From the IMG/VR virus record IMGVR_UViG_3300037067_013676, positions 1-64,000 of that record: a stretch of 64,000 bases of DNA; one strand, given 5' to 3'. The translations under genes and the position numbers were made by a program. This DNA comes from a virus (Duplodnaviria; Caudoviricetes). Under the pieces are notes generated by a model. That model searched no databases. It was not told the DNA's origin and saw only the letters and a program-made list of their open reading frames with translations. Shown here piece after piece: positions 1 through 64,000 of this stretch; the stretch's first letter is position 1, and every line of letters starts with the position of its first letter.

Positions 1-78
1 GATATTAGTGATATTGGTAATATTGACACCTCACTTTGTCTTACAATTTCTAAATATCTGTCTTATGACCTTGATAAT

Positions 79-345
79 TTGCCTTTTCTTAAAAAAATAG
101 TTCTTTATATTTTCAATATAAGTGCAAACAACTACTTATATCTTTTATGGTTGGGAGTTCCTAAAAAAGCTAAAGTTCCATTTTTAAGAAAAATTGATAA
201 AATAGAACCAAAAAAAGATAAACTCTATGAAGAAATACAATCAGTGTTAGAATGGAGTCAAAGAGAATTGGACTTTAATAAAGGAATTTTAGATAGGGTT
301 ATATCCAAAAATAGAAAGTTTTGGGAAAAAGAATTGGGGATCTAA
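79..345 (+). CDS. hypothetical protein
   Basis: 88-aa ORF on the coding strand; no motif recognised. Confidence 0.45.
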   Translation: MPFLKKIVLYIFNISANNYLYLLWLGVPKKAKVPFLRKIDKIEPKKDKLYEEIQSVLEWSQRELDFNKGILDRVISKNRKFWEKELGI

Positions 346-470
346 AAAATGCAAAAAACTTATTACTCATGTGATAACTGTGGTTGTAAAAGATTAACTT
401 TTTGTAAATGTCAAAAACCAAATCCTAAATCACAAACACAAAAGAAAAAGAAACGTAGATTGGGAATCCA

Positions 471-956
471 ATGAAAAAACTAAAAATACAGATGGCAGGA
501 CATTCAGATGAGTTTCAAACGCCTAAAATCGCTTTTGACATTATAAAACCATATATCCCTAAAGATAAAACAATATGGGAAAGTGCTTTTGGTAAAGGTA
601 GTTTGGCTAAGATTATGTCTGATGAAGGATATAAAGTGGTTAGTTCCACTGATTTTTTTAATGACTACCCAGAATATGATATAATTGTTACGAACCCTCC
701 CTATAGTATTAAAGAAGAATGGTTAGAAAGATGTTATTCTTTGGGTAAGCCTTTCGCCTTATTGATGCCATTAACAGCTTTGGAAGGAAAAACAAGAAAT
801 GCTTTATATAGAAAATATGGAATTCAATTATTAATACCCAATAAACGTATAAATTTTATAACTCCTTCTGGTAAAGGCAGTGGTTCATGGTTCGCAGTGT
901 GCTGGTTTTGCTGGAAACTAAATTTACCTAAAGATTTAATGTTCGTAGAGATGTAG
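471..956 (+). CDS. small phage N6-adenine DNA methyltransferase
   Basis: SDEFQTP, WESAFGKGSL (SAM-binding) and IVTNPPYS (catalytic NPPY) motifs. Confidence 0.75.
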   Translation: MKKLKIQMAGHSDEFQTPKIAFDIIKPYIPKDKTIWESAFGKGSLAKIMSDEGYKVVSSTDFFNDYPEYDIIVTNPPYSIKEEWLERCYSLGKPFALLMPLTALEGKTRNALYRKYGIQLLIPNKRINFITPSGKGSGSWFAVCWFCWKLNLPKDLMFVEM

Positions 957-990
957 TTTATGATGTTACAAACACAATCAACAATTGAAA

Positions 991-1320
991 TTAAAGCGGG
1001 GGCTACAACCACGCACAACGTTGTCCCCAGAATCCCTTTGGTAGCCAGTTCTGCTAAAGTGGAAAGTGTCTTAAAGACGCAATAATACCTACAACACACA
1101 AGACCTGTAGGTGAACATCTTTGCTGAACTGGGGTGCCTATCTCATTATACGAAAGGCAGAACTAGTAATAATAGCTTTAATTATAAATTGTGATCATCT
1201 TTATGTACTCCTCTAGCTTTCTTTCTAAAGAATGACTAAAAGGGTGCATCTATTTCCGAAGGCAGTATATTATAGGGTTTTTAAAAAATGTTTATATAAG
1301 CACGCCTTAAAGCGGGCAGA
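991..1320 (+). ncRNA. candidate structured non-coding RNA (element R1)
   Basis: Intergenic; 991-1170 counted at 45% GC. Stems: 1001-06/1051-56, 1055-69/1119-32, 1087-93/1106-12, 1135-39/1155-59, alternative 1057-64/1157-64. Confidence 0.45.
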
Positions 1321-1328
1321 AAAGAAAT

Positions 1329-2267
1329 ATGAAAACTATTCCTTCTTACACAAAAATACTTACTTTAGGTTCAAGGTACACTGAAAATGCTTTAGTTGGT
1401 GAAGTGATTATTCAAGAAAAAATTGATGGCAGTCAATTTAAAATGGGTTTAAATGATGATGGCAAACTAAAAATAGGAACTAAATCTACTATTATAGATC
1501 ATCCAGATGAGAATAAGATGTTTAAAAAAGGAACTGAATATATACTTTCTATTGAAAGTGAAATACAAAAGTTTCCAATAGATACTTACTTCTACTGTGA
1601 ATTTCTTCAAAAGCCAAATCATAATGTGCTTAAATATGAAAAGGTTCCTTTAAACAATATAGTGTTATTTGATGTGTTATATCAAGGAAAGTTTGTAGAA
1701 AGAACACAATTAGAAGATATAGCTGGTAGATTAAGTATTGATGTAGTGCCTGAGTTATATAGAGGAACTTTAAAAGATAGAGCTGTTGGTGGTGGTTACA
1801 CAAACCCATTAGATTTCTTAAAAAGAATAATAGAAACCACTCCAAGCTTCTTAGGTAATGAATTAATAGAAGGGGTAGTGATTAAGAACTATACCCAAAC
1901 AATATTGTTAGGAGGCAATGTATTTCCACTTTTTACTAAATATGTAAGAGAATCTTATAAAGAAAGACATGAAGTAGAATGGAAAATTAAAAAGCCAAAA
2001 GCTTCTTTACAAGAATATATTCAAGGATTTAAGAATGAAAACAGATGGATCAAAGCTATACTCCATTTAAAAGAATGTGGATTAATAACACAAAGTCCTA
2101 AAGACATTGGTATTTTAATTGAAGAAGTAAAGGATGATATAATGAAAGAAGAGGAAGAAAATATCAAAAACTACTTATTTAAGACTTTTAAGGAAGATAT
2201 ACTAAGAAACAGCATCAAAGGTCTGCCAGGGTGGTACAAAGAAAGACTTTTGGAGAATGTTAAATGA
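1329..2267 (+). CDS. RNA ligase, Rnl2-like nucleotidyltransferase
   Basis: EKIDGSQF (motif I KxDG), FYCEF, VLFDV, EGVVIK, FTKYV motifs. Confidence 0.8.
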   Translation: MKTIPSYTKILTLGSRYTENALVGEVIIQEKIDGSQFKMGLNDDGKLKIGTKSTIIDHPDENKMFKKGTEYILSIESEIQKFPIDTYFYCEFLQKPNHNVLKYEKVPLNNIVLFDVLYQGKFVERTQLEDIAGRLSIDVVPELYRGTLKDRAVGGGYTNPLDFLKRIIETTPSFLGNELIEGVVIKNYTQTILLGGNVFPLFTKYVRESYKERHEVEWKIKKPKASLQEYIQGFKNENRWIKAILHLKECGLITQSPKDIGILIEEVKDDIMKEEEENIKNYLFKTFKEDILRNSIKGLPGWYKERLLENVK

Positions 2268-2467
2268 TAGAAAAATGCCCAGGACAAGATAAAAGAAATT
2301 TAAAAACAGAAGATATTAGATGTTCTTGTGGTTGCTATATAGAAATCTTTTCTGATGAACATAAAAGAAAATGCTTTAAATGTGGTAAAATAGTTGAACG
2401 TAAAAGGAGACAAACTTGTTTAGATTGGTGTAAATATGCTAAAAAATGTCAAGAAAAACAGTTATAA
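2264..2467 (+). CDS. Cys-rich zinc-ribbon protein
   Basis: CPGQD...CSCG...CFKCG...CLDWCKYAKKC pattern. Confidence 0.6.
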   Translation: MIEKCPGQDKRNLKTEDIRCSCGCYIEIFSDEHKRKCFKCGKIVERKRRQTCLDWCKYAKKCQEKQL

Positions 2468-2708
2468 ATTTTTTCAACATCGTGAATGCCCATTTTGGAT
2501 GTGTCATAAAGGCATTAAAGAAAAGGACTTTAATTGTTTGTGGTGTTATTGTGTTTTATATGATAAGATTACTAATATCCAAGTAGTTGGGGAAGAAATA
2601 TTGGTTAAAAGAGGTTGTGGTAAAAATTATTGTGAAAAGTGTATATTTCCTCACAAAAGAGAAAACTACGATAAGATTATTAAACTACTTAAAAAATCTA
2701 CTCTATGA
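2436..2708 (+). CDS. cysteine-rich small domain (zf-like) protein
   Basis: YKFFQHRECPFWMCHKG...FNCLWCYCVLY...CEKCIFPH, typical of the cysteine-rich small domain family. Confidence 0.6.
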   Translation: MLKNVKKNSYKFFQHRECPFWMCHKGIKEKDFNCLWCYCVLYDKITNIQVVGEEILVKRGCGKNYCEKCIFPHKRENYDKIIKLLKKSTL

Positions 2709-3112
2709 CTAAAAAAGAAATAATTCGGCAAGTTCACGAAATAAATTGCTATTATGCTTCTAAGGGTTTTACTAAAAACTACTCTAAGACTTGGTTTTCT
2801 CATAAATATAATTGTAATATGCTTTTAGTAGCTTATGATTCTACTTTAGAGAATATCTTAGGATTTGTTTGCGCCCATAAAATGAAGGATATGCCCAACC
2901 ACATCAATCTTGTAATACTATGTGTACAAAAAGACCATCTAAGAAAAGGTGTGGGAACCCAACTTATAAATCAGTTTAAAGAACACTTCAAGAACAAGAT
3001 TATAGCTTTAAATGTAAATAAAAAGAATCTAAACGCAATATTCTTCTATGAATCTTATGGATTCCAAAAATTAAAGGAATATGAAGAAAGTTTAGTTTTG
3101 ATCAAAAAGTAG
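2705..3112 (+). CDS. GNAT acetyltransferase (RimI-like)
   Basis: LCVQKDHLRKGVGTQL acetyl-CoA motif and NLNAIFFYESYGF. Confidence 0.8.
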   Translation: MTKKEIIRQVHEINCYYASKGFTKNYSKTWFSHKYNCNMLLVAYDSTLENILGFVCAHKMKDMPNHINLVILCVQKDHLRKGVGTQLINQFKEHFKNKIIALNVNKKNLNAIFFYESYGFQKLKEYEESLVLIKK

Positions 3113-3127
3113 ATAGGATGCGACCCT

Positions 3128-3202
3128 ACAATACCTCTAATTTCAACATAGATACCCATTAGAGGGGAGATTTACTTAAAATAGAGATAATCTACCCTTT
3201 GA
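3128..3202 (+). repeat. intergenic element with ~21-bp periodic TACC motif, copy 1
   Basis: TACC/TACT at 3132, 3153, 3173, 3193; 49/75 ungapped identity (25/30 in the first 30 nt) to the reverse complement of 16496-16570. Confidence 0.45.
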
Positions 3203-3239
3203 AGAAAAACCCTCTTAAATCGGTTAATTTGACTAAAAT

Positions 3240-3527
3240 ATGACATTAGACAAAAATTCAGAACTTTTATGTTTTTCAACCTTTAGTGGAATTGGCGGAT
3301 TTGAAAAAGCAATTCAAATGGAAGATTATATAGTTAGAAAATTAACCCCAATAGAATGCGAACGATTACAATGTTTTCCAGATAATTGGACGGAATCTAT
3401 TTCAAACAGCCAACGTTACAAATGTATTGGTAACGCAGTTAATGTAGAAGTAGTTAAACATATTTTAACTGAAATGTTAAAAAATAAACCGCCAACTTTT
3501 CATTTAAAAGAAAGTTTCTTATTTTAG
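3240..3527 (+). pseudogene. internally deleted C5-cytosine DNA methyltransferase (motif I joined to motifs IX-X)
   Basis: FSTFSGIGGFE is followed within ~10 aa by RKLTPIECERLQCFPDNWT...RYKCIGNAV; no PC catalytic motif or target recognition domain. Confidence 0.65.
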
Positions 3528-3676
3528 GAGATTAATATGAAGAAATATGAAGTAGAAAAAGTTATTAAAGCTTATTGTAAAGTTCTAAATCCATTTTTCA
3601 AGCAACTTGACCTTGACCCAAAAGAATTTACTACTGAAGAACTAATAGATAAAACTCTTAAAAAGGTAAATAAAAA

Positions 3677-4339
3677 ATGAGCGATATAAAACTATATAAT
3701 ATGGATTGTTTGGAAATACTTAAATCTATGCCAGATAAAAGTATAGATTTATGTCTAACAGATCCTCCATACGGAATTGATGTAATTAAAAAAACATTTA
3801 ATCATAAAAATAGTAAACCTGGCAAATGTTTAGCTCACAAAACTTATTGGCAAGATGAGGAATGGGATAAAAAACCAATAACAGAAGAATATATTAGAGA
3901 AATGTTGAGAGTAAGTAAATTTCAAATAATATGGGGCGGACAATACTATCTAAATATCTTAGGAAATTGTAGAGGATTTTTAATATGGGATAAGAAGAAT
4001 GATGGATGTGATCAAGCAAGTTGTGAAATGGCATGGAACAATTTAGGAACTTCAAATAGAGTTTTTAGGCATTTGTGGAGAGGTATGTTACAAGAAGATA
4101 TGTCTAATAAAGAATTTAAGTGGCATCCTACAATGAAACCCCTAAATTTAATGAAATGGTGTATAGATAAATGTCCAGAAATTAAAACCATTTTTGATCC
4201 TTTTATGGGAAGTGGAACCACTGGTGTTGCATGTGTTGAATTGAGAAAGGATTTTATTGGAATAGAAATTAGTCCAAAATACTTTGAAATAGCTAAAAAA
4301 AGAATAAATGAAGTTAGTACACAAACTTCTTTAATATGA
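3677..4339 (+). CDS. N4-cytosine/N6-adenine DNA methyltransferase, beta class
   Basis: TDPPYG, HPTMKP, DPFMGSGTTG, IGIEI motifs. Confidence 0.9.
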   Translation: MSDIKLYNMDCLEILKSMPDKSIDLCLTDPPYGIDVIKKTFNHKNSKPGKCLAHKTYWQDEEWDKKPITEEYIREMLRVSKFQIIWGGQYYLNILGNCRGFLIWDKKNDGCDQASCEMAWNNLGTSNRVFRHLWRGMLQEDMSNKEFKWHPTMKPLNLMKWCIDKCPEIKTIFDPFMGSGTTGVACVELRKDFIGIEISPKYFEIAKKRINEVSTQTSLI

Positions 4340-5007
4340 TAATATCAGAAAATCCTAAAATAGATTTGTATAACGCCGACTGCTTGAATATCTTAAAGGA
4401 TGTTAAAGACAAGTCTATTGATTTAATAGCAAGTGATCCACCTTATGGCGTAAGAAAACTTGAGGAATGGGATGATAAAGAACACTTTCTAAAAACTATA
4501 GATATATGGTTAAATGAATGTTTGAGAGTAAGTAAGACTGTAATATGGTTTTGCGCCGGTAAAATGTTACCATATATTCTAAAAGGTAGAGAAGATGTGT
4601 TTCACCGTATCTTAACTTTCGAAAAGCCAAGTGGTAGCCAATTTGCAGGTGCAATGCACAGTAATATCTGGTATTCTATTGAACCAATATTGGTTTTTGG
4701 GGAAATTCCTAAAACGAATAAGAAAAAAAGATATGGGTTTGCCAACTTTTCTTATAGAACAGTGCCACATAAAACATTTTCGCACCCTACTACGAAGCCC
4801 TTGGAGTTAATGAAAGATTTAGTATATTTTTATTCTAATGAAGGAGATTTAGTTTGTGATCCTTTTATGGGTAGTGGTACAAGCGGTGTTGCTTGTAAAG
4901 AATTAAATAGAAACTTCATTGGAATTGAAAAAGATAAGACTTATTTTGAAACCGCTACAAAACGAATAAATCAAGCTCAACTTCAAATTTTTAATTCGCT
5001 TTTCTAA
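4336..5007 (+). CDS. N4-cytosine/N6-adenine DNA methyltransferase, beta class
   Basis: SDPPYG, HPTTKP, DPFMGSGTSG, IGIEKD motifs. Confidence 0.9.
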   Translation: MIISENPKIDLYNADCLNILKDVKDKSIDLIASDPPYGVRKLEEWDDKEHFLKTIDIWLNECLRVSKTVIWFCAGKMLPYILKGREDVFHRILTFEKPSGSQFAGAMHSNIWYSIEPILVFGEIPKTNKKKRYGFANFSYRTVPHKTFSHPTTKPLELMKDLVYFYSNEGDLVCDPFMGSGTSGVACKELNRNFIGIEKDKTYFETATKRINQAQLQIFNSLF

Positions 5008-5038
5008 TCATTAGCTAAATAAATAAAATAAAGTTGTG

Positions 5039-5067
5039 TTGCATTTTAGAACATATGGGTATATTAT
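5039..5067 (+). promoter_or_regulatory. sigma70-like promoter
   Basis: TTGCAT (5039-44), 17 bp, TATTAT (5062-67); A-rich UP-like tract upstream, AAGGAG SD before 5098. Confidence 0.5.
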
Positions 5068-5097
5068 ATTAATGAGAGCTAAAGGAGAGAAAGAGTT

Positions 5098-5424
5098 ATG
5101 GGGAATAAAGAAATCTGTAAGTTTTGTAAGAAAGAAATTCAAAAACCAAGTGAAATAAAAATAATTTATAAGATTGTTGTGAACACAGAGTCACAAATAT
5201 ACCTTTTTCCGATGCAAGATATACTCAAATCTTTAAATATTTTCTGTATGAATCATGGTTTACATTTAAGTTCCTCACAAATACTACTACTTAGACCAGA
5301 TATATTTGAGGAATTCTTAAAAGAAAAGATGGCACCGGAAGAAGTAGAGATGTATTTTTTAATGGAAAATGAATGCTGTAGTAAGTGCTGGACTAAATAT
5401 ATTGAAACAGTTCCACTAAAATAA
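5098..5424 (+). CDS. hypothetical protein with terminal CxxC pairs
   Basis: CKFC and CSKC; SD present. Confidence 0.55.
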   Translation: MGNKEICKFCKKEIQKPSEIKIIYKIVVNTESQIYLFPMQDILKSLNIFCMNHGLHLSSSQILLLRPDIFEEFLKEKMAPEEVEMYFLMENECCSKCWTKYIETVPLK

Positions 5425-5432
5425 GGAGAAGT

Positions 5433-5744
5433 ATGAAATCTGAAGAACTGTATAGTTTAATTGAAAAAGATATATTACCACAGTGTTTTGAGATTATGAA
5501 AACAAAAGGCGAATCCTACAGTGGTTTAGAGGATAAGTTGGGGAATTTTAAGAGGATTGCTAAAACTCTAAATTTATCAGTGGAACAAGTCTGGTATGTA
5601 TACTTCGCAAAACATATGGATGCATTACAATCTTATTTACGTGGAGAATATAAAGATAGTGAAAAAATACAGGGAAGAATCCAAGATTTAATCAATTATT
5701 TATTCTTATTAACTGGTATACTAAAGGAACAAAACAAAATATAG
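5433..5744 (+). CDS. all-helical nucleotide pyrophosphohydrolase-like protein (DUF1599/nucleotide-modification-associated type)
   Basis: KGESYS...GNFKRIA...KHMDAL...GRIQDLINYLFLL pattern. Confidence 0.45.
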   Translation: MKSEELYSLIEKDILPQCFEIMKTKGESYSGLEDKLGNFKRIAKTLNLSVEQVWYVYFAKHMDALQSYLRGEYKDSEKIQGRIQDLINYLFLLTGILKEQNKI

Positions 5745-5752
5745 GAGGAAGC

Positions 5753-5995
5753 ATGTTTGAATTTGGTAGTGAAGTAAAAGATAAAATAACGGGGTTTAAG
5801 GGGATAGTTACTGGAAAGTGTAATTATATAAGTGGGTGCGAACAATATTTAGTTCAACCAAAAGGAAAAACGAGTGATAAGAAACCAGATGCTATTTGGT
5901 TTGATATTGACAGATTAGAATTAGTTAGTAAAAAAGTTATTTCTATTAAAGAAAATATTCATAACGGTTCAGATATGGAAGCACCTACAAAATAA
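5753..5995 (+). CDS. conserved phage hypothetical protein
   Basis: G-x-EVKDKITGFKGIVTG...GCEQYLVQP...WFD pattern common in phages; SD AGGAGG. Confidence 0.6.
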   Translation: MFEFGSEVKDKITGFKGIVTGKCNYISGCEQYLVQPKGKTSDKKPDAIWFDIDRLELVSKKVISIKENIHNGSDMEAPTK

Positions 5996-6013
5996 GAAAG
6001 GAAATTTTAAAAA

Positions 6014-6508
6014 ATGAGTAAAATTTTAGCGGTTAGTTCTAAGGGTAATATGCTTAAGATTGAAGATACAAAAGAAGCTAAAGGTTATGTATGGTATTTT
6101 TTAAGTGATGAGGTTCAGAAGTATGCTTCTTCTATTGGTATTAAGGCTGGTGATTCAGTAGAGTTTAAGGCTGAAGAAATACGAGGCGAAGATACTATTA
6201 TCTTTCTTAAAAAAGAGGGCGGGGCTGCATCTGAATTTAAATGTGAAAAATGTGGAGCAACACTTAAAGATGGGCGATTTAAAACTTGTTACAATTGTAA
6301 TGAAAAAGCAAAAATAAGTGGGGAAAAAAATACTTTTTATGATAATCCAGAAAGAGTGGCACAAATTCAAAGAGGAAATGCTCTTAATGCGGCAGCGGCT
6401 GTAGCAAGTAGTCAAGAATTTTCAACTCCAGAAGAAGCAAAAAAATATACCGCTATTTTAGCAGATGCTTTTTTAAATTGGTTGCGAAGTGAATCAAATG
6501 CAAGATAA
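6014..6508 (+). CDS. putative single-stranded DNA-binding protein with zinc ribbon
   Basis: OB-fold-like N-terminus, CEKC/CYNC ribbon, IQRGNALNAA helix; replication-gene context. Confidence 0.4.
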   Translation: MSKILAVSSKGNMLKIEDTKEAKGYVWYFLSDEVQKYASSIGIKAGDSVEFKAEEIRGEDTIIFLKKEGGAASEFKCEKCGATLKDGRFKTCYNCNEKAKISGEKNTFYDNPERVAQIQRGNALNAAAAVASSQEFSTPEEAKKYTAILADAFLNWLRSESNAR

Positions 6509-7187
6509 AAGAATAGTTCTTGATAAATGGGAAATAAACAAAGGAAAAGTTGGACAACATGGTTGGATGTATTTAATGCAATGTCCTACTTGTCGTAAAA
6601 TTTTTGAATTATATGGATTTCAATATAATCGAAATATAACATATTGTTCACATAAATGTTGGGGAAAAACAATAAAGCATAAAAAATTTTCTAAACAACA
6701 TAGGACAAAAATAAGTAAGAAACTAAAGGGGAAAAGTAAATCACAAAAACACAAAAAGCAATTAAGTCTTGTTCATAAAGGAAAACATCAAACAAAAGAA
6801 ACTAGACAAAAAATTTCAATGTCTCTCCAGAATATTTCAAATGTTCAATGGAAAGGATTTATTACTCCATTAACAACATTAATACGAGGTTCCGTAGAAT
6901 CAATTCGTTGGAGAAATACGGTTTTTAAAAGAGACAATTATACTTGCCAAGAATGTGGTGATAATAAGGGTGGAAACTTAGAAGCACATCACAATATTAA
7001 ACCATTTTCAATTGTTTTTCAAGAATTTTTAAATATATATTCACAATTTAGCCCCATAGAAGATAAAGAAACTTTACTTAGACTTGCCACTACATATGAA
7101 CCATTTTGGGAGATAAATAATGGCATTACTTTATGTGAAGAATGTCATAAACTAAAATTATTTATAAAAAGCGATAAAGTTAATTGA
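6489..7187 (+). CDS. HNH homing endonuclease with NUMOD3-like repeats
   Basis: H-x-K-x-T-R-x-KIS repeats; VFKRDNYTCQECG...LEAHH...NGITLCEECH. Confidence 0.85.
   Translation: MNQMQDKRIVLDKWEINKGKVGQHGWMYLMQCPTCRKIFELYGFQYNRNITYCSHKCWGKTIKHKKFSKQHRTKISKKLKGKSKSQKHKKQLSLVHKGKHQTKETRQKISMSLQNISNVQWKGFITPLTTLIRGSVESIRWRNTVFKRDNYTCQECGDNKGGNLEAHHNIKPFSIVFQEFLNIYSQFSPIEDKETLLRLATTYEPFWEINNGITLCEECHKLKLFIKSDKVN
7037..7111 (+). repeat. 75-bp block identical to 49684-49758 (inverted)
   Basis: Base-by-base comparison 75/75; encodes YSQFSPIEDKETLLRLATTYEPFW. Confidence 0.9.
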
Positions 7188-7391
7188 AAGTCTTTATGAT
7201 AGACTTTCTAAAAAGTTTAATTCTTAAATAATGTAGATGGCTGAGTAAATGTGGAAGCCTGAGAGTAGTACTCTCACTTATCCAAAGATCATTCTGGCTA
7301 ATCTGTATTTGGCTGGTGCGATACAGTGAGAATGAAGCCACTTGTTTTGAGTGACAACCGCAACCAGACTCTCAAAACTACTCAGTCATCT
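7186..7391 (+). ncRNA. candidate structured RNA (element R2)
   Basis: Hairpin 7186-93/7201-08; 13-bp closing stem 7235-47/7379-91; internal stems GTGG/CCAC, TGAGAGT/ACTCTCA, TCATTC/GAATGA, CTGTAT/ATACAG, TTTTGAG/CTCAAAA. Confidence 0.55.
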
Positions 7392-7410
7392 CTTAAAATC
7401 AAAGGAAAAT

Positions 7411-7608
7411 ATGATAAGAAAAGGTAAGTATGCTGTTGATAAAGTGAGTTATCCTGATGGTATTGGATGTTGTTTGTGGTATATTATAGATGAAAAGAAT
7501 CCTGATACTGGATTATGCTGGGATTTTTCATTTAAAGATTTGGACACAATTCTGGAACTTCTAACCCAATTAAAAACTGCCAAGCCAATAATATATAAAG
7601 AAAAATGA
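7411..7608 (+). CDS. hypothetical protein
   Basis: ATG 7411 with AAAGGA SD is preferred over the track start 7351, which lies inside R2. Confidence 0.55.
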   Translation: MIRKGKYAVDKVSYPDGIGCCLWYIIDEKNPDTGLCWDFSFKDLDTILELLTQLKTAKPIIYKEK

Positions 7609-7765
7609 AACAACTTAATGAAGATACAGTAAAAAAAGAACTTATAAAAATAATTAAAAACTCTACATTAGAAACTATAGATGTAGAACCAAGATATTTA
7701 GACTGGTATAATGATAAAAAAGTATTTATTGGTAATATTATAACAATAAGGACTAAAAAATAATT

Positions 7766-9340
7766 ATGGAAAATAAGTATAAGATTCTAGATTTATATGA
7801 GCAGTGGGGATTTGATTTAGTTCCCGTGGCTAAAGATTCTAAAGTACCCATAGAAAAAAATTGGGTGAATAAGGAACACAAAATTAAGTCTGAGTGGGAG
7901 TCTTGGCTTAATGATGGAATAAATTTTGGATGTAAAACAGGTAAAGCTTCTAATGTCACAGTGATAGACATAGATACTAAAGAAGTTGCTGAAGACTTAA
8001 AACTTGTCTTAAATAATATCAAAACTTTACGACAATTGACCTCAAAAGGCGAACATTTTTTCTTCAAATATGTTCCAGAATTACCTAAGACTCGACTGGA
8101 AGAATACAAAGTTGACATTGAAAATGATGGTGGGCAGGTAATTTTATACCCCAGCACAGTTAATGGAGTTAAAAGAGAATTAGAAATAGATGAAATTATA
8201 GAAATGCCAGAAGAATTAAAGAAATTTATTTTAGACAAACTTCCAAATAAACCACTTAAAACATTTAATGAAGAAATAAAAGAAGATATTATAAATGAAG
8301 ATTTTAACTTAGGATTAGTAGAAGAAGGCAATAGAAATAATGCACTTTTAAGAATAGGTGGAATTTTAAGAAAAAATCTAAATATTACTCAAACAGATTT
8401 TGCGTTAAATGTATTAAACAGAACTTGCTGCAAACCCCCACTACCATTAAGAGAATTAGATAATATAGTAACATCACTTTCACGTTACGATACCTTCGAT
8501 GAACGTGAACTTGCTTCGAGAATATTACAGTATCTAAAAATAGTAGAAAATGCCAATAGTAGGGATATTAAAGAAGCTTTAGATATGCATGGTGCGGATG
8601 GTAAACAGAGATTAGAAAAAGCTATTAAATATCTCGTAAAAGAAGGATTTCTTTTTAAGAAAAGTAGATCATATCTTCTAATTAAAAGAGCCGAATGGAA
8701 AACTACTTTTGAGAATGAAGGGCAATTAATAGATTTTAAGTTCCCCTATCTAGATGATTGTGCTTTTATACGAGATTCGGATTTAATAATTATTGGGGCT
8801 AAAACTGGTGTAGGAAAGACGACGCTTGCCATGAACATGGTGAAAAGATTGGTTGACCAAGGAAAAAACCCACATTACATTAGTCTTGAAAGTGGTGCTA
8901 GATTTATTAGTAATGCCAAAACATTAGGTATTCCAGAAGGTTCTTTCAAATGGTGCGTACACTTCTCGCCAACCGACGTGGAACTTGAAGAATCGTGCGT
9001 GACGCTGGTAGACTGGCTTTTACCAGATGACTACGCTATGACCGATAAAATTTACAAGTATTTTGCGGAACAATTATTTAAGAAAAAAGGTATTTTAATA
9101 GTATTTGCTCAATTAATGCAAGACGGCAATTTCTTTGCCAAAAATATGATAGATTTATTCCCAGCTTTAGTAGCTAAATTTATTTATGATGATGAGCACG
9201 GGGAAAACTCACATTTCCAGATAACTAAAATAAGAGAAGCAAAGCATAGACTTAAATATAATAAGATTTTATGTAAATATGACTGGAATTCCAAACAATT
9301 AAAAACTATAGAAGAAATAGAAAGGGAGAAAAATGGTTAA
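7766..9340 (+). CDS. bifunctional primase/polymerase fused to SF4-like helicase
   Basis: Prim-Pol motifs (TVIDID, GEHFFF), PriCT-like EGNRNNAL, Walker A GAKTGVGKTT, Walker B LVDW. Confidence 0.85.
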   Translation: MENKYKILDLYEQWGFDLVPVAKDSKVPIEKNWVNKEHKIKSEWESWLNDGINFGCKTGKASNVTVIDIDTKEVAEDLKLVLNNIKTLRQLTSKGEHFFFKYVPELPKTRLEEYKVDIENDGGQVILYPSTVNGVKRELEIDEIIEMPEELKKFILDKLPNKPLKTFNEEIKEDIINEDFNLGLVEEGNRNNALLRIGGILRKNLNITQTDFALNVLNRTCCKPPLPLRELDNIVTSLSRYDTFDERELASRILQYLKIVENANSRDIKEALDMHGADGKQRLEKAIKYLVKEGFLFKKSRSYLLIKRAEWKTTFENEGQLIDFKFPYLDDCAFIRDSDLIIIGAKTGVGKTTLAMNMVKRLVDQGKNPHYISLESGARFISNAKTLGIPEGSFKWCVHFSPTDVELEESCVTLVDWLLPDDYAMTDKIYKYFAEQLFKKKGILIVFAQLMQDGNFFAKNMIDLFPALVAKFIYDDEHGENSHFQITKIREAKHRLKYNKILCKYDWNSKQLKTIEEIEREKNG

Positions 9341-9617
9341 AGATGAGTTACAACCCGAACTTTCCGACATCATCGAAATGATCCACAGGTATTGTAGTTC
9401 TAATAAGAATGAAGTATCTTTTGTCTGGTCATTTGTCGGATTCAAAGAAGACCCAGAACATAAGTGTGTAGAATGTGGAGATAATTGTGATATAGTGGAT
9501 GATAAAAAAAGTATGGTAGGTGCGTATGGAGATTTAGAAACATTAAGAATTTTAACTAATGAACTAAGAGATGTTATAGAAGATGAAGTAGATGAGGATG
9601 GATTTATTAATCTATAA
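9333..9617 (+). CDS. hypothetical acidic protein
   Basis: 94-aa ORF, translationally coupled. Confidence 0.55.
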   Translation: MVKDELQPELSDIIEMIHRYCSSNKNEVSFVWSFVGFKEDPEHKCVECGDNCDIVDDKKSMVGAYGDLETLRILTNELRDVIEDEVDEDGFINL

Positions 9618-9623
9618 ATAATT

Positions 9624-9977
9624 ATGAAAATAGGTATAGTAGGTTCACGAAGAAAAGATACAAAAGAAGATTATGAAAAGGTATTACTAGAATTTACTAA
9701 AAGATTTATAGAAGGAGATACTATAGTTTCGGGGGGATGTCCTAAAGGTGGAGATAGATTTGCTGAAACAATATCACATAGATATAATATTCCCATAAAA
9801 ATTTATCCAGCTAATTGGAAGTTAGGAAAATCTGCTGGATTTTTAAGAAATAGTGATATAGCTAAAGAAAGTGATATTTTAATAGCTTGTGTTGCTGAAA
9901 ATAGAAAAGGTGGAACTGAAGATACAATTAAGAAATTTATTAAGTTTCATGGTAACACTAATCTATATTTAGTATAA
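9624..9977 (+). CDS. SLOG-family (YspA/DUF2493-like) protein
   Basis: IGIVGSR, IVSGGCPKGGD, YPANW, AGFLRN, GGTEDT motifs. Confidence 0.75.
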   Translation: MKIGIVGSRRKDTKEDYEKVLLEFTKRFIEGDTIVSGGCPKGGDRFAETISHRYNIPIKIYPANWKLGKSAGFLRNSDIAKESDILIACVAENRKGGTEDTIKKFIKFHGNTNLYLV

Positions 9978-9978
9978 T

Positions 9979-10485
9979 ATGCGGAAAAGAATCGTATTCG
10001 ACTTGGACGGCGTTCTCAGGAATCTTTTTAAGTCTTTTAGAGAAAGATTTAATATCCCAGATGGAGTCTATGGATATAATTCTACAGATTTATTTTTGGG
10101 GAAAACTATATATGAATGGGCAAAAGAAGATTATAGTTTTATTTATAAATCCGAACCCACAGAATACTTAGATACTATAAAACAATGCACTAACGGTTCT
10201 AAGATAGAAATTTGGAGCCACCAACCAGATGATTGGATTAAATATACTAAAAAGTGGCTAAATACCTATCTTAAAGGTAAATATATAATTAAATATCTAA
10301 CACCAGAAGACAAGTATAGAAAGTTAAAAGACAATCCTAACTTCTTTTTAGTTGAAGATTCACCAAGATTCCCAAATTATGATAGAATAATTCTTATAGA
10401 TAGAGAATATAATCAAGAAGTTCAACCTTTTGTGAGAATAAAAACTAAAGAAGAACTTAAAACACTTTTAGAAAGGTATAAATGA
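9979..10485 (+). CDS. HAD-family 5'(3')-deoxyribonucleotidase-like phosphatase
   Basis: FDLDGVL, LVEDSP, YNQ motifs. Confidence 0.75.
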   Translation: MRKRIVFDLDGVLRNLFKSFRERFNIPDGVYGYNSTDLFLGKTIYEWAKEDYSFIYKSEPTEYLDTIKQCTNGSKIEIWSHQPDDWIKYTKKWLNTYLKGKYIIKYLTPEDKYRKLKDNPNFFLVEDSPRFPNYDRIILIDREYNQEVQPFVRIKTKEELKTLLERYK

Positions 10486-10667
10486 TTTGGTTTATTATAG
10501 AAATTATTGTTTTACTTATATTAGGATGTAAAATGCTAGCATTATTGTCTGATGATAGTGTAGAAAATATAAAAATAAATTTTTATGACTATATGTTATA
10601 TGCTATTCCTTTTTCTATATTGTTATTAATAACTATATTTACTGGATGTTTTATATTTGATAAATAA
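10482..10667 (+). CDS. small membrane protein
   Basis: Two hydrophobic segments. Confidence 0.45.
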   Translation: MIWFIIEIIVLLILGCKMLALLSDDSVENIKINFYDYMLYAIPFSILLLITIFTGCFIFDK

Positions 10668-10674
10668 GGAGATT

Positions 10675-11313
10675 ATGATGCAGTATTGGTTTTTGTCAGA
10701 TACACACTTTTCGCACGCCAATATCATTCGTTATACAAATCGTCCTTTTCTTAAAGAAGGTGATTTAGATAAAGATGGAAATTGGGTTAGTCTATATATT
10801 GCTAACCAAAGAGTGGAAGAAATGAATTCTTTCATTATTAAAAGATGGAACGAAAGAGTAAAAGATGAAGATACTGTATATCTTATAGGTGATTTTTGCT
10901 TCAAGTCAACTCCAAACCAACTTCATAAAGGCGAGGGGCAGTTGTTTCCATCAGATTACTTTGAAAAGCAATTAAATGGAAAGATTATATTCATAAAAGG
11001 TTCCCACGATAATAACAATTCGTGTAAAACTTGTATTAGATGTATTAAGATTAAACTTGGCGGATATGTAATTAATCTTGTTCACGATCCAGAACATTTA
11101 GATTACAGCGTTCCAATTAATATAATCGGACATGTTCACAACGCATTTAGTGTTAAAAGATGCTATTTAGGCAAAAAATCAACTGTAGCTATTAATGTAT
11201 CTGCGGATGTAACTAATTTTATGCCCCAAACTATTGAACAGATTCTAAAAAGATACCAAATGTTTCTTAAAGAAGAAAAAATTAAGAAAAAGGAGAAAAG
11301 TGAATCAAAATGA
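10675..11313 (+). CDS. calcineurin-like metallophosphoesterase
   Basis: SDTHF, IGDF, KGSHD, GHVH, NVS motifs; SD AGGAG before 10675. Confidence 0.85.
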   Translation: MMQYWFLSDTHFSHANIIRYTNRPFLKEGDLDKDGNWVSLYIANQRVEEMNSFIIKRWNERVKDEDTVYLIGDFCFKSTPNQLHKGEGQLFPSDYFEKQLNGKIIFIKGSHDNNNSCKTCIRCIKIKLGGYVINLVHDPEHLDYSVPINIIGHVHNAFSVKRCYLGKKSTVAINVSADVTNFMPQTIEQILKRYQMFLKEEKIKKKEKSESK

Positions 11314-11507
11314 TCAAAAAATGCCCATTCTGTCAGGTTGAACTTGCTTGGGCTAAAGGTAAACAAGTAACTTGGTGTAGTAATTGTGGTGGTAGTTGGG
11401 TTCCAAAATGTCCCAGATGTGGTGAACCTACATGGATGGCTTTAAATCAGTATTATAAACATATAGTAGTAACAGATTGCGATTTCGAAGGAGTGGTAAT
11501 AAAATGA
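11310..11507 (+). CDS. small zinc-finger protein
   Basis: CPFC, CSNC, CPRC. Confidence 0.55.
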   Translation: MIKKCPFCQVELAWAKGKQVTWCSNCGGSWVPKCPRCGEPTWMALNQYYKHIVVTDCDFEGVVIK

Positions 11508-12005
11508 AAATATTTATGTTGGAAGAAAAAGAAACTTGGAGTAAATTTAAAATTTCTATTTGTATAGGAAGTTTTACTATTAGTTTTGCATGTTTTTTGA
11601 TAAGAGATCTATTTTTTTCTTTTATATTTTTTTGTTTGGGGATTCTTTATTTATTTATCTTAAAAAATCATCCAGATGACTATTCTGGAATATGTGGAAT
11701 ATAAAAAGAGTTTATTATAAATGAGCGACGCCACGTTTACTCCAGATTATTCATTTAATATGAATATTTGCCTAAAATCCTGTAAAAATAGAGATAAATT
11801 ATGTGATACTTGTATTAGATTTAGTAATTATGTAGAAATGGATAGTAAAAATGAGTAAAATAGTAGATTCTTTATTAAAAGATTTTGGTAAACCAGATTC
11901 AGTTTCAATTATTAAACTTCGTAAATGTAAAGACGTAGAAATATTTTTAAGAAATAAACGAAAATCTGAAAATAGAAAAACGCCTAATTATATATTTAAA
12001 TAACA

Positions 12006-12296
12006 ATGCAAGACATAAAGAAAAAATCAGAGCAAAGTAAAAACCCTACTTCTATTTCTAGAAGAGAAAGAAGAAAGAAACTTACTAGAATAAAAGACAC
12101 TCTACATAGAGGATGTGGTAAAAAGGTATATAGTGGATATGGGAAAGGTAAGTGGGGCGACCTAAAATGCCATATTTGCGGAGAGAAAATATATTCTTGT
12201 ACAATCGAAGTAATTCACGGAAAGATTGTAAATTATTGCAACAAAACCACTTGTAAAGACGAAGTGGATAAATTAAAAAAAGGAATTACGTCGTAG
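12006..12296 (+). CDS. basic zinc-binding hypothetical protein
   Basis: HRGCG, CHICG, CNKTTC. Confidence 0.5.
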   Translation: MQDIKKKSEQSKNPTSISRRERRKKLTRIKDTLHRGCGKKVYSGYGKGKWGDLKCHICGEKIYSCTIEVIHGKIVNYCNKTTCKDEVDKLKKGITS

Positions 12297-12454
12297 GGGT
12301 GCTAACTGGGAAGGAATGGAAGGGGGAATCCTCTTCAGTCGCAGAAAGGGCGTTGACTGAGTCGATGGCTCAAGTATGTGGTGGTTAGCATAAGAACCTG
12401 CTTGGATAAGCTGAAAATACCTTATGACCTAAATTTAAGAAGGGAATAAATGAT
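12290..12454 (+). ncRNA. candidate structured leader RNA with partial TPP-riboswitch resemblance (element R3)
   Basis: Stems 12300-07/12383-90, 12319-25/12330-36, 12337-40/12355-58, 12359-63/12367-71, 12400-03/12408-11; GGGGTGC...GCTGAAAATACC...ACCT...AGGGAA. Confidence 0.45.
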
Positions 12455-12746
12455 TAATAAAATTAAAAAAGGGTATAGGAAAGAAAAAATAGCTTTTGAT
12501 GAACTGGCAAACTATCCTTATAGATGGAAAACTATGAGAAATAAATGGTGTAATCTCGATCTTTTTCGTGAATTTGATGTTATGGTTGCAAATGATAAGG
12601 AATTAAGGTTCATCCAAGTAAAGAGTAATAATTGTGGTAATGATGTAAGAGAAAGAATAAAAGCCATCAAACTGCCAAAATGTTGCAAAAAAGAGTTATG
12701 GATTTGGAAAGATAATAAAGGATGGTCGAAGGAAGTGATTAAATGA
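12450..12746 (+). CDS. PD-(D/E)xK nuclease, resolvase-like
   Basis: FDVMVA...FIQVKSN motif. Confidence 0.65.
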   Translation: MINKIKKGYRKEKIAFDELANYPYRWKTMRNKWCNLDLFREFDVMVANDKELRFIQVKSNNCGNDVRERIKAIKLPKCCKKELWIWKDNKGWSKEVIK

Positions 12747-12928
12747 AAATCACAATAGAAGATACTACAAACAGAAAAGTAAGTTTAGAGTGTTTAGACG
12801 AAGTAGATATTTTTGAAGCTATTGATAATATTTGCGGGCTTTTAGTAAGTTATGGGTTTCACCCTGAAAGTGTAAAAGACGGAATTATAGCAAAAGCAGA
12901 AGAATATGAAGATTCAAAAGAAATATAG
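12743..12928 (+). CDS. hypothetical protein
   Basis: 61-aa ORF; GLLVSYGFHPESV. Confidence 0.5.
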   Translation: MKITIEDTTNRKVSLECLDEVDIFEAIDNICGLLVSYGFHPESVKDGIIAKAEEYEDSKEI

Positions 12929-13112
12929 AAATTCCACTTATCTTTGTTTAAAACCTATACTGTTTGGCAACGATAGTTTAGAACATAAAATGCCATTATC
13001 TCGTGGTGGAACAAATGAATATAGTAATTTAGCTGTTGCTCATGGACTTTGTAATAGTAAAAAACATGCTAAAACTGAAAATGAATCAAGTAAATCTAAA
13101 TATCCCAGTTAG
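12906..13112 (+). pseudogene. minimal or truncated HNH endonuclease
   Basis: LEHKMPLSRGGTNEYSNLAVAHGLCNSKK; first Cys of the CxxC is missing (TYLC); no DNA-binding N-terminus. Confidence 0.55.
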
Positions 13113-13360
13113 CTTTAGCCAAGGTGGTGGAACTGCTAATATCGGAGACCAAACTTATTGGATAGGAGACTACCCAACTTGGTATCCCAATGTAATAAAA
13201 GAATACTATCCTATATATTATCCAGTGTATCAAGCTTATCCTAATAGATTTGAGCAGGCGTTCAAAATATTGATGAAGTTAATAGAAAAAAAGATAGTTA
13301 AGATTGATAAGGTTCAAGAATTTGCAGAAACCATAAATGCTATTGTAGATATATTATAAA

Positions 13361-13591
13361 ATGATTAAACAAAATAAATGGTATTGGTGTACTTATGGTT
13401 GGTTAACTAAGAGGTTGGGAAGAGCTAAAAAAATTGGGGAAAAAACTTTTGAAGTTCAATACTACGCAAATCAAATGTATCCAACTGAATTGTGGGACTC
13501 ATTATATATAAAAATTTTTACTAATAGAAAAAAGGCTGAAGAATATATAAAAGTTAATTATCCAACTTCAGGAAGTATATTATATGACTAA
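13361..13591 (+). CDS. hypothetical protein
   Basis: 76-aa ORF in operon. Confidence 0.5.
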   Translation: MIKQNKWYWCTYGWLTKRLGRAKKIGEKTFEVQYYANQMYPTELWDSLYIKIFTNRKKAEEYIKVNYPTSGSILYD

Positions 13592-13922
13592 ATTAACAAA
13601 AGATATAGGTTCAGAGTTTGAAAATAAAGTATTAGCTCACTTTCAAGAAATTCTGCCTACTGCAAAGCTTACAAAAGCTTCAGGAGCTAAATCTCAGAAA
13701 GGAGATATAACTTTAGGTAATGAATTTAGGGCGAAGATAGAATGTAAATATCGTGAAACAGATAATTGTATAATTAATCGTAAGGTTTGGCAAAAATTAT
13801 GCGGCGAGTTAAACACTTATCATAATGATACCCCAATACTAATATTAGGTAACAAACATGATGAAATATTCGCAGTTTTAGATATAAAGGATTTAATTCG
13901 GATAATAAAGGAGAAAAAATGA
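13584..13922 (+). CDS. Holliday junction resolvase (Hjc-like PD-(D/E)xK)
   Basis: GSEFE, SGA..KGDI, IECKY motifs. Confidence 0.75.
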   Translation: MTKLTKDIGSEFENKVLAHFQEILPTAKLTKASGAKSQKGDITLGNEFRAKIECKYRETDNCIINRKVWQKLCGELNTYHNDTPILILGNKHDEIFAVLDIKDLIRIIKEKK

Positions 13923-14088
13923 GTTGGGGTAAAAGATATTTTGGTTTAGTGGTTATATTAGAAGCATATAAAAAAGATAAGATAGATTTAAGAGAAGCAG
14001 TTACATTATTTAGAGCTATTGTTAGAGGAATTGGAATGAAAGACGCAAAAGAATTTATTGAACAAACATCAAAAAAGGAGAAGTAAAA

Positions 14089-14250
14089 ATGGCAAGTACC
14101 ATCAAGGAATTCAAAGGTAATAAGGTTTTAGTTCTAACAGATGATAGAAATGAAAAGAATTTTGTAAGCTTTGGATATAATAAGGCTCGTTTAATTTTAG
14201 CGAACTTAAAGGATATTGAGAAGTTTGTAGCAGATAATACTAAAAAATAA
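14089..14250 (+). CDS. small conserved protein (53 aa, not in ORF track)
   Basis: MASTIKEFKGNKVLVL...VSFGYNKARLILANLKDIEKFV; SD AAGGAG. Confidence 0.55.
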   Translation: MASTIKEFKGNKVLVLTDDRNEKNFVSFGYNKARLILANLKDIEKFVADNTKK

Positions 14251-14258
14251 GAGGTTAT

Positions 14259-15170
14259 ATGGCAAAAAAATCTAAAGAAGAGCTGTCTCTTTCGGAAAAG
14301 AAAGAACGACTTAACAAATTGATGGCAGAAAAGAACCGTGAATATAAAGATACGATTCTCAAATTTGCTAAAGATGAAGAAGATAAAGAACGATTCCCAT
14401 TTGGTAATAAACAAATAGATGAATTTACTGGTAATGGTGGCGTTGGTGGGAATTTCATTATAATTTGGGGTGGTGAGGGAGTTGGAAAAAGCACTTTAGC
14501 GTTAAATCAAGTAGCTACAGCACAAAAAAAGAATAAAATATGTGCATATGTTGATATTGAACATTCATTTGACAAGCAAAGAGCTGAATTGTTTGGTGTA
14601 AATTTGAATGATTTAGTTTTAATAGAAAACGCAAACTGTGCAGAAGAAGCTATGGATATAATCTTAAGTTTAGCTAAAGAAAAGGTGGTAGATTTAATAA
14701 TTTTAGATTCCATCCAAGCTATGACTCCTAAAGCTGAAAGTGAAGGAAAAAGTGGTAAAGAACGTAGTATGGAGGAAGATGAAATTGCTTTATTAGCTAA
14801 GAAAATGGGTAAATTTTTAAGAAGGTGTTCTACTCCGATATATAAAGCAAAGATAGCTGTTACTATGATAGGGCAATCAAGAACTGGCGGTATTGGTTCT
14901 TTTGCAACTCATGAAGAACTAACAGGGGGACGAGCTTCTAAACATTACTCTCTTTTAACTTTATTTATGCAAAAAGGTCCAGGTGCTGAATCTCCTACAG
15001 AAAAAGTAACGCTGGAAGAAAAAGATGAAAATGGAAAACCAATTAAAGTAACGAAAAAAATAGGATTCCAAGGGATTATTAAAATTCAAAAAACAAAAGT
15101 AAATTCAAAACCAGAGTTAAGTGATTTGCGAATTCCATTTTATTTTGATCGTGGATTTTATAATGAATAA
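14259..15170 (+). CDS. recA: RecA/UvsX-like recombinase
   Basis: GGEGVGKST, YVDIEHSFD, ILDSIQAM, TGGRASKHYS motifs. Confidence 0.9.
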   Translation: MAKKSKEELSLSEKKERLNKLMAEKNREYKDTILKFAKDEEDKERFPFGNKQIDEFTGNGGVGGNFIIIWGGEGVGKSTLALNQVATAQKKNKICAYVDIEHSFDKQRAELFGVNLNDLVLIENANCAEEAMDIILSLAKEKVVDLIILDSIQAMTPKAESEGKSGKERSMEEDEIALLAKKMGKFLRRCSTPIYKAKIAVTMIGQSRTGGIGSFATHEELTGGRASKHYSLLTLFMQKGPGAESPTEKVTLEEKDENGKPIKVTKKIGFQGIIKIQKTKVNSKPELSDLRIPFYFDRGFYNE

Positions 15171-15858
15171 AAAAATATGGAATAACGAAATAACAAAAGA
15201 ATTTCTTGAAAAAGAATATTTAATTAACAAAAAACCTTACTATAAGATAGCTATAGAAAATAATTGTTGTGTTCTTGTTGTTAAAAAACATTTGCTTAAG
15301 TTCAATATTCCAATACGTTCATTATCTGAATCGGAAATGAAGTATCAAAATGTTTTAACTTTTGATTTTTTAAAAGTTGAGTATCTAGATAAATTTAATT
15401 CAGCTTCTTTTATTAGTAAGAGAGTGGGTGTTAGTGTTAATACTGTTCTTCATTACTTAAGAAAATACAATATTAAAATAAGAAAACCTGGTTCAGAAAT
15501 TTTGGGAATTAAAAATAATAAATATATAGATGGAAGAAGTTTATTCACCTCTTCATTAAGAAACTTAAATAAATATAAAAAATGGAGAATTGAAGTTTTC
15601 AATCGTGATAACTATACGTGCCAAGAATGTGGTAAAACTAAATGCTATTTAGAAGCACATCATAAAATAACAGTATCAAAAATAATAGAAAAATATAAAA
15701 TAAAGTCTATTAAAGAACTTCTTAAATGTTCTTTAATGTGGAAAATAAATAATGGAGTAACATTGTGTAAATCGTGTCATAATAAAGCACACCCAGAAAA
15801 AGGATTTATAAAGGAGATTAAAAATGAAGAAAAAACAAATTCAAAAGAAACAAACTAA
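15163..15858 (+). CDS. HNH homing endonuclease with tandem HTH-like repeats
   Basis: VFNRDNYTCQECG...LEAHH...NGVTLCKSCH; two 'FL-x-EYL...YL-x-KFNI-x-IR' repeats; ATG 15163. Confidence 0.85.
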   Translation: MNKKIWNNEITKEFLEKEYLINKKPYYKIAIENNCCVLVVKKHLLKFNIPIRSLSESEMKYQNVLTFDFLKVEYLDKFNSASFISKRVGVSVNTVLHYLRKYNIKIRKPGSEILGIKNNKYIDGRSLFTSSLRNLNKYKKWRIEVFNRDNYTCQECGKTKCYLEAHHKITVSKIIEKYKIKSIKELLKCSLMWKINNGVTLCKSCHNKAHPEKGFIKEIKNEEKTNSKETN

Positions 15859-16036
15859 ATTAATCGCAGACCATATTGATTTAGAAGGAGAAGTAATAAT
15901 TAATGGTAAAAAATTAGATGAAGGAAAGGATTTTACTTTAGATGTTAATGGAATAGAATTAAGTGAAAACAACGAGAAATTACTTGATGCCGCTAATTCT
16001 TACAGTTTCTACTTCAGTAGAAGAATTATAAAATAA
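15824..16036 (+). CDS. hypothetical protein
   Basis: 70-aa ORF with AAGGAG SD. Confidence 0.5.
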   Translation: MKKKQIQKKQTKLIADHIDLEGEVIINGKKLDEGKDFTLDVNGIELSENNEKLLDAANSYSFYFSRRIIK

Positions 16037-16057
16037 TAGTGTTGCACTAAAGACATT

Positions 16058-16474
16058 TTGTATATATGTATTAGTGGGAGCCCAATTATGAATTACTTGG
16101 ATTTAGAAAAATACTTTCTTGAAAATAAATTAGAGGAACTACTAAACCTCTATAAAGAAGACTTTGAAACTATTGATGAATTTTCAAAGCAGTTTGTTAA
16201 TAATCTTCTAATATCTGCGGTTGAATGCCAAGAAGCTTTGGATGTATTAACTGGTTTATATATGAAGTTAAATATAGTTTATAGCATTGCAGACTACTAT
16301 TATCAAAAGAAAAAAGAATTAAGTAAGATAAATAAAGATTTAGCTTTTGCTACTATGACATTTTTAAGAGTTAGGAATATCTTTAAAGCTTATTTAGATT
16401 GTTGTAAAAAGAGCATCGGAACTGCCCAATCTCAACTTAAATACTGGATTTCTGAAATAAGACTACAAAAATAA
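16058..16474 (+). CDS. helical protein, possible recombination mediator
   Basis: Helical composition; lies between recA/HNH and polB; start probably later than the track start. Confidence 0.35.
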   Translation: MYICISGSPIMNYLDLEKYFLENKLEELLNLYKEDFETIDEFSKQFVNNLLISAVECQEALDVLTGLYMKLNIVYSIADYYYQKKKELSKINKDLAFATMTFLRVRNIFKAYLDCCKKSIGTAQSQLKYWISEIRLQK

Positions 16475-16495
16475 GCGTTTTAGCTTTTTTTAGAC

Positions 16496-16570
16496 TCAAA
16501 GGTAGAATTACTCTCTTTTAGAGTAGATCGTTCAAATTAAGGGTATCTGTGGTTAAATTAGGGGTATTCT
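16496..16570 (-). repeat. intergenic periodic element, copy 2 (inverted relative to 3128-3202)
   Basis: GGTA/AGTA at 16501, 16522, 16542, 16563; directly upstream of polB. Confidence 0.45.
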
Positions 16571-16601
16571 AGAAGCTTTGGAGATACCAATTTAGGAGAA
16601 T

Positions 16602-19600
16602 ATGGAAAATTTAAGTTTGGCGTTACTAAATATAGGAAATGACAAGAGAAAAATTTTCTGTTTCTGTAGAAATGAACAGGGTAAGCAAGTTATAGTAGAA
16701 GATTCTGAATTTTACCCTTTTTATTTTGAAAAAACTTCTGAACCTAATTCTCAATATATTTCTTATGATGGGAAACCTTTAAGAAAGGTATTTGTTTCCC
16801 ATCCAAGTGAGGTTTCTAAAAATAGAAGTAGTTCGAGTTATTCATCAGACATAAAATTTACCACCAATTATCTCATAAATAAAGTAGATGAAATAGTTAA
16901 ATGTCCTATAAAGCATATGTTTTTAGACATTGAGGTTATGAGTAAGGAAATGAGTAATCCAGCGGATGCAAAATATCCTATTAGTTGCATTACAATTTTT
17001 AATTCATTTTCCAAAGAATATAAAACTTGGTATTTGGGTGAATGGAAAAATGAAACTCTAATGTTAGACAACTTTGTTAGTTATATTAAAGAAGAAGCAC
17101 CTGACCTAATTTTGGCGTGGAGTAGTTCATATGACTACGGTTATTTATATAATAGAATTGAAAAGTTTTCAGAAAGAATTAGCCCAGTAGGTTTAAGTAG
17201 ATATGGAGAAAATAGAGATATTCTATATCCTTGTGGCATTTCTATCATAGATTACCTCCGCTGGTTCAAAAAAATACATATGCGAGAGGCTTCTTACACA
17301 TTAGATTATATTGGGCAAAAACACTTAGGTAAAGGTAAGGAGTTTGGCAAAGTAGATTTTTCAGTTCTTTCAGATAGGTTAAGACAACACAATGTTGAAG
17401 ATGTTGAACTTTTAGTGGGATTAGAAAATAAATATCAGATAATTCCATACTTTGATGAGATAAGGCGTCTCTCTAAGTGTCAGTTCGAAGACTGCTACCA
17501 TAATTCGAGGATTGTAGAATCATTAATATTTCAAGAAGCTAAAAAACAGAATGTAGTTCTGCCCAACAAACCTCAAGTAGATGAGGATGAAGAAGAAACT
17601 ACATTTGAAGGTGCTACTAGAGAAGCTGAACAATGTGGGCTTTTTGAAGGAATAGGCGAGTTCGATCTTTCAGCAGCATATCCTTCTATGATTGCTAATT
17701 TTTGCCTCGATCCTTCAAATATAATATGCCAAGCTGGGGATCTTACTAAAAATCCTTATGATGGGACTTTCATAAATGGGGTATGGTTTAAACAAAATAG
17801 TGAAGCTATGCTTCCTTTAGTTGTGAAAAGAATGTTAGTATTAAAAGATAGAATTAAAAAAGAAAAAGATGCAAACCAAAATGACAAATATTTATCTATT
17901 AAATATGATGCTATAAAAGGTGTAGTTAATTCTATATTTGGTGTTACAGGACTCAAATATTTTAGATTGTTTTCAAACCAAGTAGCTTCGTCCATAACCT
18001 ATTTGGTTCGTGATTTGTTAATGTATGTTAAGGAACAAGTAGAATTAAAAGGAAATAAAGTAATATACTGGGATACTGATGCCCTATTTATAAACACTAA
18101 AAAAGATATAACTGAAGTTCTCAATGGATATATTAAGAAATGGGCTTTAGAAAAATACGGTAAAAAAGATATTTCGCTAGTATTTGAACGCAAAGGATGG
18201 TATACTTCGTTATTTATTTTGGGAAGTTGCTTGCATCCAAATACTTTAATTGTCAAAGAAGATGGTGGGGTTGAAGAAATCCAAAATTTATCAAGGGGGC
18301 AATTATTTTGCGGTAACGATATACAAGCGCATTATAGTTTAAAAACAAACAAACTTTTAAAAATAAAAACCACTGACGGATTACTAGTTACTGATGAAAA
18401 TCATATAAATTTAGTATATAAAAAAGATAGGCATTATTACAAAGAAAGCTCTGTAGAAAATGATATATCTAAAAATTTAAAGGTTGGGGATTACTTATTA
18501 TCTCCAAAATATATACCTCATAAAACCTTATATAACTTTTCTCCTGAAATGTTAGCGTTTATTTCTATGGTAATATGTGATGGGCATCTAAGTGAATACA
18601 GCACTGAATGTGGTTGGCATAAACAAAAATCTTTTGAAAAAGGAAAGGAAATATTTTTAAAAGCTATTCCCTTTTTTACCACTTCTCCCTCTTCTTTTCT
18701 AATAAATGAAAATGAAAGAAGAATTAGAATTTATGGAAAAGATTTTGTTAATTTCCTACATTTTACTTTTGATATACCAATTGGATATAAAAGAGAAAAA
18801 ACAACAATAAATTCTTATATTTTTTATTCTTCTTTAGAAGCAATAAAATCTTTTATTGACACAACTTTGTTTTTTGAAGGTTCAATAAGAACAACCAATA
18901 CCAAAACAATACAAATGTTAAGTTATGATTTTTTATCTCGTTTTCAACTACTCATTAAAAAGTTTGGTATTTCTTCAACTCTTATAGAAAACATACAATC
19001 AAATAAGAGATTGAGTTTTAGGTTAAAAATTAAAACAATTAAAAGAAAAATAAGAAAATATGATAATATTGAAATATATTTAAGTAAGATTCTAAAGATA
19101 GAACAAATAAATAAAGAATTAGAAGTTTATGATTATAAAACACAAACTAATATGTTTGTTGCTAATGTATTTTTAACTCATAATTGCCATTATCATGGAT
19201 ATATGATGGGTAAGAAAGACCCAGTAATAAAAGGCATTGAAGGAAAGCGTGCAAGTTCCAGCAAATTCGAAGGTGGGTTTCAATTACAATTATTAGATTT
19301 AATTCATAAAAAATCTACCAAAACCCAAATTGAACATTGGATTACTTCAGAAATAGAAAGATTTAAGACTTTACCTTTAGAAGAGATCGCCTTTCCAGCA
19401 AAAATTGGCACGAAAGTTTACAAAAATCTGCCTATTTTTATGCGAGCCTTAACCAATACTAAGAGAATTAAAAAGAGCTTTAACCCCTTAAAAGGCGAAC
19501 TTTTCTTCTACTTGTTTCTCAATACTGGAAAAAATGAAGTAATTGCATTTACTGAAAACGATAAAGACTTTATAGATAAAAAGAGTATAGATTATGACAC

Positions 19601-19694
19601 AATATTAAAGAGAAGTATATTAACTAAGGTGGAGAAGATATTCTCCGCCATGTCATGGGTATTTAAGAATCCATTAGAACAAACACTATTTTGA
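16602..19694 (+). CDS. polB: family B DNA polymerase with intein
   Basis: Exo FLDIE, DLSAAYPS (motif A), KGVVNSIFG (motif B), YWDTD (motif C). Confidence 0.95.
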   Translation: MENLSLALLNIGNDKRKIFCFCRNEQGKQVIVEDSEFYPFYFEKTSEPNSQYISYDGKPLRKVFVSHPSEVSKNRSSSSYSSDIKFTTNYLINKVDEIVKCPIKHMFLDIEVMSKEMSNPADAKYPISCITIFNSFSKEYKTWYLGEWKNETLMLDNFVSYIKEEAPDLILAWSSSYDYGYLYNRIEKFSERISPVGLSRYGENRDILYPCGISIIDYLRWFKKIHMREASYTLDYIGQKHLGKGKEFGKVDFSVLSDRLRQHNVEDVELLVGLENKYQIIPYFDEIRRLSKCQFEDCYHNSRIVESLIFQEAKKQNVVLPNKPQVDEDEEETTFEGATREAEQCGLFEGIGEFDLSAAYPSMIANFCLDPSNIICQAGDLTKNPYDGTFINGVWFKQNSEAMLPLVVKRMLVLKDRIKKEKDANQNDKYLSIKYDAIKGVVNSIFGVTGLKYFRLFSNQVASSITYLVRDLLMYVKEQVELKGNKVIYWDTDALFINTKKDITEVLNGYIKKWALEKYGKKDISLVFERKGWYTSLFILGSCLHPNTLIVKEDGGVEEIQNLSRGQLFCGNDIQAHYSLKTNKLLKIKTTDGLLVTDENHINLVYKKDRHYYKESSVENDISKNLKVGDYLLSPKYIPHKTLYNFSPEMLAFISMVICDGHLSEYSTECGWHKQKSFEKGKEIFLKAIPFFTTSPSSFLINENERRIRIYGKDFVNFLHFTFDIPIGYKREKTTINSYIFYSSLEAIKSFIDTTLFFEGSIRTTNTKTIQMLSYDFLSRFQLLIKKFGISSTLIENIQSNKRLSFRLKIKTIKRKIRKYDNIEIYLSKILKIEQINKELEVYDYKTQTNMFVANVFLTHNCHYHGYMMGKKDPVIKGIEGKRASSSKFEGGFQLQLLDLIHKKSTKTQIEHWITSEIERFKTLPLEEIAFPAKIGTKVYKNLPIFMRALTNTKRIKKSFNPLKGELFFYLFLNTGKNEVIAFTENDKDFIDKKSIDYDTILKRSILTKVEKIFSAMSWVFKNPLEQTLF
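18228..19184 (+). mobile_element. intein (319 aa) with LAGLIDADG-like endonuclease in PolB
   Basis: GS|CLHPNT ... VFLTHN|CHY; TDENH block B; MVICDGH and LFFEGS blocks. Confidence 0.92.
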
Positions 19695-19772
19695 TAGGAG
19701 GTGATTAAGATTAGTAAACAAAAAGATAAAGGCAAAAAAGAAGTGAAGAAAGTAAAAAAGGGGAAGAAATAA

Positions 19773-19982
19773 ATGAAAGAGCTACATTATATTGTTGAAC
19801 TAACAAATATTGATGGTATGGTTGAAGCTGTTTTAGTAAAAGATAGGGATTTGGCTGGTTTTATAAGTAATTATGATAGTGATAGTTATACGATATTGAA
19901 TATTAATGGTATTGGTCCCGTTAATTTAGATTATAAGGATTTTATTAAAAAAGAAACGCAGTTAGAGAAAGGGAAGGTTTAA
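19773..19982 (+). CDS. hypothetical protein
   Basis: 69-aa ORF. Confidence 0.5.
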   Translation: MKELHYIVELTNIDGMVEAVLVKDRDLAGFISNYDSDSYTILNINGIGPVNLDYKDFIKKETQLEKGKV

Positions 19983-19986
19983 AAAA

Positions 19987-20196
19987 ATGTTGAGTAATCG
20001 CCACATATACGAAGAACTTACTGAAGGTGAAAAAATTAGGGAAAATCTGGATAGTGATTACGAGAAAGCTATGTTAAAGATGTCTATTCTTAATATCAAG
20101 TTGCAACACAATATAAGAACTAATATGACTACAATCATGAAGTTCTTTAAGATTCCGTTAGTTGAACCCGAAGATAAAGAAAACGTAGTAAAATAA
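19987..20196 (+). CDS. hypothetical protein
   Basis: 69-aa ORF. Confidence 0.5.
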   Translation: MLSNRHIYEELTEGEKIRENLDSDYEKAMLKMSILNIKLQHNIRTNMTTIMKFFKIPLVEPEDKENVVK

Positions 20197-20202
20197 ACAA
20201 AT

Positions 20203-20338
20203 AATTGGGCTTGTGGCGTGGTAGCCTGATAAGAGAGAATGAACCTAATATCCGTATAATATTATTAGCGCACGTACTGAGTATGAAAGCGGAGTAAGAA
20301 GAAGTCGGAAACTTATTGCAAGCCAATTGCCAAGCCCA
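20203..20338 (+). ncRNA. candidate structured leader RNA upstream of nrdJ (element R4)
   Basis: Closing stem TGGGCTTG 20206-13 / CAAGCCCA 20331-38; alternative partner CAAGCCAATT 20319-28; inner CGTG/CACG, GATA/TATC, GTAAG/CTTAT. Confidence 0.5.
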
Positions 20339-20363
20339 TTTAATATAGAATAGAGGATAAAAA

Positions 20364-22280
20364 GTGTCAAATATACTTTCAGAAGAATTTTTAAATAAAT
20401 ATAAGAATAAACAACCCAACTTTGGGTTTAATGGTCTTGGATACATAGTTTATCGTAGAACTTATTCTAGATTGAAGTTAGATGAAACCTATGAAGAATG
20501 GTATGAAACGATAAGTAGATGTATTAATGGTGCTCAAGAAATTGGGGCTTCTTACACAATAGAAGAAGCTGAAAGATTATTTGACTATATATTTAATTTA
20601 AAATGTTCTTTTGCGGGCAGGATGCTTTGGATGCTAGGAACGGAACACATTAAAAGATGGGGGGCTAACGCACTCATAAATTGTTTTGCTGTTAAAATAA
20701 CACAACCAGAAGATTTTTGTTTTTTATTTGAAAATCTTATGTTAGGTGGAGGTGTTGGATTTTCAGTGAGGAGGGAAGATGTTCATGAACTTCCTAAAGT
20801 AAAGGAAAATGTTAAAGTAGAACATAAAAATACTAAAGATGCAGATTTTATTGTTCCAGATAGCAGAGAAGGATGGGTATATCTTTTAAGAAAGGTATTA
20901 AAATCTTACTTTGTAAGTGGTAATTCTTTTAATTATTCTACTGTTTTAGTTAGGGGGTATGGAGAAAAAATTTCTGGTCTTGGAGGAACAGCTTCTGGTC
21001 CAAACATTTTAATTGGCGGTATTAGTAAAATAAGTAAAATATTTGAATCAAGAGAAGGAAAAAAACTTCGTTCCATAGATGTGTTAGATATTTGTAATAT
21101 TATTTCTTCAATAGTAGTTAGTGGTAATATAAGACGTTCTGCTACTGTAGCTTTAGGTGATCCAGATGACTATCTTTTTATTAGAGCCAAAAGATGGGAT
21201 TTAGGTAATATACCAAATTGGCGTGCTATGTCGAATAATACAATATATGCGGATGATTTTACTCATATTCAAAATGATATTTGGGAAGGATATAGTGGCA
21301 ATGGAGAACCATATGGGTTTTTTAATTTACCTCTAGCACAAAAATATGGAAGAGTTGGAGAAAATAAAAAAGATAACTGTGAACTTTTGAATCCGTGTTG
21401 TGAAATAACGCTTGCGGACGGAGAGGTTTGTTGTTTATCAGAATTGTTTTTAAATAATATAACTTCTAAAAAAGAATTAATAGATTGTGCAAAATTAATG
21501 TATAAAACACAAAAAGCTATTTGTGCTATGAAGTTTTTACATGAAAAAACAAACAAAATAGTTCATAAAAACTTTAGAGTCGGTATTGGAATAACTGGAG
21601 TTTGTCAATCTTTGGATAAAATAGAATGGTTAGATGAAGTATATAAAGAAATTAAAGATTTTGATAAAAAATGGTCTAAGGAAAAAAACTATCCTGAAAG
21701 TATAAAACTAACTACAATTAAACCTTCTGGAAGTATATCTTTATTAGCTGGGGCAACCCCAGGTATTCACCCGTCTTTTAGTAAATATTATATTCGTAGA
21801 ATAAGAATGGGGAGTAATGATAAACTAATTGAAGAATGCAAAAAATTGGGATATAATATAGAACAAAGTAAAAATTACGATGGAAGTATAGATTATAATA
21901 CTACAATAGTAGATTTTCCTTGTTATGCTGGCGAAAATGTTATTTTAGCAAAAGACATGTCAGCAATTAAACAGTTAGAATTAGTTAAAAAATTGCAAGC
22001 AATTTGGGCGGATAATTCTATAAGTGTTACAGTGTATTATAAAAAAGAAGAATTGCCAGAAATAAAAAAATGGCTAAAAGAAAACTACTCTACTTCTATT
22101 AAATCTATTTCATTTTTACTTCATAAAGAAAGTGGATTCAATCAACAACCATATGAAGAAATAACTGAAGAAAGATATTTAGAATTAATAAAACAAGTAA
22201 AACCATTAACAAATTTAGTTGTTGGTAAAGGTGAATTAGAAAGTCTTGAATGTGAAGGCGGGGCGTGCCCCATAAAATAA
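20364..22280 (+). CDS. nrdJ: class II (adenosylcobalamin-dependent) monomeric ribonucleotide reductase
   Basis: FAGRMLW, LINCF, NPCCEI, TIKPSGSISLL, C-terminal CEGGACPIK; GTG start with AGAGGA SD. Confidence 0.92.
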   Translation: MSNILSEEFLNKYKNKQPNFGFNGLGYIVYRRTYSRLKLDETYEEWYETISRCINGAQEIGASYTIEEAERLFDYIFNLKCSFAGRMLWMLGTEHIKRWGANALINCFAVKITQPEDFCFLFENLMLGGGVGFSVRREDVHELPKVKENVKVEHKNTKDADFIVPDSREGWVYLLRKVLKSYFVSGNSFNYSTVLVRGYGEKISGLGGTASGPNILIGGISKISKIFESREGKKLRSIDVLDICNIISSIVVSGNIRRSATVALGDPDDYLFIRAKRWDLGNIPNWRAMSNNTIYADDFTHIQNDIWEGYSGNGEPYGFFNLPLAQKYGRVGENKKDNCELLNPCCEITLADGEVCCLSELFLNNITSKKELIDCAKLMYKTQKAICAMKFLHEKTNKIVHKNFRVGIGITGVCQSLDKIEWLDEVYKEIKDFDKKWSKEKNYPESIKLTTIKPSGSISLLAGATPGIHPSFSKYYIRRIRMGSNDKLIEECKKLGYNIEQSKNYDGSIDYNTTIVDFPCYAGENVILAKDMSAIKQLELVKKLQAIWADNSISVTVYYKKEELPEIKKWLKENYSTSIKSISFLLHKESGFNQQPYEEITEERYLELIKQVKPLTNLVVGKGELESLECEGGACPIK

Positions 22281-22295
22281 AGGAGAAGTAGAATA

Positions 22296-22982
22296 ATGAC
22301 AAATCTTGCTAATGCAAAAAAAGAAGAATTGGTAAAGATGGCAAACTTTAAATGCCACCATGGACACAGTGGATTAAGCCATCCGGCTTGCTATTTTAAG
22401 AATAATGGGGTTAAAGAAAAAATATTATTTTTCGACATAGAAGCTGAAGACCTTAATGCTGATTATGGTATTATGTTTAACTGGTATGCTATGGATGAGG
22501 ATGGTAATAAGTTTGAAGATTATATAACTTTAGATGATATTAATAAATATAAATCTTCAGATAGAAACATTGAACCTAAAGAAGATAGTCGTATAGTTAA
22601 GAGTTTAATTGATTTAATGAGTAAATATAATAGAGTTTGCGGGCATTTTTCCTGCGGCTATGATTTGCCGTTCACTAGAAGTAGAGCTGTAATTGATAAA
22701 ATAGATTTCCCTGCTTATGGTACTATATTTCAAAGTGATACTTGGGTAATATTAAAAAGGAAATTTAAGTTATCAAGAAATAGTCTTGAAAATGGTTGTA
22801 AAAAATTGATAGGAAGAAGTAGAAAAGATCGTTTATCTTTATCTATTAAACACGGATGTCTTCGTGGAGAAAAATGGGCTATAAATCTATCTAGGAAACA
22901 CTGTGAAAATGATGTGTTAGATTTGGTTGAACTATTTAAAGCAACTAATCGTTTTATGCGCCGGACCAACAGTTCTATTTAA
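22296..22982 (+). CDS. RNase H-like/DEDD 3'-5' exonuclease
   Basis: FFDIE, GHFSCGYDLPF, HCENDV. Confidence 0.75.
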   Translation: MTNLANAKKEELVKMANFKCHHGHSGLSHPACYFKNNGVKEKILFFDIEAEDLNADYGIMFNWYAMDEDGNKFEDYITLDDINKYKSSDRNIEPKEDSRIVKSLIDLMSKYNRVCGHFSCGYDLPFTRSRAVIDKIDFPAYGTIFQSDTWVILKRKFKLSRNSLENGCKKLIGRSRKDRLSLSIKHGCLRGEKWAINLSRKHCENDVLDLVELFKATNRFMRRTNSSI

Positions 22983-23137
22983 GATGAGTAAGAAGGCTAA
23001 AAAGAAAAAGATATTTCCATACAGACGAACTTGGTGCATATCGCCAGTAACAAAGACGAAAAAAAGTAAAAAGATATACAATCGTCAATTGACAAAAAAA
23101 CAATTAACCAATATTCTTAAAACGGAGGATTTGTAAT

Positions 23138-23467
23138 ATGAAAACACTTTCACTTTCTATTGATTTAGAAAAATTAAATTTGGCTGAGGCAGACAAAACA
23201 AAATCAGTTCAAAGTATTGTTAGTAGTGTAATACAGAATGTTATTCTTGGTTATGGTCAGCAACAGCGGGGATTTGATGAAAAAGAACGTAGACAATACT
23301 ATAAGATTGCCGATGCTTTAGAATTAGCGGAAAAAGAAAATAAAACAAGTGTAGAATTAGAAGATGACTGGTGGGGGTTCATCAGAAAATGTTTCCGTGA
23401 ATCGAAATTAATGCCCAATTCTTTATTGAGGCAGGTGGAAGAATTAGTTTTGGGAAATAGAGAATGA
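23138..23467 (+). CDS. hypothetical protein
   Basis: 109-aa ORF with GGAGG SD. Confidence 0.55.
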   Translation: MKTLSLSIDLEKLNLAEADKTKSVQSIVSSVIQNVILGYGQQQRGFDEKERRQYYKIADALELAEKENKTSVELEDDWWGFIRKCFRESKLMPNSLLRQVEELVLGNRE

Positions 23468-23579
23468 AAAATTATTTAAAAAAACTATTACTTTTTACAC
23501 GTAATGTAATTGTTATTTGTTTTTTGATTGTATTATTTGGTTATTTTTGTAAAGGAGTTCACACCTTATTTATGATAGG

Positions 23580-23930
23580 ATGGAATGGGTAATGAATATA
23601 AAAACATTATGTAAAAGAAGTAATGATTTAGCAATTCAAAAAGGATTCTGGTTAGTTAATCCCGATGGTTCTCTTGTTTCTAGAAATGATGGAGAAATGT
23701 TAATGCTTATGGTAAGTGAACTCGGTGAATGTTTAGAAGGTTTGAGACATGGAAATCCTCCAAGTGAACATATACCAGAATTTACTTCAGAAGAAGAGGA
23801 GTTATCAGATTGTTGTATAAGAATATTTGATTACGCTCAGGCTAAAAATCTGAGATTAGAAGAAGCTATAGAAGCTAAACTACAGTTTAATGAAACTAGA
23901 CCTTATATGCATGGAGGTAAAAAATTCTAA
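23580..23930 (+). CDS. MazG-like NTP pyrophosphohydrolase
   Basis: LMVSELGECLEGLR...EEELSDCCIRIFD...KLQFNETR. Confidence 0.85.
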   Translation: MEWVMNIKTLCKRSNDLAIQKGFWLVNPDGSLVSRNDGEMLMLMVSELGECLEGLRHGNPPSEHIPEFTSEEEELSDCCIRIFDYAQAKNLRLEEAIEAKLQFNETRPYMHGGKKF

Positions 23931-24526
23931 TGGAATCCGCATATACTCCAGAATATTATAGACAAAAACAATTAGCTACAGATATTAGATTTCTCAAGAT
24001 TGCTAAGTTAGTTGGAGAATCTTCAAAATGTCTTTCACGAAAAATTGGTAGTGTAATTGTTAGAAATGGAAATATTGTTAGTGAAGGTAAAAATGGACCA
24101 CCAAAAAGAACTAAACATTGTAATGAACGATTGTTTGATATGTATGATGTATTAAATTGTACACAAAGTAAACCTCTTTTAAAATTAAAACCTAAAAACG
24201 ATCAAGAGTTAGAAAGGTTTCCGCAACAATGCCCCAGAAAAGAATATGGTTATAAATCTGGAGAAGGATTGTTGTTATGTTCCGCACAACACAGTGAGGA
24301 AAATGCAATTAATCAAGCAGCATTAAATGGAGTTTCTACTCTCGGAACTACACTCTACGCTTACTGTTGCCTTCCTTGCAAAAACTGTATGGGAAGTATT
24401 ATTAACGCAGGTATAAAAGAAGTGGTTTGCCTTAAAGTAAGACCTGACTACGATTCTTATAATAGAATCTTGGCTGAAGAGGCTGGAATTATTGTACGAG
24501 AAATAGAAGAAAGTTTAATATGTTAG
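23930..24526 (+). CDS. dCMP deaminase
   Basis: SKCLSRKIGSVI, HSEENAI, PCKNC zinc motifs. Confidence 0.9.
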   Translation: MESAYTPEYYRQKQLATDIRFLKIAKLVGESSKCLSRKIGSVIVRNGNIVSEGKNGPPKRTKHCNERLFDMYDVLNCTQSKPLLKLKPKNDQELERFPQQCPRKEYGYKSGEGLLLCSAQHSEENAINQAALNGVSTLGTTLYAYCCLPCKNCMGSIINAGIKEVVCLKVRPDYDSYNRILAEEAGIIVREIEESLIC

Positions 24527-24647
24527 AAAGATTGTTATATGGATGGTTATTTATGATTTGTGGATTTGGAATAATAGTCTTGTGGATTTATAGAAAACCA
24601 AGAAATTGGGATATTCCAAAACCTAAAATTAAAGAAAGCGAGATAAA

Positions 24648-25529
24648 ATGATTTTGTCGAATGATCATAATTTGCCTTCAAGTTTAGTATCGGTTTTGAC
24701 ACAAAAGAACTACGATCTAACCAAGTCCGACCCACTTAGAATTGGAGTAACTACTTTAAACAATCCTCCAAGAATAAGACAGTTAATGGTTAGACATTGG
24801 AATGAAATTGAAGAGGATTTGTCGGAACAACTTTTTAGACTTTTAGGCGAAGCAACACACTATGTTTTGGCTCAAACCAATCCACACCAAAAGTTAATAG
24901 AAGAAAAACTTACTGAGGAAGTGGATGGAATTACTTTAGTAGCCAAACCAGACCTCTATGATGACGAGTTAAAATCAATCGAGGATTGGAAAGTAACCTC
25001 CTGTTGGTCAGTTAAAAGTGTTAAAAGTGATTGGATCTCACAATGCAATGCGTACGCTTGGTTTTTGGTAAGGGCTGGGTTTGAGGTCAAAAAAGTCTTT
25101 ATTAATGCCATTCTAAAGGATTGGAGTAAGATGGAGAAGCTTAGGTTTGGTCCAACCTACCCCCCAATACCCTTTAAACGCATAGAGATACCTCTGTGGT
25201 CGTTTGATGAGCAGGAGAAGTATATAAGAGATAGGATAGCTCTATATAAGTCAACCTTGAACCTCAGTGACGAAAATTTACCTATCTGTAGTGAGGAAGA
25301 GAGATGGGCTTCGCCAGAAAAATGGGCAATTCACAAGAATAAAAATAAGACAGCTAAAAAGCTATGTTCTTCTTATGAAGAAGCTAAGGAATATGCGAAT
25401 AAGATTAAAGATACTAAAAATAAATATAACATTATAAAAAGAGAAGGTTGTGATACACGTTGTATGAGTTACTGCATTTGTAATAAATTTTGTAGTTATT
25501 GGGTCTCAAAGTATGGTGGTAAAAAATGA
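24648..25529 (+). CDS. Cas4-like PD-(D/E)xK exonuclease
   Basis: LGEATH, KPDL...IEDWKVT, QCNAY, C-terminal RCMSYCICNKFC. Confidence 0.8.
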   Translation: MILSNDHNLPSSLVSVLTQKNYDLTKSDPLRIGVTTLNNPPRIRQLMVRHWNEIEEDLSEQLFRLLGEATHYVLAQTNPHQKLIEEKLTEEVDGITLVAKPDLYDDELKSIEDWKVTSCWSVKSVKSDWISQCNAYAWFLVRAGFEVKKVFINAILKDWSKMEKLRFGPTYPPIPFKRIEIPLWSFDEQEKYIRDRIALYKSTLNLSDENLPICSEEERWASPEKWAIHKNKNKTAKKLCSSYEEAKEYANKIKDTKNKYNIIKREGCDTRCMSYCICNKFCSYWVSKYGGKK

Positions 25530-26134
25530 AAATAATTAAACCATTAGTAGAGTTATTATGGATTACTCCAAATGCAGAAAAAATAATAGAAATAGCTAGT
25601 AGAACATGCTATAAAAGTGAATCTAAAATTACAGAAGATTCTGCTGGAAATTTTTGTAAGATGATTATAAAAAGAGGTCATCTTGCTATGATTGAACATG
25701 GAGTAGCATCTTTAAAATTTATAATTGATCGTGGGCTTAGTCACGAATTAGTTCGTCATAGACTTTGTTCCTTTGCTCAAGAATCTACAAGATGGGTATC
25801 TTATAAAAATGAAATAGAAGTAATAGAACCACTAAATTTAGATGAATTATCAAGAATTAAATGGATAAGTGCTATTAAATTTGCGGAAAATAGATATAAA
25901 GATTTATTAAATAATGGTATTAAACCAGAAATGGCACGCAGTGTATTACCAACTTGTTTAAAAACTGAAATAGTAGTTACTGCTAATTTTAGAGAATGGC
26001 TAAAAATATTTGAACTGCGTATAAGTAATACAGCACATCCACAAATAAAATCTATAATGATTGAAGCAAAAGAAATATTAAAAAAACAATGTCCTAATAT
26101 ATTTGGGAATATTAATGAAAACAAAAACAATTAA
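25526..26134 (+). CDS. thyX: flavin-dependent thymidylate synthase
   Basis: RGLSHELVRHRLCSFAQESTR signature; NFREWL. Confidence 0.95.
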   Translation: MKIIKPLVELLWITPNAEKIIEIASRTCYKSESKITEDSAGNFCKMIIKRGHLAMIEHGVASLKFIIDRGLSHELVRHRLCSFAQESTRWVSYKNEIEVIEPLNLDELSRIKWISAIKFAENRYKDLLNNGIKPEMARSVLPTCLKTEIVVTANFREWLKIFELRISNTAHPQIKSIMIEAKEILKKQCPNIFGNINENKNN

Positions 26135-26327
26135 AGAATTAAGAGATAAACATAGAAGAGAAATTGAAGAATTCCAAAAGAAATGTAAACATTCTGATAT
26201 TTCAGGTTGGATTGATGAATGGTGGGCTCCTGGTCATTCTACTGGTAAACAAGTAAAAGTTTGCAATATATGTGAAAAAGTTGTAGAAGCAACTAAATCT
26301 ACTTTTGGAGTTATTAAAAGTGAGTAG
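26103..26327 (+). CDS. small zinc-binding hypothetical protein
   Basis: CKH ... CNICE. Confidence 0.5.
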   Translation: MGILMKTKTIKELRDKHRREIEEFQKKCKHSDISGWIDEWWAPGHSTGKQVKVCNICEKVVEATKSTFGVIKSE

Positions 26328-27105
26328 AAATAGAAGAATAGAAAAAATTTGCCCAATCTGTTCTCATAGTTTTACATCATATATAAATAGAAATAGAATT
26401 TATTGTAATAATAAATGTTATTTTAAGTGGTTAAAATTACATCCAAATAAAGGCGCAAAGGGGCATACTTATGTTATGAAAGATGAACATAAACTTAAGA
26501 TTTCAAAAGCATTGAAAGGTAAAAAAAGAATATTTAATCATAAACCAGACTGCCCATGTTGTATATGTAAAGCTAAAAGAGGTGAAACTAAAGGAAAAAA
26601 TGCTAATAATTGGAAAGGAGATAAAGCACTAAGAAGACAAAAATACTATTGTATAGAACCTAACTGTAAAAACGAAATATCTTATGAAAATTTTAAAAAC
26701 GGTAATAAAAGATGTAAACCATGCTCTAAAAGTGGAAATAGAAATTCTTTTTTTAATAAAAAACACAGCAAAGAACAAAAAGAAAAGTGGAGTTTAAATC
26801 GTAAATTAGAGTTAAATGCTCATTGGTTAAATGGTAAATCGTTTGAAGTTTATCCTTTAGGTTGGAACAAAACATTTAAAGAACAAATTCGTTATAGAGA
26901 TGGTTATAAGTGTCAATTATGTGGTAAAAATCAATTAGAAAATGGAAGAAAACTTCACGTACATCATATTGATTATGATAAAAAGAACTTAGATGTAAAT
27001 AATTTGATAAGTTTATGCACAACTTGCCACACCAAAACCAACTTTAATAGAAAATATTGGAAAGAATATTTTAATAAATTATGGAAAAGGGAAAAGGTAA
27101 TATAA
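26320..27105 (+). CDS. HNH homing endonuclease (NUMOD3 + zinc ribbons)
   Basis: IRYRDGYKCQLCG...VHHIDYDKKN...NLISLCTTCH; GTG 26320 with GGAG SD. Confidence 0.85.
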   Translation: MSRNRRIEKICPICSHSFTSYINRNRIYCNNKCYFKWLKLHPNKGAKGHTYVMKDEHKLKISKALKGKKRIFNHKPDCPCCICKAKRGETKGKNANNWKGDKALRRQKYYCIEPNCKNEISYENFKNGNKRCKPCSKSGNRNSFFNKKHSKEQKEKWSLNRKLELNAHWLNGKSFEVYPLGWNKTFKEQIRYRDGYKCQLCGKNQLENGRKLHVHHIDYDKKNLDVNNLISLCTTCHTKTNFNRKYWKEYFNKLWKREKVI

Positions 27106-27737
27106 TTTTAGTTGGGGGTGGTAGTAGTGTTAGTGATGGTATTAAATTAGGACTGTGGGATAAAATTAAAAATACTAAGTCGGATATATGGTCAATTAAT
27201 TTTGCATTTTTAACGATTCCATATCAGATTCAAAGGGAGATTTGGGTGGATATAAGCTTCTTTAAGAACAATATAGAAGCTATTCAGAAACTATATTCAC
27301 AAGGTGTTTCTTGCCACGCTAAAAAACATCAATTTTATAGAAATATACCAGAAATCAATCTTTACGAAACTACCAGAAATCCACAAGAAATGGATAAGAA
27401 GTTATATATTGGTAGAATGGGGTTAAGTGGATTTTTTGCATTGCATTTAGCAGTTAAAGAAGAGTCAGATAATATATTTTTGCTTGGTTACGATTTCTCC
27501 GCAATAAATGGAAAAACCCATTACTATCAAGATACTCATAAAGTTCAATCTACTGGAATAGGGCATCCAGAGTTATATTTGAAAGGTGATAAACCTAAAG
27601 ACGAAGTGAAAGACTGGGAAAACTTTTGCTCTCCAGATATAAAATCTAAGATATATAATGTTAGTCCACAGAGTGCTATTGAATGTTTTTCTAAGATTAC
27701 ATATGAAGAGTTCTTTAATAAATTGGAGGAAAAATGA
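27081..27737 (+). CDS. Maf/MptE-like (sialyltransferase-fold) transferase 1
   Basis: ILVGGGSS, WSIN, LSGFFALHLA, IFLLGYD...THYY, matching the Maf/GT29/GT42-like motif layout. Confidence 0.55.
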   Translation: MEKGKGNIILVGGGSSVSDGIKLGLWDKIKNTKSDIWSINFAFLTIPYQIQREIWVDISFFKNNIEAIQKLYSQGVSCHAKKHQFYRNIPEINLYETTRNPQEMDKKLYIGRMGLSGFFALHLAVKEESDNIFLLGYDFSAINGKTHYYQDTHKVQSTGIGHPELYLKGDKPKDEVKDWENFCSPDIKSKIYNVSPQSAIECFSKITYEEFFNKLEEK

Positions 27738-27919
27738 AATTTGAAATAGATACACAAAGAACCGTAGAATATAATTATATTAGTATTTCTTTGACAAAAA
27801 ATGATATTTCTGATTTACTTAAATTTGGTGAAATTCGTCAATTTACTGAAGGTATGGAAAAATTCGTTAAAAATAATATAATAATAAAATTAGTTGAAAA
27901 TAATAAAATAAATGAATAA
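27734..27919 (+). CDS. hypothetical protein
   Basis: 61-aa ORF; GGAGG SD. Confidence 0.45.
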   Translation: MKFEIDTQRTVEYNYISISLTKNDISDLLKFGEIRQFTEGMEKFVKNNIIIKLVENNKINE

Positions 27920-28589
27920 ACCTGAAATTTCAATCCTCTTGCCATCTCTAAGACCAGAACTTCTAAAAAGAAGTATTCAAGAGTTTGCTGATACTAATTC
28001 TAATGTAGACTATCAAATTGTGGTGGTTAGTCCTTTTAAAGTTCAATCACCTAAAGTTAAATGGATATTTGAAGGAGAACCAAGAGGTAGTGTTTGGGCA
28101 ACTAATACTGCTTATACTTATTCAGAAGGTAAATATGCAGTATATTTTAGTGATGATGTAAGCCCAACCAAAGATTGCCTCAAGAATATGTTATCTTTTA
28201 TGAAAGATAAAGAAACTCCATTTATTGGTGCTTTTAAGATGCTTACACCAAATAATGCCCAGATCGGCCCCTTTGGTTGTTATGAAAAACTTTATGCCTG
28301 CTACGGATGTTTGAGTGAAGAAACTTGTGCCTTATTGGAAGGAGTATTTTATCATAAGTTTCTATATAGTTGGTGTGATATTGATTTAGCTATGAGATGT
28401 TATTCTAAAGGTGGTAAGATAGAAATTTGCCAAGATGCTTGTGTAATACCAAGACAAGTAGAGGATGAAATTTATAAAAATCATAGACAAACATTTAATC
28501 AAGATTTTAATACTTTTTGTGATTTGTGGCATCCAACGTATGGTGGTAATTTACCAAGAGAAATTGGGGCAATAAATCATAAACTATAA
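27912..28589 (+). CDS. GT-A (GT2-like) glycosyltransferase
   Basis: ISILLPSLRP, FSDDV, SWCDIDL. Confidence 0.8.
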   Translation: MNKPEISILLPSLRPELLKRSIQEFADTNSNVDYQIVVVSPFKVQSPKVKWIFEGEPRGSVWATNTAYTYSEGKYAVYFSDDVSPTKDCLKNMLSFMKDKETPFIGAFKMLTPNNAQIGPFGCYEKLYACYGCLSEETCALLEGVFYHKFLYSWCDIDLAMRCYSKGGKIEICQDACVIPRQVEDEIYKNHRQTFNQDFNTFCDLWHPTYGGNLPREIGAINHKL

Positions 28590-29306
28590 ATGCTTTTACA
28601 CATTATAATTCCAACACATTTTAGGCATCAAAAATTAATGAACTGCCTTGGTTCGATTGAGCAAGCCAGAACACTTTTAGACTGCTATTCTTATGTTTTT
28701 GTCTATTATAGTGATAAAGAAGAATTTGAGAAAGATTCAATAGGTTTAATTAATTATAAAAACATATTACCTAAACTTTTAGAAAAACCCTACTTCGCTT
28801 CTGAGTTTTGGAATGATCATATCAAATCATATAATGCAGATATATACATTTATCTTAATGATGATATTGTCTTAGAAATGAATGCGTTAAAAAGAGTAGT
28901 AAATATAATGAATGAGAAGTTTAATGATTTAGATGGGGTTGTGGCGATAACGCAAGAAAATATTCCTGAAAACCAAGCTTGCCCAACAGCTTTTGGTGCA
29001 ATAGGAACTAAATTTACAGATAGATTCCCAGATAGAAAGGTTTTCTGTGAAGATTATGAACGACTATATTTAGATAGTGAACTCGGTGAATATGCTAAAA
29101 GTCAGGGGAAATTATTTCATAGTTTAGATAAAAGCATGGCCCCCCTACTAACACACTTTCATCCTGGATTTTTCCCTAATATGAAAGATTCCACACATGA
29201 TGATGTTAGAACGCATTTAAGAAAAGATAAAATTACTAATAATAGAAGAAAATCTAAAAACCTTCTTTGGGGAAGGGATTTTACATTAATAAATGCTAAA
29301 AATTAA
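28590..29306 (+). CDS. GT-A (GT2-like) glycosyltransferase
   Basis: IIIPTHFR, LNDDIV, LYLDSELG, THFHP. Confidence 0.78.
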   Translation: MLLHIIIPTHFRHQKLMNCLGSIEQARTLLDCYSYVFVYYSDKEEFEKDSIGLINYKNILPKLLEKPYFASEFWNDHIKSYNADIYIYLNDDIVLEMNALKRVVNIMNEKFNDLDGVVAITQENIPENQACPTAFGAIGTKFTDRFPDRKVFCEDYERLYLDSELGEYAKSQGKLFHSLDKSMAPLLTHFHPGFFPNMKDSTHDDVRTHLRKDKITNNRRKSKNLLWGRDFTLINAKN

Positions 29307-30021
29307 TCTATTAGTCCCAACAAGAAGTAGACCAAAATATCTTAAAGAATTGTTTCTTAATTTAGCATATACTATTCCTTCTTTCCGTTCAAATCACATA
29401 GAATTATTTTTAAAAATAGACGAAGATGATATAGAAACAAAAAAAGCTATTTCAATTTTAGAAAGAAATGAATATCCATTTAATTGGCATTATATTTCTA
29501 ATCAAAAAAGCGATTTCTTAAATAGAGATTATTATAACAATTTAAGTAGTATTGTTGCCGAAGGACTTTTGTGGGGAATTGCCGATGATGTTAGATTTTT
29601 TACTGATGATTGGTATAAATCATTAACAAATAAGGTAGAAGAATACTTAAAAGATAAACCAGATAGAATTGCTTATATATCAGTAAATGAAGAAGGAAGC
29701 ACAGCTAAACATCCTTGTTTCCCCTTAATTACTAAAGAAGCTTTTCAAGTATTAGGCGAATATCACTGTTCAGAACTATTATCTTGGGGAAGTGATAGAA
29801 TATTATGGGAGATATATAGTGGAATTGGGCGAACCCTACATATACCAGAAATAAGTATTAAGCATTTAAGTTATCATGATGGTTCAGCACCTTTTGATGA
29901 AACAGCTAAAAGTATGAAAGAGAGATTCTTTAGAAATCCAAATGCACATAATCTTATTAGTGAAACTAAAGTTCCCCAACAAATAGAGAAATTAAAAAAA
30001 TATATTGAGGAGTTTAAATAA
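29293..30021 (+). CDS. GT-A (GT2-like) glycosyltransferase
   Basis: LLVPTRSRP, IADDVRF, FPLI, WGSDR, IKHL. Confidence 0.8.
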   Translation: MLKINLLVPTRSRPKYLKELFLNLAYTIPSFRSNHIELFLKIDEDDIETKKAISILERNEYPFNWHYISNQKSDFLNRDYYNNLSSIVAEGLLWGIADDVRFFTDDWYKSLTNKVEEYLKDKPDRIAYISVNEEGSTAKHPCFPLITKEAFQVLGEYHCSELLSWGSDRILWEIYSGIGRTLHIPEISIKHLSYHDGSAPFDETAKSMKERFFRNPNAHNLISETKVPQQIEKLKKYIEEFK

Positions 30022-31148
30022 TGTGTTTAACTAATGAATGGTCAGAAAAGAATATTTACAACAGCTTTAATTCTTTCGCTAAGGGGCTAACCTATTACGA
30101 ATATTATGAAAGTATAAACAATTGGCGATTAGGTAAAATTAAAACTCCGAGAAGTCCTGTGGAAGTTTCCCTTGATCCGATTCATGCATGTAATTTGAAA
30201 TGTTCCTGGTGCAATGCCTCTCGTTATTTAAAAGAAGGATTAGAAAATAGACGTATGAGTGATGAACATTTAATGAAGTTAATTACTTTTTTAGCTAAGT
30301 GGGGGGTTCGTGGTACATGTTGGGGAGGTGGCGGTGAAAGTTTACTCCACTCAAAAATGCAAGATGGTTTAGAGTTGGCATATTCTCTAGGTCTTGAAAA
30401 TAGCATAGCTACAAACGGAACACTTTTCAATTCTAATTTAATAAATACTGCAATTAAAACCTGTAAATGGATTGGAATGTCAATAGACGCCGCTACTAAA
30501 GAAACATACTTTGAATCTAGAAAAATAGATTTATTTGATAAAGCAATTTCTAATTTACAAGAATTATCAGAAAGAAGCAAATCTACTAACTCACAAGTAG
30601 ATATAGCATATAAATTTTTAATCTTTAAAGAAAATCAACATGAAATATATAAAGCTTGCGAATTAGCCAAAAAAATTGGAGTAAAAACATTTCACTGTCG
30701 ACCAGCTTCTTACACTCACCAAGGGATGGAATTAAAATTAGATAATCCCTACGATATGAATTTAATAGAAGAAGAATTTGAAAAATGTAGAGAACTTGAA
30801 GATAAAAGTTTTAACGTGTTTTTGATTAGACATAAATTTAATCCTGATTTTTCAGCAAAAAGAGATTTTAGTCAATGTTGGGCGGGACCATTATGTATTC
30901 AAATATGTGCAGATAATAATGTATATAATTGCCCTGATACTCGTCATTTAGAAAGTTTTAAATTAGGAGAACATTATCCAAATCCAGAAAAAATATTAGA
31001 ATTTTGGGGCAGTAAAAAACATTATAATATTGTATTTAATGAAGCTTGTAAAATATGTAACTGGAGATGCACTTTTGGATACTATGCAAAACAATTTCAA
31101 GATTTGTTCATTGATAATAACGACCCACTATTCAGGAACTTTGTATAA
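30021..31148 (+). CDS. radical SAM protein with SPASM/twitch domain
   Basis: CNLKCSWC; GGGESLLH; CWAG...VYNC...CKICNWRC. Confidence 0.9.
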   Translation: MCLTNEWSEKNIYNSFNSFAKGLTYYEYYESINNWRLGKIKTPRSPVEVSLDPIHACNLKCSWCNASRYLKEGLENRRMSDEHLMKLITFLAKWGVRGTCWGGGGESLLHSKMQDGLELAYSLGLENSIATNGTLFNSNLINTAIKTCKWIGMSIDAATKETYFESRKIDLFDKAISNLQELSERSKSTNSQVDIAYKFLIFKENQHEIYKACELAKKIGVKTFHCRPASYTHQGMELKLDNPYDMNLIEEEFEKCRELEDKSFNVFLIRHKFNPDFSAKRDFSQCWAGPLCIQICADNNVYNCPDTRHLESFKLGEHYPNPEKILEFWGSKKHYNIVFNEACKICNWRCTFGYYAKQFQDLFIDNNDPLFRNFV

Positions 31149-31175
31149 AAATATGGAACAAGAAAGAAGAATTTA

Positions 31176-31799
31176 ATGGAAAAATCAACTAATAAAGTTG
31201 GCAAATATAAAAGAACAGAAAAACATCTTGAAAATTTAAGAAAATATGCTTTTAAAAAAGGTATGATTCCTTGGAATAAAGGTTTAACTACAAAAACAGA
31301 TGAAAGAGTTAAAAAATATGGGGAGAAATCTGGCAATACTAGAAAAGGTAAATTGGTTGGAATTTTTAGTCCTAATCATGGTAGAAAACACACAGAAGAA
31401 GAAATAATAAAAATGAAAAACGCAGCAATTAAAGATGGAAGAAAACCACCATCCAGAAAAGACTGTGAAAATATTATTTTTAATTTTAAAAATTTACCAA
31501 ATAAACCAGAAAAAGTACTTATTAATTTATTAAATACTATTTTACCAAACGAATATAAATACATTGGAAACTGTAAATTATGGATTGAAGATTTTAATCC
31601 AGATTTTATAAACTGCAATGGGCAAAAGAAAATTATAGAATTATTTGGTGATTACTGGCATAGAAATACTCAAGAAAGAGACAAAAATCGTTTAGAAACA
31701 TATGCTAAATATGGATACAATACCTTAGTTATATGGGAACATGAGTTAAAAGATTTACATAATGTGAGAAATAAAATATTAGAATGGAGTAAATTATAA
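31176..31799 (+). CDS. NUMOD3 + Vsr/DUF559-like homing endonuclease
   Basis: PWNKGL, HTEEE; PDFI...IELFGDYWH...VIWEHE. Confidence 0.8.
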   Translation: MEKSTNKVGKYKRTEKHLENLRKYAFKKGMIPWNKGLTTKTDERVKKYGEKSGNTRKGKLVGIFSPNHGRKHTEEEIIKMKNAAIKDGRKPPSRKDCENIIFNFKNLPNKPEKVLINLLNTILPNEYKYIGNCKLWIEDFNPDFINCNGQKKIIELFGDYWHRNTQERDKNRLETYAKYGYNTLVIWEHELKDLHNVRNKILEWSKL

Positions 31800-32176
31800 T
31801 GGAAAGAGACCCTGGCGATATTTTGGATCGAGGTTCTATTGCTAAACTAAAGCATGAAAGAATTAGAAATCCTGAAAATGATAAAGAATGGATTGCTTTT
31901 GAAAAAGAGTTAAAAATACTTATTAAAAAATATCCTAATCTTTTTATAAATGATTTGTTTGAACTATTATATAGTATTAATTCATTTATTTGGGAAAAAG
32001 AATCGGATATGAGACAAGGTAAATTAGATGGAATTCTTTACGAAGTTGGTATTAGAGCTATAGAAATTCGTAAACTTAATAATTTTAGAATATCAATAAA
32101 AAATCTTATAAATAAGTTAACTGAAAGTGGATTTATTGACATAAAACATAATCATCTTAGTGAAGGAACTAAATAA
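31799..32176 (+). CDS. DUF6165-like helical protein
   Basis: PGDILDRGSIAKLK...INSFIWEKE..R...N..R..IKNLIN pattern. Confidence 0.5.
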   Translation: MERDPGDILDRGSIAKLKHERIRNPENDKEWIAFEKELKILIKKYPNLFINDLFELLYSINSFIWEKESDMRQGKLDGILYEVGIRAIEIRKLNNFRISIKNLINKLTESGFIDIKHNHLSEGTK

Positions 32177-34434
32177 TGAATAAAGTTTGTGTAATTAAGC
32201 CCAACGGAAATTCACAATATTGCCAAGACTTGCAAGAATACAAGTCAGTGGAGGTTCCTATCTGGCAGTTAGTTTTAGCTTCCCACTATAATACAGATTT
32301 ACTTATAGATGGAGAAGTTAACAATCTGTCCAATCAACAAATAGTAGATAAAGCAATTAACGAGTTTAAGGCTAAAAAAGTAGTTATCATTGCAACCGGA
32401 AATCATCCTAGCTCTTTTATACAGCAGCGTGGAGAAATGATTAAACTTAGTTGTATGTTTGAGAAGTATAAAGATGTTGAAATAATAACTCACAGTAAAT
32501 TACCAGTAAATCCTTGTCAATATAAAGTTAATTGGGATTTGATAGATTTTAATAAGTACAGGGCGAGTAATTGGCATTGTGTAGATGAACAAACTGAAAT
32601 TCTTACAGATCAAGGATGGAAGTTCTTTAAAGATTTAGATAAAACAGAAAAAGTAGCTACATTAAACATAAATAAAAATTGTGTTGAATATCAAAAACCA
32701 AACAAATACTATAACTATGATTATGATGGAGAAATGTATAGTTATAATGGAAGATTTGTAGATATGTTAGTAACATTAAACCATAAGTTATTAGTTAGTG
32801 GATATAATAATTATAAATGGAAATTAATAGAAGCTAATAAGACAAAAAAATGTATTCGTTTTAATAGATGTTTTAATTACGATAAAAAAGATGTTAATGA
32901 TTTTATATTTCCTCAAATAGATACATATAGACTTAGAAGAAATGTTAAAAGTTTGTTAATGGATGATTTTTTATTATTTCTTGGAATTTATTTATCTGAA
33001 GGAAGTACATATAGAAATAATGTTGCCATTTCTCAATTAAATAAAGGAAAAAGAAAAGTAATTAAACAATGGATAGAAAAATTAAAATACCGTGTTACAG
33101 ACAATAAAAAAACACCTTTTTTATCAATAAGTAATAAACAGTTAGTTCTCTATTTTAAACAGTTTGGTAAAGCAAAAGATAAGTTTATCCCAAGAGAATT
33201 ATTAAATTCTTTAAGTAAAAGACAATGTAGAATATTATTAAAAGCATTAATGTTTGGAGATGGTTCTTGGGATAAAGAAAAAATAGAAAAAAGTGGATAC
33301 TATTGTTCAACATCCAAACAACTATCTAACGATGTACAAGAATTAGCATTAAAAGGTGGCTATATGGCTTCTTTTGTAGAAACAAAATGGCATCTTAATA
33401 AGGGTCATTTTGGAAAAAATGTAGTTTACAGTGTAAATATTTGTGATACTAGAAAATATCCAGCAGTTGATGTTAGAACAAGAAAAACAGAAATTATAAA
33501 TTACAAAGGAAAAGTTTATTGTGTAGAAGTAGATAATCATATTATATATATACGTAGAAATGGCAAGTGTCATTGGACTGGAAATAGTATGACAAACAAT
33601 TTAAATCCTTCCCCATATGGGGTTAATTATAGTTCAGTTTCATGCCCACATAAATGTAATTACTGCGTAGTTAAACGCTTTTACGGAAATAAGTATATTG
33701 AAAGAGATTTAGAAGATATAACGAGAGATTTTGATGAATTAGCAAAAAGAAATGTAATTAATATTAAAATGATGGACGAATTATTTGTATCTAAACCAGA
33801 AAGAGTTAAAAAGATATGTCAAGCTATTATAGATAAAGGATATAATTTTAATATTTGGGCTTACGCTAGAATAGATATTATGAATGATGAAATCCTAAAA
33901 ATAATGAGAAAAGCTGGTATTAGGTGGCTGGCATTCGGCGTAGAATCAGGAAACGATAAGATTAGAAAAGATGTTCTCAAAGGTAATTTTACCAAAAATA
34001 AAATTAAAGAAGTCATAAAAATGACTAAAGATAATGATATTTGTGTTATAGGTAATTTTATGTTTGGTTTTTGGGAAGATAATAAAGATACTATGCAAGA
34101 AACTTTAGATTTAGCAATAGAGTTAAATTGCGAGTATGTAAACTTTTATTGCTTGACCGCATTTCCCGAAACAAATTTTCATAATGATTTGTTGTCTAAG
34201 GGAGTTCCACTGCCAACGAGCTGGGAACAATATGCCCAAATAAGCGAACAATTCAAAGCACTCCCAACCAAATACTTAAAAGCTGAAGAAGTATTACGTT
34301 TTAGGGACAGAGCTTTCCAAATTTATTTCAGAGAAAGTACATATATAGATATGATTGAATCTAAATTTGGGGCAAAAACAATAAAACATATAGATACAAT
34401 GATACATAAAAGAATAGGAAGGTTGTACTGCTAA
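32176..34434 (+). CDS. B12-binding-type radical SAM enzyme with intein (spliced 416 aa)
   Basis: After splicing: KYRASNWH|SMT...SCPHKCNYC; MDELF, FGVESG, NFMFG. N-terminal B12 domain looks shortened (no GEGE segment). Confidence 0.9.
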   Translation: MNKVCVIKPNGNSQYCQDLQEYKSVEVPIWQLVLASHYNTDLLIDGEVNNLSNQQIVDKAINEFKAKKVVIIATGNHPSSFIQQRGEMIKLSCMFEKYKDVEIITHSKLPVNPCQYKVNWDLIDFNKYRASNWHCVDEQTEILTDQGWKFFKDLDKTEKVATLNINKNCVEYQKPNKYYNYDYDGEMYSYNGRFVDMLVTLNHKLLVSGYNNYKWKLIEANKTKKCIRFNRCFNYDKKDVNDFIFPQIDTYRLRRNVKSLLMDDFLLFLGIYLSEGSTYRNNVAISQLNKGKRKVIKQWIEKLKYRVTDNKKTPFLSISNKQLVLYFKQFGKAKDKFIPRELLNSLSKRQCRILLKALMFGDGSWDKEKIEKSGYYCSTSKQLSNDVQELALKGGYMASFVETKWHLNKGHFGKNVVYSVNICDTRKYPAVDVRTRKTEIINYKGKVYCVEVDNHIIYIRRNGKCHWTGNSMTNNLNPSPYGVNYSSVSCPHKCNYCVVKRFYGNKYIERDLEDITRDFDELAKRNVINIKMMDELFVSKPERVKKICQAIIDKGYNFNIWAYARIDIMNDEILKIMRKAGIRWLAFGVESGNDKIRKDVLKGNFTKNKIKEVIKMTKDNDICVIGNFMFGFWEDNKDTMQETLDLAIELNCEYVNFYCLTAFPETNFHNDLLSKGVPLPTSWEQYAQISEQFKALPTKYLKAEEVLRFRDRAFQIYFRESTYIDMIESKFGAKTIKHIDTMIHKRIGRLYC
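32578..33585 (+). mobile_element. intein (336 aa) with LAGLIDADG endonuclease
   Basis: WH|CVDEQTEILTDQGWK, VTLNH block B, LGIYLSEGS and ALMFGDGS, VYCVEV...HWTGN|S. Confidence 0.92.
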
Positions 34435-35108
34435 TGAGTATATTCAAACAACCACAATCTACCAATTTTAGTATAGTGCTTCCTTCGCTAAGATGGGAAT
34501 GGATAAGAACAGTATTAAATTCTATTTATAATAATGCTTACTATCCAGATATGATAGATACTCATATAGCCATAAACACTGGAGAAATAAGAATAAAAAC
34601 TATTCTAGAATCTTATAGGTGGAAAAATAATAATGTTCATTTTTATGAAATAGACCCAGCTACAATGACTTTAGCTGGATTAAACTTTGTTGGCATAGTT
34701 CCTTATGTTAATCTTCTTACTAAAGAATATGCTAAAGGTAAGTATATAATGCCAATGAATGACGATGCACTGTTCACTATGAAAAATTGGGATAAGAATG
34801 CTTTAGAAAGATTACCAGATGATATAGTATTAGGTCTTACTAATGATAATATACGCCCAAAGGGATTTGACGGTAGGTCAATACCAGCATGTTCTTTCCC
34901 AATAATTTCAAGAAAAGGTATTGAGCGTTTTAGGCATTTATTTGATCCATATTTTTATCATAACATAGCAGATACACACATTTGTTCAGTTTATTATGAT
35001 ATTGGGAAAACCGTTGATTTAACAGATATAGTATATATAGCTCATAGACCAGATGAACTTTGTAATAATATACCAACAGACTATTTAACAGAAGTAGAAA
35101 AATGTTAA
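34434..35108 (+). CDS. GT-A (GT2-like) glycosyltransferase
   Basis: IVLPSLR, PMNDDALF, FPIISR, IADTH. Confidence 0.8.
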   Translation: MSIFKQPQSTNFSIVLPSLRWEWIRTVLNSIYNNAYYPDMIDTHIAINTGEIRIKTILESYRWKNNNVHFYEIDPATMTLAGLNFVGIVPYVNLLTKEYAKGKYIMPMNDDALFTMKNWDKNALERLPDDIVLGLTNDNIRPKGFDGRSIPACSFPIISRKGIERFRHLFDPYFYHNIADTHICSVYYDIGKTVDLTDIVYIAHRPDELCNNIPTDYLTEVEKC

Positions 35109-35680
35109 ACAAAGATCAACTTATTAATTTTGAAGAAGAAATAGCAGAAATTTATAATCAAGGACTTATTCGTGCTCCAATACATTTGCATGTTGGTGCA
35201 GAAGAAGGATTAATAAATATATTCAAAGAACATTATAAAGAAAATGATTGGATAGTAAGTACACATAGAGCACATTATCCATGGCTTTTATCAGGTCGTT
35301 CTCCAGAAGAACTTAAAAAACAGATATTAGAAGGTCATTCTATGCAATTATTTGATGATAAGTTTATAACATCATCTATTGTAGCTGGTGGAGCTTCTAT
35401 CGCAGTTGGAATAGCTTTAGCGTTGCAAAAAGAAGAAAGTGAGAATAAAGTATTATGCTTTTTAGGTGATGCCGCAAGCGAATGTGGTATAGCTAAAGAA
35501 AGTATTAGATATTCAGAAGGACATGACTTACCAATTTTATTTATAATTGAAAATAATGAAAAATGTGTAAATACTAATACTTATCAGTCATGGGGTACTA
35601 AAAATATTCCAAAAGTAATTAAATTTGATTATTGTAGAAAGTATCCCCACGCTGGTTGTGGTACTTACATTATGTTCTAA
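35102..35680 (+). CDS. truncated TPP-dependent E1 alpha-like subunit (192 aa)
   Basis: IHLHVGAE, STHRAH, SSIVAG, GDAASECG...ENN TPP motif. Confidence 0.85.
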   Translation: MLNKDQLINFEEEIAEIYNQGLIRAPIHLHVGAEEGLINIFKEHYKENDWIVSTHRAHYPWLLSGRSPEELKKQILEGHSMQLFDDKFITSSIVAGGASIAVGIALALQKEESENKVLCFLGDAASECGIAKESIRYSEGHDLPILFIIENNEKCVNTNTYQSWGTKNIPKVIKFDYCRKYPHAGCGTYIMF

Positions 35681-37089
35681 TGAAAATTTTATTTGTAATA
35701 CAACAATTAGATTTTGCTGATCATATAGCAATTTCATATTTATCAGCAGTAGCTAAAGAATTAGGTCATAATACCTATTTTTGTTCTTTAAGAAGTAACA
35801 GTATTGAAAAAATGGTAGATAATATTAAACCAGATGTTTTAGCTTATTCTGCTAATATTATGGGATTTGAAGAGTTGGTGGAAGCTAATAAAAAAGCCCA
35901 ATCTATTCATAAATGTTTTAGTGTTATGGGCGGTCCACAAGTTACATTTTCTCCAGAAACTTATAAAGAAAGTGGAATAGATGTTTTTGTAATGGGTGAA
36001 GGTGAAGGTGCTTTTAGAGATTTATTAGAACGATTAAAAGAAGGAAAAAATTATGATGAAGTAGAAAATCTTATTACTCCTAAAGGTATTAATCCTTTGA
36101 GAAATTTAATTAGTAATTTAGATGAAATTCCATTTCCTGATAGAGATTTAGTTTTATCTAATTCTTGGTTAAAGAATATTCCTAAAAAGACATTTTATTC
36201 TACTAGAGGATGTTTCTTTAAATGTAATTATTGTTGTAATGTTAAGTATCATGAACTTTATAAAGATAAAGGACAATTATTTAGACGATTTTCTGTTGAA
36301 AGAGTAATTAAAGAAATAGAGTATGTTCAACAAAGATATAAAATGGATTTTGTTAAAATGGGGGATGATTTATTTGCTATGAAAGCAGATGATTGGTTAA
36401 TAGAATTTAGTGAAAAATATTCTAAAAGAATAGGAAAACCTTTTAATTGTTATTTACGTTTTGATAGAATAGATGATGAAGTTTTAAAGTTGCTTAAAAA
36501 AGCTGGATGTTATTCTGTTAATTTATCAGTAGATAGTTTATCTCAACATGTTAGAGAAAAAGTGTTAAATAGAAGTATGAGAAAAGTAGATATTGAAACT
36601 GAATTAAAAAGAATTAATAGATATGATATAAATACTTTTGTAAATTTTATGTTAGCCATACCAGAATCTACTTTAGAAGACGATTTAAATACTATAGATG
36701 TAGCTAGAAAAGCAAAAATAACTTATGTTAATTATACTACTACAGAACCAATGAAAGGAACTAAACTTTATGATTATTGTTTAGAAAAAGGATATATAGA
36801 TAAAAATACATTTGTAGGAGATATGACTCATATGTTTCAAAAATCCCCTCTTTCCTGTTTTAGTGAAAAAGAAAAGAATATTAGATATAATATTTATGCT
36901 CTTGGTTGTTTAGTATCTAAACTACCTAAATTTTTACAGGATTTTGGAATGTGGATTATAAAAACCATACCTGCAAATAGATTATTTGGATTTATTAGAC
37001 AATGTGTATATAACTATCATATAGAAAATAAGATTTTTAATTTTTCTAAAAAAGATAAAGAAATAAAAAATGAGAAGCCAGTATCATAA
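35680..37089 (+). CDS. B12-binding radical SAM enzyme (class B methyltransferase-like)
   Basis: GGPQVT, GEGE, RGCFFKCNYC, GDDLF. Confidence 0.9.
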   Translation: MKILFVIQQLDFADHIAISYLSAVAKELGHNTYFCSLRSNSIEKMVDNIKPDVLAYSANIMGFEELVEANKKAQSIHKCFSVMGGPQVTFSPETYKESGIDVFVMGEGEGAFRDLLERLKEGKNYDEVENLITPKGINPLRNLISNLDEIPFPDRDLVLSNSWLKNIPKKTFYSTRGCFFKCNYCCNVKYHELYKDKGQLFRRFSVERVIKEIEYVQQRYKMDFVKMGDDLFAMKADDWLIEFSEKYSKRIGKPFNCYLRFDRIDDEVLKLLKKAGCYSVNLSVDSLSQHVREKVLNRSMRKVDIETELKRINRYDINTFVNFMLAIPESTLEDDLNTIDVARKAKITYVNYTTTEPMKGTKLYDYCLEKGYIDKNTFVGDMTHMFQKSPLSCFSEKEKNIRYNIYALGCLVSKLPKFLQDFGMWIIKTIPANRLFGFIRQCVYNYHIENKIFNFSKKDKEIKNEKPVS

Positions 37090-37600
37090 AATAATTAAAG
37101 AAAGAATGAATAATTTAGCACTATTGCCTAATTCTATTTTTATTGGGCAACAGGTCATGGCACCAGAAAATTTTTATGGAACTTTAGTAGATGTTCCAAT
37201 AGAAAAAAGATTAGAGTTACCAGTTTGTGAAGAGTTACAGTTAGGTTTAAGTTTAGGTCTATCGTTAAAAGGTTATTTTCCTATTAGTATAATACAGAGA
37301 TGTGATTTTTTACCAAGATGTTTAGATCAAATTGTAAATCATTTGAATCTAATGGAAGAATGTTCTCGTAAACGATACGTCCCCCGTATTTTACTTAGAA
37401 CAACAATAGGAAGTAAAGTTCCATTAAACGTTGGACCTCAGCATTCGCAAAATCTTGTGGAATTAATGAAAATAGCTTGTAAATTTCCAGTTTTTTTAGT
37501 AGAAACAGTAAAAGAAGTAAATGAAGCATATGATTTTGCAATAAAATCAACTAAGTCAACTTTAATTATAGAAAGGCAAGCACTTTATGAAACAATTTAG
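37070..37600 (+). CDS. truncated TPP-dependent E1 beta-like subunit (176 aa)
   Basis: FIGQQV, LPVCEELQLG, DFLPRCLDQI, GPQHSQ. Confidence 0.85.
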   Translation: MRSQYHKIIKERMNNLALLPNSIFIGQQVMAPENFYGTLVDVPIEKRLELPVCEELQLGLSLGLSLKGYFPISIIQRCDFLPRCLDQIVNHLNLMEECSRKRYVPRILLRTTIGSKVPLNVGPQHSQNLVELMKIACKFPVFLVETVKEVNEAYDFAIKSTKSTLIIERQALYETI

Positions 37601-38357
37601 TATTTTGATTACAACAAGACAAAGAGTTGAAATGCTTCATAATTTATTAGCAAGCATTTATAGAACTACTTCTAATAAAAATGGAGTAGAGATTAGAGTC
37701 ATTTATGATAATGATGATATTATTACTGATAATTATGTTAAACATAAATTTCATATAGAATTTGGAAACCCGCCAAAAATAGAAACTTTTTTTCATATTA
37801 GAAAACGATCTCCAAATTTAGTCAACGATTATCATAATTGGTGTTCTAGAAAGTTTGCTCAAGGTAAATATATAATATTTTCTAATGACGATGCTCTTTT
37901 TGAAATGGATAGGTGGGATGTATTAACTGAAACCAAACTACTCGAATTTGAAAAAATTCGCCCAGATGGAATTCTTTATGGTATGCCACAGGATTTTGAA
38001 TATGCTCCCGCTAGAAATGAAAATAATTGGATGGCATGCTTTCCTCTAATTTCTAAAAAAGTAGTTGAAATATTGGGATTTGCATTTGATCCTTCTTTTC
38101 AAAGAGATGGTGCAGATTGGGCTATGGCAAAAACATTTCAACTTATAGATAGAGTAGTTGATTTAAGAGATACTGTTGTGATTAAACATTTGTCTTTTAG
38201 ATCTGGTAGAAGGAAAAAAGATGATTTAGATTTGTATGCTCTTAGCTTGGGATTTAGTAATCCACCTATAGAAATATCAGCAAGAAAAAATGCAGAAATA
38301 CTACAAAGTTATATAAATAAATATAATCAAGTCGAAAGAATCTTAAAAGGATTATAA
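37587..38357 (+). CDS. GT-A (GT2-like) glycosyltransferase
   Basis: ILITTRQR, SNDDALF, FPLISK, GADW, IKHL. Confidence 0.8.
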   Translation: MKQFSILITTRQRVEMLHNLLASIYRTTSNKNGVEIRVIYDNDDIITDNYVKHKFHIEFGNPPKIETFFHIRKRSPNLVNDYHNWCSRKFAQGKYIIFSNDDALFEMDRWDVLTETKLLEFEKIRPDGILYGMPQDFEYAPARNENNWMACFPLISKKVVEILGFAFDPSFQRDGADWAMAKTFQLIDRVVDLRDTVVIKHLSFRSGRRKKDDLDLYALSLGFSNPPIEISARKNAEILQSYINKYNQVERILKGL

Positions 38358-38358
38358 A

Positions 38359-39168
38359 ATGGATATACAATTTTCATTAATTTGCCCAAGTATTCGCCCA
38401 CAGTTTTGGAATGAGATATGTAGTTCTTTGTTAGATAATAAGTTAAATTGGGAAATTCTATTTATTGGACCACTAAAACCACTTGAATCTTTACCACCAC
38501 AAGCAAAATATATATATTCACCAACAAAACCAAGTCAATGCACACACATAGGATTTATGGAATCCAAAGGAGAATATGTTTCAATTACAGCAGATGATGC
38601 GGTTTATTTTTCTCCTAACCATAAAGGTGCTCTAGATAATATGTATAATTTTATTAAGAATTTTCCTAAAGCAGAAATTCATAAACCTTCAGGCAAACCT
38701 TTTTACAATAAAAATAAAATAGCATATGGATTTAGAATGTTTGAAGACCAATTTTGTGCAGAAACTTCGCATACACATTTTTTAACTAACGATGGTAAAT
38801 CTCCACAATTATTTCCATTTTTTGTTATTGCTAATGGGGTATATCAAGAGTTAGGTGGATATGATAATAGATTTATAACTGGGCAAGCTGAAAATGACTT
38901 ATTATTCAGAATTTCGGTAGCTTATGGTTCAACAAAAAATAGTTTGTGCCCAACAGCTATGGTTTGGGCATTACATGATAAACATGGAAATAGTGGAAGT
39001 TTTAGGAAATATCATTCACAAGATTTTGGATTATTAAAAACCTTATGGATTGCTAATGGTTCAAGTGAGAATTTATTTTCTATAACTAGAAATGATACCA
39101 GAATTTTTTCTTATATTAATGACGATACATTGTATATAAAAAGCCAAGGTGAGGTTGGAGAGTGGTAG
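38359..39168 (+). CDS. GT-A (GT2-like) glycosyltransferase
   Basis: LICPSIRP, TADDAVY, LGGYDNRF, ENDL. Confidence 0.8.
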   Translation: MDIQFSLICPSIRPQFWNEICSSLLDNKLNWEILFIGPLKPLESLPPQAKYIYSPTKPSQCTHIGFMESKGEYVSITADDAVYFSPNHKGALDNMYNFIKNFPKAEIHKPSGKPFYNKNKIAYGFRMFEDQFCAETSHTHFLTNDGKSPQLFPFFVIANGVYQELGGYDNRFITGQAENDLLFRISVAYGSTKNSLCPTAMVWALHDKHGNSGSFRKYHSQDFGLLKTLWIANGSSENLFSITRNDTRIFSYINDDTLYIKSQGEVGEW

Positions 39169-39896
39169 ATTTAACTAATAAAACTATTTGTGTTCTTTTG
39201 CATGGTAGTTCTCTAAATGAGTTGGAATCCAAAATAGAAGAATTTAGAAATATAAATGTAGTTTGGTGTGGAATTAACTATTTTAATCCAAGCGAAGAAA
39301 TACTTAAAAAAATAGACAAATCTTTTAATATAATATTTGATTGTTCTACAGTTCAAAACAATGTTGAATATGAAAAAAAAGCCAGACTACCAAGATTAAT
39401 AGAATTTTTAGAAAGAAAAAACACTACTTACATCACACTTAAATCTGGCAGAGATAATCTTTATGATTTAAGAAATAGAATAGGAAGTGATTTTAATGAA
39501 AAATACAAAAATCAAATTGTTTATGGAGAAAATCTTGGATTTGACTGTAATCAGTTTTGTGTTAGTTTACACTTATACCTTACTTGTTTGCTTAAATTAG
39601 GTGCCAAAACCATCATTTTATTTGGGGCTGATGGTGGTGGTAATCTTGGCAATTCTGTATCTTCTTATTATAAACCAGAACTAATGCAAGAAGATAAAGT
39701 AATAGCTGGCAACACAAGTTATAATATGACGGGGGATACCTGCAATGTAAATAATTCGTTTAATTCTATAATGCAATCTATTTTTGGACAGATTCCTACA
39801 ATACTTAATTGTAGCCCAAATTCACAATATACTGTATTTAAAAATGTTAATTTTAACCAAGTATTAAAGGAGATAAAAAATGGTGCCAATTATTAA
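39162..39896 (+). CDS. Maf/MptE-like (sialyltransferase-fold) transferase 2
   Basis: VLLHGSSL, CGINYF, SLHLYL, IILFGADG, ILNCS. Confidence 0.55.
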   Translation: MVDLTNKTICVLLHGSSLNELESKIEEFRNINVVWCGINYFNPSEEILKKIDKSFNIIFDCSTVQNNVEYEKKARLPRLIEFLERKNTTYITLKSGRDNLYDLRNRIGSDFNEKYKNQIVYGENLGFDCNQFCVSLHLYLTCLLKLGAKTIILFGADGGGNLGNSVSSYYKPELMQEDKVIAGNTSYNMTGDTCNVNNSFNSIMQSIFGQIPTILNCSPNSQYTVFKNVNFNQVLKEIKNGANY

Positions 39897-40026
39897 AAAA
39901 GAAAAAGATAAAATACTTTGTTTCGAATGTGATGGCGAAGGAACTATAACTAAAGAAGATGGTTCTATAGTGCCGTGTATAGAATGCAAAGGAACTGGTT
40001 ATCTGACAATAATTAAAACTAAATAA
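39880..40026 (+). CDS. 48-aa DnaJ-type zinc finger (not in ORF track)
   Basis: CFECDGEG...CIECKGTG; SD AAGGAG. Confidence 0.6.
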   Translation: MVPIIKKEKDKILCFECDGEGTITKEDGSIVPCIECKGTGYLTIIKTK

Positions 40027-41372
40027 TGAAAATCTTATTATGTGTTTTAAGTAATTCTAATTTTATACACTACATACCTCTCGGCGTAGCTTATATCGCT
40101 AGTGTTTTAAGAAATAATAGTCACGAAGTTATTATTTATTCTCAAGATATTCATCACTATCCAGAAGAACATCTAACCAAATATCTTGATAAAAACAAAT
40201 TTGATGTAGTTGGCATTGGGGCAATTTCTGGGTATTTCCCTTATAGAAAATTATTGAAAGCATCAGAATCTATAAATAAGAGTATAAATAGACCTTTTTT
40301 TATTTTAGGTGGTCATATGCCTTCTGCTGACCCACAATACTTTTTAAGAAAAACTGGTGCAAACTGTGTAATACGTGGAGAAGCAGAATTATCTTTTGTT
40401 GAAATATTAAATATGATTAGTAGAAAAGAAGAAGTACCTAAAGTAGTGGAAGGAAAATTAGTTAACGATTTAGACTACTTACCATTTCCAGCGTATGATA
40501 TGTTTCTAATGGAGTATTATAGATTACAAAGGTATCCCCACATAGAAAATAATGAGTTTTCAATGTCAATGTTAAGTGGTAGGGGATGCTGGGGAAGATG
40601 CGTTTTTTGCCAAAGATTAACACCAAATATCAGATTAAGAGGAGTTAATAGTATAGTAGAAGAAATTAAACTACTTAAAAAGAATTATAGTATCTCTTAT
40701 ATAGATTTTGCTGATGACTTAACTTTTGCATCAAAACAAAGAACTGCCGAATTATGTGAATCATTTATTAAGAATAATTTGAATATAAAATGGAGATGTG
40801 AGGGTAGATTAAATTTTATAGATTCAGATATACTTAAATTAATTAGAAAAGCTGGATGTGTTTTTATTAATTATGGTATAGAATCTTTAGATGATGAAGT
40901 ATTAAAAAATATGAAGAAAGATTTAACAGTTTCTCAAATAATAAATGGTGTAGAAGCTACTTTAAAAGAAGGTATTAGCCCAGGACTTAATGTTATTTTC
41001 GGCAACATTGGAGATAATAAAGAAACTCTTAAAAAAGCAGTGGATTTCTTATTAAAATATGATGATGGAGCACAAGTAAGAACAATACATCCTGTCATTC
41101 CGTTTCCTGGCACGGAACTATTCGAAACTGCCAAAGAAAAAGGTTTATTAAAAGATACTGAAGATTTTTATGAACACAAGCACACAAACAGCGATTTGTT
41201 GACAGTTAATTTTACAGAATTAACAGATGAAGAATTTTATAAAGAATTATATAAAGCTAACTTTCAACTTCTATGTAATTATAATAAAAATAGATTATAT
41301 GATTATGAAAAACAATTAAAAGAAATATATTTAGAAAAAAACACTAACTTTCGGGGGTTCGGGCATAAATGA
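40026..41372 (+). CDS. B12-binding radical SAM enzyme (class B methyltransferase-like)
   Basis: PLGVAYIAS, GGHMPS, RGEAE, RGCWGRCVFC, ADDLTF, YGIES. Confidence 0.92.
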   Translation: MKILLCVLSNSNFIHYIPLGVAYIASVLRNNSHEVIIYSQDIHHYPEEHLTKYLDKNKFDVVGIGAISGYFPYRKLLKASESINKSINRPFFILGGHMPSADPQYFLRKTGANCVIRGEAELSFVEILNMISRKEEVPKVVEGKLVNDLDYLPFPAYDMFLMEYYRLQRYPHIENNEFSMSMLSGRGCWGRCVFCQRLTPNIRLRGVNSIVEEIKLLKKNYSISYIDFADDLTFASKQRTAELCESFIKNNLNIKWRCEGRLNFIDSDILKLIRKAGCVFINYGIESLDDEVLKNMKKDLTVSQIINGVEATLKEGISPGLNVIFGNIGDNKETLKKAVDFLLKYDDGAQVRTIHPVIPFPGTELFETAKEKGLLKDTEDFYEHKHTNSDLLTVNFTELTDEEFYKELYKANFQLLCNYNKNRLYDYEKQLKEIYLEKNTNFRGFGHK

Positions 41373-42223
41373 ACTGTTCAAATTGTGGTGAAAGTCTGCA
41401 TAAATCAAAAGTAATAGCTAAACAAAATGATATTAGATTTAATTGCTACAATACTAAAAAAAGAATAGTTCAATGTTCTAAATGCGAATTAGTTCAACTT
41501 ATTCCACAGTGGTCAGATAAAGAGTTAGATAAAATTTACACTACATATAATCAAAAACCTGATTTTATAGGGCAAAAAAATATATCTAAAAGAATAAGTA
41601 AATGGATTAAAAAATACTTAGTAAAGGTGGGGCAAAATTTGGAAGTTGGATGTGGCAATGGTGATACTGTAAAATATTTTAAAACTAAAATGTATAATAT
41701 AATGGGCATAGATAAAGATAAATCTGTAGAAAAATGTTATGAGGGAATATATAATTATGATATTTACGATAAAAAATTTGATAAAGACTTGTATCATGCT
41801 AAATTTTATTTTATCTATGGATTACATATATTAGAACATATGAAAAACCCGATAAAATTTATTGAAAGATTAAAAGAATTGTTATTCTCCGAAGGAACTA
41901 TACTATTAGAATTTCCAAATTTGGAAGATCCATTACTAACCATATATAAATCAAAAGAGTTTGAAAAGTTTTATTATAGACCAGACCATCATTTCTTCTA
42001 CACACCAAAAACAATAATGGATTTATTGTATAGAAATAAAGTAGTTAACTGTCAAATAAAAAGAACTCAAACTTATAGTATAGTAAACCATTTAAATTGG
42101 TTAATTAGAAAAAAACCAACCAATCTTAAAATAAATTTACCTATAATTGATTTTCTATATAAGTGGTGTTTAGTTCATATATTTAAAAAATCTGATACAA
42201 TACTCTTAATAATTAAAAAATGA
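41369..42223 (+). CDS. class I SAM-dependent methyltransferase with N-terminal zinc ribbon
   Basis: CSNC, CSKC; LEVGCGNG; HILEH; EFPN. Confidence 0.85.
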   Translation: MNCSNCGESLHKSKVIAKQNDIRFNCYNTKKRIVQCSKCELVQLIPQWSDKELDKIYTTYNQKPDFIGQKNISKRISKWIKKYLVKVGQNLEVGCGNGDTVKYFKTKMYNIMGIDKDKSVEKCYEGIYNYDIYDKKFDKDLYHAKFYFIYGLHILEHMKNPIKFIERLKELLFSEGTILLEFPNLEDPLLTIYKSKEFEKFYYRPDHHFFYTPKTIMDLLYRNKVVNCQIKRTQTYSIVNHLNWLIRKKPTNLKINLPIIDFLYKWCLVHIFKKSDTILLIIKK

Positions 42224-43002
42224 GAAAAAAATATAAATGTATAGAAAAAGATTGTAAAAATGAAGTTTCTGGCAAAAATAGAAGATGCAGACATCACGCA
42301 CTAATATTGAGACATAAGTTAACAAATTTTGCTTTAAAACATGGCAGATATTCCAAAAATTTTAAACCAATTTACTATTGTATAGATGGATGTGGAGCAA
42401 AAGTAAGTGAAGAAGGAAATAGATGTTATTCTTGTTCTAAACTTGGTAACAAAAATCCTCAATTTATAGATGGCAGAACAAATAAAGTATATTATTGTTT
42501 AGTAAAAGGATGTAATACTATTGTAAAATCATATGGGAAAAAATGTAGGCATCATGCTCAATCAGGGAGAAAAGTTTCAGATAAAACTAAGAAAAAACAA
42601 AGTATATCTATGAAAAAAGCTGGTTTTACTCATAATAAAGAAATTTGTTCTTGTTTTATTTGCAAAGCTTATAGAGGTGAAACTAAAGGTGAAAACGCAA
42701 GCAATTGGATGGATGGAAGAAGTTTTGAAGACTATCCAAAAGAATTTAATGCAGAACTTAGAGATAAAATAAGAAAACGTGATGATTATATTTGTCAAAA
42801 TTGTGGTATGACAGAAGAAGAACATATAATAGTTTTGGGTTATAATTTGACTATTCATCATATAGATTATAATAAAAATAATAATAAAGAAAGTAATTTA
42901 ATTACTACCTGTAGTAGTTGTAATTGTAGAGCCAATTATAATAGAAATTATTGGAAAGAATATTATCAAAAGAAAATGGAGAAAAAATGCATACAACAAT
43001 AA
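42220..43002 (+). CDS. HNH homing endonuclease with Cys/His repeats
   Basis: IRKRDDYICQNCG...IHHIDYNKNN...NLITTCSSCN. Confidence 0.85.
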   Translation: MRKKYKCIEKDCKNEVSGKNRRCRHHALILRHKLTNFALKHGRYSKNFKPIYYCIDGCGAKVSEEGNRCYSCSKLGNKNPQFIDGRTNKVYYCLVKGCNTIVKSYGKKCRHHAQSGRKVSDKTKKKQSISMKKAGFTHNKEICSCFICKAYRGETKGENASNWMDGRSFEDYPKEFNAELRDKIRKRDDYICQNCGMTEEEHIIVLGYNLTIHHIDYNKNNNKESNLITTCSSCNCRANYNRNYWKEYYQKKMEKKCIQQ

Positions 43003-43826
43003 TTGCAGAAGCAGGTATAAATCATCTTGGGAGTATAGATTTATGCATGCAGTTAATTGATGGAGCTGTTTTTGGTGGAGCAGATATTTTTAAATTACAA
43101 AAAAGAGATATTAATTCTACTTATACTAAAGAAGAGTTGAATAAATATAGAGAATCTCCCTTTGGATTGTTGAATCGTGATTTAAAAAAACAATTAGAAT
43201 TTAATGAAAAAGAATATGATATTATTAAAAAATACTGCGATTCTAAAAATATTGAATTAATGGTTTCGGCTTGGGACTTGGCAAGTCAAAATTTTCTCAA
43301 AAAATATAATTGCAAGTATAACAAAGTAGCTTCTGCTAGATTAGGTCATAAAAAACTATTGGAAGAAATAGCCAAAGAAGGTAAATATACGTTCATTTCT
43401 ACTGGTATGGCAACGATTGACGAAATTGGGGAAGCTATAAAAATATTTAATAATTTCGGATGCCCATTTGAGTTAATGGCTTGTAATAGTAGCTATCCTT
43501 GCCCAGATGAAGATTTGAATTTATTAACTATTAAAACTTTAAGAGATACTTTTGGGTGTAAAGTTGGGTTCAGTAGTCATTCGCCTGGGATTATTCCTTG
43601 TGTATTAGCTGTGGCTTTAGGTGCTACTTCTATAGAAGCCCATCTGACGACGAATAGAACTCTTTATGGTAGTGACCAAGCTTCTTCAATTGAAATTCAC
43701 GGATTTAAAAGAATGGTTGATTATGTAAGGGATGCTGAACTGCAATTGGGCGATGGTATTAAAGTAATAACTGAAACAGAGAAAAAGATAAGAGAAAAAC
43801 TCTACAGGACTGAAGATATACAATGA
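42987..43826 (+). CDS. neuB: nonulosonate synthase (NeuB family) lacking the C-terminal antifreeze-like domain
   Basis: IAEAGINH, KLQKR, KVASA, ISTGM, SSYP, GFSSH, IEAH..D. Confidence 0.9.
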   Translation: MHTTIIAEAGINHLGSIDLCMQLIDGAVFGGADIFKLQKRDINSTYTKEELNKYRESPFGLLNRDLKKQLEFNEKEYDIIKKYCDSKNIELMVSAWDLASQNFLKKYNCKYNKVASARLGHKKLLEEIAKEGKYTFISTGMATIDEIGEAIKIFNNFGCPFELMACNSSYPCPDEDLNLLTIKTLRDTFGCKVGFSSHSPGIIPCVLAVALGATSIEAHLTTNRTLYGSDQASSIEIHGFKRMVDYVRDAELQLGDGIKVITETEKKIREKLYRTEDIQ

Positions 43827-44491
43827 ATGATAAAATAGTGATTTGTGGAGCCAGGGGTGGTAGTTCGAGGGTTCTCAACAAAAATATTAGAAAATTAGGA
43901 GAAATTCCTCTTATTGAGTATTCTCTATTTACTGGTGAATTATTAGGATTACCTATTTATGTTTCTTCCGATTCCGATAAAATACTCAAAATTGTAAAAA
44001 CTCATGGATCTTTAGTAAACATTATTAAAAGACCTAGTATATTAGCTTCAAATACATCAACTGATATAGATTGGATAAAACATTTATTAAGTATTTATTA
44101 TGAGCAAAATAGTTCTTATCCTAAACAATTAATATTTTTAAGACCAACTACCCCACTTAGGGAAATTTCTATAGTTAAAGAAGCAATTAAAAAATTTAAC
44201 GGTTCAAAATATACTTCATTAAGAAGTGTAGAAGAACTAAAAGAAAGTATCTATAAAACATATTTTATAAAAAACTGTATTCTTGAACCATTTAACAAAG
44301 ATAATAGTAATGTGGCGAACCAAACCTTGCCAATTTCCTATGGTGCAAACGGATATATAGATATACTACTTACAGAGCAAATATTAAACTCAAATGATAT
44401 ATATGGTGATAAAATAATGCCATTTATAACTCCAAGAACAATAGAAATAGATGATGAATTTGATTTTAAACTTGCGGAGAAATTAATATGA
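43823..44491 (+). CDS. neuA: acylneuraminate cytidylyltransferase (NeuA family)
   Basis: ARGGSSRVLNKNIR, VSSDS, RPSILA, LRPTTPLR, ANGYID, EIDDEFDF. Confidence 0.92.
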   Translation: MNDKIVICGARGGSSRVLNKNIRKLGEIPLIEYSLFTGELLGLPIYVSSDSDKILKIVKTHGSLVNIIKRPSILASNTSTDIDWIKHLLSIYYEQNSSYPKQLIFLRPTTPLREISIVKEAIKKFNGSKYTSLRSVEELKESIYKTYFIKNCILEPFNKDNSNVANQTLPISYGANGYIDILLTEQILNSNDIYGDKIMPFITPRTIEIDDEFDFKLAEKLI

Positions 44492-45723
44492 AATATGCTA
44501 AAGTAGTAACTAAACTACCTCACAAAGCAGATTTAAAGCTTCTCAGCGATATTAACAAGTATGAAGCTAATAGTATGCAAGGACAAATACCTCTTATCTG
44601 GGATAGTGCTAAAGGGTTTTTAGTAAAAGATAGACACGGTAATCAATTTTTGGATTTTACATCTGGAATAGCTGTTGCAAACTGTGGTCATGGTAATAAT
44701 GATATAATGAATGCTATAAGAAGCAAAATAAATAGACCTTTAGTACATTCTTATACATTTGGAACTGAAATACGATATAAATTCTTAAAAGAATTAGTAG
44801 ATATATATTACCCAAAAGGAAAAGCATTTTTAGTAAGTGCCGGAACTGAAGCTACTGAAGTTGCTGTAAAATTAATGCGTAGATATGGTATATCTCATAA
44901 AAAAGAAATGATAGGAATAGTGTCTTTTAAAGGAGCAATGCATGGAAGAACATCTATATCTGAAAATTTAAAGGGAGATAGTTTTCAGACTTCAAAAGAT
45001 GGGTGGGCTAATAGAGATAATTCCATACTAAACATTAATCCTCCTTTTGATAGTGAAAAATTTAACTATAAACATATTCCCGATATTAAAAATATTTGTG
45101 GGATTATTATAGAAAGTTATCAAGGTTGGTCTGCTAGATTTTATAATAAGAAATATATGCAGGATTTAGTAAAATATTGTAAAGAAAATAATATTTTAGT
45201 TTGTTTTGATGAAATACAGGGAGGATTTGGAAGAACTGGTAAAATGTGGGCTTGGGAACATTACAATATACCACAACCAGATTTAATATGTTTTGGTAAA
45301 GGTGTTAGTTCAAGTGTTCCTTTATCTGGAGTGTTAGGTAGAAAAGATATACTAGATATACTAGAAGTAGGCGGCATGTCATCTACCCATTCAGCAAATC
45401 CTATTAGTTGTGCCGCTGGATTGTCTAATTTACAATATCTTAAAAAATACAATTTAATAAAAAATTCAAGAATACTTGGTAAAAAAATGATAGATTTTCT
45501 TAGAGGTTTGGGTTTAGAAATCAATGGTAATGGGTTGTTGTGTGCAATTATTACTAAAACTGACGAAGAAGCTGATAGAATAGTTATAGAATGCTTTAAG
45601 AAAGGTTTATTACTAATAAGAACACATAAGAACTCAATTAAGCTCGCACCACCGTTAATTTTAACAGAGGATGCTCTCTTTGAAGGACTAAATATCATAA
45701 AAGAGGTTATTAAATCACAATGA
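44488..45723 (+). CDS. class III PLP aminotransferase
   Basis: DFTSGIAV..GH, AGTEA, MHGRT, FDEIQGGFGRTG, PDLICFGKG. Confidence 0.92.
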   Translation: MKYAKVVTKLPHKADLKLLSDINKYEANSMQGQIPLIWDSAKGFLVKDRHGNQFLDFTSGIAVANCGHGNNDIMNAIRSKINRPLVHSYTFGTEIRYKFLKELVDIYYPKGKAFLVSAGTEATEVAVKLMRRYGISHKKEMIGIVSFKGAMHGRTSISENLKGDSFQTSKDGWANRDNSILNINPPFDSEKFNYKHIPDIKNICGIIIESYQGWSARFYNKKYMQDLVKYCKENNILVCFDEIQGGFGRTGKMWAWEHYNIPQPDLICFGKGVSSSVPLSGVLGRKDILDILEVGGMSSTHSANPISCAAGLSNLQYLKKYNLIKNSRILGKKMIDFLRGLGLEINGNGLLCAIITKTDEEADRIVIECFKKGLLLIRTHKNSIKLAPPLILTEDALFEGLNIIKEVIKSQ

Positions 45724-46124
45724 GTATATGTAATATTAGACACGTGTGTTTGTGTGTGAGTAATCTACAAAAAGCCGACTACTTTTATAGAAAAGTATTA
45801 GGTTTACATTATGTAAATAGTGAAGTAGAAGAAGGGGATTTCATTAAATCTCTTTTAGGATTAGATTCTCTAACTTGGGTCAAACTGGCTACTGATAGTG
45901 GAGATATATTAGAATTATATTGGTTGCCCACAAAAACCAATGATTCTTTTAATCATATAGCGTTTACTGTAGAAAATGTGCAATATATGAGAAATAAACT
46001 AAAAGAGTTTGAAATTGAGTGTTCCGAAATTAAATTAGACAAAAGTGGAACTCATAAAGTAATGTTTTGTAGAGACCCCGAAAAAAATATGTTAGAAATT
46101 GTTGAGGAGATTAAAAATGTATAA
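45720..46124 (+). CDS. VOC/glyoxalase-family protein
   Basis: RHVCLCV..L..A..FY..LG; LEL; HIAFTV; RDPE...LEIVE. Confidence 0.85.
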   Translation: MSICNIRHVCLCVSNLQKADYFYRKVLGLHYVNSEVEEGDFIKSLLGLDSLTWVKLATDSGDILELYWLPTKTNDSFNHIAFTVENVQYMRNKLKEFEIECSEIKLDKSGTHKVMFCRDPEKNMLEIVEEIKNV

Positions 46125-46920
46125 TTTAGCGGGTTTAAGTGTAGCATCGGTTGAACTTTCGAGTTTTTGTAATAAGGTTCCAGGGTGCTTCATGTGTGGG
46201 AGACGCAAGCTTGAAAAAGAACATCCAGAACTTTGCCAATGGGGAAATATGGATATTGGATTAGTAGATTTAATTGCAAAACAACTACCTTCAAATATTA
46301 TAGTGAGTCTCCATGGAAATGGGGATCCTTTGTGCTATCCTAGGCTAAAAGAAGCACTACATAGATTTAAGCGTCAAATAAGAGTATTTAATACAAATGC
46401 AGTGGCTTTATTAGAAAAAGCAGATATTATAATAAATAACCTTGAATCTTTAACTATTTCAGTAATAGAAAACGATACTTTAGGAGATAAACAGTATGAA
46501 GATGTTAAAAAGTTTTTAGAAATAAAAGGTAACAAAAAACCAATTATGACTTATAGATTACTTGGAAATGTAGAAAATGCCAAAAGATGGTATGAATTAC
46601 CAGGCAAAGTAGCTACAAGAATACTACACAATCCACTGGGCAGTTTTGACTACACTAAAAAAGTAACGTTGCCTGAACACCAAATTTGTATGGACATGTT
46701 AACCCATTGTTTTATAGATAGATACGGCGATTTTTACCCTTGTATTCGGTACAATCCTTATAAAATAAACAAACTCGGTAATATTAAAGAAAATACTTTA
46801 GAAGAGTTGTGGAATAGCCCCAAAAGACTAAATCTACTTAAAGAACATGTAAAAGGAAACCGCAATTGTAGTAAACTTTGTAGTAAATGTGATTTTTATG
46901 GGATCCCACGTGGAGATTAA
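46117..46920 (+). CDS. radical SAM protein with SPASM/twitch domain
   Basis: CNKVPGCFMC (variant spacing), HGNGDPL, C...G..YPC, CSKC; SD GAGGAG. Confidence 0.85.
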   Translation: MYNLAGLSVASVELSSFCNKVPGCFMCGRRKLEKEHPELCQWGNMDIGLVDLIAKQLPSNIIVSLHGNGDPLCYPRLKEALHRFKRQIRVFNTNAVALLEKADIIINNLESLTISVIENDTLGDKQYEDVKKFLEIKGNKKPIMTYRLLGNVENAKRWYELPGKVATRILHNPLGSFDYTKKVTLPEHQICMDMLTHCFIDRYGDFYPCIRYNPYKINKLGNIKENTLEELWNSPKRLNLLKEHVKGNRNCSKLCSKCDFYGIPRGD

Positions 46921-47089
46921 CTATTGTGATTTAAGTTGTAAATATGCTTCTTTTCCAGATAAGTTATGTGATGGAAGTATGACTTGTAGGACTTTTGTAG
47001 GTATATTTTGTAAGAAAGATAAGAAGATTGTTTATAAGAATGCTAAATGTAGTAAATTTAAGCCTAGGAGCCTCAAAATTGAAAGATAG
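46889..47089 (+). CDS. small Cys-rich protein
   Basis: Six cysteines in 66 aa. Confidence 0.45.
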   Translation: MIFMGSHVEINYCDLSCKYASFPDKLCDGSMTCRTFVGIFCKKDKKIVYKNAKCSKFKPRSLKIER

Positions 47090-47176
47090 TATAAAAAGAG
47101 TAGATTTACCCACTCTACTTAAAATAATCAAACACAGGGTATCACAAACGCAAATTTACCCTATTTGTGAGACTAC

Positions 47177-47938
47177 ATGGGAGACAATATGAGTAATAAT
47201 TGTAAATTTTCACTTTCAGCTTCAGCTATACGACCTCAAATTTGGCAACAGTTGTTAGATTCTTTAAGAAGTAATGATTTGAAATATGAAGTAGTTTTGG
47301 CTGGAAATGTTAGACCACAATTTGATATATCTAAATATCCAGAATTAAAATACATATATTCACCAACAAAGCCGAGTCAGTGTTATCAGATATGTTTTAA
47401 TGAAAGTGTTGGTGAGTTAGTATCTTGGGGAAGTGATGACTCCACCTACCCACCTAACGCTTTAGATGAAATGTATGAGTTTTTTAAGTCTTTTAACAAT
47501 AGAAAATTGGTGGCGGCGTTTAGAACTGTTGAGGATGGTAGAGATATTACTGAATGGCATAGATTGAGGGGGCGAGATCCAAATGCTCCAAGAATGGCTC
47601 CCTTTGGAGTAATGGATAGGGAGTTTTTTAATGAACTGGGTGGATACGATCGTAGATTTATTTGTGGGCAATCTGAAAATGATGTAGTAATGAGAGTGTA
47701 TGAAGCTGGCGGGGAACTACAAATATCTAAAGTTCCAGTAATAGTAAATCATCAAAAAGCTCATGATAGCAGTGGAACTGTGTTTAGAAGTGGATATTTC
47801 CATGAAGATCGTAGGGTATTAGAATCGGCATGGTTTAATCCAGATAAAACTATTTCTAATAAACGATTAGTTCCTTTTGAATCTTTTGATAAAACTGATA
47901 TTTTAACAAAAACTCAATCGCAACGTGGGAAGTGGTAA
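47177..47938 (+). CDS. GT-A (GT2-like) glycosyltransferase, paralog of 38359
   Basis: ASAIRPQ, YIYSPTKPSQC, GSDDS, LGGYDRRF, ENDV. Confidence 0.82.
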   Translation: MGDNMSNNCKFSLSASAIRPQIWQQLLDSLRSNDLKYEVVLAGNVRPQFDISKYPELKYIYSPTKPSQCYQICFNESVGELVSWGSDDSTYPPNALDEMYEFFKSFNNRKLVAAFRTVEDGRDITEWHRLRGRDPNAPRMAPFGVMDREFFNELGGYDRRFICGQSENDVVMRVYEAGGELQISKVPVIVNHQKAHDSSGTVFRSGYFHEDRRVLESAWFNPDKTISNKRLVPFESFDKTDILTKTQSQRGKW

Positions 47939-47939
47939 A

Positions 47940-48554
47940 ATGAAACCTTGGATTGTCAGTTGTTTTTATACCGCCCAAACGCCCTACAGAGACATTTTAT
48001 ATTCACAGTTAATCCCAAGTCTTGATAAATTAAATATTAAATATAACATAGAAGAAATAGAAAATAAAGGTTCGTGGTTAAAAAATGTTGCCCAAAAACC
48101 TCTAACTATACTTCATACTTTAGAAAAGTATCCAGAATATAATTGCGTGTCAATTGATTCTGATGCGGAAGTGTTAAGTTATCCTAAAATATTTGATGAA
48201 ATTGGAGAAGAATTTGATATAGGTTTACATGAGTTAGACTGGGATAGTTGGTATCAAAATAACTCGCATGTTAAAGAAATATTGAGTGGTACTGGTTGGT
48301 TTAACAATACTCAAAAAGTAAAAGATTTAGTTAAAGAGTGGTATGATAGAGCCATAAAAGACTATAAATGGGAGCAAAAGGTGCTTTCGGGTCTGATTTT
48401 AGAAAAAAAAGATATTAAAATATTTGAATTGCCAATTGAATATGTATGGTTAGAATCACTTCCAGATGGTTCTCCACCAAAAATAAAAGGAACTCCAATC
48501 ATTCTTCACAAACAAGCATCTCGCCAAATGAAACGTAAAATTAGATTATTATAA
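47940..48554 (+). CDS. nucleotide-diphospho-sugar transferase (GT-A fold)
   Basis: FYT..Y, W..N...KP, IDSDA (DxD), SGT..F, WEQ..L, LHKQAS. Confidence 0.75.
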   Translation: MKPWIVSCFYTAQTPYRDILYSQLIPSLDKLNIKYNIEEIENKGSWLKNVAQKPLTILHTLEKYPEYNCVSIDSDAEVLSYPKIFDEIGEEFDIGLHELDWDSWYQNNSHVKEILSGTGWFNNTQKVKDLVKEWYDRAIKDYKWEQKVLSGLILEKKDIKIFELPIEYVWLESLPDGSPPKIKGTPIILHKQASRQMKRKIRLL

Positions 48555-49611
48555 TCCCAAAACTTCTAGCCCCCCCAGTAGTAGCATAACAATTATCAAT
48601 ATAAAAAGTATTAATACTATCTGAATTTACTATAGTAATTATAATACTATCTATTGCGTCTTTATTAGCATTACTTACACCAGATATATCCCAAATAACT
48701 CTCTGGTAGGTGTCAGCCGAAGCTATGTTAGGGGTAGTTTCTGTCGTCGTCCCCCCGCTATCCCTAATCCCTATCTTGATATTACTTCCGGTCCTGCTTG
48801 AGCGAATATCAAATTTAATTGCCCCCTGTCCTGTCAAATCTATGGGAGAGCCTATTATGCGGGTAAGGGTCTTGTTAAGGCTGTCAGTTTTTACTGCACC
48901 GCATTTAAGGGAATACGAGCCTTGAGTTTTGATTGTGTTTTCAGAGAAACAATCCAACCCCCCGTTAGTCGCTGAACCTGCCTTAAACCAGTCTATATAA
49001 GTTAATCTTCCTCCAGTAGTAAAGGCATATTGCGAAAACCAGATTAAGCCATTTGTGCCTGCACTTGTCCATAAATCCATTTGCGAAGCCTTCAGGGATT
49101 TATTCAAATAGACATCAACTTTTTTATTAGTCCAGTCAATATCAAAACTCCACTCCTGCCAAGTGTCTTGGACTACGAGGTCAGCCCCTGCTTCTACATA
49201 AGTAGACCCATTAAAAACGAATAACCCGTCAGAGGCAAAAGCAACATTTAACTTGGCACTCCCGTCCTGTGCCGACATAAAAAAATAATCATCAGCCGTC
49301 ATTGTGCCTATGGAGTCGCAGTATACGCTTAGTGAAATCACCGCCCTTGAGCCAAAACTGCCTATATCCTGTGTTCTTCTTGGTTCGTTAGGGTTAAGGT
49401 CGGGGCAGTCAAGTTTCATACAAGACTTACCGTCAAAGGTTACCTGCGAGGAAACACCTGTGCCTATATCATCGTCCGACCAGTCAGTAATATCCGCCAT
49501 ATCCTCATCGTCTATATCGGCGTTAGAGAGAGTAGCCCCATCTGTTACATACGCCGCCTGTGCAAGTTCTGGAGTGCTATATTCCATCAGGTCAATATCT
49601 ATTTGTGCCAT
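48541..49611 (-). CDS. virion/tail-associated beta-sandwich protein with GC-rich body
   Basis: Lectin/CBM-like composition; last gene of the tail block; 48700-49600 about 48-50% GC in sampled lines. Confidence 0.6.
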   Translation of the reverse strand: MAQIDIDLMEYSTPELAQAAYVTDGATLSNADIDDEDMADITDWSDDDIGTGVSSQVTFDGKSCMKLDCPDLNPNEPRRTQDIGSFGSRAVISLSVYCDSIGTMTADDYFFMSAQDGSAKLNVAFASDGLFVFNGSTYVEAGADLVVQDTWQEWSFDIDWTNKKVDVYLNKSLKASQMDLWTSAGTNGLIWFSQYAFTTGGRLTYIDWFKAGSATNGGLDCFSENTIKTQGSYSLKCGAVKTDSLNKTLTRIIGSPIDLTGQGAIKFDIRSSRTGSNIKIGIRDSGGTTTETTPNIASADTYQRVIWDISGVSNANKDAIDSIIITIVNSDSINTFYIDNCYATTGGARSFGIIII

Positions 49612-50255
49612 TTTATATCCATCCTTGTTTTCATAGTTAAAGATTTATGATGAGTTTCACAGAAAGTTTGTCCATTATTCACATCCCAAAATGGTTCATA
49701 TGTAGTGGCAAGTCTAAGTAAAGTTTCTTTATCTTCTATGGGGCTAAATTGTGAATATGTTTGTAAAAATTCTACAACTAATTTAGTGAACGACTTTATG
49801 TGATGAACTTCTAAATTATTTTTAGTAAAACATTCTTGACATCTAAAATAATCTCTTTTTAAGCAATCCATATGCCATTTTTTATATTCATCAATATTTC
49901 TTAAATGATTCATAAGTCTTCTATCTGGAGAAAGTTCATAAATAGTTTGTGCTTTAGTATAACATTCTCTACTACAATATTTCCCCCTACCTCTATCAAC
50001 TTGGTCTTTACGAACTTTAAATTCTTTATCACACTCTAAACATATTCTATTTACTAAAATTAAAGTTCCTTTATTATGAGGAATTTGTCCTTTTAATCTT
50101 CCTTTAATCGCTCCACCAAGCGGTTCATGCCCAACTTGGAATCCACACTTTTTAGGATATAATCCCAATTCTTTTGTTTTACCTTTCATTAAACTAGGTT
50201 CATCTTTTTTAAATCCATTAGTATTACCTAAATTCATTCCTTTAATTCCACTCAT
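49599..50255 (-). CDS. HNH homing endonuclease
   Basis: CLKRDYFRCQEC...LEVHH...NGQTFCETHH. Confidence 0.85.
   Translation of the reverse strand: MSGIKGMNLGNTNGFKKDEPSLMKGKTKELGLYPKKCGFQVGHEPLGGAIKGRLKGQIPHNKGTLILVNRICLECDKEFKVRKDQVDRGRGKYCSRECYTKAQTIYELSPDRRLMNHLRNIDEYKKWHMDCLKRDYFRCQECFTKNNLEVHHIKSFTKLVVEFLQTYSQFSPIEDKETLLRLATTYEPFWDVNNGQTFCETHHKSLTMKTRMDIKWHK
49684..49758 (-). repeat. identical copy of 7037-7111
   Basis: 75/75 identity. Confidence 0.9.
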
Positions 50256-50256
50256 T

Positions 50257-52287
50257 TTACAGTATCCTATTTACAAATAAACTTAAAGTACATCTACTTA
50301 TGGAACTACAACTATCAACATTAAATCTTAATATGTCATTAGTATTTATTGTGGTGGTCCAATTGGTTAAAGTCGAACTTTGATTTTTAACATCTGATGT
50401 TATATAAGGTATTACATTTCCAGATTCTATAATACTATCAGCATTGGTGGGGGGAAAATTTTGATATGAATCCTTCCAAATATCAATAGAAATACTTCCC
50501 GTTGTATCCCCCACTAAAGTCCATCTTGTTATTGTACAGGGAAATGGAATTTCTAAATCCCCCTTTACCCCAGCTGTAATAGCTGAACCACCACCATCTA
50601 TTACAAATTCTATAACACTGGTAAATGTTTTATTTGCCCAATAATCATTTTGGTAAGCTAATATTTGCCCAGTAGTAATACCACTTGTAACATCAACATT
50701 ACTCAAATCATCTAAAGTTGATGGAACGGATAAAGTTTGAAAAGTAGGAGCACTACCAGCACCATTACTAGTTAATACTTGCCCAGATAAACCTATTGCT
50801 ATTTGACTAAAAGAAGTAGTGGTATCTGCATAGGGAATTAAATACTGTGTCCAAGAAGATTTACCTGTACCACCATCTACCACAGCTACATCTCCACCTA
50901 TAGCAGTAGACAACCCCGCCGAATTAACTAATGCGGATTGTTTATTATTAAAAGTAGTCCAATCTGTAGAAGATAAATAACCAGACTGTCCACTAGTTGC
51001 TAATTTAACTTGAATAGTAGTTCCAGAACCAATCACAGCCGAACTTCCCCCAGTAATTGTTAATACTGAAGAAGTTAATTCTGTTAAATTTCCTTTAGCT
51101 ACTGTTGGTTCAAATCCTGTATGCCCAGCAGAAACATAATCTAGTTCAGTTAAAGCAGAGTGATTAGTTACTCCAGCAGAACTAGCTACGTTTCTCCATA
51201 CCGCATCTCCAGCATCCCAAGTTAATACATCTCCATCAGCTAAACCACTATTAACCACTACATCACTTAAATTATCCAAAGTAATCCCCGTACTTATATA
51301 AGTAGAATCTTGATAATCAGCAGTAAATTCGTGATTATGTATAAAATAGTTTTGTTTGTTAATAGAAGTACTTGAAGATGTTATGTAATAATTTCCTTCA
51401 TAAGCCGACTGCCCAGCATTTCTTATAGTTACATAAATAGAAGTTCCATAACTACACCACGCCCAATCTTCATCTAATATTTCTTCACTAGACATTTTAA
51501 GTAAAGAAATTACAGAATTAGCAGGGGTAATTATATAAGCGGTTGCTGTAGTTACTGGAGTGGTTGAAGTTGATATACGAACCCAGTATTTTGTTTGACT
51601 ATTAACACTTGTGGTTGTCCAGTTTGAAGGAATGTCCCAATAAATTCTTCCATCACTTTCAAAATTAGAAGTATCATCAGTATAGGTAGCACCAGAAATA
51701 TCTATACTTGTCCACGCTGTTCCATTCCAATATTCTCCCTCTAAACTATAATTAGAACCTCTTGTATCAAATTCAAAAGAAATTCCAGCAAAAGTTGAAG
51801 AAAGTCCAACATATAAATAATCACTTGTATCATTCATTAAACTAAAACTAGTACCATCTTCTGTGCCTGCTTCTGTAGTGTTATCAGTAAAAACAGAACC
51901 TTCATCTAAAAAGACTTTATCAAAAGTAGTATCAGATTCGGAATTAGCTTCTCCACGATTTTCTAAATCAATATCATCTAAATAGAGCATATTAACAGAA
52001 TTGTATGTGTAGTTGGTTGGTGAGTACTTCCACAGTGAGTAACCCGACTCGGCATGTAAATGCGTCCAGCCACTGTAAGTGGATAAAGTATGACCCAAAC
52101 TTACATCACGAAGGTATTTTCTGTCCAAATCAAAATCTGTAACTAATTGATCTATTTCATTTTTGTCAAACCTAGCTTTTTCTACTAAACCAAAGATTTC
52201 AAGCACTTGATCAGATAAATTAGAAATTTTGGTTGTTGTTGGTAGGTTGGAATTTATCTTACTGATACTCATATCATTTTTCTCCAT
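50257..52287 (-). CDS. tail fibre-like protein
   Basis: Ser/Thr/Gly-rich beta repeats; C-terminal FVIDGGGSAIT.GVKGD...IDIWK domain typical of phage fibres. Confidence 0.7.
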   Translation of the reverse strand: MEKNDMSISKINSNLPTTTKISNLSDQVLEIFGLVEKARFDKNEIDQLVTDFDLDRKYLRDVSLGHTLSTYSGWTHLHAESGYSLWKYSPTNYTYNSVNMLYLDDIDLENRGEANSESDTTFDKVFLDEGSVFTDNTTEAGTEDGTSFSLMNDTSDYLYVGLSSTFAGISFEFDTRGSNYSLEGEYWNGTAWTSIDISGATYTDDTSNFESDGRIYWDIPSNWTTTSVNSQTKYWVRISTSTTPVTTATAYIITPANSVISLLKMSSEEILDEDWAWCSYGTSIYVTIRNAGQSAYEGNYYITSSSTSINKQNYFIHNHEFTADYQDSTYISTGITLDNLSDVVVNSGLADGDVLTWDAGDAVWRNVASSAGVTNHSALTELDYVSAGHTGFEPTVAKGNLTELTSSVLTITGGSSAVIGSGTTIQVKLATSGQSGYLSSTDWTTFNNKQSALVNSAGLSTAIGGDVAVVDGGTGKSSWTQYLIPYADTTTSFSQIAIGLSGQVLTSNGAGSAPTFQTLSVPSTLDDLSNVDVTSGITTGQILAYQNDYWANKTFTSVIEFVIDGGGSAITAGVKGDLEIPFPCTITRWTLVGDTTGSISIDIWKDSYQNFPPTNADSIIESGNVIPYITSDVKNQSSTLTNWTTTINTNDILRFNVDSCSSISRCTLSLFVNRIL

Positions 52288-52669
52288 TTACTTCTTTTTC
52301 TTTTAATTGTTCTTCAAGATTTTTAATTTTATCTTCTAAAGATTTTATTTTTATTTTATCTACACTTAAAAAATTATTTTCAACCTTACTTATAATTTTA
52401 GATTCTTTTTTTAATTTAGTTTTGTTTAAATCTAGTTGAATTTCTTCATTAGATTTTTTTATTATTTTTTTGTCTATTATTTTATATAATTTATAATCAT
52501 TATAAAAAGGAAAATCTTTAATTGATATAAAAAACTCAGTTAATTTATGTTCATTATTCCAAAAATCCGAAATTGTAGCAGAATTATTTGGGAATCTTTT
52601 TTCTAAATAAGATTCATCAGTAAATATAAATTCTATTTCCCCAGTTTCTTTTTTATATCCCAAAAGCAT
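52274..52669 (-). CDS. tail-associated protein with coiled-coil C-terminus
   Basis: Position among fibre genes; IKSLEDKIKNLEEQLKE. Confidence 0.4.
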   Translation of the reverse strand: MLLGYKKETGEIEFIFTDESYLEKRFPNNSATISDFWNNEHKLTEFFISIKDFPFYNDYKLYKIIDKKIIKKSNEEIQLDLNKTKLKKESKIISKVENNFLSVDKIKIKSLEDKIKNLEEQLKEKEVNGEK

Positions 52670-53254
52670 TTAACCAGTCTCCTTTTTATTCATTATTATA
52701 GTATAATCTGCCTTTTCTATACCATTTTTACCAACTACATAAGAATCTATATATGAAGAAGCACTTGCATCATAAACATTATAACGTATAGCAGCAAATA
52801 TTTTTACAAATGTTATAGTAGTATCGCTTAATTTATCCCAATAAATTTCTGGATAAATACTTGTAATTAAATCCCATTCGCTATCTGTTAATGGATTTTG
52901 ATTAATACCTGGAGTCCAACTTGTCATAACTCCAGTACTTAAATTTTTAGTATATTGAGTAGTAAAACTATCTGCAAATGCAGTAGCAGAATAAGAAGTT
53001 CCTATACTAGTTACTCCAACATTTATTCTTACATTTAATAAAAAAGCATTAATCATAACATTAACATTATCAATCGGAACAGTGGCATAATTTGGTAAGT
53101 ATACTGGAGCATAATATTTATCTGTGTCAATTAGTTCATTTGACATAACAACTTGGGAACTATCTACTACATATGGCATATTTGGAGTTATTTTTAAAGT
53201 ACTTCCATCTGCGTCTTTTATTTTTAATCCATAAACAGACATTAAAAATCCCAC
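52670..53254 (-). CDS. tail protein, paralog domain 3
   Basis: YGLKIKD...YTKNLSTGVMT...IYP.IYW...IFAA..Y...DYTI. Confidence 0.65.
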   Translation of the reverse strand: MGFLMSVYGLKIKDADGSTLKITPNMPYVVDSSQVVMSNELIDTDKYYAPVYLPNYATVPIDNVNVMINAFLLNVRINVGVTSIGTSYSATAFADSFTTQYTKNLSTGVMTSWTPGINQNPLTDSEWDLITSIYPEIYWDKLSDTTITFVKIFAAIRYNVYDASASSYIDSYVVGKNGIEKADYTIIMNKKETG

Positions 53255-55086
53255 TCCTTTAAAAATACTGCATAATCTACAGAAGTTATCCCGCCAGTAT
53301 TTCCAATACTGTAAACAGCTTTTATTTCTGAAAGACCATCAACAATAATATAACATGTAGCTGCCCATAAACGAACAGAAGTTAAATTTTCTCCAACTCT
53401 ATCCCATCCAACTATAGGGAATATAGAAACAATCGCATCCCATGTATTTGGGGTTGACGCTGTATGTGAACCTGGAGTAAATGTTGTCATAACACCAGTT
53501 GTTGAATCTTTAGTATAATAAGTATAATCATCATCTAAATAAATACTTGGTATATATCGCATTGTGGAAGCTGGGTCTCCCGAAGCCCAACCTAAACCAC
53601 AACCAAAAGCTTCCCAAGTTATATTACCATGAGGCAGTATAAATACTCCAATATTAGAAACAGGTATGGATGCGGTTCCTGGTAAATCAATATCAAATCC
53701 ATAAGTACCATCTCCATTTAAACTATTAGGCATTGTTGCAGTTCCACTACTAATAACAGTTCCAATTTCAGGAGTTAAAACATTTATATCAGTCCCATCT
53801 TTTATTTTTAATCCATACTTAACTACTTCATCAATAGAAAAAGATCCTAAATATGCTTTTACTGAACCACTACCAGAACAATAAAATCTAATTTTAATTT
53901 TATAAGCCCCCGATGGTGCAACAACATTTTCTACATAAGATTTAGTATAACTTTGATTAGCAGTTAATGCGGCTATAGAGTGACTAGAAATTAAATCTCC
54001 ATTTGAATCTAACCATTCATATTTAAAATTTACATTTGCACTTGCTACATATGATAATATTTTTATGTATCCATTTATGTTAAAAGTAAGATTAGCTATA
54101 CTTTTTCCAAAATCTACTATTTTATATACTTCACAATTTCCAGAACCTTTATATTCCAATTCTTGACATCTATATCCTTTAAATACATCAGTATTATTCC
54201 AAACAGAAACAAAATTATAATCGTCTACAGATAATACCCAACCATAATAATCATTTGTTTGTGTTATACGTTTTATTCCATTTTTACCATTTCCGCCTGA
54301 CGCACCATTACCTCCATTATAGGATCTTCCACCACCACCGCCACCTCCTCCTCTTACCGTTCCGTTTCCACCTACACTATTCGAACCTCCACTACCATTA
54401 TTACCATTAATACCTTTACCCCCATTTCCACCAGCTTCAGCACCATAATATTGATTTGTACCAGTTCCTAAAGATCCTCCAGTACCAGCTAAACCGCCAG
54501 AAAAACTTATTGTGCCCAAATTAGTCAAAGAATAATAAAATAAATCTATTTGACCAGCATCTCCACCACTGCCACCTCCTCCTCCACCCCCACCCCCACC
54601 TCTAAAACCACCCCCATTAGTACCGTTAGAACCATTAACACCGTTTTCCCCAGAAGAAGTTATTGTACCTTGATTATTTAAGGTATAAGCGGCTAAAAAT
54701 AAATCCCCTCTTTTTCTTCCCCCACTTCCCCCACTACCTCCAGCACCGCCCGAGTCTCCAGAATCAAATCTTGCACCACTACCACCGCCTCCACCACCAG
54801 CTCCATTACCTTCTGTAGCTGATGATGATCCATTAGTCCCAGGATTACCAGTTTGACCACTGGGGGATGCGCCACCAGCACCACCTATTCCACCACTTCC
54901 AATAAAAGATGAACAAATTGTTCCATTATTTAATAAAGTTTCAGCAACTCTAACTCTATATCCATCAGTAGTTAAAGTTATTCCACCATTAATAGTTAAA
55001 TTATTATAACATTTATCAGAAGTTAAAGTAGTGTTAGATGATATTGTAACATCTCCATTTGTTCCATTACCAAATATTCCTGCCAT
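53242..55086 (-). CDS. Gly-rich tail protein with C-terminal paralog domain 2
   Basis: Poly-Gly N-terminal half, beta-sandwich middle, repeat domain at 53242-53820. Confidence 0.7.
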   Translation of the reverse strand: MAGIFGNGTNGDVTISSNTTLTSDKCYNNLTINGGITLTTDGYRVRVAETLLNNGTICSSFIGSGGIGGAGGASPSGQTGNPGTNGSSSATEGNGAGGGGGGSGARFDSGDSGGAGGSGGSGGRKRGDLFLAAYTLNNQGTITSSGENGVNGSNGTNGGGFRGGGGGGGGGGSGGDAGQIDLFYYSLTNLGTISFSGGLAGTGGSLGTGTNQYYGAEAGGNGGKGINGNNGSGGSNSVGGNGTVRGGGGGGGGRSYNGGNGASGGNGKNGIKRITQTNDYYGWVLSVDDYNFVSVWNNTDVFKGYRCQELEYKGSGNCEVYKIVDFGKSIANLTFNINGYIKILSYVASANVNFKYEWLDSNGDLISSHSIAALTANQSYTKSYVENVVAPSGAYKIKIRFYCSGSGSVKAYLGSFSIDEVVKYGLKIKDGTDINVLTPEIGTVISSGTATMPNSLNGDGTYGFDIDLPGTASIPVSNIGVFILPHGNITWEAFGCGLGWASGDPASTMRYIPSIYLDDDYTYYTKDSTTGVMTTFTPGSHTASTPNTWDAIVSIFPIVGWDRVGENLTSVRLWAATCYIIVDGLSEIKAVYSIGNTGGITSVDYAVFLKEWDF

Positions 55087-55096
55087 TTAACTCCTC

Positions 55097-55684
55097 TTAA
55101 TAATTATATTTTTTAGTAATAATAGTATAATCTATTGTTTCTACTCCATCAGTATAAATTGAATATCTAAATTGATTTACAGGATATGTATTAGGTGGAG
55201 TATACGAAGTTTCCGTTGGTATATTTGTACAATAACATGTGGCAGCAAATATTTTTATACTATTTACTTCAGTTGCTCCCAATAATTCCCAATAAATAAG
55301 AGGATAAGCTGTTATTGATTGATGCCAAGTTGAAGGATTGGATAAAGTTCTATTACCAGCAGTATGAGTTGTTAATATTCCAGTATCCAAATCTTTAGTA
55401 TAATAAGTATAAGAAGTACTTAAAAAACTTGATTGCCAACCATAACCAAAAGAAGATTCTCCACTTTGTCTAACTGTTCGCATAGTCCATTTTACTGGAG
55501 TAGCAAAAACAGCTAAACTAGAAACTGGAATTGTGTCTGGAAGATTTATTGTAGTATAATACTTATTTGTATCAACTAACCCAGAAGGCATTGTAACTCT
55601 TCCAGAACTTATTATAGTGCCTATGTTAGATGTTATTTTACAACTATTACCTAATACATCAGTTACTCTTACTCCGTAACTCAT
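55097..55684 (-). CDS. tail protein, paralog domain 1
   Basis: YGVRVTD...YTKDLDTGILT...YPLIYW...IFAATCY...DYTI. Confidence 0.65.
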   Translation of the reverse strand: MSYGVRVTDVLGNSCKITSNIGTIISSGRVTMPSGLVDTNKYYTTINLPDTIPVSSLAVFATPVKWTMRTVRQSGESSFGYGWQSSFLSTSYTYYTKDLDTGILTTHTAGNRTLSNPSTWHQSITAYPLIYWELLGATEVNSIKIFAATCYCTNIPTETSYTPPNTYPVNQFRYSIYTDGVETIDYTIITKKYNY

Positions 55685-57885
55685 GACAAGAGTCCTAATT
55701 CTACACGAAGATTACCAGAATCATCATATACTTTAATTATTTTATTTGATCCATCCAACACTACTTTTCCCCCACTGCCAACATTAATAGCTTCGTCAAT
55801 AGTTAAACTGCCAGTATTAATCGCAATTGCATCTAATTGTGTTACATTAAGTTTATCGGCAGATATACTATCAGCTTGTATTCTGGCAGAATTTATATAG
55901 CCAGTTACTATTCCAGAAGCGTCAATGGTAGTTCCAAACCCTCTACCAATACTTATTATTGGTGCAACACTACTACTTTCACCTGGATCGCACATTGCCA
56001 ATAAAACTTTACCAGAACCAACTGAGTCACTGTAAGTTGTGCTAGTTTGTAACACTGTTTGAGATACAGCATCATCGTAATAAATATATGTAATATTTCC
56101 TACATCTCCAGTATTTCCAGCAACTATAGTTTTAGTAGTTCCATCAGAGAATTCTATATTACCTGAAGTCCATTCTACAGTATTATAATCTACATTAGAA
56201 AAAACTATAGTAGTTACATAATTTCTATCTCCTAAACTAACGCTGTCTGCGAGTATATCTCCACGAACTATTAGTGAATGTATAGATTCATCCCATTTAA
56301 TATAGTTTTCACTACCCATATCACCTATAATAACATCACCAGTATCAGCACTTCCACTAACACTTTCTAAAAATACACTAAATTTTCTAGTGCTGGAATC
56401 ATCATATAAAAACAATCCTTCATCCGATAACTCTATTCTTCTTCCAGTTATGGCAGTTTTTATATCTGGGGCATATAGTTTACCTCTTAAATATACATTA
56501 TCAGAATATAAACCATATCCAGAAAGTGTTCCATATAAATCATCGGTTATACCAGCCAAATTACCTAATCTAACTTTAGTAGTCCAATCATTATAAGTGG
56601 TAGAGTTTCTTAAATTTATATCTATAAAAGGAGCATAATTAGATACAGCATCTAAAGAAATAAATCCATTATTAGTGGTTCCCGAAGAAACAATAGCAGT
56701 TCCTTCAGTCCATGTAGGATTTGTAGTATATGAATTTGAAATATCTCTAGTTACTGTGTAGGTTGGAGCATTAGAAACATTTGTAACTAACATCCATTCT
56801 TGATTTATTCCACTTTTTATTGTTAATACTTCATTCAGAGAAAATACAGCTTCTTCAACAGTTATTGTTGTATCACTTGCGGATACATCTAAGGCTAAAA
56901 CTGAAGCATTGCCAATATATACCTTCCCGCCTACTGCCGATATTTGATCATATTCAAATACAGAAGAACTTATTATTCCTCTAATTCTAACATTTTCAAA
57001 TTCGGCATATCCTCCATCCTCAATTCGAAAACCACGTGATTCACTAACAAAATTCCCACTTCCAATACTATTTTTAGTAACTAAAATGTTACCTATTTTT
57101 GCATCATCAGTAGTAAATCGTGCTATTTCTATTCCATTATCATCATAAAAGAATGTTCCATTTCTATTAAATTTAGCTAAAGTAGTATCATTTGTAGAAA
57201 GTAATCTTAATTCAGAACTATCTAATTCAAGTGTTCCTTGTGTATTAATTATTTTTAAATTTTCGCTCAGTCTAATATTACCTATTAAATTATCAGCTAA
57301 AATAGGAGATATGTTATCTCTTAATAATTCTATAGTATCTTCTTCAAATCTGTTATTATATCCATATAATTTATATTCTTTAAAATTAACTATATAAGCA
57401 TTCCAAGAACTATCCTTATTATCTTGTATTAAAGAAGTGGTTCCAGGTTGAGGAACAATTATTTTAGCCATAGTTAATTTTTTAGCATCGTAGGTTTTTT
57501 CTACCATGACCATATCTCTATATAAAACTATATAAAACACAGAACAGGTATTATCAAAAGGTATTTGTAATGTTAAATTTTCTGTAAGTTCATATAAAAC
57601 TCCACCTACAGCACCTTTACCGGAACTAATATTAACACTACTAGAAATAGGGCTGGTTTCTACAACCTCCAATCCATTTATTATAGTTGAGGGAAGAGTT
57701 TCTTCTAATAAATTTTGTACTCCAGAAATTATTTCTGCTGTAGTAGCGTTTGATGCATTACTAAAACCCAGAGTACCTGTTCTACTAGTTTGATTATTAT
57801 AAGAAGATTTAGTATTATAAGATACTCTCTTTTCAATTTCTTTTACAATTTGAGAGTAAATATTTTTTGTAGTGAGTTTGTTCAC
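55681..57885 (-). CDS. central tail fibre/host-specificity-like protein
   Basis: Beta-helix-like repeats (DASGIVTGYINSARIQADSISADKL); ends DDSGNLRVELG. Confidence 0.7.
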   Translation of the reverse strand: MNKLTTKNIYSQIVKEIEKRVSYNTKSSYNNQTSRTGTLGFSNASNATTAEIISGVQNLLEETLPSTIINGLEVVETSPISSSVNISSGKGAVGGVLYELTENLTLQIPFDNTCSVFYIVLYRDMVMVEKTYDAKKLTMAKIIVPQPGTTSLIQDNKDSSWNAYIVNFKEYKLYGYNNRFEEDTIELLRDNISPILADNLIGNIRLSENLKIINTQGTLELDSSELRLLSTNDTTLAKFNRNGTFFYDDNGIEIARFTTDDAKIGNILVTKNSIGSGNFVSESRGFRIEDGGYAEFENVRIRGIISSSVFEYDQISAVGGKVYIGNASVLALDVSASDTTITVEEAVFSLNEVLTIKSGINQEWMLVTNVSNAPTYTVTRDISNSYTTNPTWTEGTAIVSSGTTNNGFISLDAVSNYAPFIDINLRNSTTYNDWTTKVRLGNLAGITDDLYGTLSGYGLYSDNVYLRGKLYAPDIKTAITGRRIELSDEGLFLYDDSSTRKFSVFLESVSGSADTGDVIIGDMGSENYIKWDESIHSLIVRGDILADSVSLGDRNYVTTIVFSNVDYNTVEWTSGNIEFSDGTTKTIVAGNTGDVGNITYIYYDDAVSQTVLQTSTTYSDSVGSGKVLLAMCDPGESSSVAPIISIGRGFGTTIDASGIVTGYINSARIQADSISADKLNVTQLDAIAINTGSLTIDEAINVGSGGKVVLDGSNKIIKVYDDSGNLRVELGLLS

Positions 57886-57893
57886 TTATGTGT

Positions 57894-58046
57894 TTATTCC
57901 TTCACTTCTGTTTTTACTTCTTCTGGTTCTTTAACTAAATCTTCAATTAAAGCAATCTGCCCAACTATTTGATCGTAAATTCTAGCTGTTCTGTCTCTTA
58001 ATTCTTGTTTTTCCTTTAATAACTTGATTAAACCTTCTCTGTTCAT
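57894..58046 (-). CDS. 50-aa coiled-coil protein (not in ORF track)
   Basis: MNREGLIKLLKEKQELRD...; GGAG SD. Confidence 0.45.
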   Translation of the reverse strand: MNREGLIKLLKEKQELRDRTARIYDQIVGQIALIEDLVKEPEEVKTEVKE

Positions 58047-58048
58047 TT

Positions 58049-58540
58049 TTACTCCTTTCTTTTTTCTGCTATTAATTTAATTCCCCAGTTTTGGCATAAA
58101 TCATCAAACAAACTCTGGGGGAATGATACCCCACTAACTTCTTTTGTCCCAATTTTAATTATAGCACCACAAAATCTACCGCCATCAAAATTAGTATTTG
58201 CATAGGACACTTTGCTTACATCTGCATTAGAAAAATTACAAAACTTAGCATCGCAATCTCTAATCCAAGATATACCTACAAATCTAGCACCTTCAAAATT
58301 ACAGTGATTCATTTTGCAATGAATTAAACTAAAAGAAAGTTTGGCGTTTTCATCGCCTAATACACAATTAGAAAAATTACATCCAGATATATCTCTATCT
58401 CTAACATTAAGTTTCTTTATGATAGCTCTTGAAAGATTCACATTTCTTAAATCTACATTCTCCACTAATGAAGATATATCTAAACCATTTTTTATTGCTG
58501 TATCAATTTTAGTTTTAAGAATATTTGTATATGGTAGCAT
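58049..58540 (-). CDS. pentapeptide-repeat protein
   Basis: VDLRN VNLSR...CNFSN...CNFEG ARFVG...ADVSK VSYAN TNFDG. Confidence 0.85.
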   Translation of the reverse strand: MLPYTNILKTKIDTAIKNGLDISSLVENVDLRNVNLSRAIIKKLNVRDRDISGCNFSNCVLGDENAKLSFSLIHCKMNHCNFEGARFVGISWIRDCDAKFCNFSNADVSKVSYANTNFDGGRFCGAIIKIGTKEVSGVSFPQSLFDDLCQNWGIKLIAEKRKE

Positions 58541-58551
58541 TTTATTTCCTT

Positions 58552-59265
58552 TTATGAAGATGGATAGTTATATTGATTTAAATATTTAGTTTTTTTATGA
58601 CATTTTTTGCATAATATTTGACCGCTATTTATATTCCAGAAAGGTTCATATGTAGTGGCAAGTCTAAGTAAAGTTTCTTTATCTTCCATCGGACTGAATT
58701 GTGAATAAATACTTAAAAATTCATTAAATATAATAATAAATTCTTTTATATGATGACATTCTATAGGTCTACCAATATGACCACATTCTTGGCAGGTATA
58801 GTTATCTCTTTTAAATATTTGATTTCTCCAAGTTTTATATTCTGGTAAATGTCTAATTGCTTTATAAAGAGGATATTTAACTTTAAAATTTTTCCAATTA
58901 TAATTTTTATCACCTTTTCCTAAACCCAATCTAATTCTTGTTTCACTTAGTTTTTTCCTATGTTCTGGAGATAATTTTTTATTTTTATTAGAAGACCAAT
59001 ATTTATTTTTTCTTATATATTTTCTTGAACAAGAAGGACATCGTGAAGCATATGAATTAGATAGTTTTTTACCACAATCAATACATATTGGATTTCTTCT
59101 ATAAGTTTTATTTTTACTGATTTTATTCCTAGCTTTTATTTTATTACTACAAGACATACATCTAGTACTTCCTACACTTATTTCTTTCCCACAGTCTATA
59201 CAATAATATTTTTTACAGTATTTACCATTTTTATAATTAAAATTATCTTTGCCCTTTTTATACAT
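58552..59265 (-). CDS. HNH homing endonuclease with zinc ribbons and NUMOD3
   Basis: CIDCG repeats; IFKRDNYTCQECG...ECHH...SGQILCKKCH. Confidence 0.85.
   Translation of the reverse strand: MYKKGKDNFNYKNGKYCKKYYCIDCGKEISVGSTRCMSCSNKIKARNKISKNKTYRRNPICIDCGKKLSNSYASRCPSCSRKYIRKNKYWSSNKNKKLSPEHRKKLSETRIRLGLGKGDKNYNWKNFKVKYPLYKAIRHLPEYKTWRNQIFKRDNYTCQECGHIGRPIECHHIKEFIIIFNEFLSIYSQFSPMEDKETLLRLATTYEPFWNINSGQILCKKCHKKTKYLNQYNYPSS
58643..58686 (-). repeat. 44-bp core identical to the 7037/49684 block
   Basis: GAAGATAAAGAAACTTTACTTAGACTTGCCACTACATATGAACC; flanks differ mostly at third codon positions. Confidence 0.85.
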
Positions 59266-59273
59266 TTATTCTC

Positions 59274-60851
59274 CTAAGAAGATGGATAAAAACTTAACAA
59301 AATTGTGTAATAGCCGTTATTATCTTTTATCGATTCACAAAAATAATTCCTATTTATATTTGTAAATTCGTCAACTACTCTTATTGTATCACCAACACTT
59401 AAATGTGGGGAATATAATACATCAACTTGTATTTTAGTATGGTTTTTAACAAATTCCTTCAAAAACTCTTTAGTTACATAGTCTAATTGTGTTTTACTAT
59501 ATAAAGTGTTATCATCTACTTTGTTTGCTTTATATAATCTATCCCCTAACTTATGCTTTAACCCTTTATAATCGTAAAGAGTATTATCACCTTCAATTTC
59601 TTCAACTACCAAAGAATCTATGCTATGTGATTCACTTAAACCACTTACTCCACTAAAAGAAGTTGATGTGGTATCTGTATAAGTAAATACATCAAAAGTT
59701 CCATCACTATTCTTTATGTAGGCAGTTTTTGAAGTTTCGCCAGAATCTAGTTCAAATCCTTCAGTAGAATCAACTAATATAGATGTTGGATATTCTCCAG
59801 ATGTTAAAGCAGTTAAGTCTATAGCAGAAGATAAATAGGTTACGGGTATAAGTTTAGCTTCAGATTTTATTATTATGTCATCGTACGCAGATATTTCAGT
59901 CAGAGCAACTACCCAAACTCCAGACTGTGTAGTAATTATAGTTCCATTCGCAGTACCCGAATCTATAGTTCCATAATCAATTAACTGTTGTCTATTAGAA
60001 TCACTTACAGTTACTTTTGTAGAACTATATTCTATTTTTTCTACATTTTCCAATACTAATTTTAAATATCTAGCAGTAAATCCCACACCTAAATCACTTT
60101 CTTCAAAACTTTTAGAACTTCCACCATTTAAAGAAAAACTATTGGTTTTATCAGAAATTTCATAGTAATTACTTCCATCTGTGGAATATTGTATAGTAGC
60201 AGTAAAATTAATGTCAAATTTCCTATTTTCATCTGGTCTAAAAAATCCAGCAAGTATGTCAAGTGCTTGAATAGTTTTAACCGCCCCCAAATCTATTATA
60301 GCGTAATTATATCCAGTTGGAGGTTCGCCATAAAATATAGTTTGAACTTGAGTGTCCCATCTACCATCTATAACAGCAGCTACATCGGTAAACACTGTTA
60401 CTACACTGTAGTACTGATAAGTAGCTTTAACTGTAGCTTGTGCAGGAACTTTTATTAGTTTTTTAGCTATCTTAAATTCTGCTTTATCATAATCTATTAT
60501 TAAATCATCTGTAGAATAAAATACATAATACGTTGCTGTAGCAACACTTTCTACATCTGTATTCTTTTCTGAACCTGGCACATTTAAAATTCCAGCACCA
60601 TAATCCATAAATTCATAATATGGTGCTAAAGTGTAAACTTCCTCTCCAAAAGAATCATAAAATATAATAGATTTAGAAGGATCAATACTAGAATGGGCGA
60701 ATTTTATCCTGTAGTATGTGTAGGTATGTGAAGTTACTTCCGTACCACCACCGCCACCCCTTATTCTATAAGAAACATTTATAATGGGATTTTTATGAGA
60801 ATACCAAAATATAATCTCCCACAATAATAAAGAAAATAAAATAAATAACAC
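59274..60851 (-). CDS. tail tip protein, C-terminal part (F5/8-like beta domain)
   Basis: IDLGA...ARYLKL discoidin-like motif; C-terminal PHLSVGDTIRVVD; in frame with the upstream ORF across one TAA. Confidence 0.65.
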   Translation of the reverse strand: MLFILFSLLLWEIIFWYSHKNPIINVSYRIRGGGGGTEVTSHTYTYYRIKFAHSSIDPSKSIIFYDSFGEEVYTLAPYYEFMDYGAGILNVPGSEKNTDVESVATATYYVFYSTDDLIIDYDKAEFKIAKKLIKVPAQATVKATYQYYSVVTVFTDVAAVIDGRWDTQVQTIFYGEPPTGYNYAIIDLGAVKTIQALDILAGFFRPDENRKFDINFTATIQYSTDGSNYYEISDKTNSFSLNGGSSKSFEESDLGVGFTARYLKLVLENVEKIEYSSTKVTVSDSNRQQLIDYGTIDSGTANGTIITTQSGVWVVALTEISAYDDIIIKSEAKLIPVTYLSSAIDLTALTSGEYPTSILVDSTEGFELDSGETSKTAYIKNSDGTFDVFTYTDTTSTSFSGVSGLSESHSIDSLVVEEIEGDNTLYDYKGLKHKLGDRLYKANKVDDNTLYSKTQLDYVTKEFLKEFVKNHTKIQVDVLYSPHLSVGDTIRVVDEFTNINRNYFCESIKDNNGYYTILLSFYPSS

Positions 60852-62660
60852 TTATTTGCCCCCTCCACTCTTAGTTACGGTCGTGTTCGTAATTTCAATT
60901 GCGATCGCCTGCCCAGCTACTACATGTGAAGTATTGTCTATTGCAACTTCATTTATATATATTGTGGGTTTCATAGTTTCTACCGTTATAGCTCCAATTC
61001 CAGAAACGGGCGACCCATAGACATAATAATTATCTTCTTCTCTTAAATTAGTTAATTCTGAAGCAGTTGCGGTTGCTTTATAAGATTCTCCAGTACCTAC
61101 AAATGTAACTCCATCGCCATACATTAAATTAGTTGGATTTTTATTTTTTCCATAAAATACAGTTCTTGTATACAAGTCATCATCTTCCATGAACGTTAAT
61201 GCAGTTGCTAATTTTAATGTATAATCTTCATTTACTCTCTGTGAATAGTAATTAGCCCAAATTTTATTATTGCCTTTAGTTCTAACCAAAAAGTTGGGAG
61301 CGACATACTCTTTGACCTTTTTTAATGCTTCATATCTATTCTCAACTTCTCTTGAACGAAAACTAATTCTATTTAGTGAAATACCAGAAGCTTGTAAAGT
61401 TTTGAAGAAATAATCCCTATTACATGTAATCAATGATTGAGTGGAAATAGCATTTTCTATTATTATTCTACCATATCTTTTATCAACATAAACTAAACCT
61501 CCTCCATCATGTGGTATAGTAAAATCGCCTGAAACTAAATCTGTTACAAGATTAGAAAAATAGAGGTACCAAACCCTACCTGCGGCATAACTATTAGTAT
61601 ATTCAAAATAACTACTTATTGCATGATTTTTTAATGAATTATTACCTGTAGTTGGTATTCCTTGTAATGTAGTACCACTAATAGACGACCAAGTAAAAGT
61701 ATCTCCATTAACATTACCTTCACCTGAAGTTGGCAGTCCTTCAACTGAATCTAAAGTTAAAGTACTATTTCCAGCGGTAAAAGCTGAAGATAATTGATGA
61801 TATATAGTAATGTTTGTAGAAGTGTAGTTGGGCACTAGGGTATCAATCGTAGTTCCCATTTCATCATAAAAAGCTGTGGTTAAATGATTGTCAATTACTT
61901 TTTGAGCATTAGATTCATTAAACATAAATTTCCCATAGCCATCTGCGGCAGTGAGTATATCTTCTATTATGTCTTCTACATAAACGCCATGAACATAAAA
62001 AGAATAGGTGGCGACTAAATCATAATTATCTTTTGCATTTAAAACACTCCCAAGTTTTACTTGTCCATTCTCATACATCACAGTGTAACCGTCCCACTGT
62101 GGATCTTCTACATCAGTATTTTTATTCCTAATAACTAAAATAGGTAAAGGATTATCTGCAATATTATTATTTGCAAAATTAAATACTTGTGCTAATGTAT
62201 TGTTTGGTGAAGATAAATAATTTGGAGTTAATACTTCTTCTACCACTTGTATTTTAGTGCCTTCTACTTCTAAGTCTATGTCAGTAAATTGAAGTTCAGA
62301 TATAGCGTCTAGTCCAACAATAGTAACAGTTCTATCTGTTGCAGATTCCCCAAAAGAACGTTGATTTACTTTTCCATAAAACTTTTTAAATTCTTTACTT
62401 GAACCTTCAAAATATTCACTAAATTCTATTACATCACCAACTTCTATTTTACTAGCACCATTATCACCAAATATATTAGCATTATTATTTAACACAAAAG
62501 TAGCAGACATGGAACCAAAACTAATGTCACTACTCAATCCCCAACTAATTAAATAATCAGAAATGTCTACAGAATCTATCTTTAGAATAAATTTAACCTT
62601 TACATCTTTATTATTTAATTGATTTTCTATAGTTACTGGTAGTAAAGTTTCTTTAGACAT
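60852..62660 (-). CDS. tail tip/baseplate hub protein, N-terminal part
   Basis: Follows the distal-tail-like gene; FYGKVNQR...VGLDAIS; ends TTVTKSGGGK*. Confidence 0.7.
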   Translation of the reverse strand: MSKETLLPVTIENQLNNKDVKVKFILKIDSVDISDYLISWGLSSDISFGSMSATFVLNNNANIFGDNGASKIEVGDVIEFSEYFEGSSKEFKKFYGKVNQRSFGESATDRTVTIVGLDAISELQFTDIDLEVEGTKIQVVEEVLTPNYLSSPNNTLAQVFNFANNNIADNPLPILVIRNKNTDVEDPQWDGYTVMYENGQVKLGSVLNAKDNYDLVATYSFYVHGVYVEDIIEDILTAADGYGKFMFNESNAQKVIDNHLTTAFYDEMGTTIDTLVPNYTSTNITIYHQLSSAFTAGNSTLTLDSVEGLPTSGEGNVNGDTFTWSSISGTTLQGIPTTGNNSLKNHAISSYFEYTNSYAAGRVWYLYFSNLVTDLVSGDFTIPHDGGGLVYVDKRYGRIIIENAISTQSLITCNRDYFFKTLQASGISLNRISFRSREVENRYEALKKVKEYVAPNFLVRTKGNNKIWANYYSQRVNEDYTLKLATALTFMEDDDLYTRTVFYGKNKNPTNLMYGDGVTFVGTGESYKATATASELTNLREEDNYYVYGSPVSGIGAITVETMKPTIYINEVAIDNTSHVVAGQAIAIEITNTTVTKSGGGK

Positions 62661-63049
62661 TAAGAATCAGACTCCTTAAAAGTAACGGAAATGTCAAACA
62701 TTGAAACATTGCCCGCAAACCAAATTCTTCTGTAACTCATAAATCTTCCAAATATTGTTTGATTGTCATGAGTAACTATTTTTACTTTTTCGCCAAAATT
62801 TATATATTCTTCTATTTGATTTCTAAAAGCAGCAGTAGTATCAGCCCAGAAGAATTCTATAGAACCTTTATTTCTTCTTACTTCTGGAGTAACATAAGCT
62901 TCGCCACCATTAGCTAAAGTAATGGTTTGAATAGTAGAATTAATTTGTTTTTCTATATCACTATTTGGTCTTGGTAGAGAAGTATCTACCACCCAACTTA
63001 TTCCATCCGACTCAATTGTGAACACTGTCCAATCATAGGTTTTTGACAT
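62660..63049 (-). CDS. distal tail-like protein
   Basis: 129 aa directly after the tape measure gene. Confidence 0.55.
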   Translation of the reverse strand: MSKTYDWTVFTIESDGISWVVDTSLPRPNSDIEKQINSTIQTITLANGGEAYVTPEVRRNKGSIEFFWADTTAAFRNQIEEYINFGEKVKIVTHDNQTIFGRFMSYRRIWFAGNVSMFDISVTFKESDS

Positions 63050-63061
63050 TGTTTATTCCTT

Positions 63062-64000
63062 TTACTCTACCGAAGCCATGCGACTTGAAATTGAAAATTC
63101 TTCATCAAGAGAACTTTTTGCTGAAAAATAAGAGCTGCTGGGAAGTATATACGTGCGAATATCAGTTCTGAGGGCTATTAGATTACGATTTACCAATTCT
63201 AACTGTTTATTTGTTACATTTATTTTAGAAGAAATAGTATTAGTAGAAGTTCTACTTTCAGTTGAGGTTTTTTCCCCTCCACTACTAAACATAGTAAGAG
63301 CTAAACCAGCTGCAACAGCGGCTAAAGCAATCCATCCAACTGGACCAATTGCAGCTAAACCAGCCCCAATACCACCCATTAAACTACCTCCACCAAGTCC
63401 AGCGGCAGCACCCCCCATAGAAGCTGCCATGGCAGCATTTGTAGCCATATATCCACCAAACCCAGCTCCAAAAGAACTTAAAGCTCCCATAGCTCCTAAA
63501 GCTCCAACTCCCATTAATCCTTGTCCAATAGCACCTCGCTGATTTGATCCACTACTTCTAGCAGAAGAATAAGCAGAATATCCTAACATACCCCCTGCCA
63601 TCATAGAATTTGCAGTTTGATTTTTTCCACTTAAAAGATTTCCCCAGAAACCTCCGCTAGTGTTAGGAGTAACAGTTCCAGTATCAGGATTATAAAATGC
63701 AGTTTGTCCAAGCGAACCAACGGTACTTTGAAACATTGGTTGTCCTTTTATTGTACTAGAAGTACCACTCCAACCAGCAATCCTAGCAGCTACACCACCT
63801 TTAGTTACATTTAATCCATCAACATGTCCTCTTTTAATTAAATCATACACTACTTTATGACCATTTTCAATTTGACCTTTAAGTCCCTGCATTGTTTCAC
63901 CAAAAAACTCACCAAGACCAGTATCCCTGACTAAAAACTTGCCCATAGATTCTGCTATTGTGGTTCTAAAACTTTCTCCCATAGCATTAACTATACTGGT
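63062..64000 (-). CDS. tape measure protein, C-terminal part (runs off the window)
   Basis: Ala/Gly-rich amphipathic segment GPVGWIALAAVAAG; frame stays open to the window edge. Confidence 0.75.
   Translation of the reverse strand, partial: TSIVNAMGESFRTTIAESMGKFLVRDTGLGEFFGETMQGLKGQIENGHKVVYDLIKRGHVDGLNVTKGGVAARIAGWSGTSSTIKGQPMFQSTVGSLGQTAFYNPDTGTVTPNTSGGFWGNLLSGKNQTANSMMAGGMLGYSAYSSARSSGSNQRGAIGQGLMGVGALGAMGALSSFGAGFGGYMATNAAMAASMGGAAAGLGGGSLMGGIGAGLAAIGPVGWIALAAVAAGLALTMFSSGGEKTSTESRTSTNTISSKINVTNKQLELVNRNLIALRTDIRTYILPSSSYFSAKSSLDEEFSISSRMASVE

Follow-up and report, generated by a model that had tools for sequence, protein, structure and literature searches.

A run of 25 ORFs in a tailed phage, all on the plus strand between positions 27081 and 48554, may encode a cytoplasmic pathway that makes, tailors and activates a nonulosonate and builds an oligosaccharide on a probable virion acceptor; we give this explanation as a whole a probability of about one half. 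The window analysed comprises 64,000 nucleotides (IMG/VR record IMGVR_UViG_3300037067_013676, positions 1 to 64,000). The nonulosonate-glycan reading of the island is well supported: the predicted NeuB, NeuA and cognate-type transferases are found together, and it is by this triad that a nonulosonate system is defined. No membrane segment was found in any protein of the run, and these soluble enzymes take up approximately one fifth of the phage genome.

Gene content of the island

The island comprises eight GT-A glycosyltransferases, two sialyltransferase-fold proteins, a NeuB lacking the SAF domain, a CMP-sugar synthetase, a class III aminotransferase, a VOC protein, a methyltransferase, five radical SAM enzymes (30021, 32176, 35656, 40026 and 46099, named by start position; B12 domain in two), a truncated TPP E1 alpha/beta pair, a DUF6165 protein and two homing endonucleases (Table 1). 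A previous sequence-only reading had described a co-directional run of glycan genes, and HMM and structure searches bore this out almost gene for gene: the eight GT-A enzymes, two Maf/sialyltransferase-like proteins, NeuB, NeuA, E1 pair, aminotransferase, VOC protein and methyltransferase were all recovered. Its radical SAM assignments needed revision. Among three proposed B12-binding enzymes, 35656 and 40026 carry the domain, whereas 32176 matches class B in the core only and no B12-binding domain was detected in it; the two proposed SPASM-type enzymes are both real, 46099 being however a compact BtrN-like enzyme. None of the island enzymes passed an NCBIfam equivalog cut-off, which counts against the proposed explanation.

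Table 1. Genes of the island with the matches on which each assignment is based.
Predicted product	Coordinates	Strand	Size, match or model
Sialyltransferase/MptE(Maf)-like transferase 1	27081..27737	+	218 aa
GT-A (GT2) glycosyltransferase	27912..28589	+	PF00535, E 1.7e-6, above cut-off
GT-A glycosyltransferase	28590..29306	+	Atlas search
GT-A glycosyltransferase, family B paralog	29293..30021	+	26% identical to 37587
Radical SAM enzyme, C-terminal Cys-rich (SPASM-like) region	30021..31148	+	PF04055, 57.9 bits
DUF559 (Vsr-like) homing endonuclease, selfish insert	31176..31799	+	PF04480, E 2.3e-6
DUF6165 protein	31799..32176	+	PF19662, E 4.3e-5, below cut-off
Class-B-related radical SAM enzyme with intein	32176..34434	+	PF04055, 64.7 bits
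GT-A glycosyltransferase, family B paralog	34434..35108	+	36% identical to 37587 over 121 aa
Truncated TPP E1 alpha, PP domain only	35102..35680	+	192 aa; PF00676, 66 bits
B12-binding radical SAM enzyme b	35656..37089	+	PF02310, 49 bits; PF04055, 54 bits
Truncated TPP E1 beta, pyrimidine-binding domain only	37070..37600	+	176 aa
GT-A glycosyltransferase, family B	37587..38357	+	AF2 model, pLDDT 96.3
GT-A (GT2-like) glycosyltransferase	38359..39168	+	PF10111, E 3.9e-4, weak
Sialyltransferase-fold (GT42/Maf-like) transferase 2	39162..39896	+	AF2 model, pLDDT 92.5
B12-binding radical SAM enzyme c	40026..41372	+	PF02310, 60 bits; PF04055, 69 bits
SAM-dependent methyltransferase	41369..42223	+	PF13489, E 4.5e-13
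HNH homing endonuclease, selfish insert	42220..43002	+	PF01844
NeuB-family nonulosonate synthase without SAF domain	42951..43826	+	291 aa; PF03102, 214 bits
CMP-nonulosonate synthetase (NeuA/PseF/LegF family)	43823..44491	+	PF02348, 39.7 bits, above cut-off
Class III (omega-type) PLP aminotransferase	44488..45723	+	PF00202, 247.5 bits
VOC (glyoxalase/FosB-fold) protein	45720..46124	+	PF00903, E 1.2e-11
Compact BtrN-like radical SAM enzyme, one auxiliary-cluster domain	46099..46920	+	PF13186 SPASM, E 1e-11
GT-A (GT2-like) glycosyltransferase	47177..47938	+	PF00535, E 0.0048, weak
GT-A-like nucleotide-diphospho-sugar transferase	47925..48554	+	PF03407 (Nucleotid_trans), E 0.0046, below cut-off

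The NeuB protein matched TIGR03569 with 227 bits, below the cut-off, over profile positions 2-274 of 329, and its top PDB match was 6ncs, a short NeuB of 290 aa. NeuA matched the PseF profile TIGR03584 over its full length (79.7 bits, below cut-off). The first sialyltransferase-fold protein (27081) matched phrog_4603 ‘alpha-2,3-sialyltransferase’ with an E of 1.3e-12 and, by structure, the MptE-like/WaaZ_KDO_III clusters of the Atlas (TM 0.74-0.78); its homolog in G001, a complete related phage of 109 kb, is 61% identical. The model of the second (39162) matched CstII with a Foldseek probability of 1.0, and VIA Z scores were 13.4 for Cst-I, 13.0 for CstII and 11.7 for Maf 5mu5. Its 43 relatives include none with a Pfam domain on record and several on contigs shared with relatives of the B12 enzyme 40026; no homolog was found among 301 Omnitrophota genomes.

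Several of the GT-A enzymes are paralogs: 47177 (65% identical in G001) is 36% identical to 38359 and distantly related to 27912. Gene 28590 had an Atlas feature score of 0.99 and a structure TM of 0.82 to virus-dominated GT2 clusters. Family B (29293, 34434 and 37587) matched PF00535 in 33 of 52 members and, searched with 37587, had 588 relatives in the representative library; the 37587 model matched TarP/TarS/RmlT (Foldseek E 4e-10, probability 1.0), and homologs of 34434 are 74% and 89% identical in G001 and in the phage contig L098, respectively. The final gene of the island, 47925, keeps this place in G001 and in a further contig, L103.

Among the tailoring enzymes, 30021 has the CX3CX2C motif at residue 57 and 16 Cys, its top NCBIfam matches being SPASM-type maturases, all far below cut-off. 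The top matches of 32176 were HpnJ and PhpK. This gene is interrupted by a LAGLIDADG intein of 336 aa (nt 32578-33585; intein and LAGLIDADG profile matches), which the contiguous G001 homolog lacks; the enzyme needs intein splicing for activity, a point against the proposed explanation. In 35656 the CX3CX2C motif lies at residue 186, and the homologs in G001 and L098 are 82-91% identical. The family profile of 46099 matched BtrN (4m7t) with an E of 3e-15 and has invariant Cys at positions 24, 30, 33, 197, 215, 261 and 264. The copy in the window reads CX5CX2C, in contrast to CX3CX2C in all relatives, and this two-residue insertion into the cluster motif likewise counts against the explanation. 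For aminotransferase 44488, all NCBIfam equivalogs were below cut-off, and the PDB matches of the VOC protein were glyoxalase I and FosB. The E1 alpha protein covers PF00676 positions 6-178 of 300, corresponds to residues 51-209 of PDH E1 alpha by PDB match and belongs to a family of 358 clusters of approximately 190-210 aa. E1 beta reached 26.5 bits against PF02779 (Transket_pyr; cut-off 27) and an E of 5e-5 against NF006667 PDH E1 beta; it adjoins E1 alpha also in G001, L098 and L103.

Three island members were additional to those listed earlier. DUF6165 (31799) is highly conserved, with 79% identity in G001. Endonuclease 31176 has no homolog at the corresponding place in G001, and endonuclease 42220 is present in L098 and absent at the corresponding place in G001 and L103.

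Bacterial and archaeal relatives of the core module

Relatives of the B12 enzyme 40026 are encoded in 338 stretches of GTDB genomes, those of 462 aa being 52-57% identical to it. Of 80 bacterial loci, 52 have NeuB/NeuA homologs beside the family member, and its neighbours in the GTDB loci are LegB, LegC, LegH, LegI, LegG, PtmE, PtmA and LegF; members of the LegB-LegC-LegH-LegI-LegG-PtmE-PtmA sets pass NCBIfam cut-offs. As a new observation, 40026 belongs to an unstudied family that many anaerobic bacteria and archaea carry within canonical loci for legionaminic acid. The module of NeuB, NeuA, aminotransferase, VOC protein, BtrN-like enzyme, methyltransferase and B12 enzyme was also found in Omnitrophota, Planctomycetota and other genomes, and a homolog of methyltransferase 41369 adjoins the B12 enzyme in three bacterial loci (L053, L057 and L095). 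The core module of the phage is a bacterial module as well, which is also new. The host is probably an anaerobic prokaryote.

Proposed pathway and its acceptor

By homology, the SAF-less NeuB condenses PEP with an aldose to a nine-carbon 2-keto-3-deoxy acid. The aldose may be supplied by the host or derive from central sugar phosphates; its source is unexplained, as no Leg, Pse or NeuC-type precursor genes were found in the phage, and this counts against the explanation. The earlier observation that core nucleotide-sugar enzymes are missing was confirmed: DegT, NeuC-type epimerase, SDR dehydratase/epimerase and sugar-1-P nucleotidyltransferase were not found in the record or in complete G001, nor was PEP mutase found in the phage. 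The accompanying proposal that the phage takes host precursors remains a deduction from this absence. In a second step, the sugar or its precursor might be tailored without oxygen or NAD. The BtrN-like dehydrogenase would oxidise a hydroxyl to a carbonyl, which the class III aminotransferase would then convert to an amine; the VOC protein may act as an epimerase beside the carbonyl, the methyltransferase and B12 radical SAM enzymes could add methyls or rearrange carbon, and the truncated E1 pair may donate a two-carbon unit from a 2-oxo acid. NeuA, again by homology, then forms the CMP-sugar. Finally, the two sialyltransferase-fold enzymes, whose folds like those of the GT-A enzymes were established, would transfer the CMP-sugar and the eight GT-A enzymes would add host NDP-sugars, with donors and order of action presumed, so that a hetero-oligosaccharide would grow on an acceptor that is either soluble or peripheral to the membrane. 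Since all island proteins are soluble and the usual precursor enzymes are missing, assembly is cytoplasmic, as had been anticipated.

The most likely candidate acceptors are virion proteins of the phage itself, namely the fibre-like proteins encoded by the genes that converge on the island from the minus strand; in that case new particles would be coated with glycan. That the island ends against a tail operon found weak support in one PHROG ‘virion structural protein’ match at 50257-52287, all other searches of the minus-strand neighbours being empty; the island end overlaps the end of this structural block by 14 nt, which speaks for a virion acceptor. The suggestion of Ser/Thr-rich tail proteins as acceptor gained no support: at 17-27%, the neighbouring proteins contain no more Ser/Thr than is usual for fibre-like proteins, and they showed no glycosylation motif. 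Against a virion acceptor counts also that no evidence ties the transferases to virion proteins.

The host envelope is about as likely an acceptor because the nearest structural relatives of the transferases, CstII/Cst-I, WaaZ-like Kdo transferase (for 27081) and TarP/TarS/RmlT (for family B), point there: CstII/Cst-I, WaaZ-like and TarP/TarS enzymes work from the cytoplasmic side on LOS, LPS or teichoic acid, CstII and Cst-I being sialyltransferases for LOS and TarP, TarS and RmlT glycosyltransferases for wall teichoic acid. As a complete alternative, which we regard as possible but doubtful, the glycan would be placed on LOS/LPS core, teichoic acid, capsule precursor, flagellin or pilin and exported by the host. 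Receptors would thereby be masked, with superinfection exclusion and progeny spared from binding to debris as the result, or the surface of the infected cell would be altered in another way. Soluble proteins without an exporter would suit enzymes feeding host export, and the island runs in the direction of the early/middle replication genes rather than that of the structural genes. However, an apparently lytic phage would be devoting a very large stretch, 21 kb, to receptor masking; neither a priming polyprenyl-phosphate transferase nor a membrane-anchoring segment was found; and what the fold matches show is general GT-A/GT42 architecture rather than acceptor specificity.

That the product is instead a small glycosylated molecule, free or secreted and resembling for instance an aminoglycoside or an orthosomycin oligosaccharide, is improbable. 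The BtrN-like dehydrogenase, class III aminotransferase, B12 radical SAM methylases and E1 pair do resemble antibiotic sugar pathways, but NeuB, the CMP-sugar synthetase and the two sialyltransferase-fold enzymes indicate a nonulosonate glycoconjugate, ten transferases are many, the run holds no cyclitol synthase, resistance or exporter gene, and the bacterial relatives of the module lie in legionaminic-acid surface-glycan loci. Still less probable is a glycan on the phage bases that blocks restriction. We know of no nonulosonate on DNA; a ThyA-like dCMP/dUMP hydroxymethylase was not found in the record or in complete G001, the dCMP deaminase and ThyX indicate ordinary dTMP synthesis, and two DNA methylases encoded by the phage suggest conventional protection. 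In its favour, genes of nucleotide metabolism (dCMP deaminase, ThyX and RNR) adjoin the island, and virus glycosyltransferases are reported by Pyle et al. 2024 (listed in PMC12619734) to put diverse glycans on DNA.

Conservation in related phages

The entire island lies at the corresponding place in G001 with 55-82% identity, and L098 and L103 share its gene order. G001 has direct terminal repeats and was also seen as a fourfold head-to-tail concatemer with units of 109,258 nt. The dN/dS of 11 genes was 0.09-0.21, and in the B12-enzyme tree the four phages form one clade (aLRT 100). From these comparisons the island appears vertically inherited in phages, its genes real and conserved. A misassembly joining a bacterial surface-polysaccharide locus to phage DNA, named beforehand among the outcomes that would refute the reading, is already refuted by this synteny, although bacteria have close homologs of the core enzymes (at most 57% identity); the GC content of 26-33% also fits the remaining phage genome, the intein and phage-type homing endonucleases lie inside the island and the phage copies cluster apart.

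Comparison with known systems

The claim that no such phage pathway has been described held in literature and GenBank-phage searches, in which no match was found. The island shares with legionaminic-acid loci and flagellin islands (Campylobacter LegB/C/H/G/I/F, Ptm, Maf) a NeuB-family synthase, a CMP-sugar synthetase, Maf/GT42-fold transferases and cytoplasmic glycosylation without a lipid carrier, and such loci in anaerobes contain relatives of 40026. Unlike them, it is carried by a phage, lacks LegB, LegC, LegH, LegG and PtmE, has a synthase without SAF and an aminotransferase of class III instead of DegT type, and adds the BtrN-like enzyme, VOC protein, TPP pair and eight GT-A enzymes.

Mycobacteriophage cassettes reportedly comprise few genes and use host NDP-sugars. 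In contrast, the present island has 25 ORFs, would make and activate its own acidic sugar and includes radical chemistry. Common to both are phage-encoded soluble glycosyltransferases and a methyltransferase, which in mycobacteriophages, where virion glycosylation is known, act in the cytoplasm on both capsid and tail proteins (Freeman et al. 2023, Cell Host Microbe, as cited in PMC12619734).

Giant-virus clusters (Mimivirus and relatives) also combine virus-own sugar synthesis and transferases independent of host glycosylation, and ChoanoV1 carries DUF115 and GT29 proteins with a sialyltransferase-type fold; these are however eukaryotic viruses with different sugars, and to our knowledge their clusters have no radical SAM, B12 or TPP chemistry. 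The predicted 46099 step resembles that of butirosin BtrN, also a compact radical SAM enzyme (approximately 270 aa, one auxiliary-cluster domain), whose dehydrogenation is followed by transamination. In the phage, the VOC gene separates 46099 from the PLP aminotransferase gene, the second one upstream; the partner is of class III and not DegT type, and instead of an aminocyclitol the expected substrate would be a sugar acid or a precursor of one. In branched-sugar antibiotic pathways, AviB1/AviB2-type PDH-E1-like pairs, alpha/beta TPP subunits without E2/E3 among sugar-tailoring genes, are proposed to put a two-carbon branch on a keto sugar. The phage pair has the same setting, likewise without E2/E3, but its subunits are truncated to the PP and pyrimidine-binding domains and represent a separate family of short proteins.

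Conservation of the island in a phage lineage

The record that begins with the window (its first 64 kb) is an 88.5-kb linear IMG/VR virus record, ~81% complete, and the phage DNA has a GC content of 26-36%. The island, about one fifth of the phage genome, continues the replication and nucleotide block without a change of strand, and minus-strand genes converge on it, the first of them overlapping the last island gene by 14 nt. Promoter and terminator scans of the island and its border gave counts not above shuffled expectation. A complete relative with direct terminal repeats (G001) is collinear with the window phage over the replication genes, the island and the structural genes, and every island enzyme in it is 55-82% identical. 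It occurs in metagenome contig JGI24729J20445_1000001 (L099-L102; 419,765 nt) as four head-to-tail copies; this fourfold contig is a concatemer or circular-permutation artefact, and the 109,258-nt spacing of the copies fixes the unit genome length. Gene order is also kept in two further related contigs, L098 (83-91% identity, GC 29%) and L103 (41-59% identity, GC 38%). For eleven genes compared with L098, dN/dS is 0.09-0.21, and in a quick maximum-likelihood tree of the family of the B12 radical SAM enzyme 40026 (genes are named by their start coordinates) the four phages form one clade with an aLRT of 100. From the collinearity with G001, the gene order of L098 and L103, the dN/dS values and the phage clade we conclude that the island is old cargo of the phage lineage and under selection. 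A chimera of phage sequence and a host locus, which had been named beforehand as one of the outcomes that would count against the island, is rejected by the synteny with all three relatives.

Features of the window and their coordinates (nt; positions marked "genome" lie in the remainder of the record)
Feature	Position	Strand	Assignment
Replication and nucleotide genes	1 to 48.5 kb	+	primase-helicase, RecA-like, family B DNA polymerase, class II ribonucleotide reductase, dCMP deaminase, exonuclease, ThyX
Two adjacent N6/N4 DNA methylase ORFs	3677-5007		in the first ORF, the Pfam match covers the profile's C-terminal part only
HNH homing endonuclease family	6489-7187, 15121-15858, 26305-27105, 42220-43002, 49599-50255, 58552-59265; genome 70478-71170, 78922-79617		
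DNA polymerase	16602-19694		
Insert in DNA polymerase	18228-19184		~319 aa
Ribonucleotide reductase	20364-22280		cobalamin-dependent class II, from PHROG and phage annotations of nearest relatives
Glycan island	27081-48554	+	25 co-directional ORFs
Radical SAM gene 32176	32176-34434	+	split by intein
Intein of 32176	32578-33585	+	LAGLIDADG, 336 aa; Cys135 to Asn470, Ser471 at +1
E1 alpha, B12 radical SAM, E1 beta	35102-37600	+	
Cluster motif of 46099	46165-46200	+	CX5CX2C
Minus-strand genes	from 48541	-	putative structural or fibre-like proteins
Structural protein	50257-52287	-	PHROG 'virion structural protein'
Proteins with Thr/Tyr-rich segment	52670-53254, 53242-55086, 55097-55684	-	

Glycosyltransferases and nonulosonate enzymes

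Island genes were checked against Pfam, NCBIfam and PHROGs, by two AlphaFold models and by two Atlas look-ups. All eight GT-A transferases listed in the sequence-only reading were confirmed (27912, 28590, 29293, 34434, 37587, 38359, 47177 and 47925); 38359 and 47177 are paralogs, and 29293, 34434 and 37587 form one paralog family, with PF00535 matched by 33 of its 52 relatives and a model (pLDDT 96.3) that resembles TarP, TarS and RmlT at a Foldseek probability of 1.0. The two Maf/sialyltransferase-like proteins noticed earlier, 39162 and 27081, were likewise recovered by fold or PHROG. The model of 39162 (pLDDT 92.5) aligns with Cst-I at a VIA Z of 13.4 (rmsd 4.0, 210 aligned), with CstII at 13.0 and with the Magnetospirillum Maf 5mu5 at 11.7, while 27081 matches phrog_4603 ('alpha-2,3-sialyltransferase', E 1.3e-12) and, by structure, MptE-like and WaaZ clusters. 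The MptE-like profile PF01973 matches 39162 weakly (E 0.062) and 27081 not at all, and a sequence profile of the sialyltransferase family retrieved nothing from the PDB, where only the fold search gave matches. MptE-like proteins with a sialyltransferase fold are common in uncultured phages and also occur in a choanoflagellate giant virus; searches for the phage family in 301 Omnitrophota genomes and in five bacterial genomes with the enzyme module described below gave no match. At the level of fold, the island is shown to hold two transferases of the CMP-ulosonate-using type besides the eight GT-A enzymes. Membrane segments were found in none of the island proteins.

NeuB, NeuA, the class III aminotransferase (44488), the VOC protein (45720), the methyltransferase (41369) and the E1 alpha/beta pair (35102/37070) were all found again. 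NeuB (42951) matches PF03102 over the full profile (1-241, 214 bits) and the NeuB and PseI structures of the PDB at E values of 1e-33 to 1e-36. The protein, 291 aa long, has no C-terminal SAF domain, its TIGR03569 match stopping at profile position 274 of 329; short NeuB forms do exist, of 290 aa in PDB 6ncs and 280-296 aa in bacterial copies of the module. The CMP-sugar synthetase 43823 (NeuA) scores 39.7 bits with PF02348 (cut-off 22.6), and its full-length match to the PseF equivalog, at 79.7 bits, is under the cut-off of 205.7. The homology shows a pair predicted to form a 2-keto-3-deoxy nine-carbon acid (NeuB) and to activate it with CMP (NeuA). The claimed lack of core nucleotide-sugar enzymes held for the whole record and for the complete relative, neither of which has a match to PF01041, PF02350, PF01370 or PF00483. 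With these families, no DegT, NeuC-type, SDR or sugar-1-phosphate nucleotidyltransferase gene, and none of the upstream NDP-hexose enzymes of the LegB/C/H/G, PseB/C/H/G or NeuC type, was found in either genome; without such genes, host or central metabolism would have to supply the aldose and the NDP-sugars.

Radical SAM enzymes and the truncated TPP pair

A cluster motif is present in all five radical SAM proteins. Three had been taken for B12-binding enzymes: 32176, 35656 and 40026 carry CX3CX2C at residues 490, 186 and 188, respectively, and exceed the PF04055 cut-off, and the B12-binding domain PF02310 is found in 35656 (49 bits) and 40026 (60 bits). The assignment stands for these two; in 32176 and its intein-free homolog in G001, PF02310 was not detected, and alignment of 32176 with the 40026 family by hhalign is limited to the core, to which its class B likeness is confined. 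The other two had been called SPASM-type, and for 46099 the family profile match favours a description as BtrN-like. A profile built from seven members of its family matches BtrN (4m7t) in two stretches, at E 3e-15; every other solved structure, NifB and anSME included, scores far weaker. Four C-terminal cysteines are invariant in the family, which by sequence would be enough for one auxiliary cluster. The cluster motif of 46099 has a two-residue insertion against CX3CX2C in seven of seven phage and bacterial relatives; the cluster may still be bound or the enzyme may be impaired.

The PP domain of E1 alpha (PF00676, 66 bits) aligns with residues 51-209 of human PDH E1 alpha. Against full-length E1 heteromers (alpha ~330-400 aa, beta ending in a transketolase domain) the phage subunits fall short, with only 192 and 176 aa and with beta matching Transket_pyr alone (26.5 bits, cut-off 27). 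Neither E2 nor E3 was found among the ORFs scanned with Pfam and PHROGs, about two-thirds of those listed. E1 alpha belongs to a family of ~190-210-aa subunits (358 clusters), some of them in Omnitrophota and Desulfosudaceae. In the window the B12 radical SAM gene stands between alpha and beta, a gene order that only this phage has: in G001 and L098 the radical SAM gene follows the alpha-beta pair, and in L103 a GT2 gene separates alpha from beta and no radical SAM gene lies at this place. Furthermore, the E1 genes are 67 and 56% identical to those of L098, far under the 85-91% of the flanking genes. This order and this drop in identity suggest that the E1 region arose by a cassette exchange.

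Bacterial counterparts

Relatives of 40026 are numerous, with 3613 database matches and 338 stretches of GTDB genomes that encode one, in Omnitrophota, Nitrospirota, Thermodesulfobacteriota, Planctomycetota, Bacillota, Chloroflexota and archaea. Those listed are mostly 462 aa long, and members from bacteria and archaea share 52-57% identity with 40026; one culturable carrier is Geomonas sp. Red32 (locus L082). NeuB and NeuA homologs lie in 52 of the 80 loci examined, and the clustered neighbours are the canonical legionaminic-acid set: LegB (512.9 bits, cut-off 475), LegC (512, cut-off 420), a NeuD-type acetyltransferase, NeuB/LegI, a NeuC-type epimerase, a PtmE-like nucleotidyltransferase, a PtmA-like SDR and a Gfo-type oxidoreductase, often together with the amidotransferase genes WbuX and WbuZ. 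A literature search found no paper linking cobalamin radical SAM enzymes with nonulosonic acids.

The core of the phage island itself, comprising a short NeuB, NeuA, the class III aminotransferase, the VOC protein, the BtrN-like enzyme, the methyltransferase and the B12 enzyme, recurs in a minority of bacterial loci (L053 and L089 of Omnitrophota, L095 of Planctomycetales, L055 and L057) and on a jumbo-phage viral contig (G002; 187 kb, GC 29%). On the latter, at positions 1-27000 (L003), the core is part of a co-directional glycan run that is larger still and also holds DegT aminotransferases and SDR enzymes (two of each), a SIS-domain isomerase, another radical SAM enzyme, GT2 proteins and methyltransferases.

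Quite apart from the phage, these loci bring to light two unstudied enzyme sets of nonulosonate biology: a B12 radical SAM enzyme that is highly conserved and lies within legionaminic-acid loci across many phyla, and a compact module in which a BtrN-like enzyme is joined by a class III aminotransferase, a VOC protein and a short NeuB. The two sets, being small and soluble, lend themselves to anaerobic expression in a heterologous host, and thus their chemistry is directly testable.

Proposed pathway

Our joint reading, to which we give roughly one chance in four, is that the phage lineage coats its virions with an undescribed nonulosonate of its own making, produced anaerobically and without recourse to the nucleotide-sugar pathways of the Leg, Pse and Neu types. 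The SAF-less synthase would act on a sugar of central metabolism. The BtrN-like radical dehydrogenase would turn a hydroxyl into a carbonyl and the omega-type aminotransferase the carbonyl into an amine, so that an amino group would be installed without O2 or NAD, in place of the dehydratase and DegT steps that are lacking. The VOC protein may act as an epimerase next to this carbonyl, and the methyltransferase and B12 enzymes may methylate or rearrange the product; carbon would be added by the B12 enzymes and by the minimal TPP pair, the latter possibly as a two-carbon unit. Donors of the GT-A enzymes would presumably be host NDP-sugars. If this pathway is true, the 462-aa B12 family would represent an uncharacterised step, widespread among anaerobic bacteria and archaea, in the tailoring of their legionaminic-acid glycans. 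A phosphonate route, for which a split decarboxylase, an aminotransferase, a P-methylase-like radical SAM enzyme and a cytidylyltransferase might be read, is excluded by the absence of PEP mutase from the record and from G001, and the TPP pair is of the E1 type, not of the phosphonopyruvate decarboxylase type.

The reductase of the replication block, whose nearest relatives are from a spring virus and a Maribacter phage (46-48% identity), would, like the B12 radical SAM enzymes, suit a host replete in cobalamin. Together, three cobalamin or cobalamin-like enzymes, the class II reductase and the anaerobic distribution of the bacterial homologs suggest that the host may be anaerobic and cobalamin-replete; tRNA genes, looked for as a further host clue, were not found.

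Among 50,697 GenBank phage records, 40026 has one weak relative (23.7% identical) on an unannotated 6.8-kb faecal contig, and NeuB homologs occur in three uncharacterised records. The phage DNA itself matched no GenBank phage. The earlier statement that no phage pathway with as much radical chemistry is known agrees with searches of the literature, which turned up neuB as a viral auxiliary gene but no analysis of such a pathway. The island falls within virus-encoded glycosylation, with an undescribed chemistry. To our knowledge, comparable glycan decoration is known only from few-gene versions in mycobacteriophages and from giant eukaryotic viruses.

Possible acceptors of the glycan

Virion proteins are our tentative first choice as acceptor, since the island adjoins the structural block, since an apparently lytic phage invests so much in it and since there is a precedent in the virion glycosylation of mycobacteriophages (Freeman et al. 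2023, cited in PMC12619734). The structural proteins contain 8-27% Ser+Thr and have no obvious C-terminal Ser/Thr tail, and capsid and tail-tube genes were not identified among them; the neighbouring proteins, proposed earlier as a Ser/Thr-rich tail acceptor, are ordinary in Ser/Thr content. In cassettes of the mycobacteriophage type, glycans sit on Ser/Thr-rich C-terminal tails of capsid or tail-tube subunits. Remodelling of the host envelope is instead rather suggested by the structural relatives of the transferases, which include CstII, WaaZ-like proteins and TarP. A glycan on the phage DNA is unlikely, since no hydroxymethylase was found and the normal dTMP route is present. If the proposed pathway is right, tailed phages of anaerobes would be able to make sialic-acid-like sugars of their own and to decorate a target with complex glycans; whether as a coat or through a remodelled host surface, these would bear on adsorption, superinfection, grazing and immune recognition.

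Searches of the structural proteins against GenBank phages, PHROGs and the PDB gave no match apart from the one tabulated. Three consecutive minus-strand proteins have in common a Thr/Tyr-rich segment, '...YYTKD..TG..T..T.G...', and match no known family; 52670 is 32% identical to part of 53242, and the three are probably paralogous fibre modules.

Selfish elements and other features of the genome

The adjacent methylase ORFs may represent a duplicated or split methylase. Besides a DUF6165 protein, the island contains two homing endonucleases, and its 5' border is overlapped by a third endonuclease. The HNH genes are scattered over the replication, glycan and structural modules, and several match the same few G001 loci. 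The intein of 32176, ~20 residues ahead of CX3CX2C, is missing from the G001 homolog, and a 34% identical intein-like stretch lies in the primase-helicase region of G001. The genome is unusually rich in selfish elements. The polymerase insert, which the G001 polymerase lacks, also has intein ends, with Cys543 as its first residue and His-Asn, followed by Cys862, as its last.
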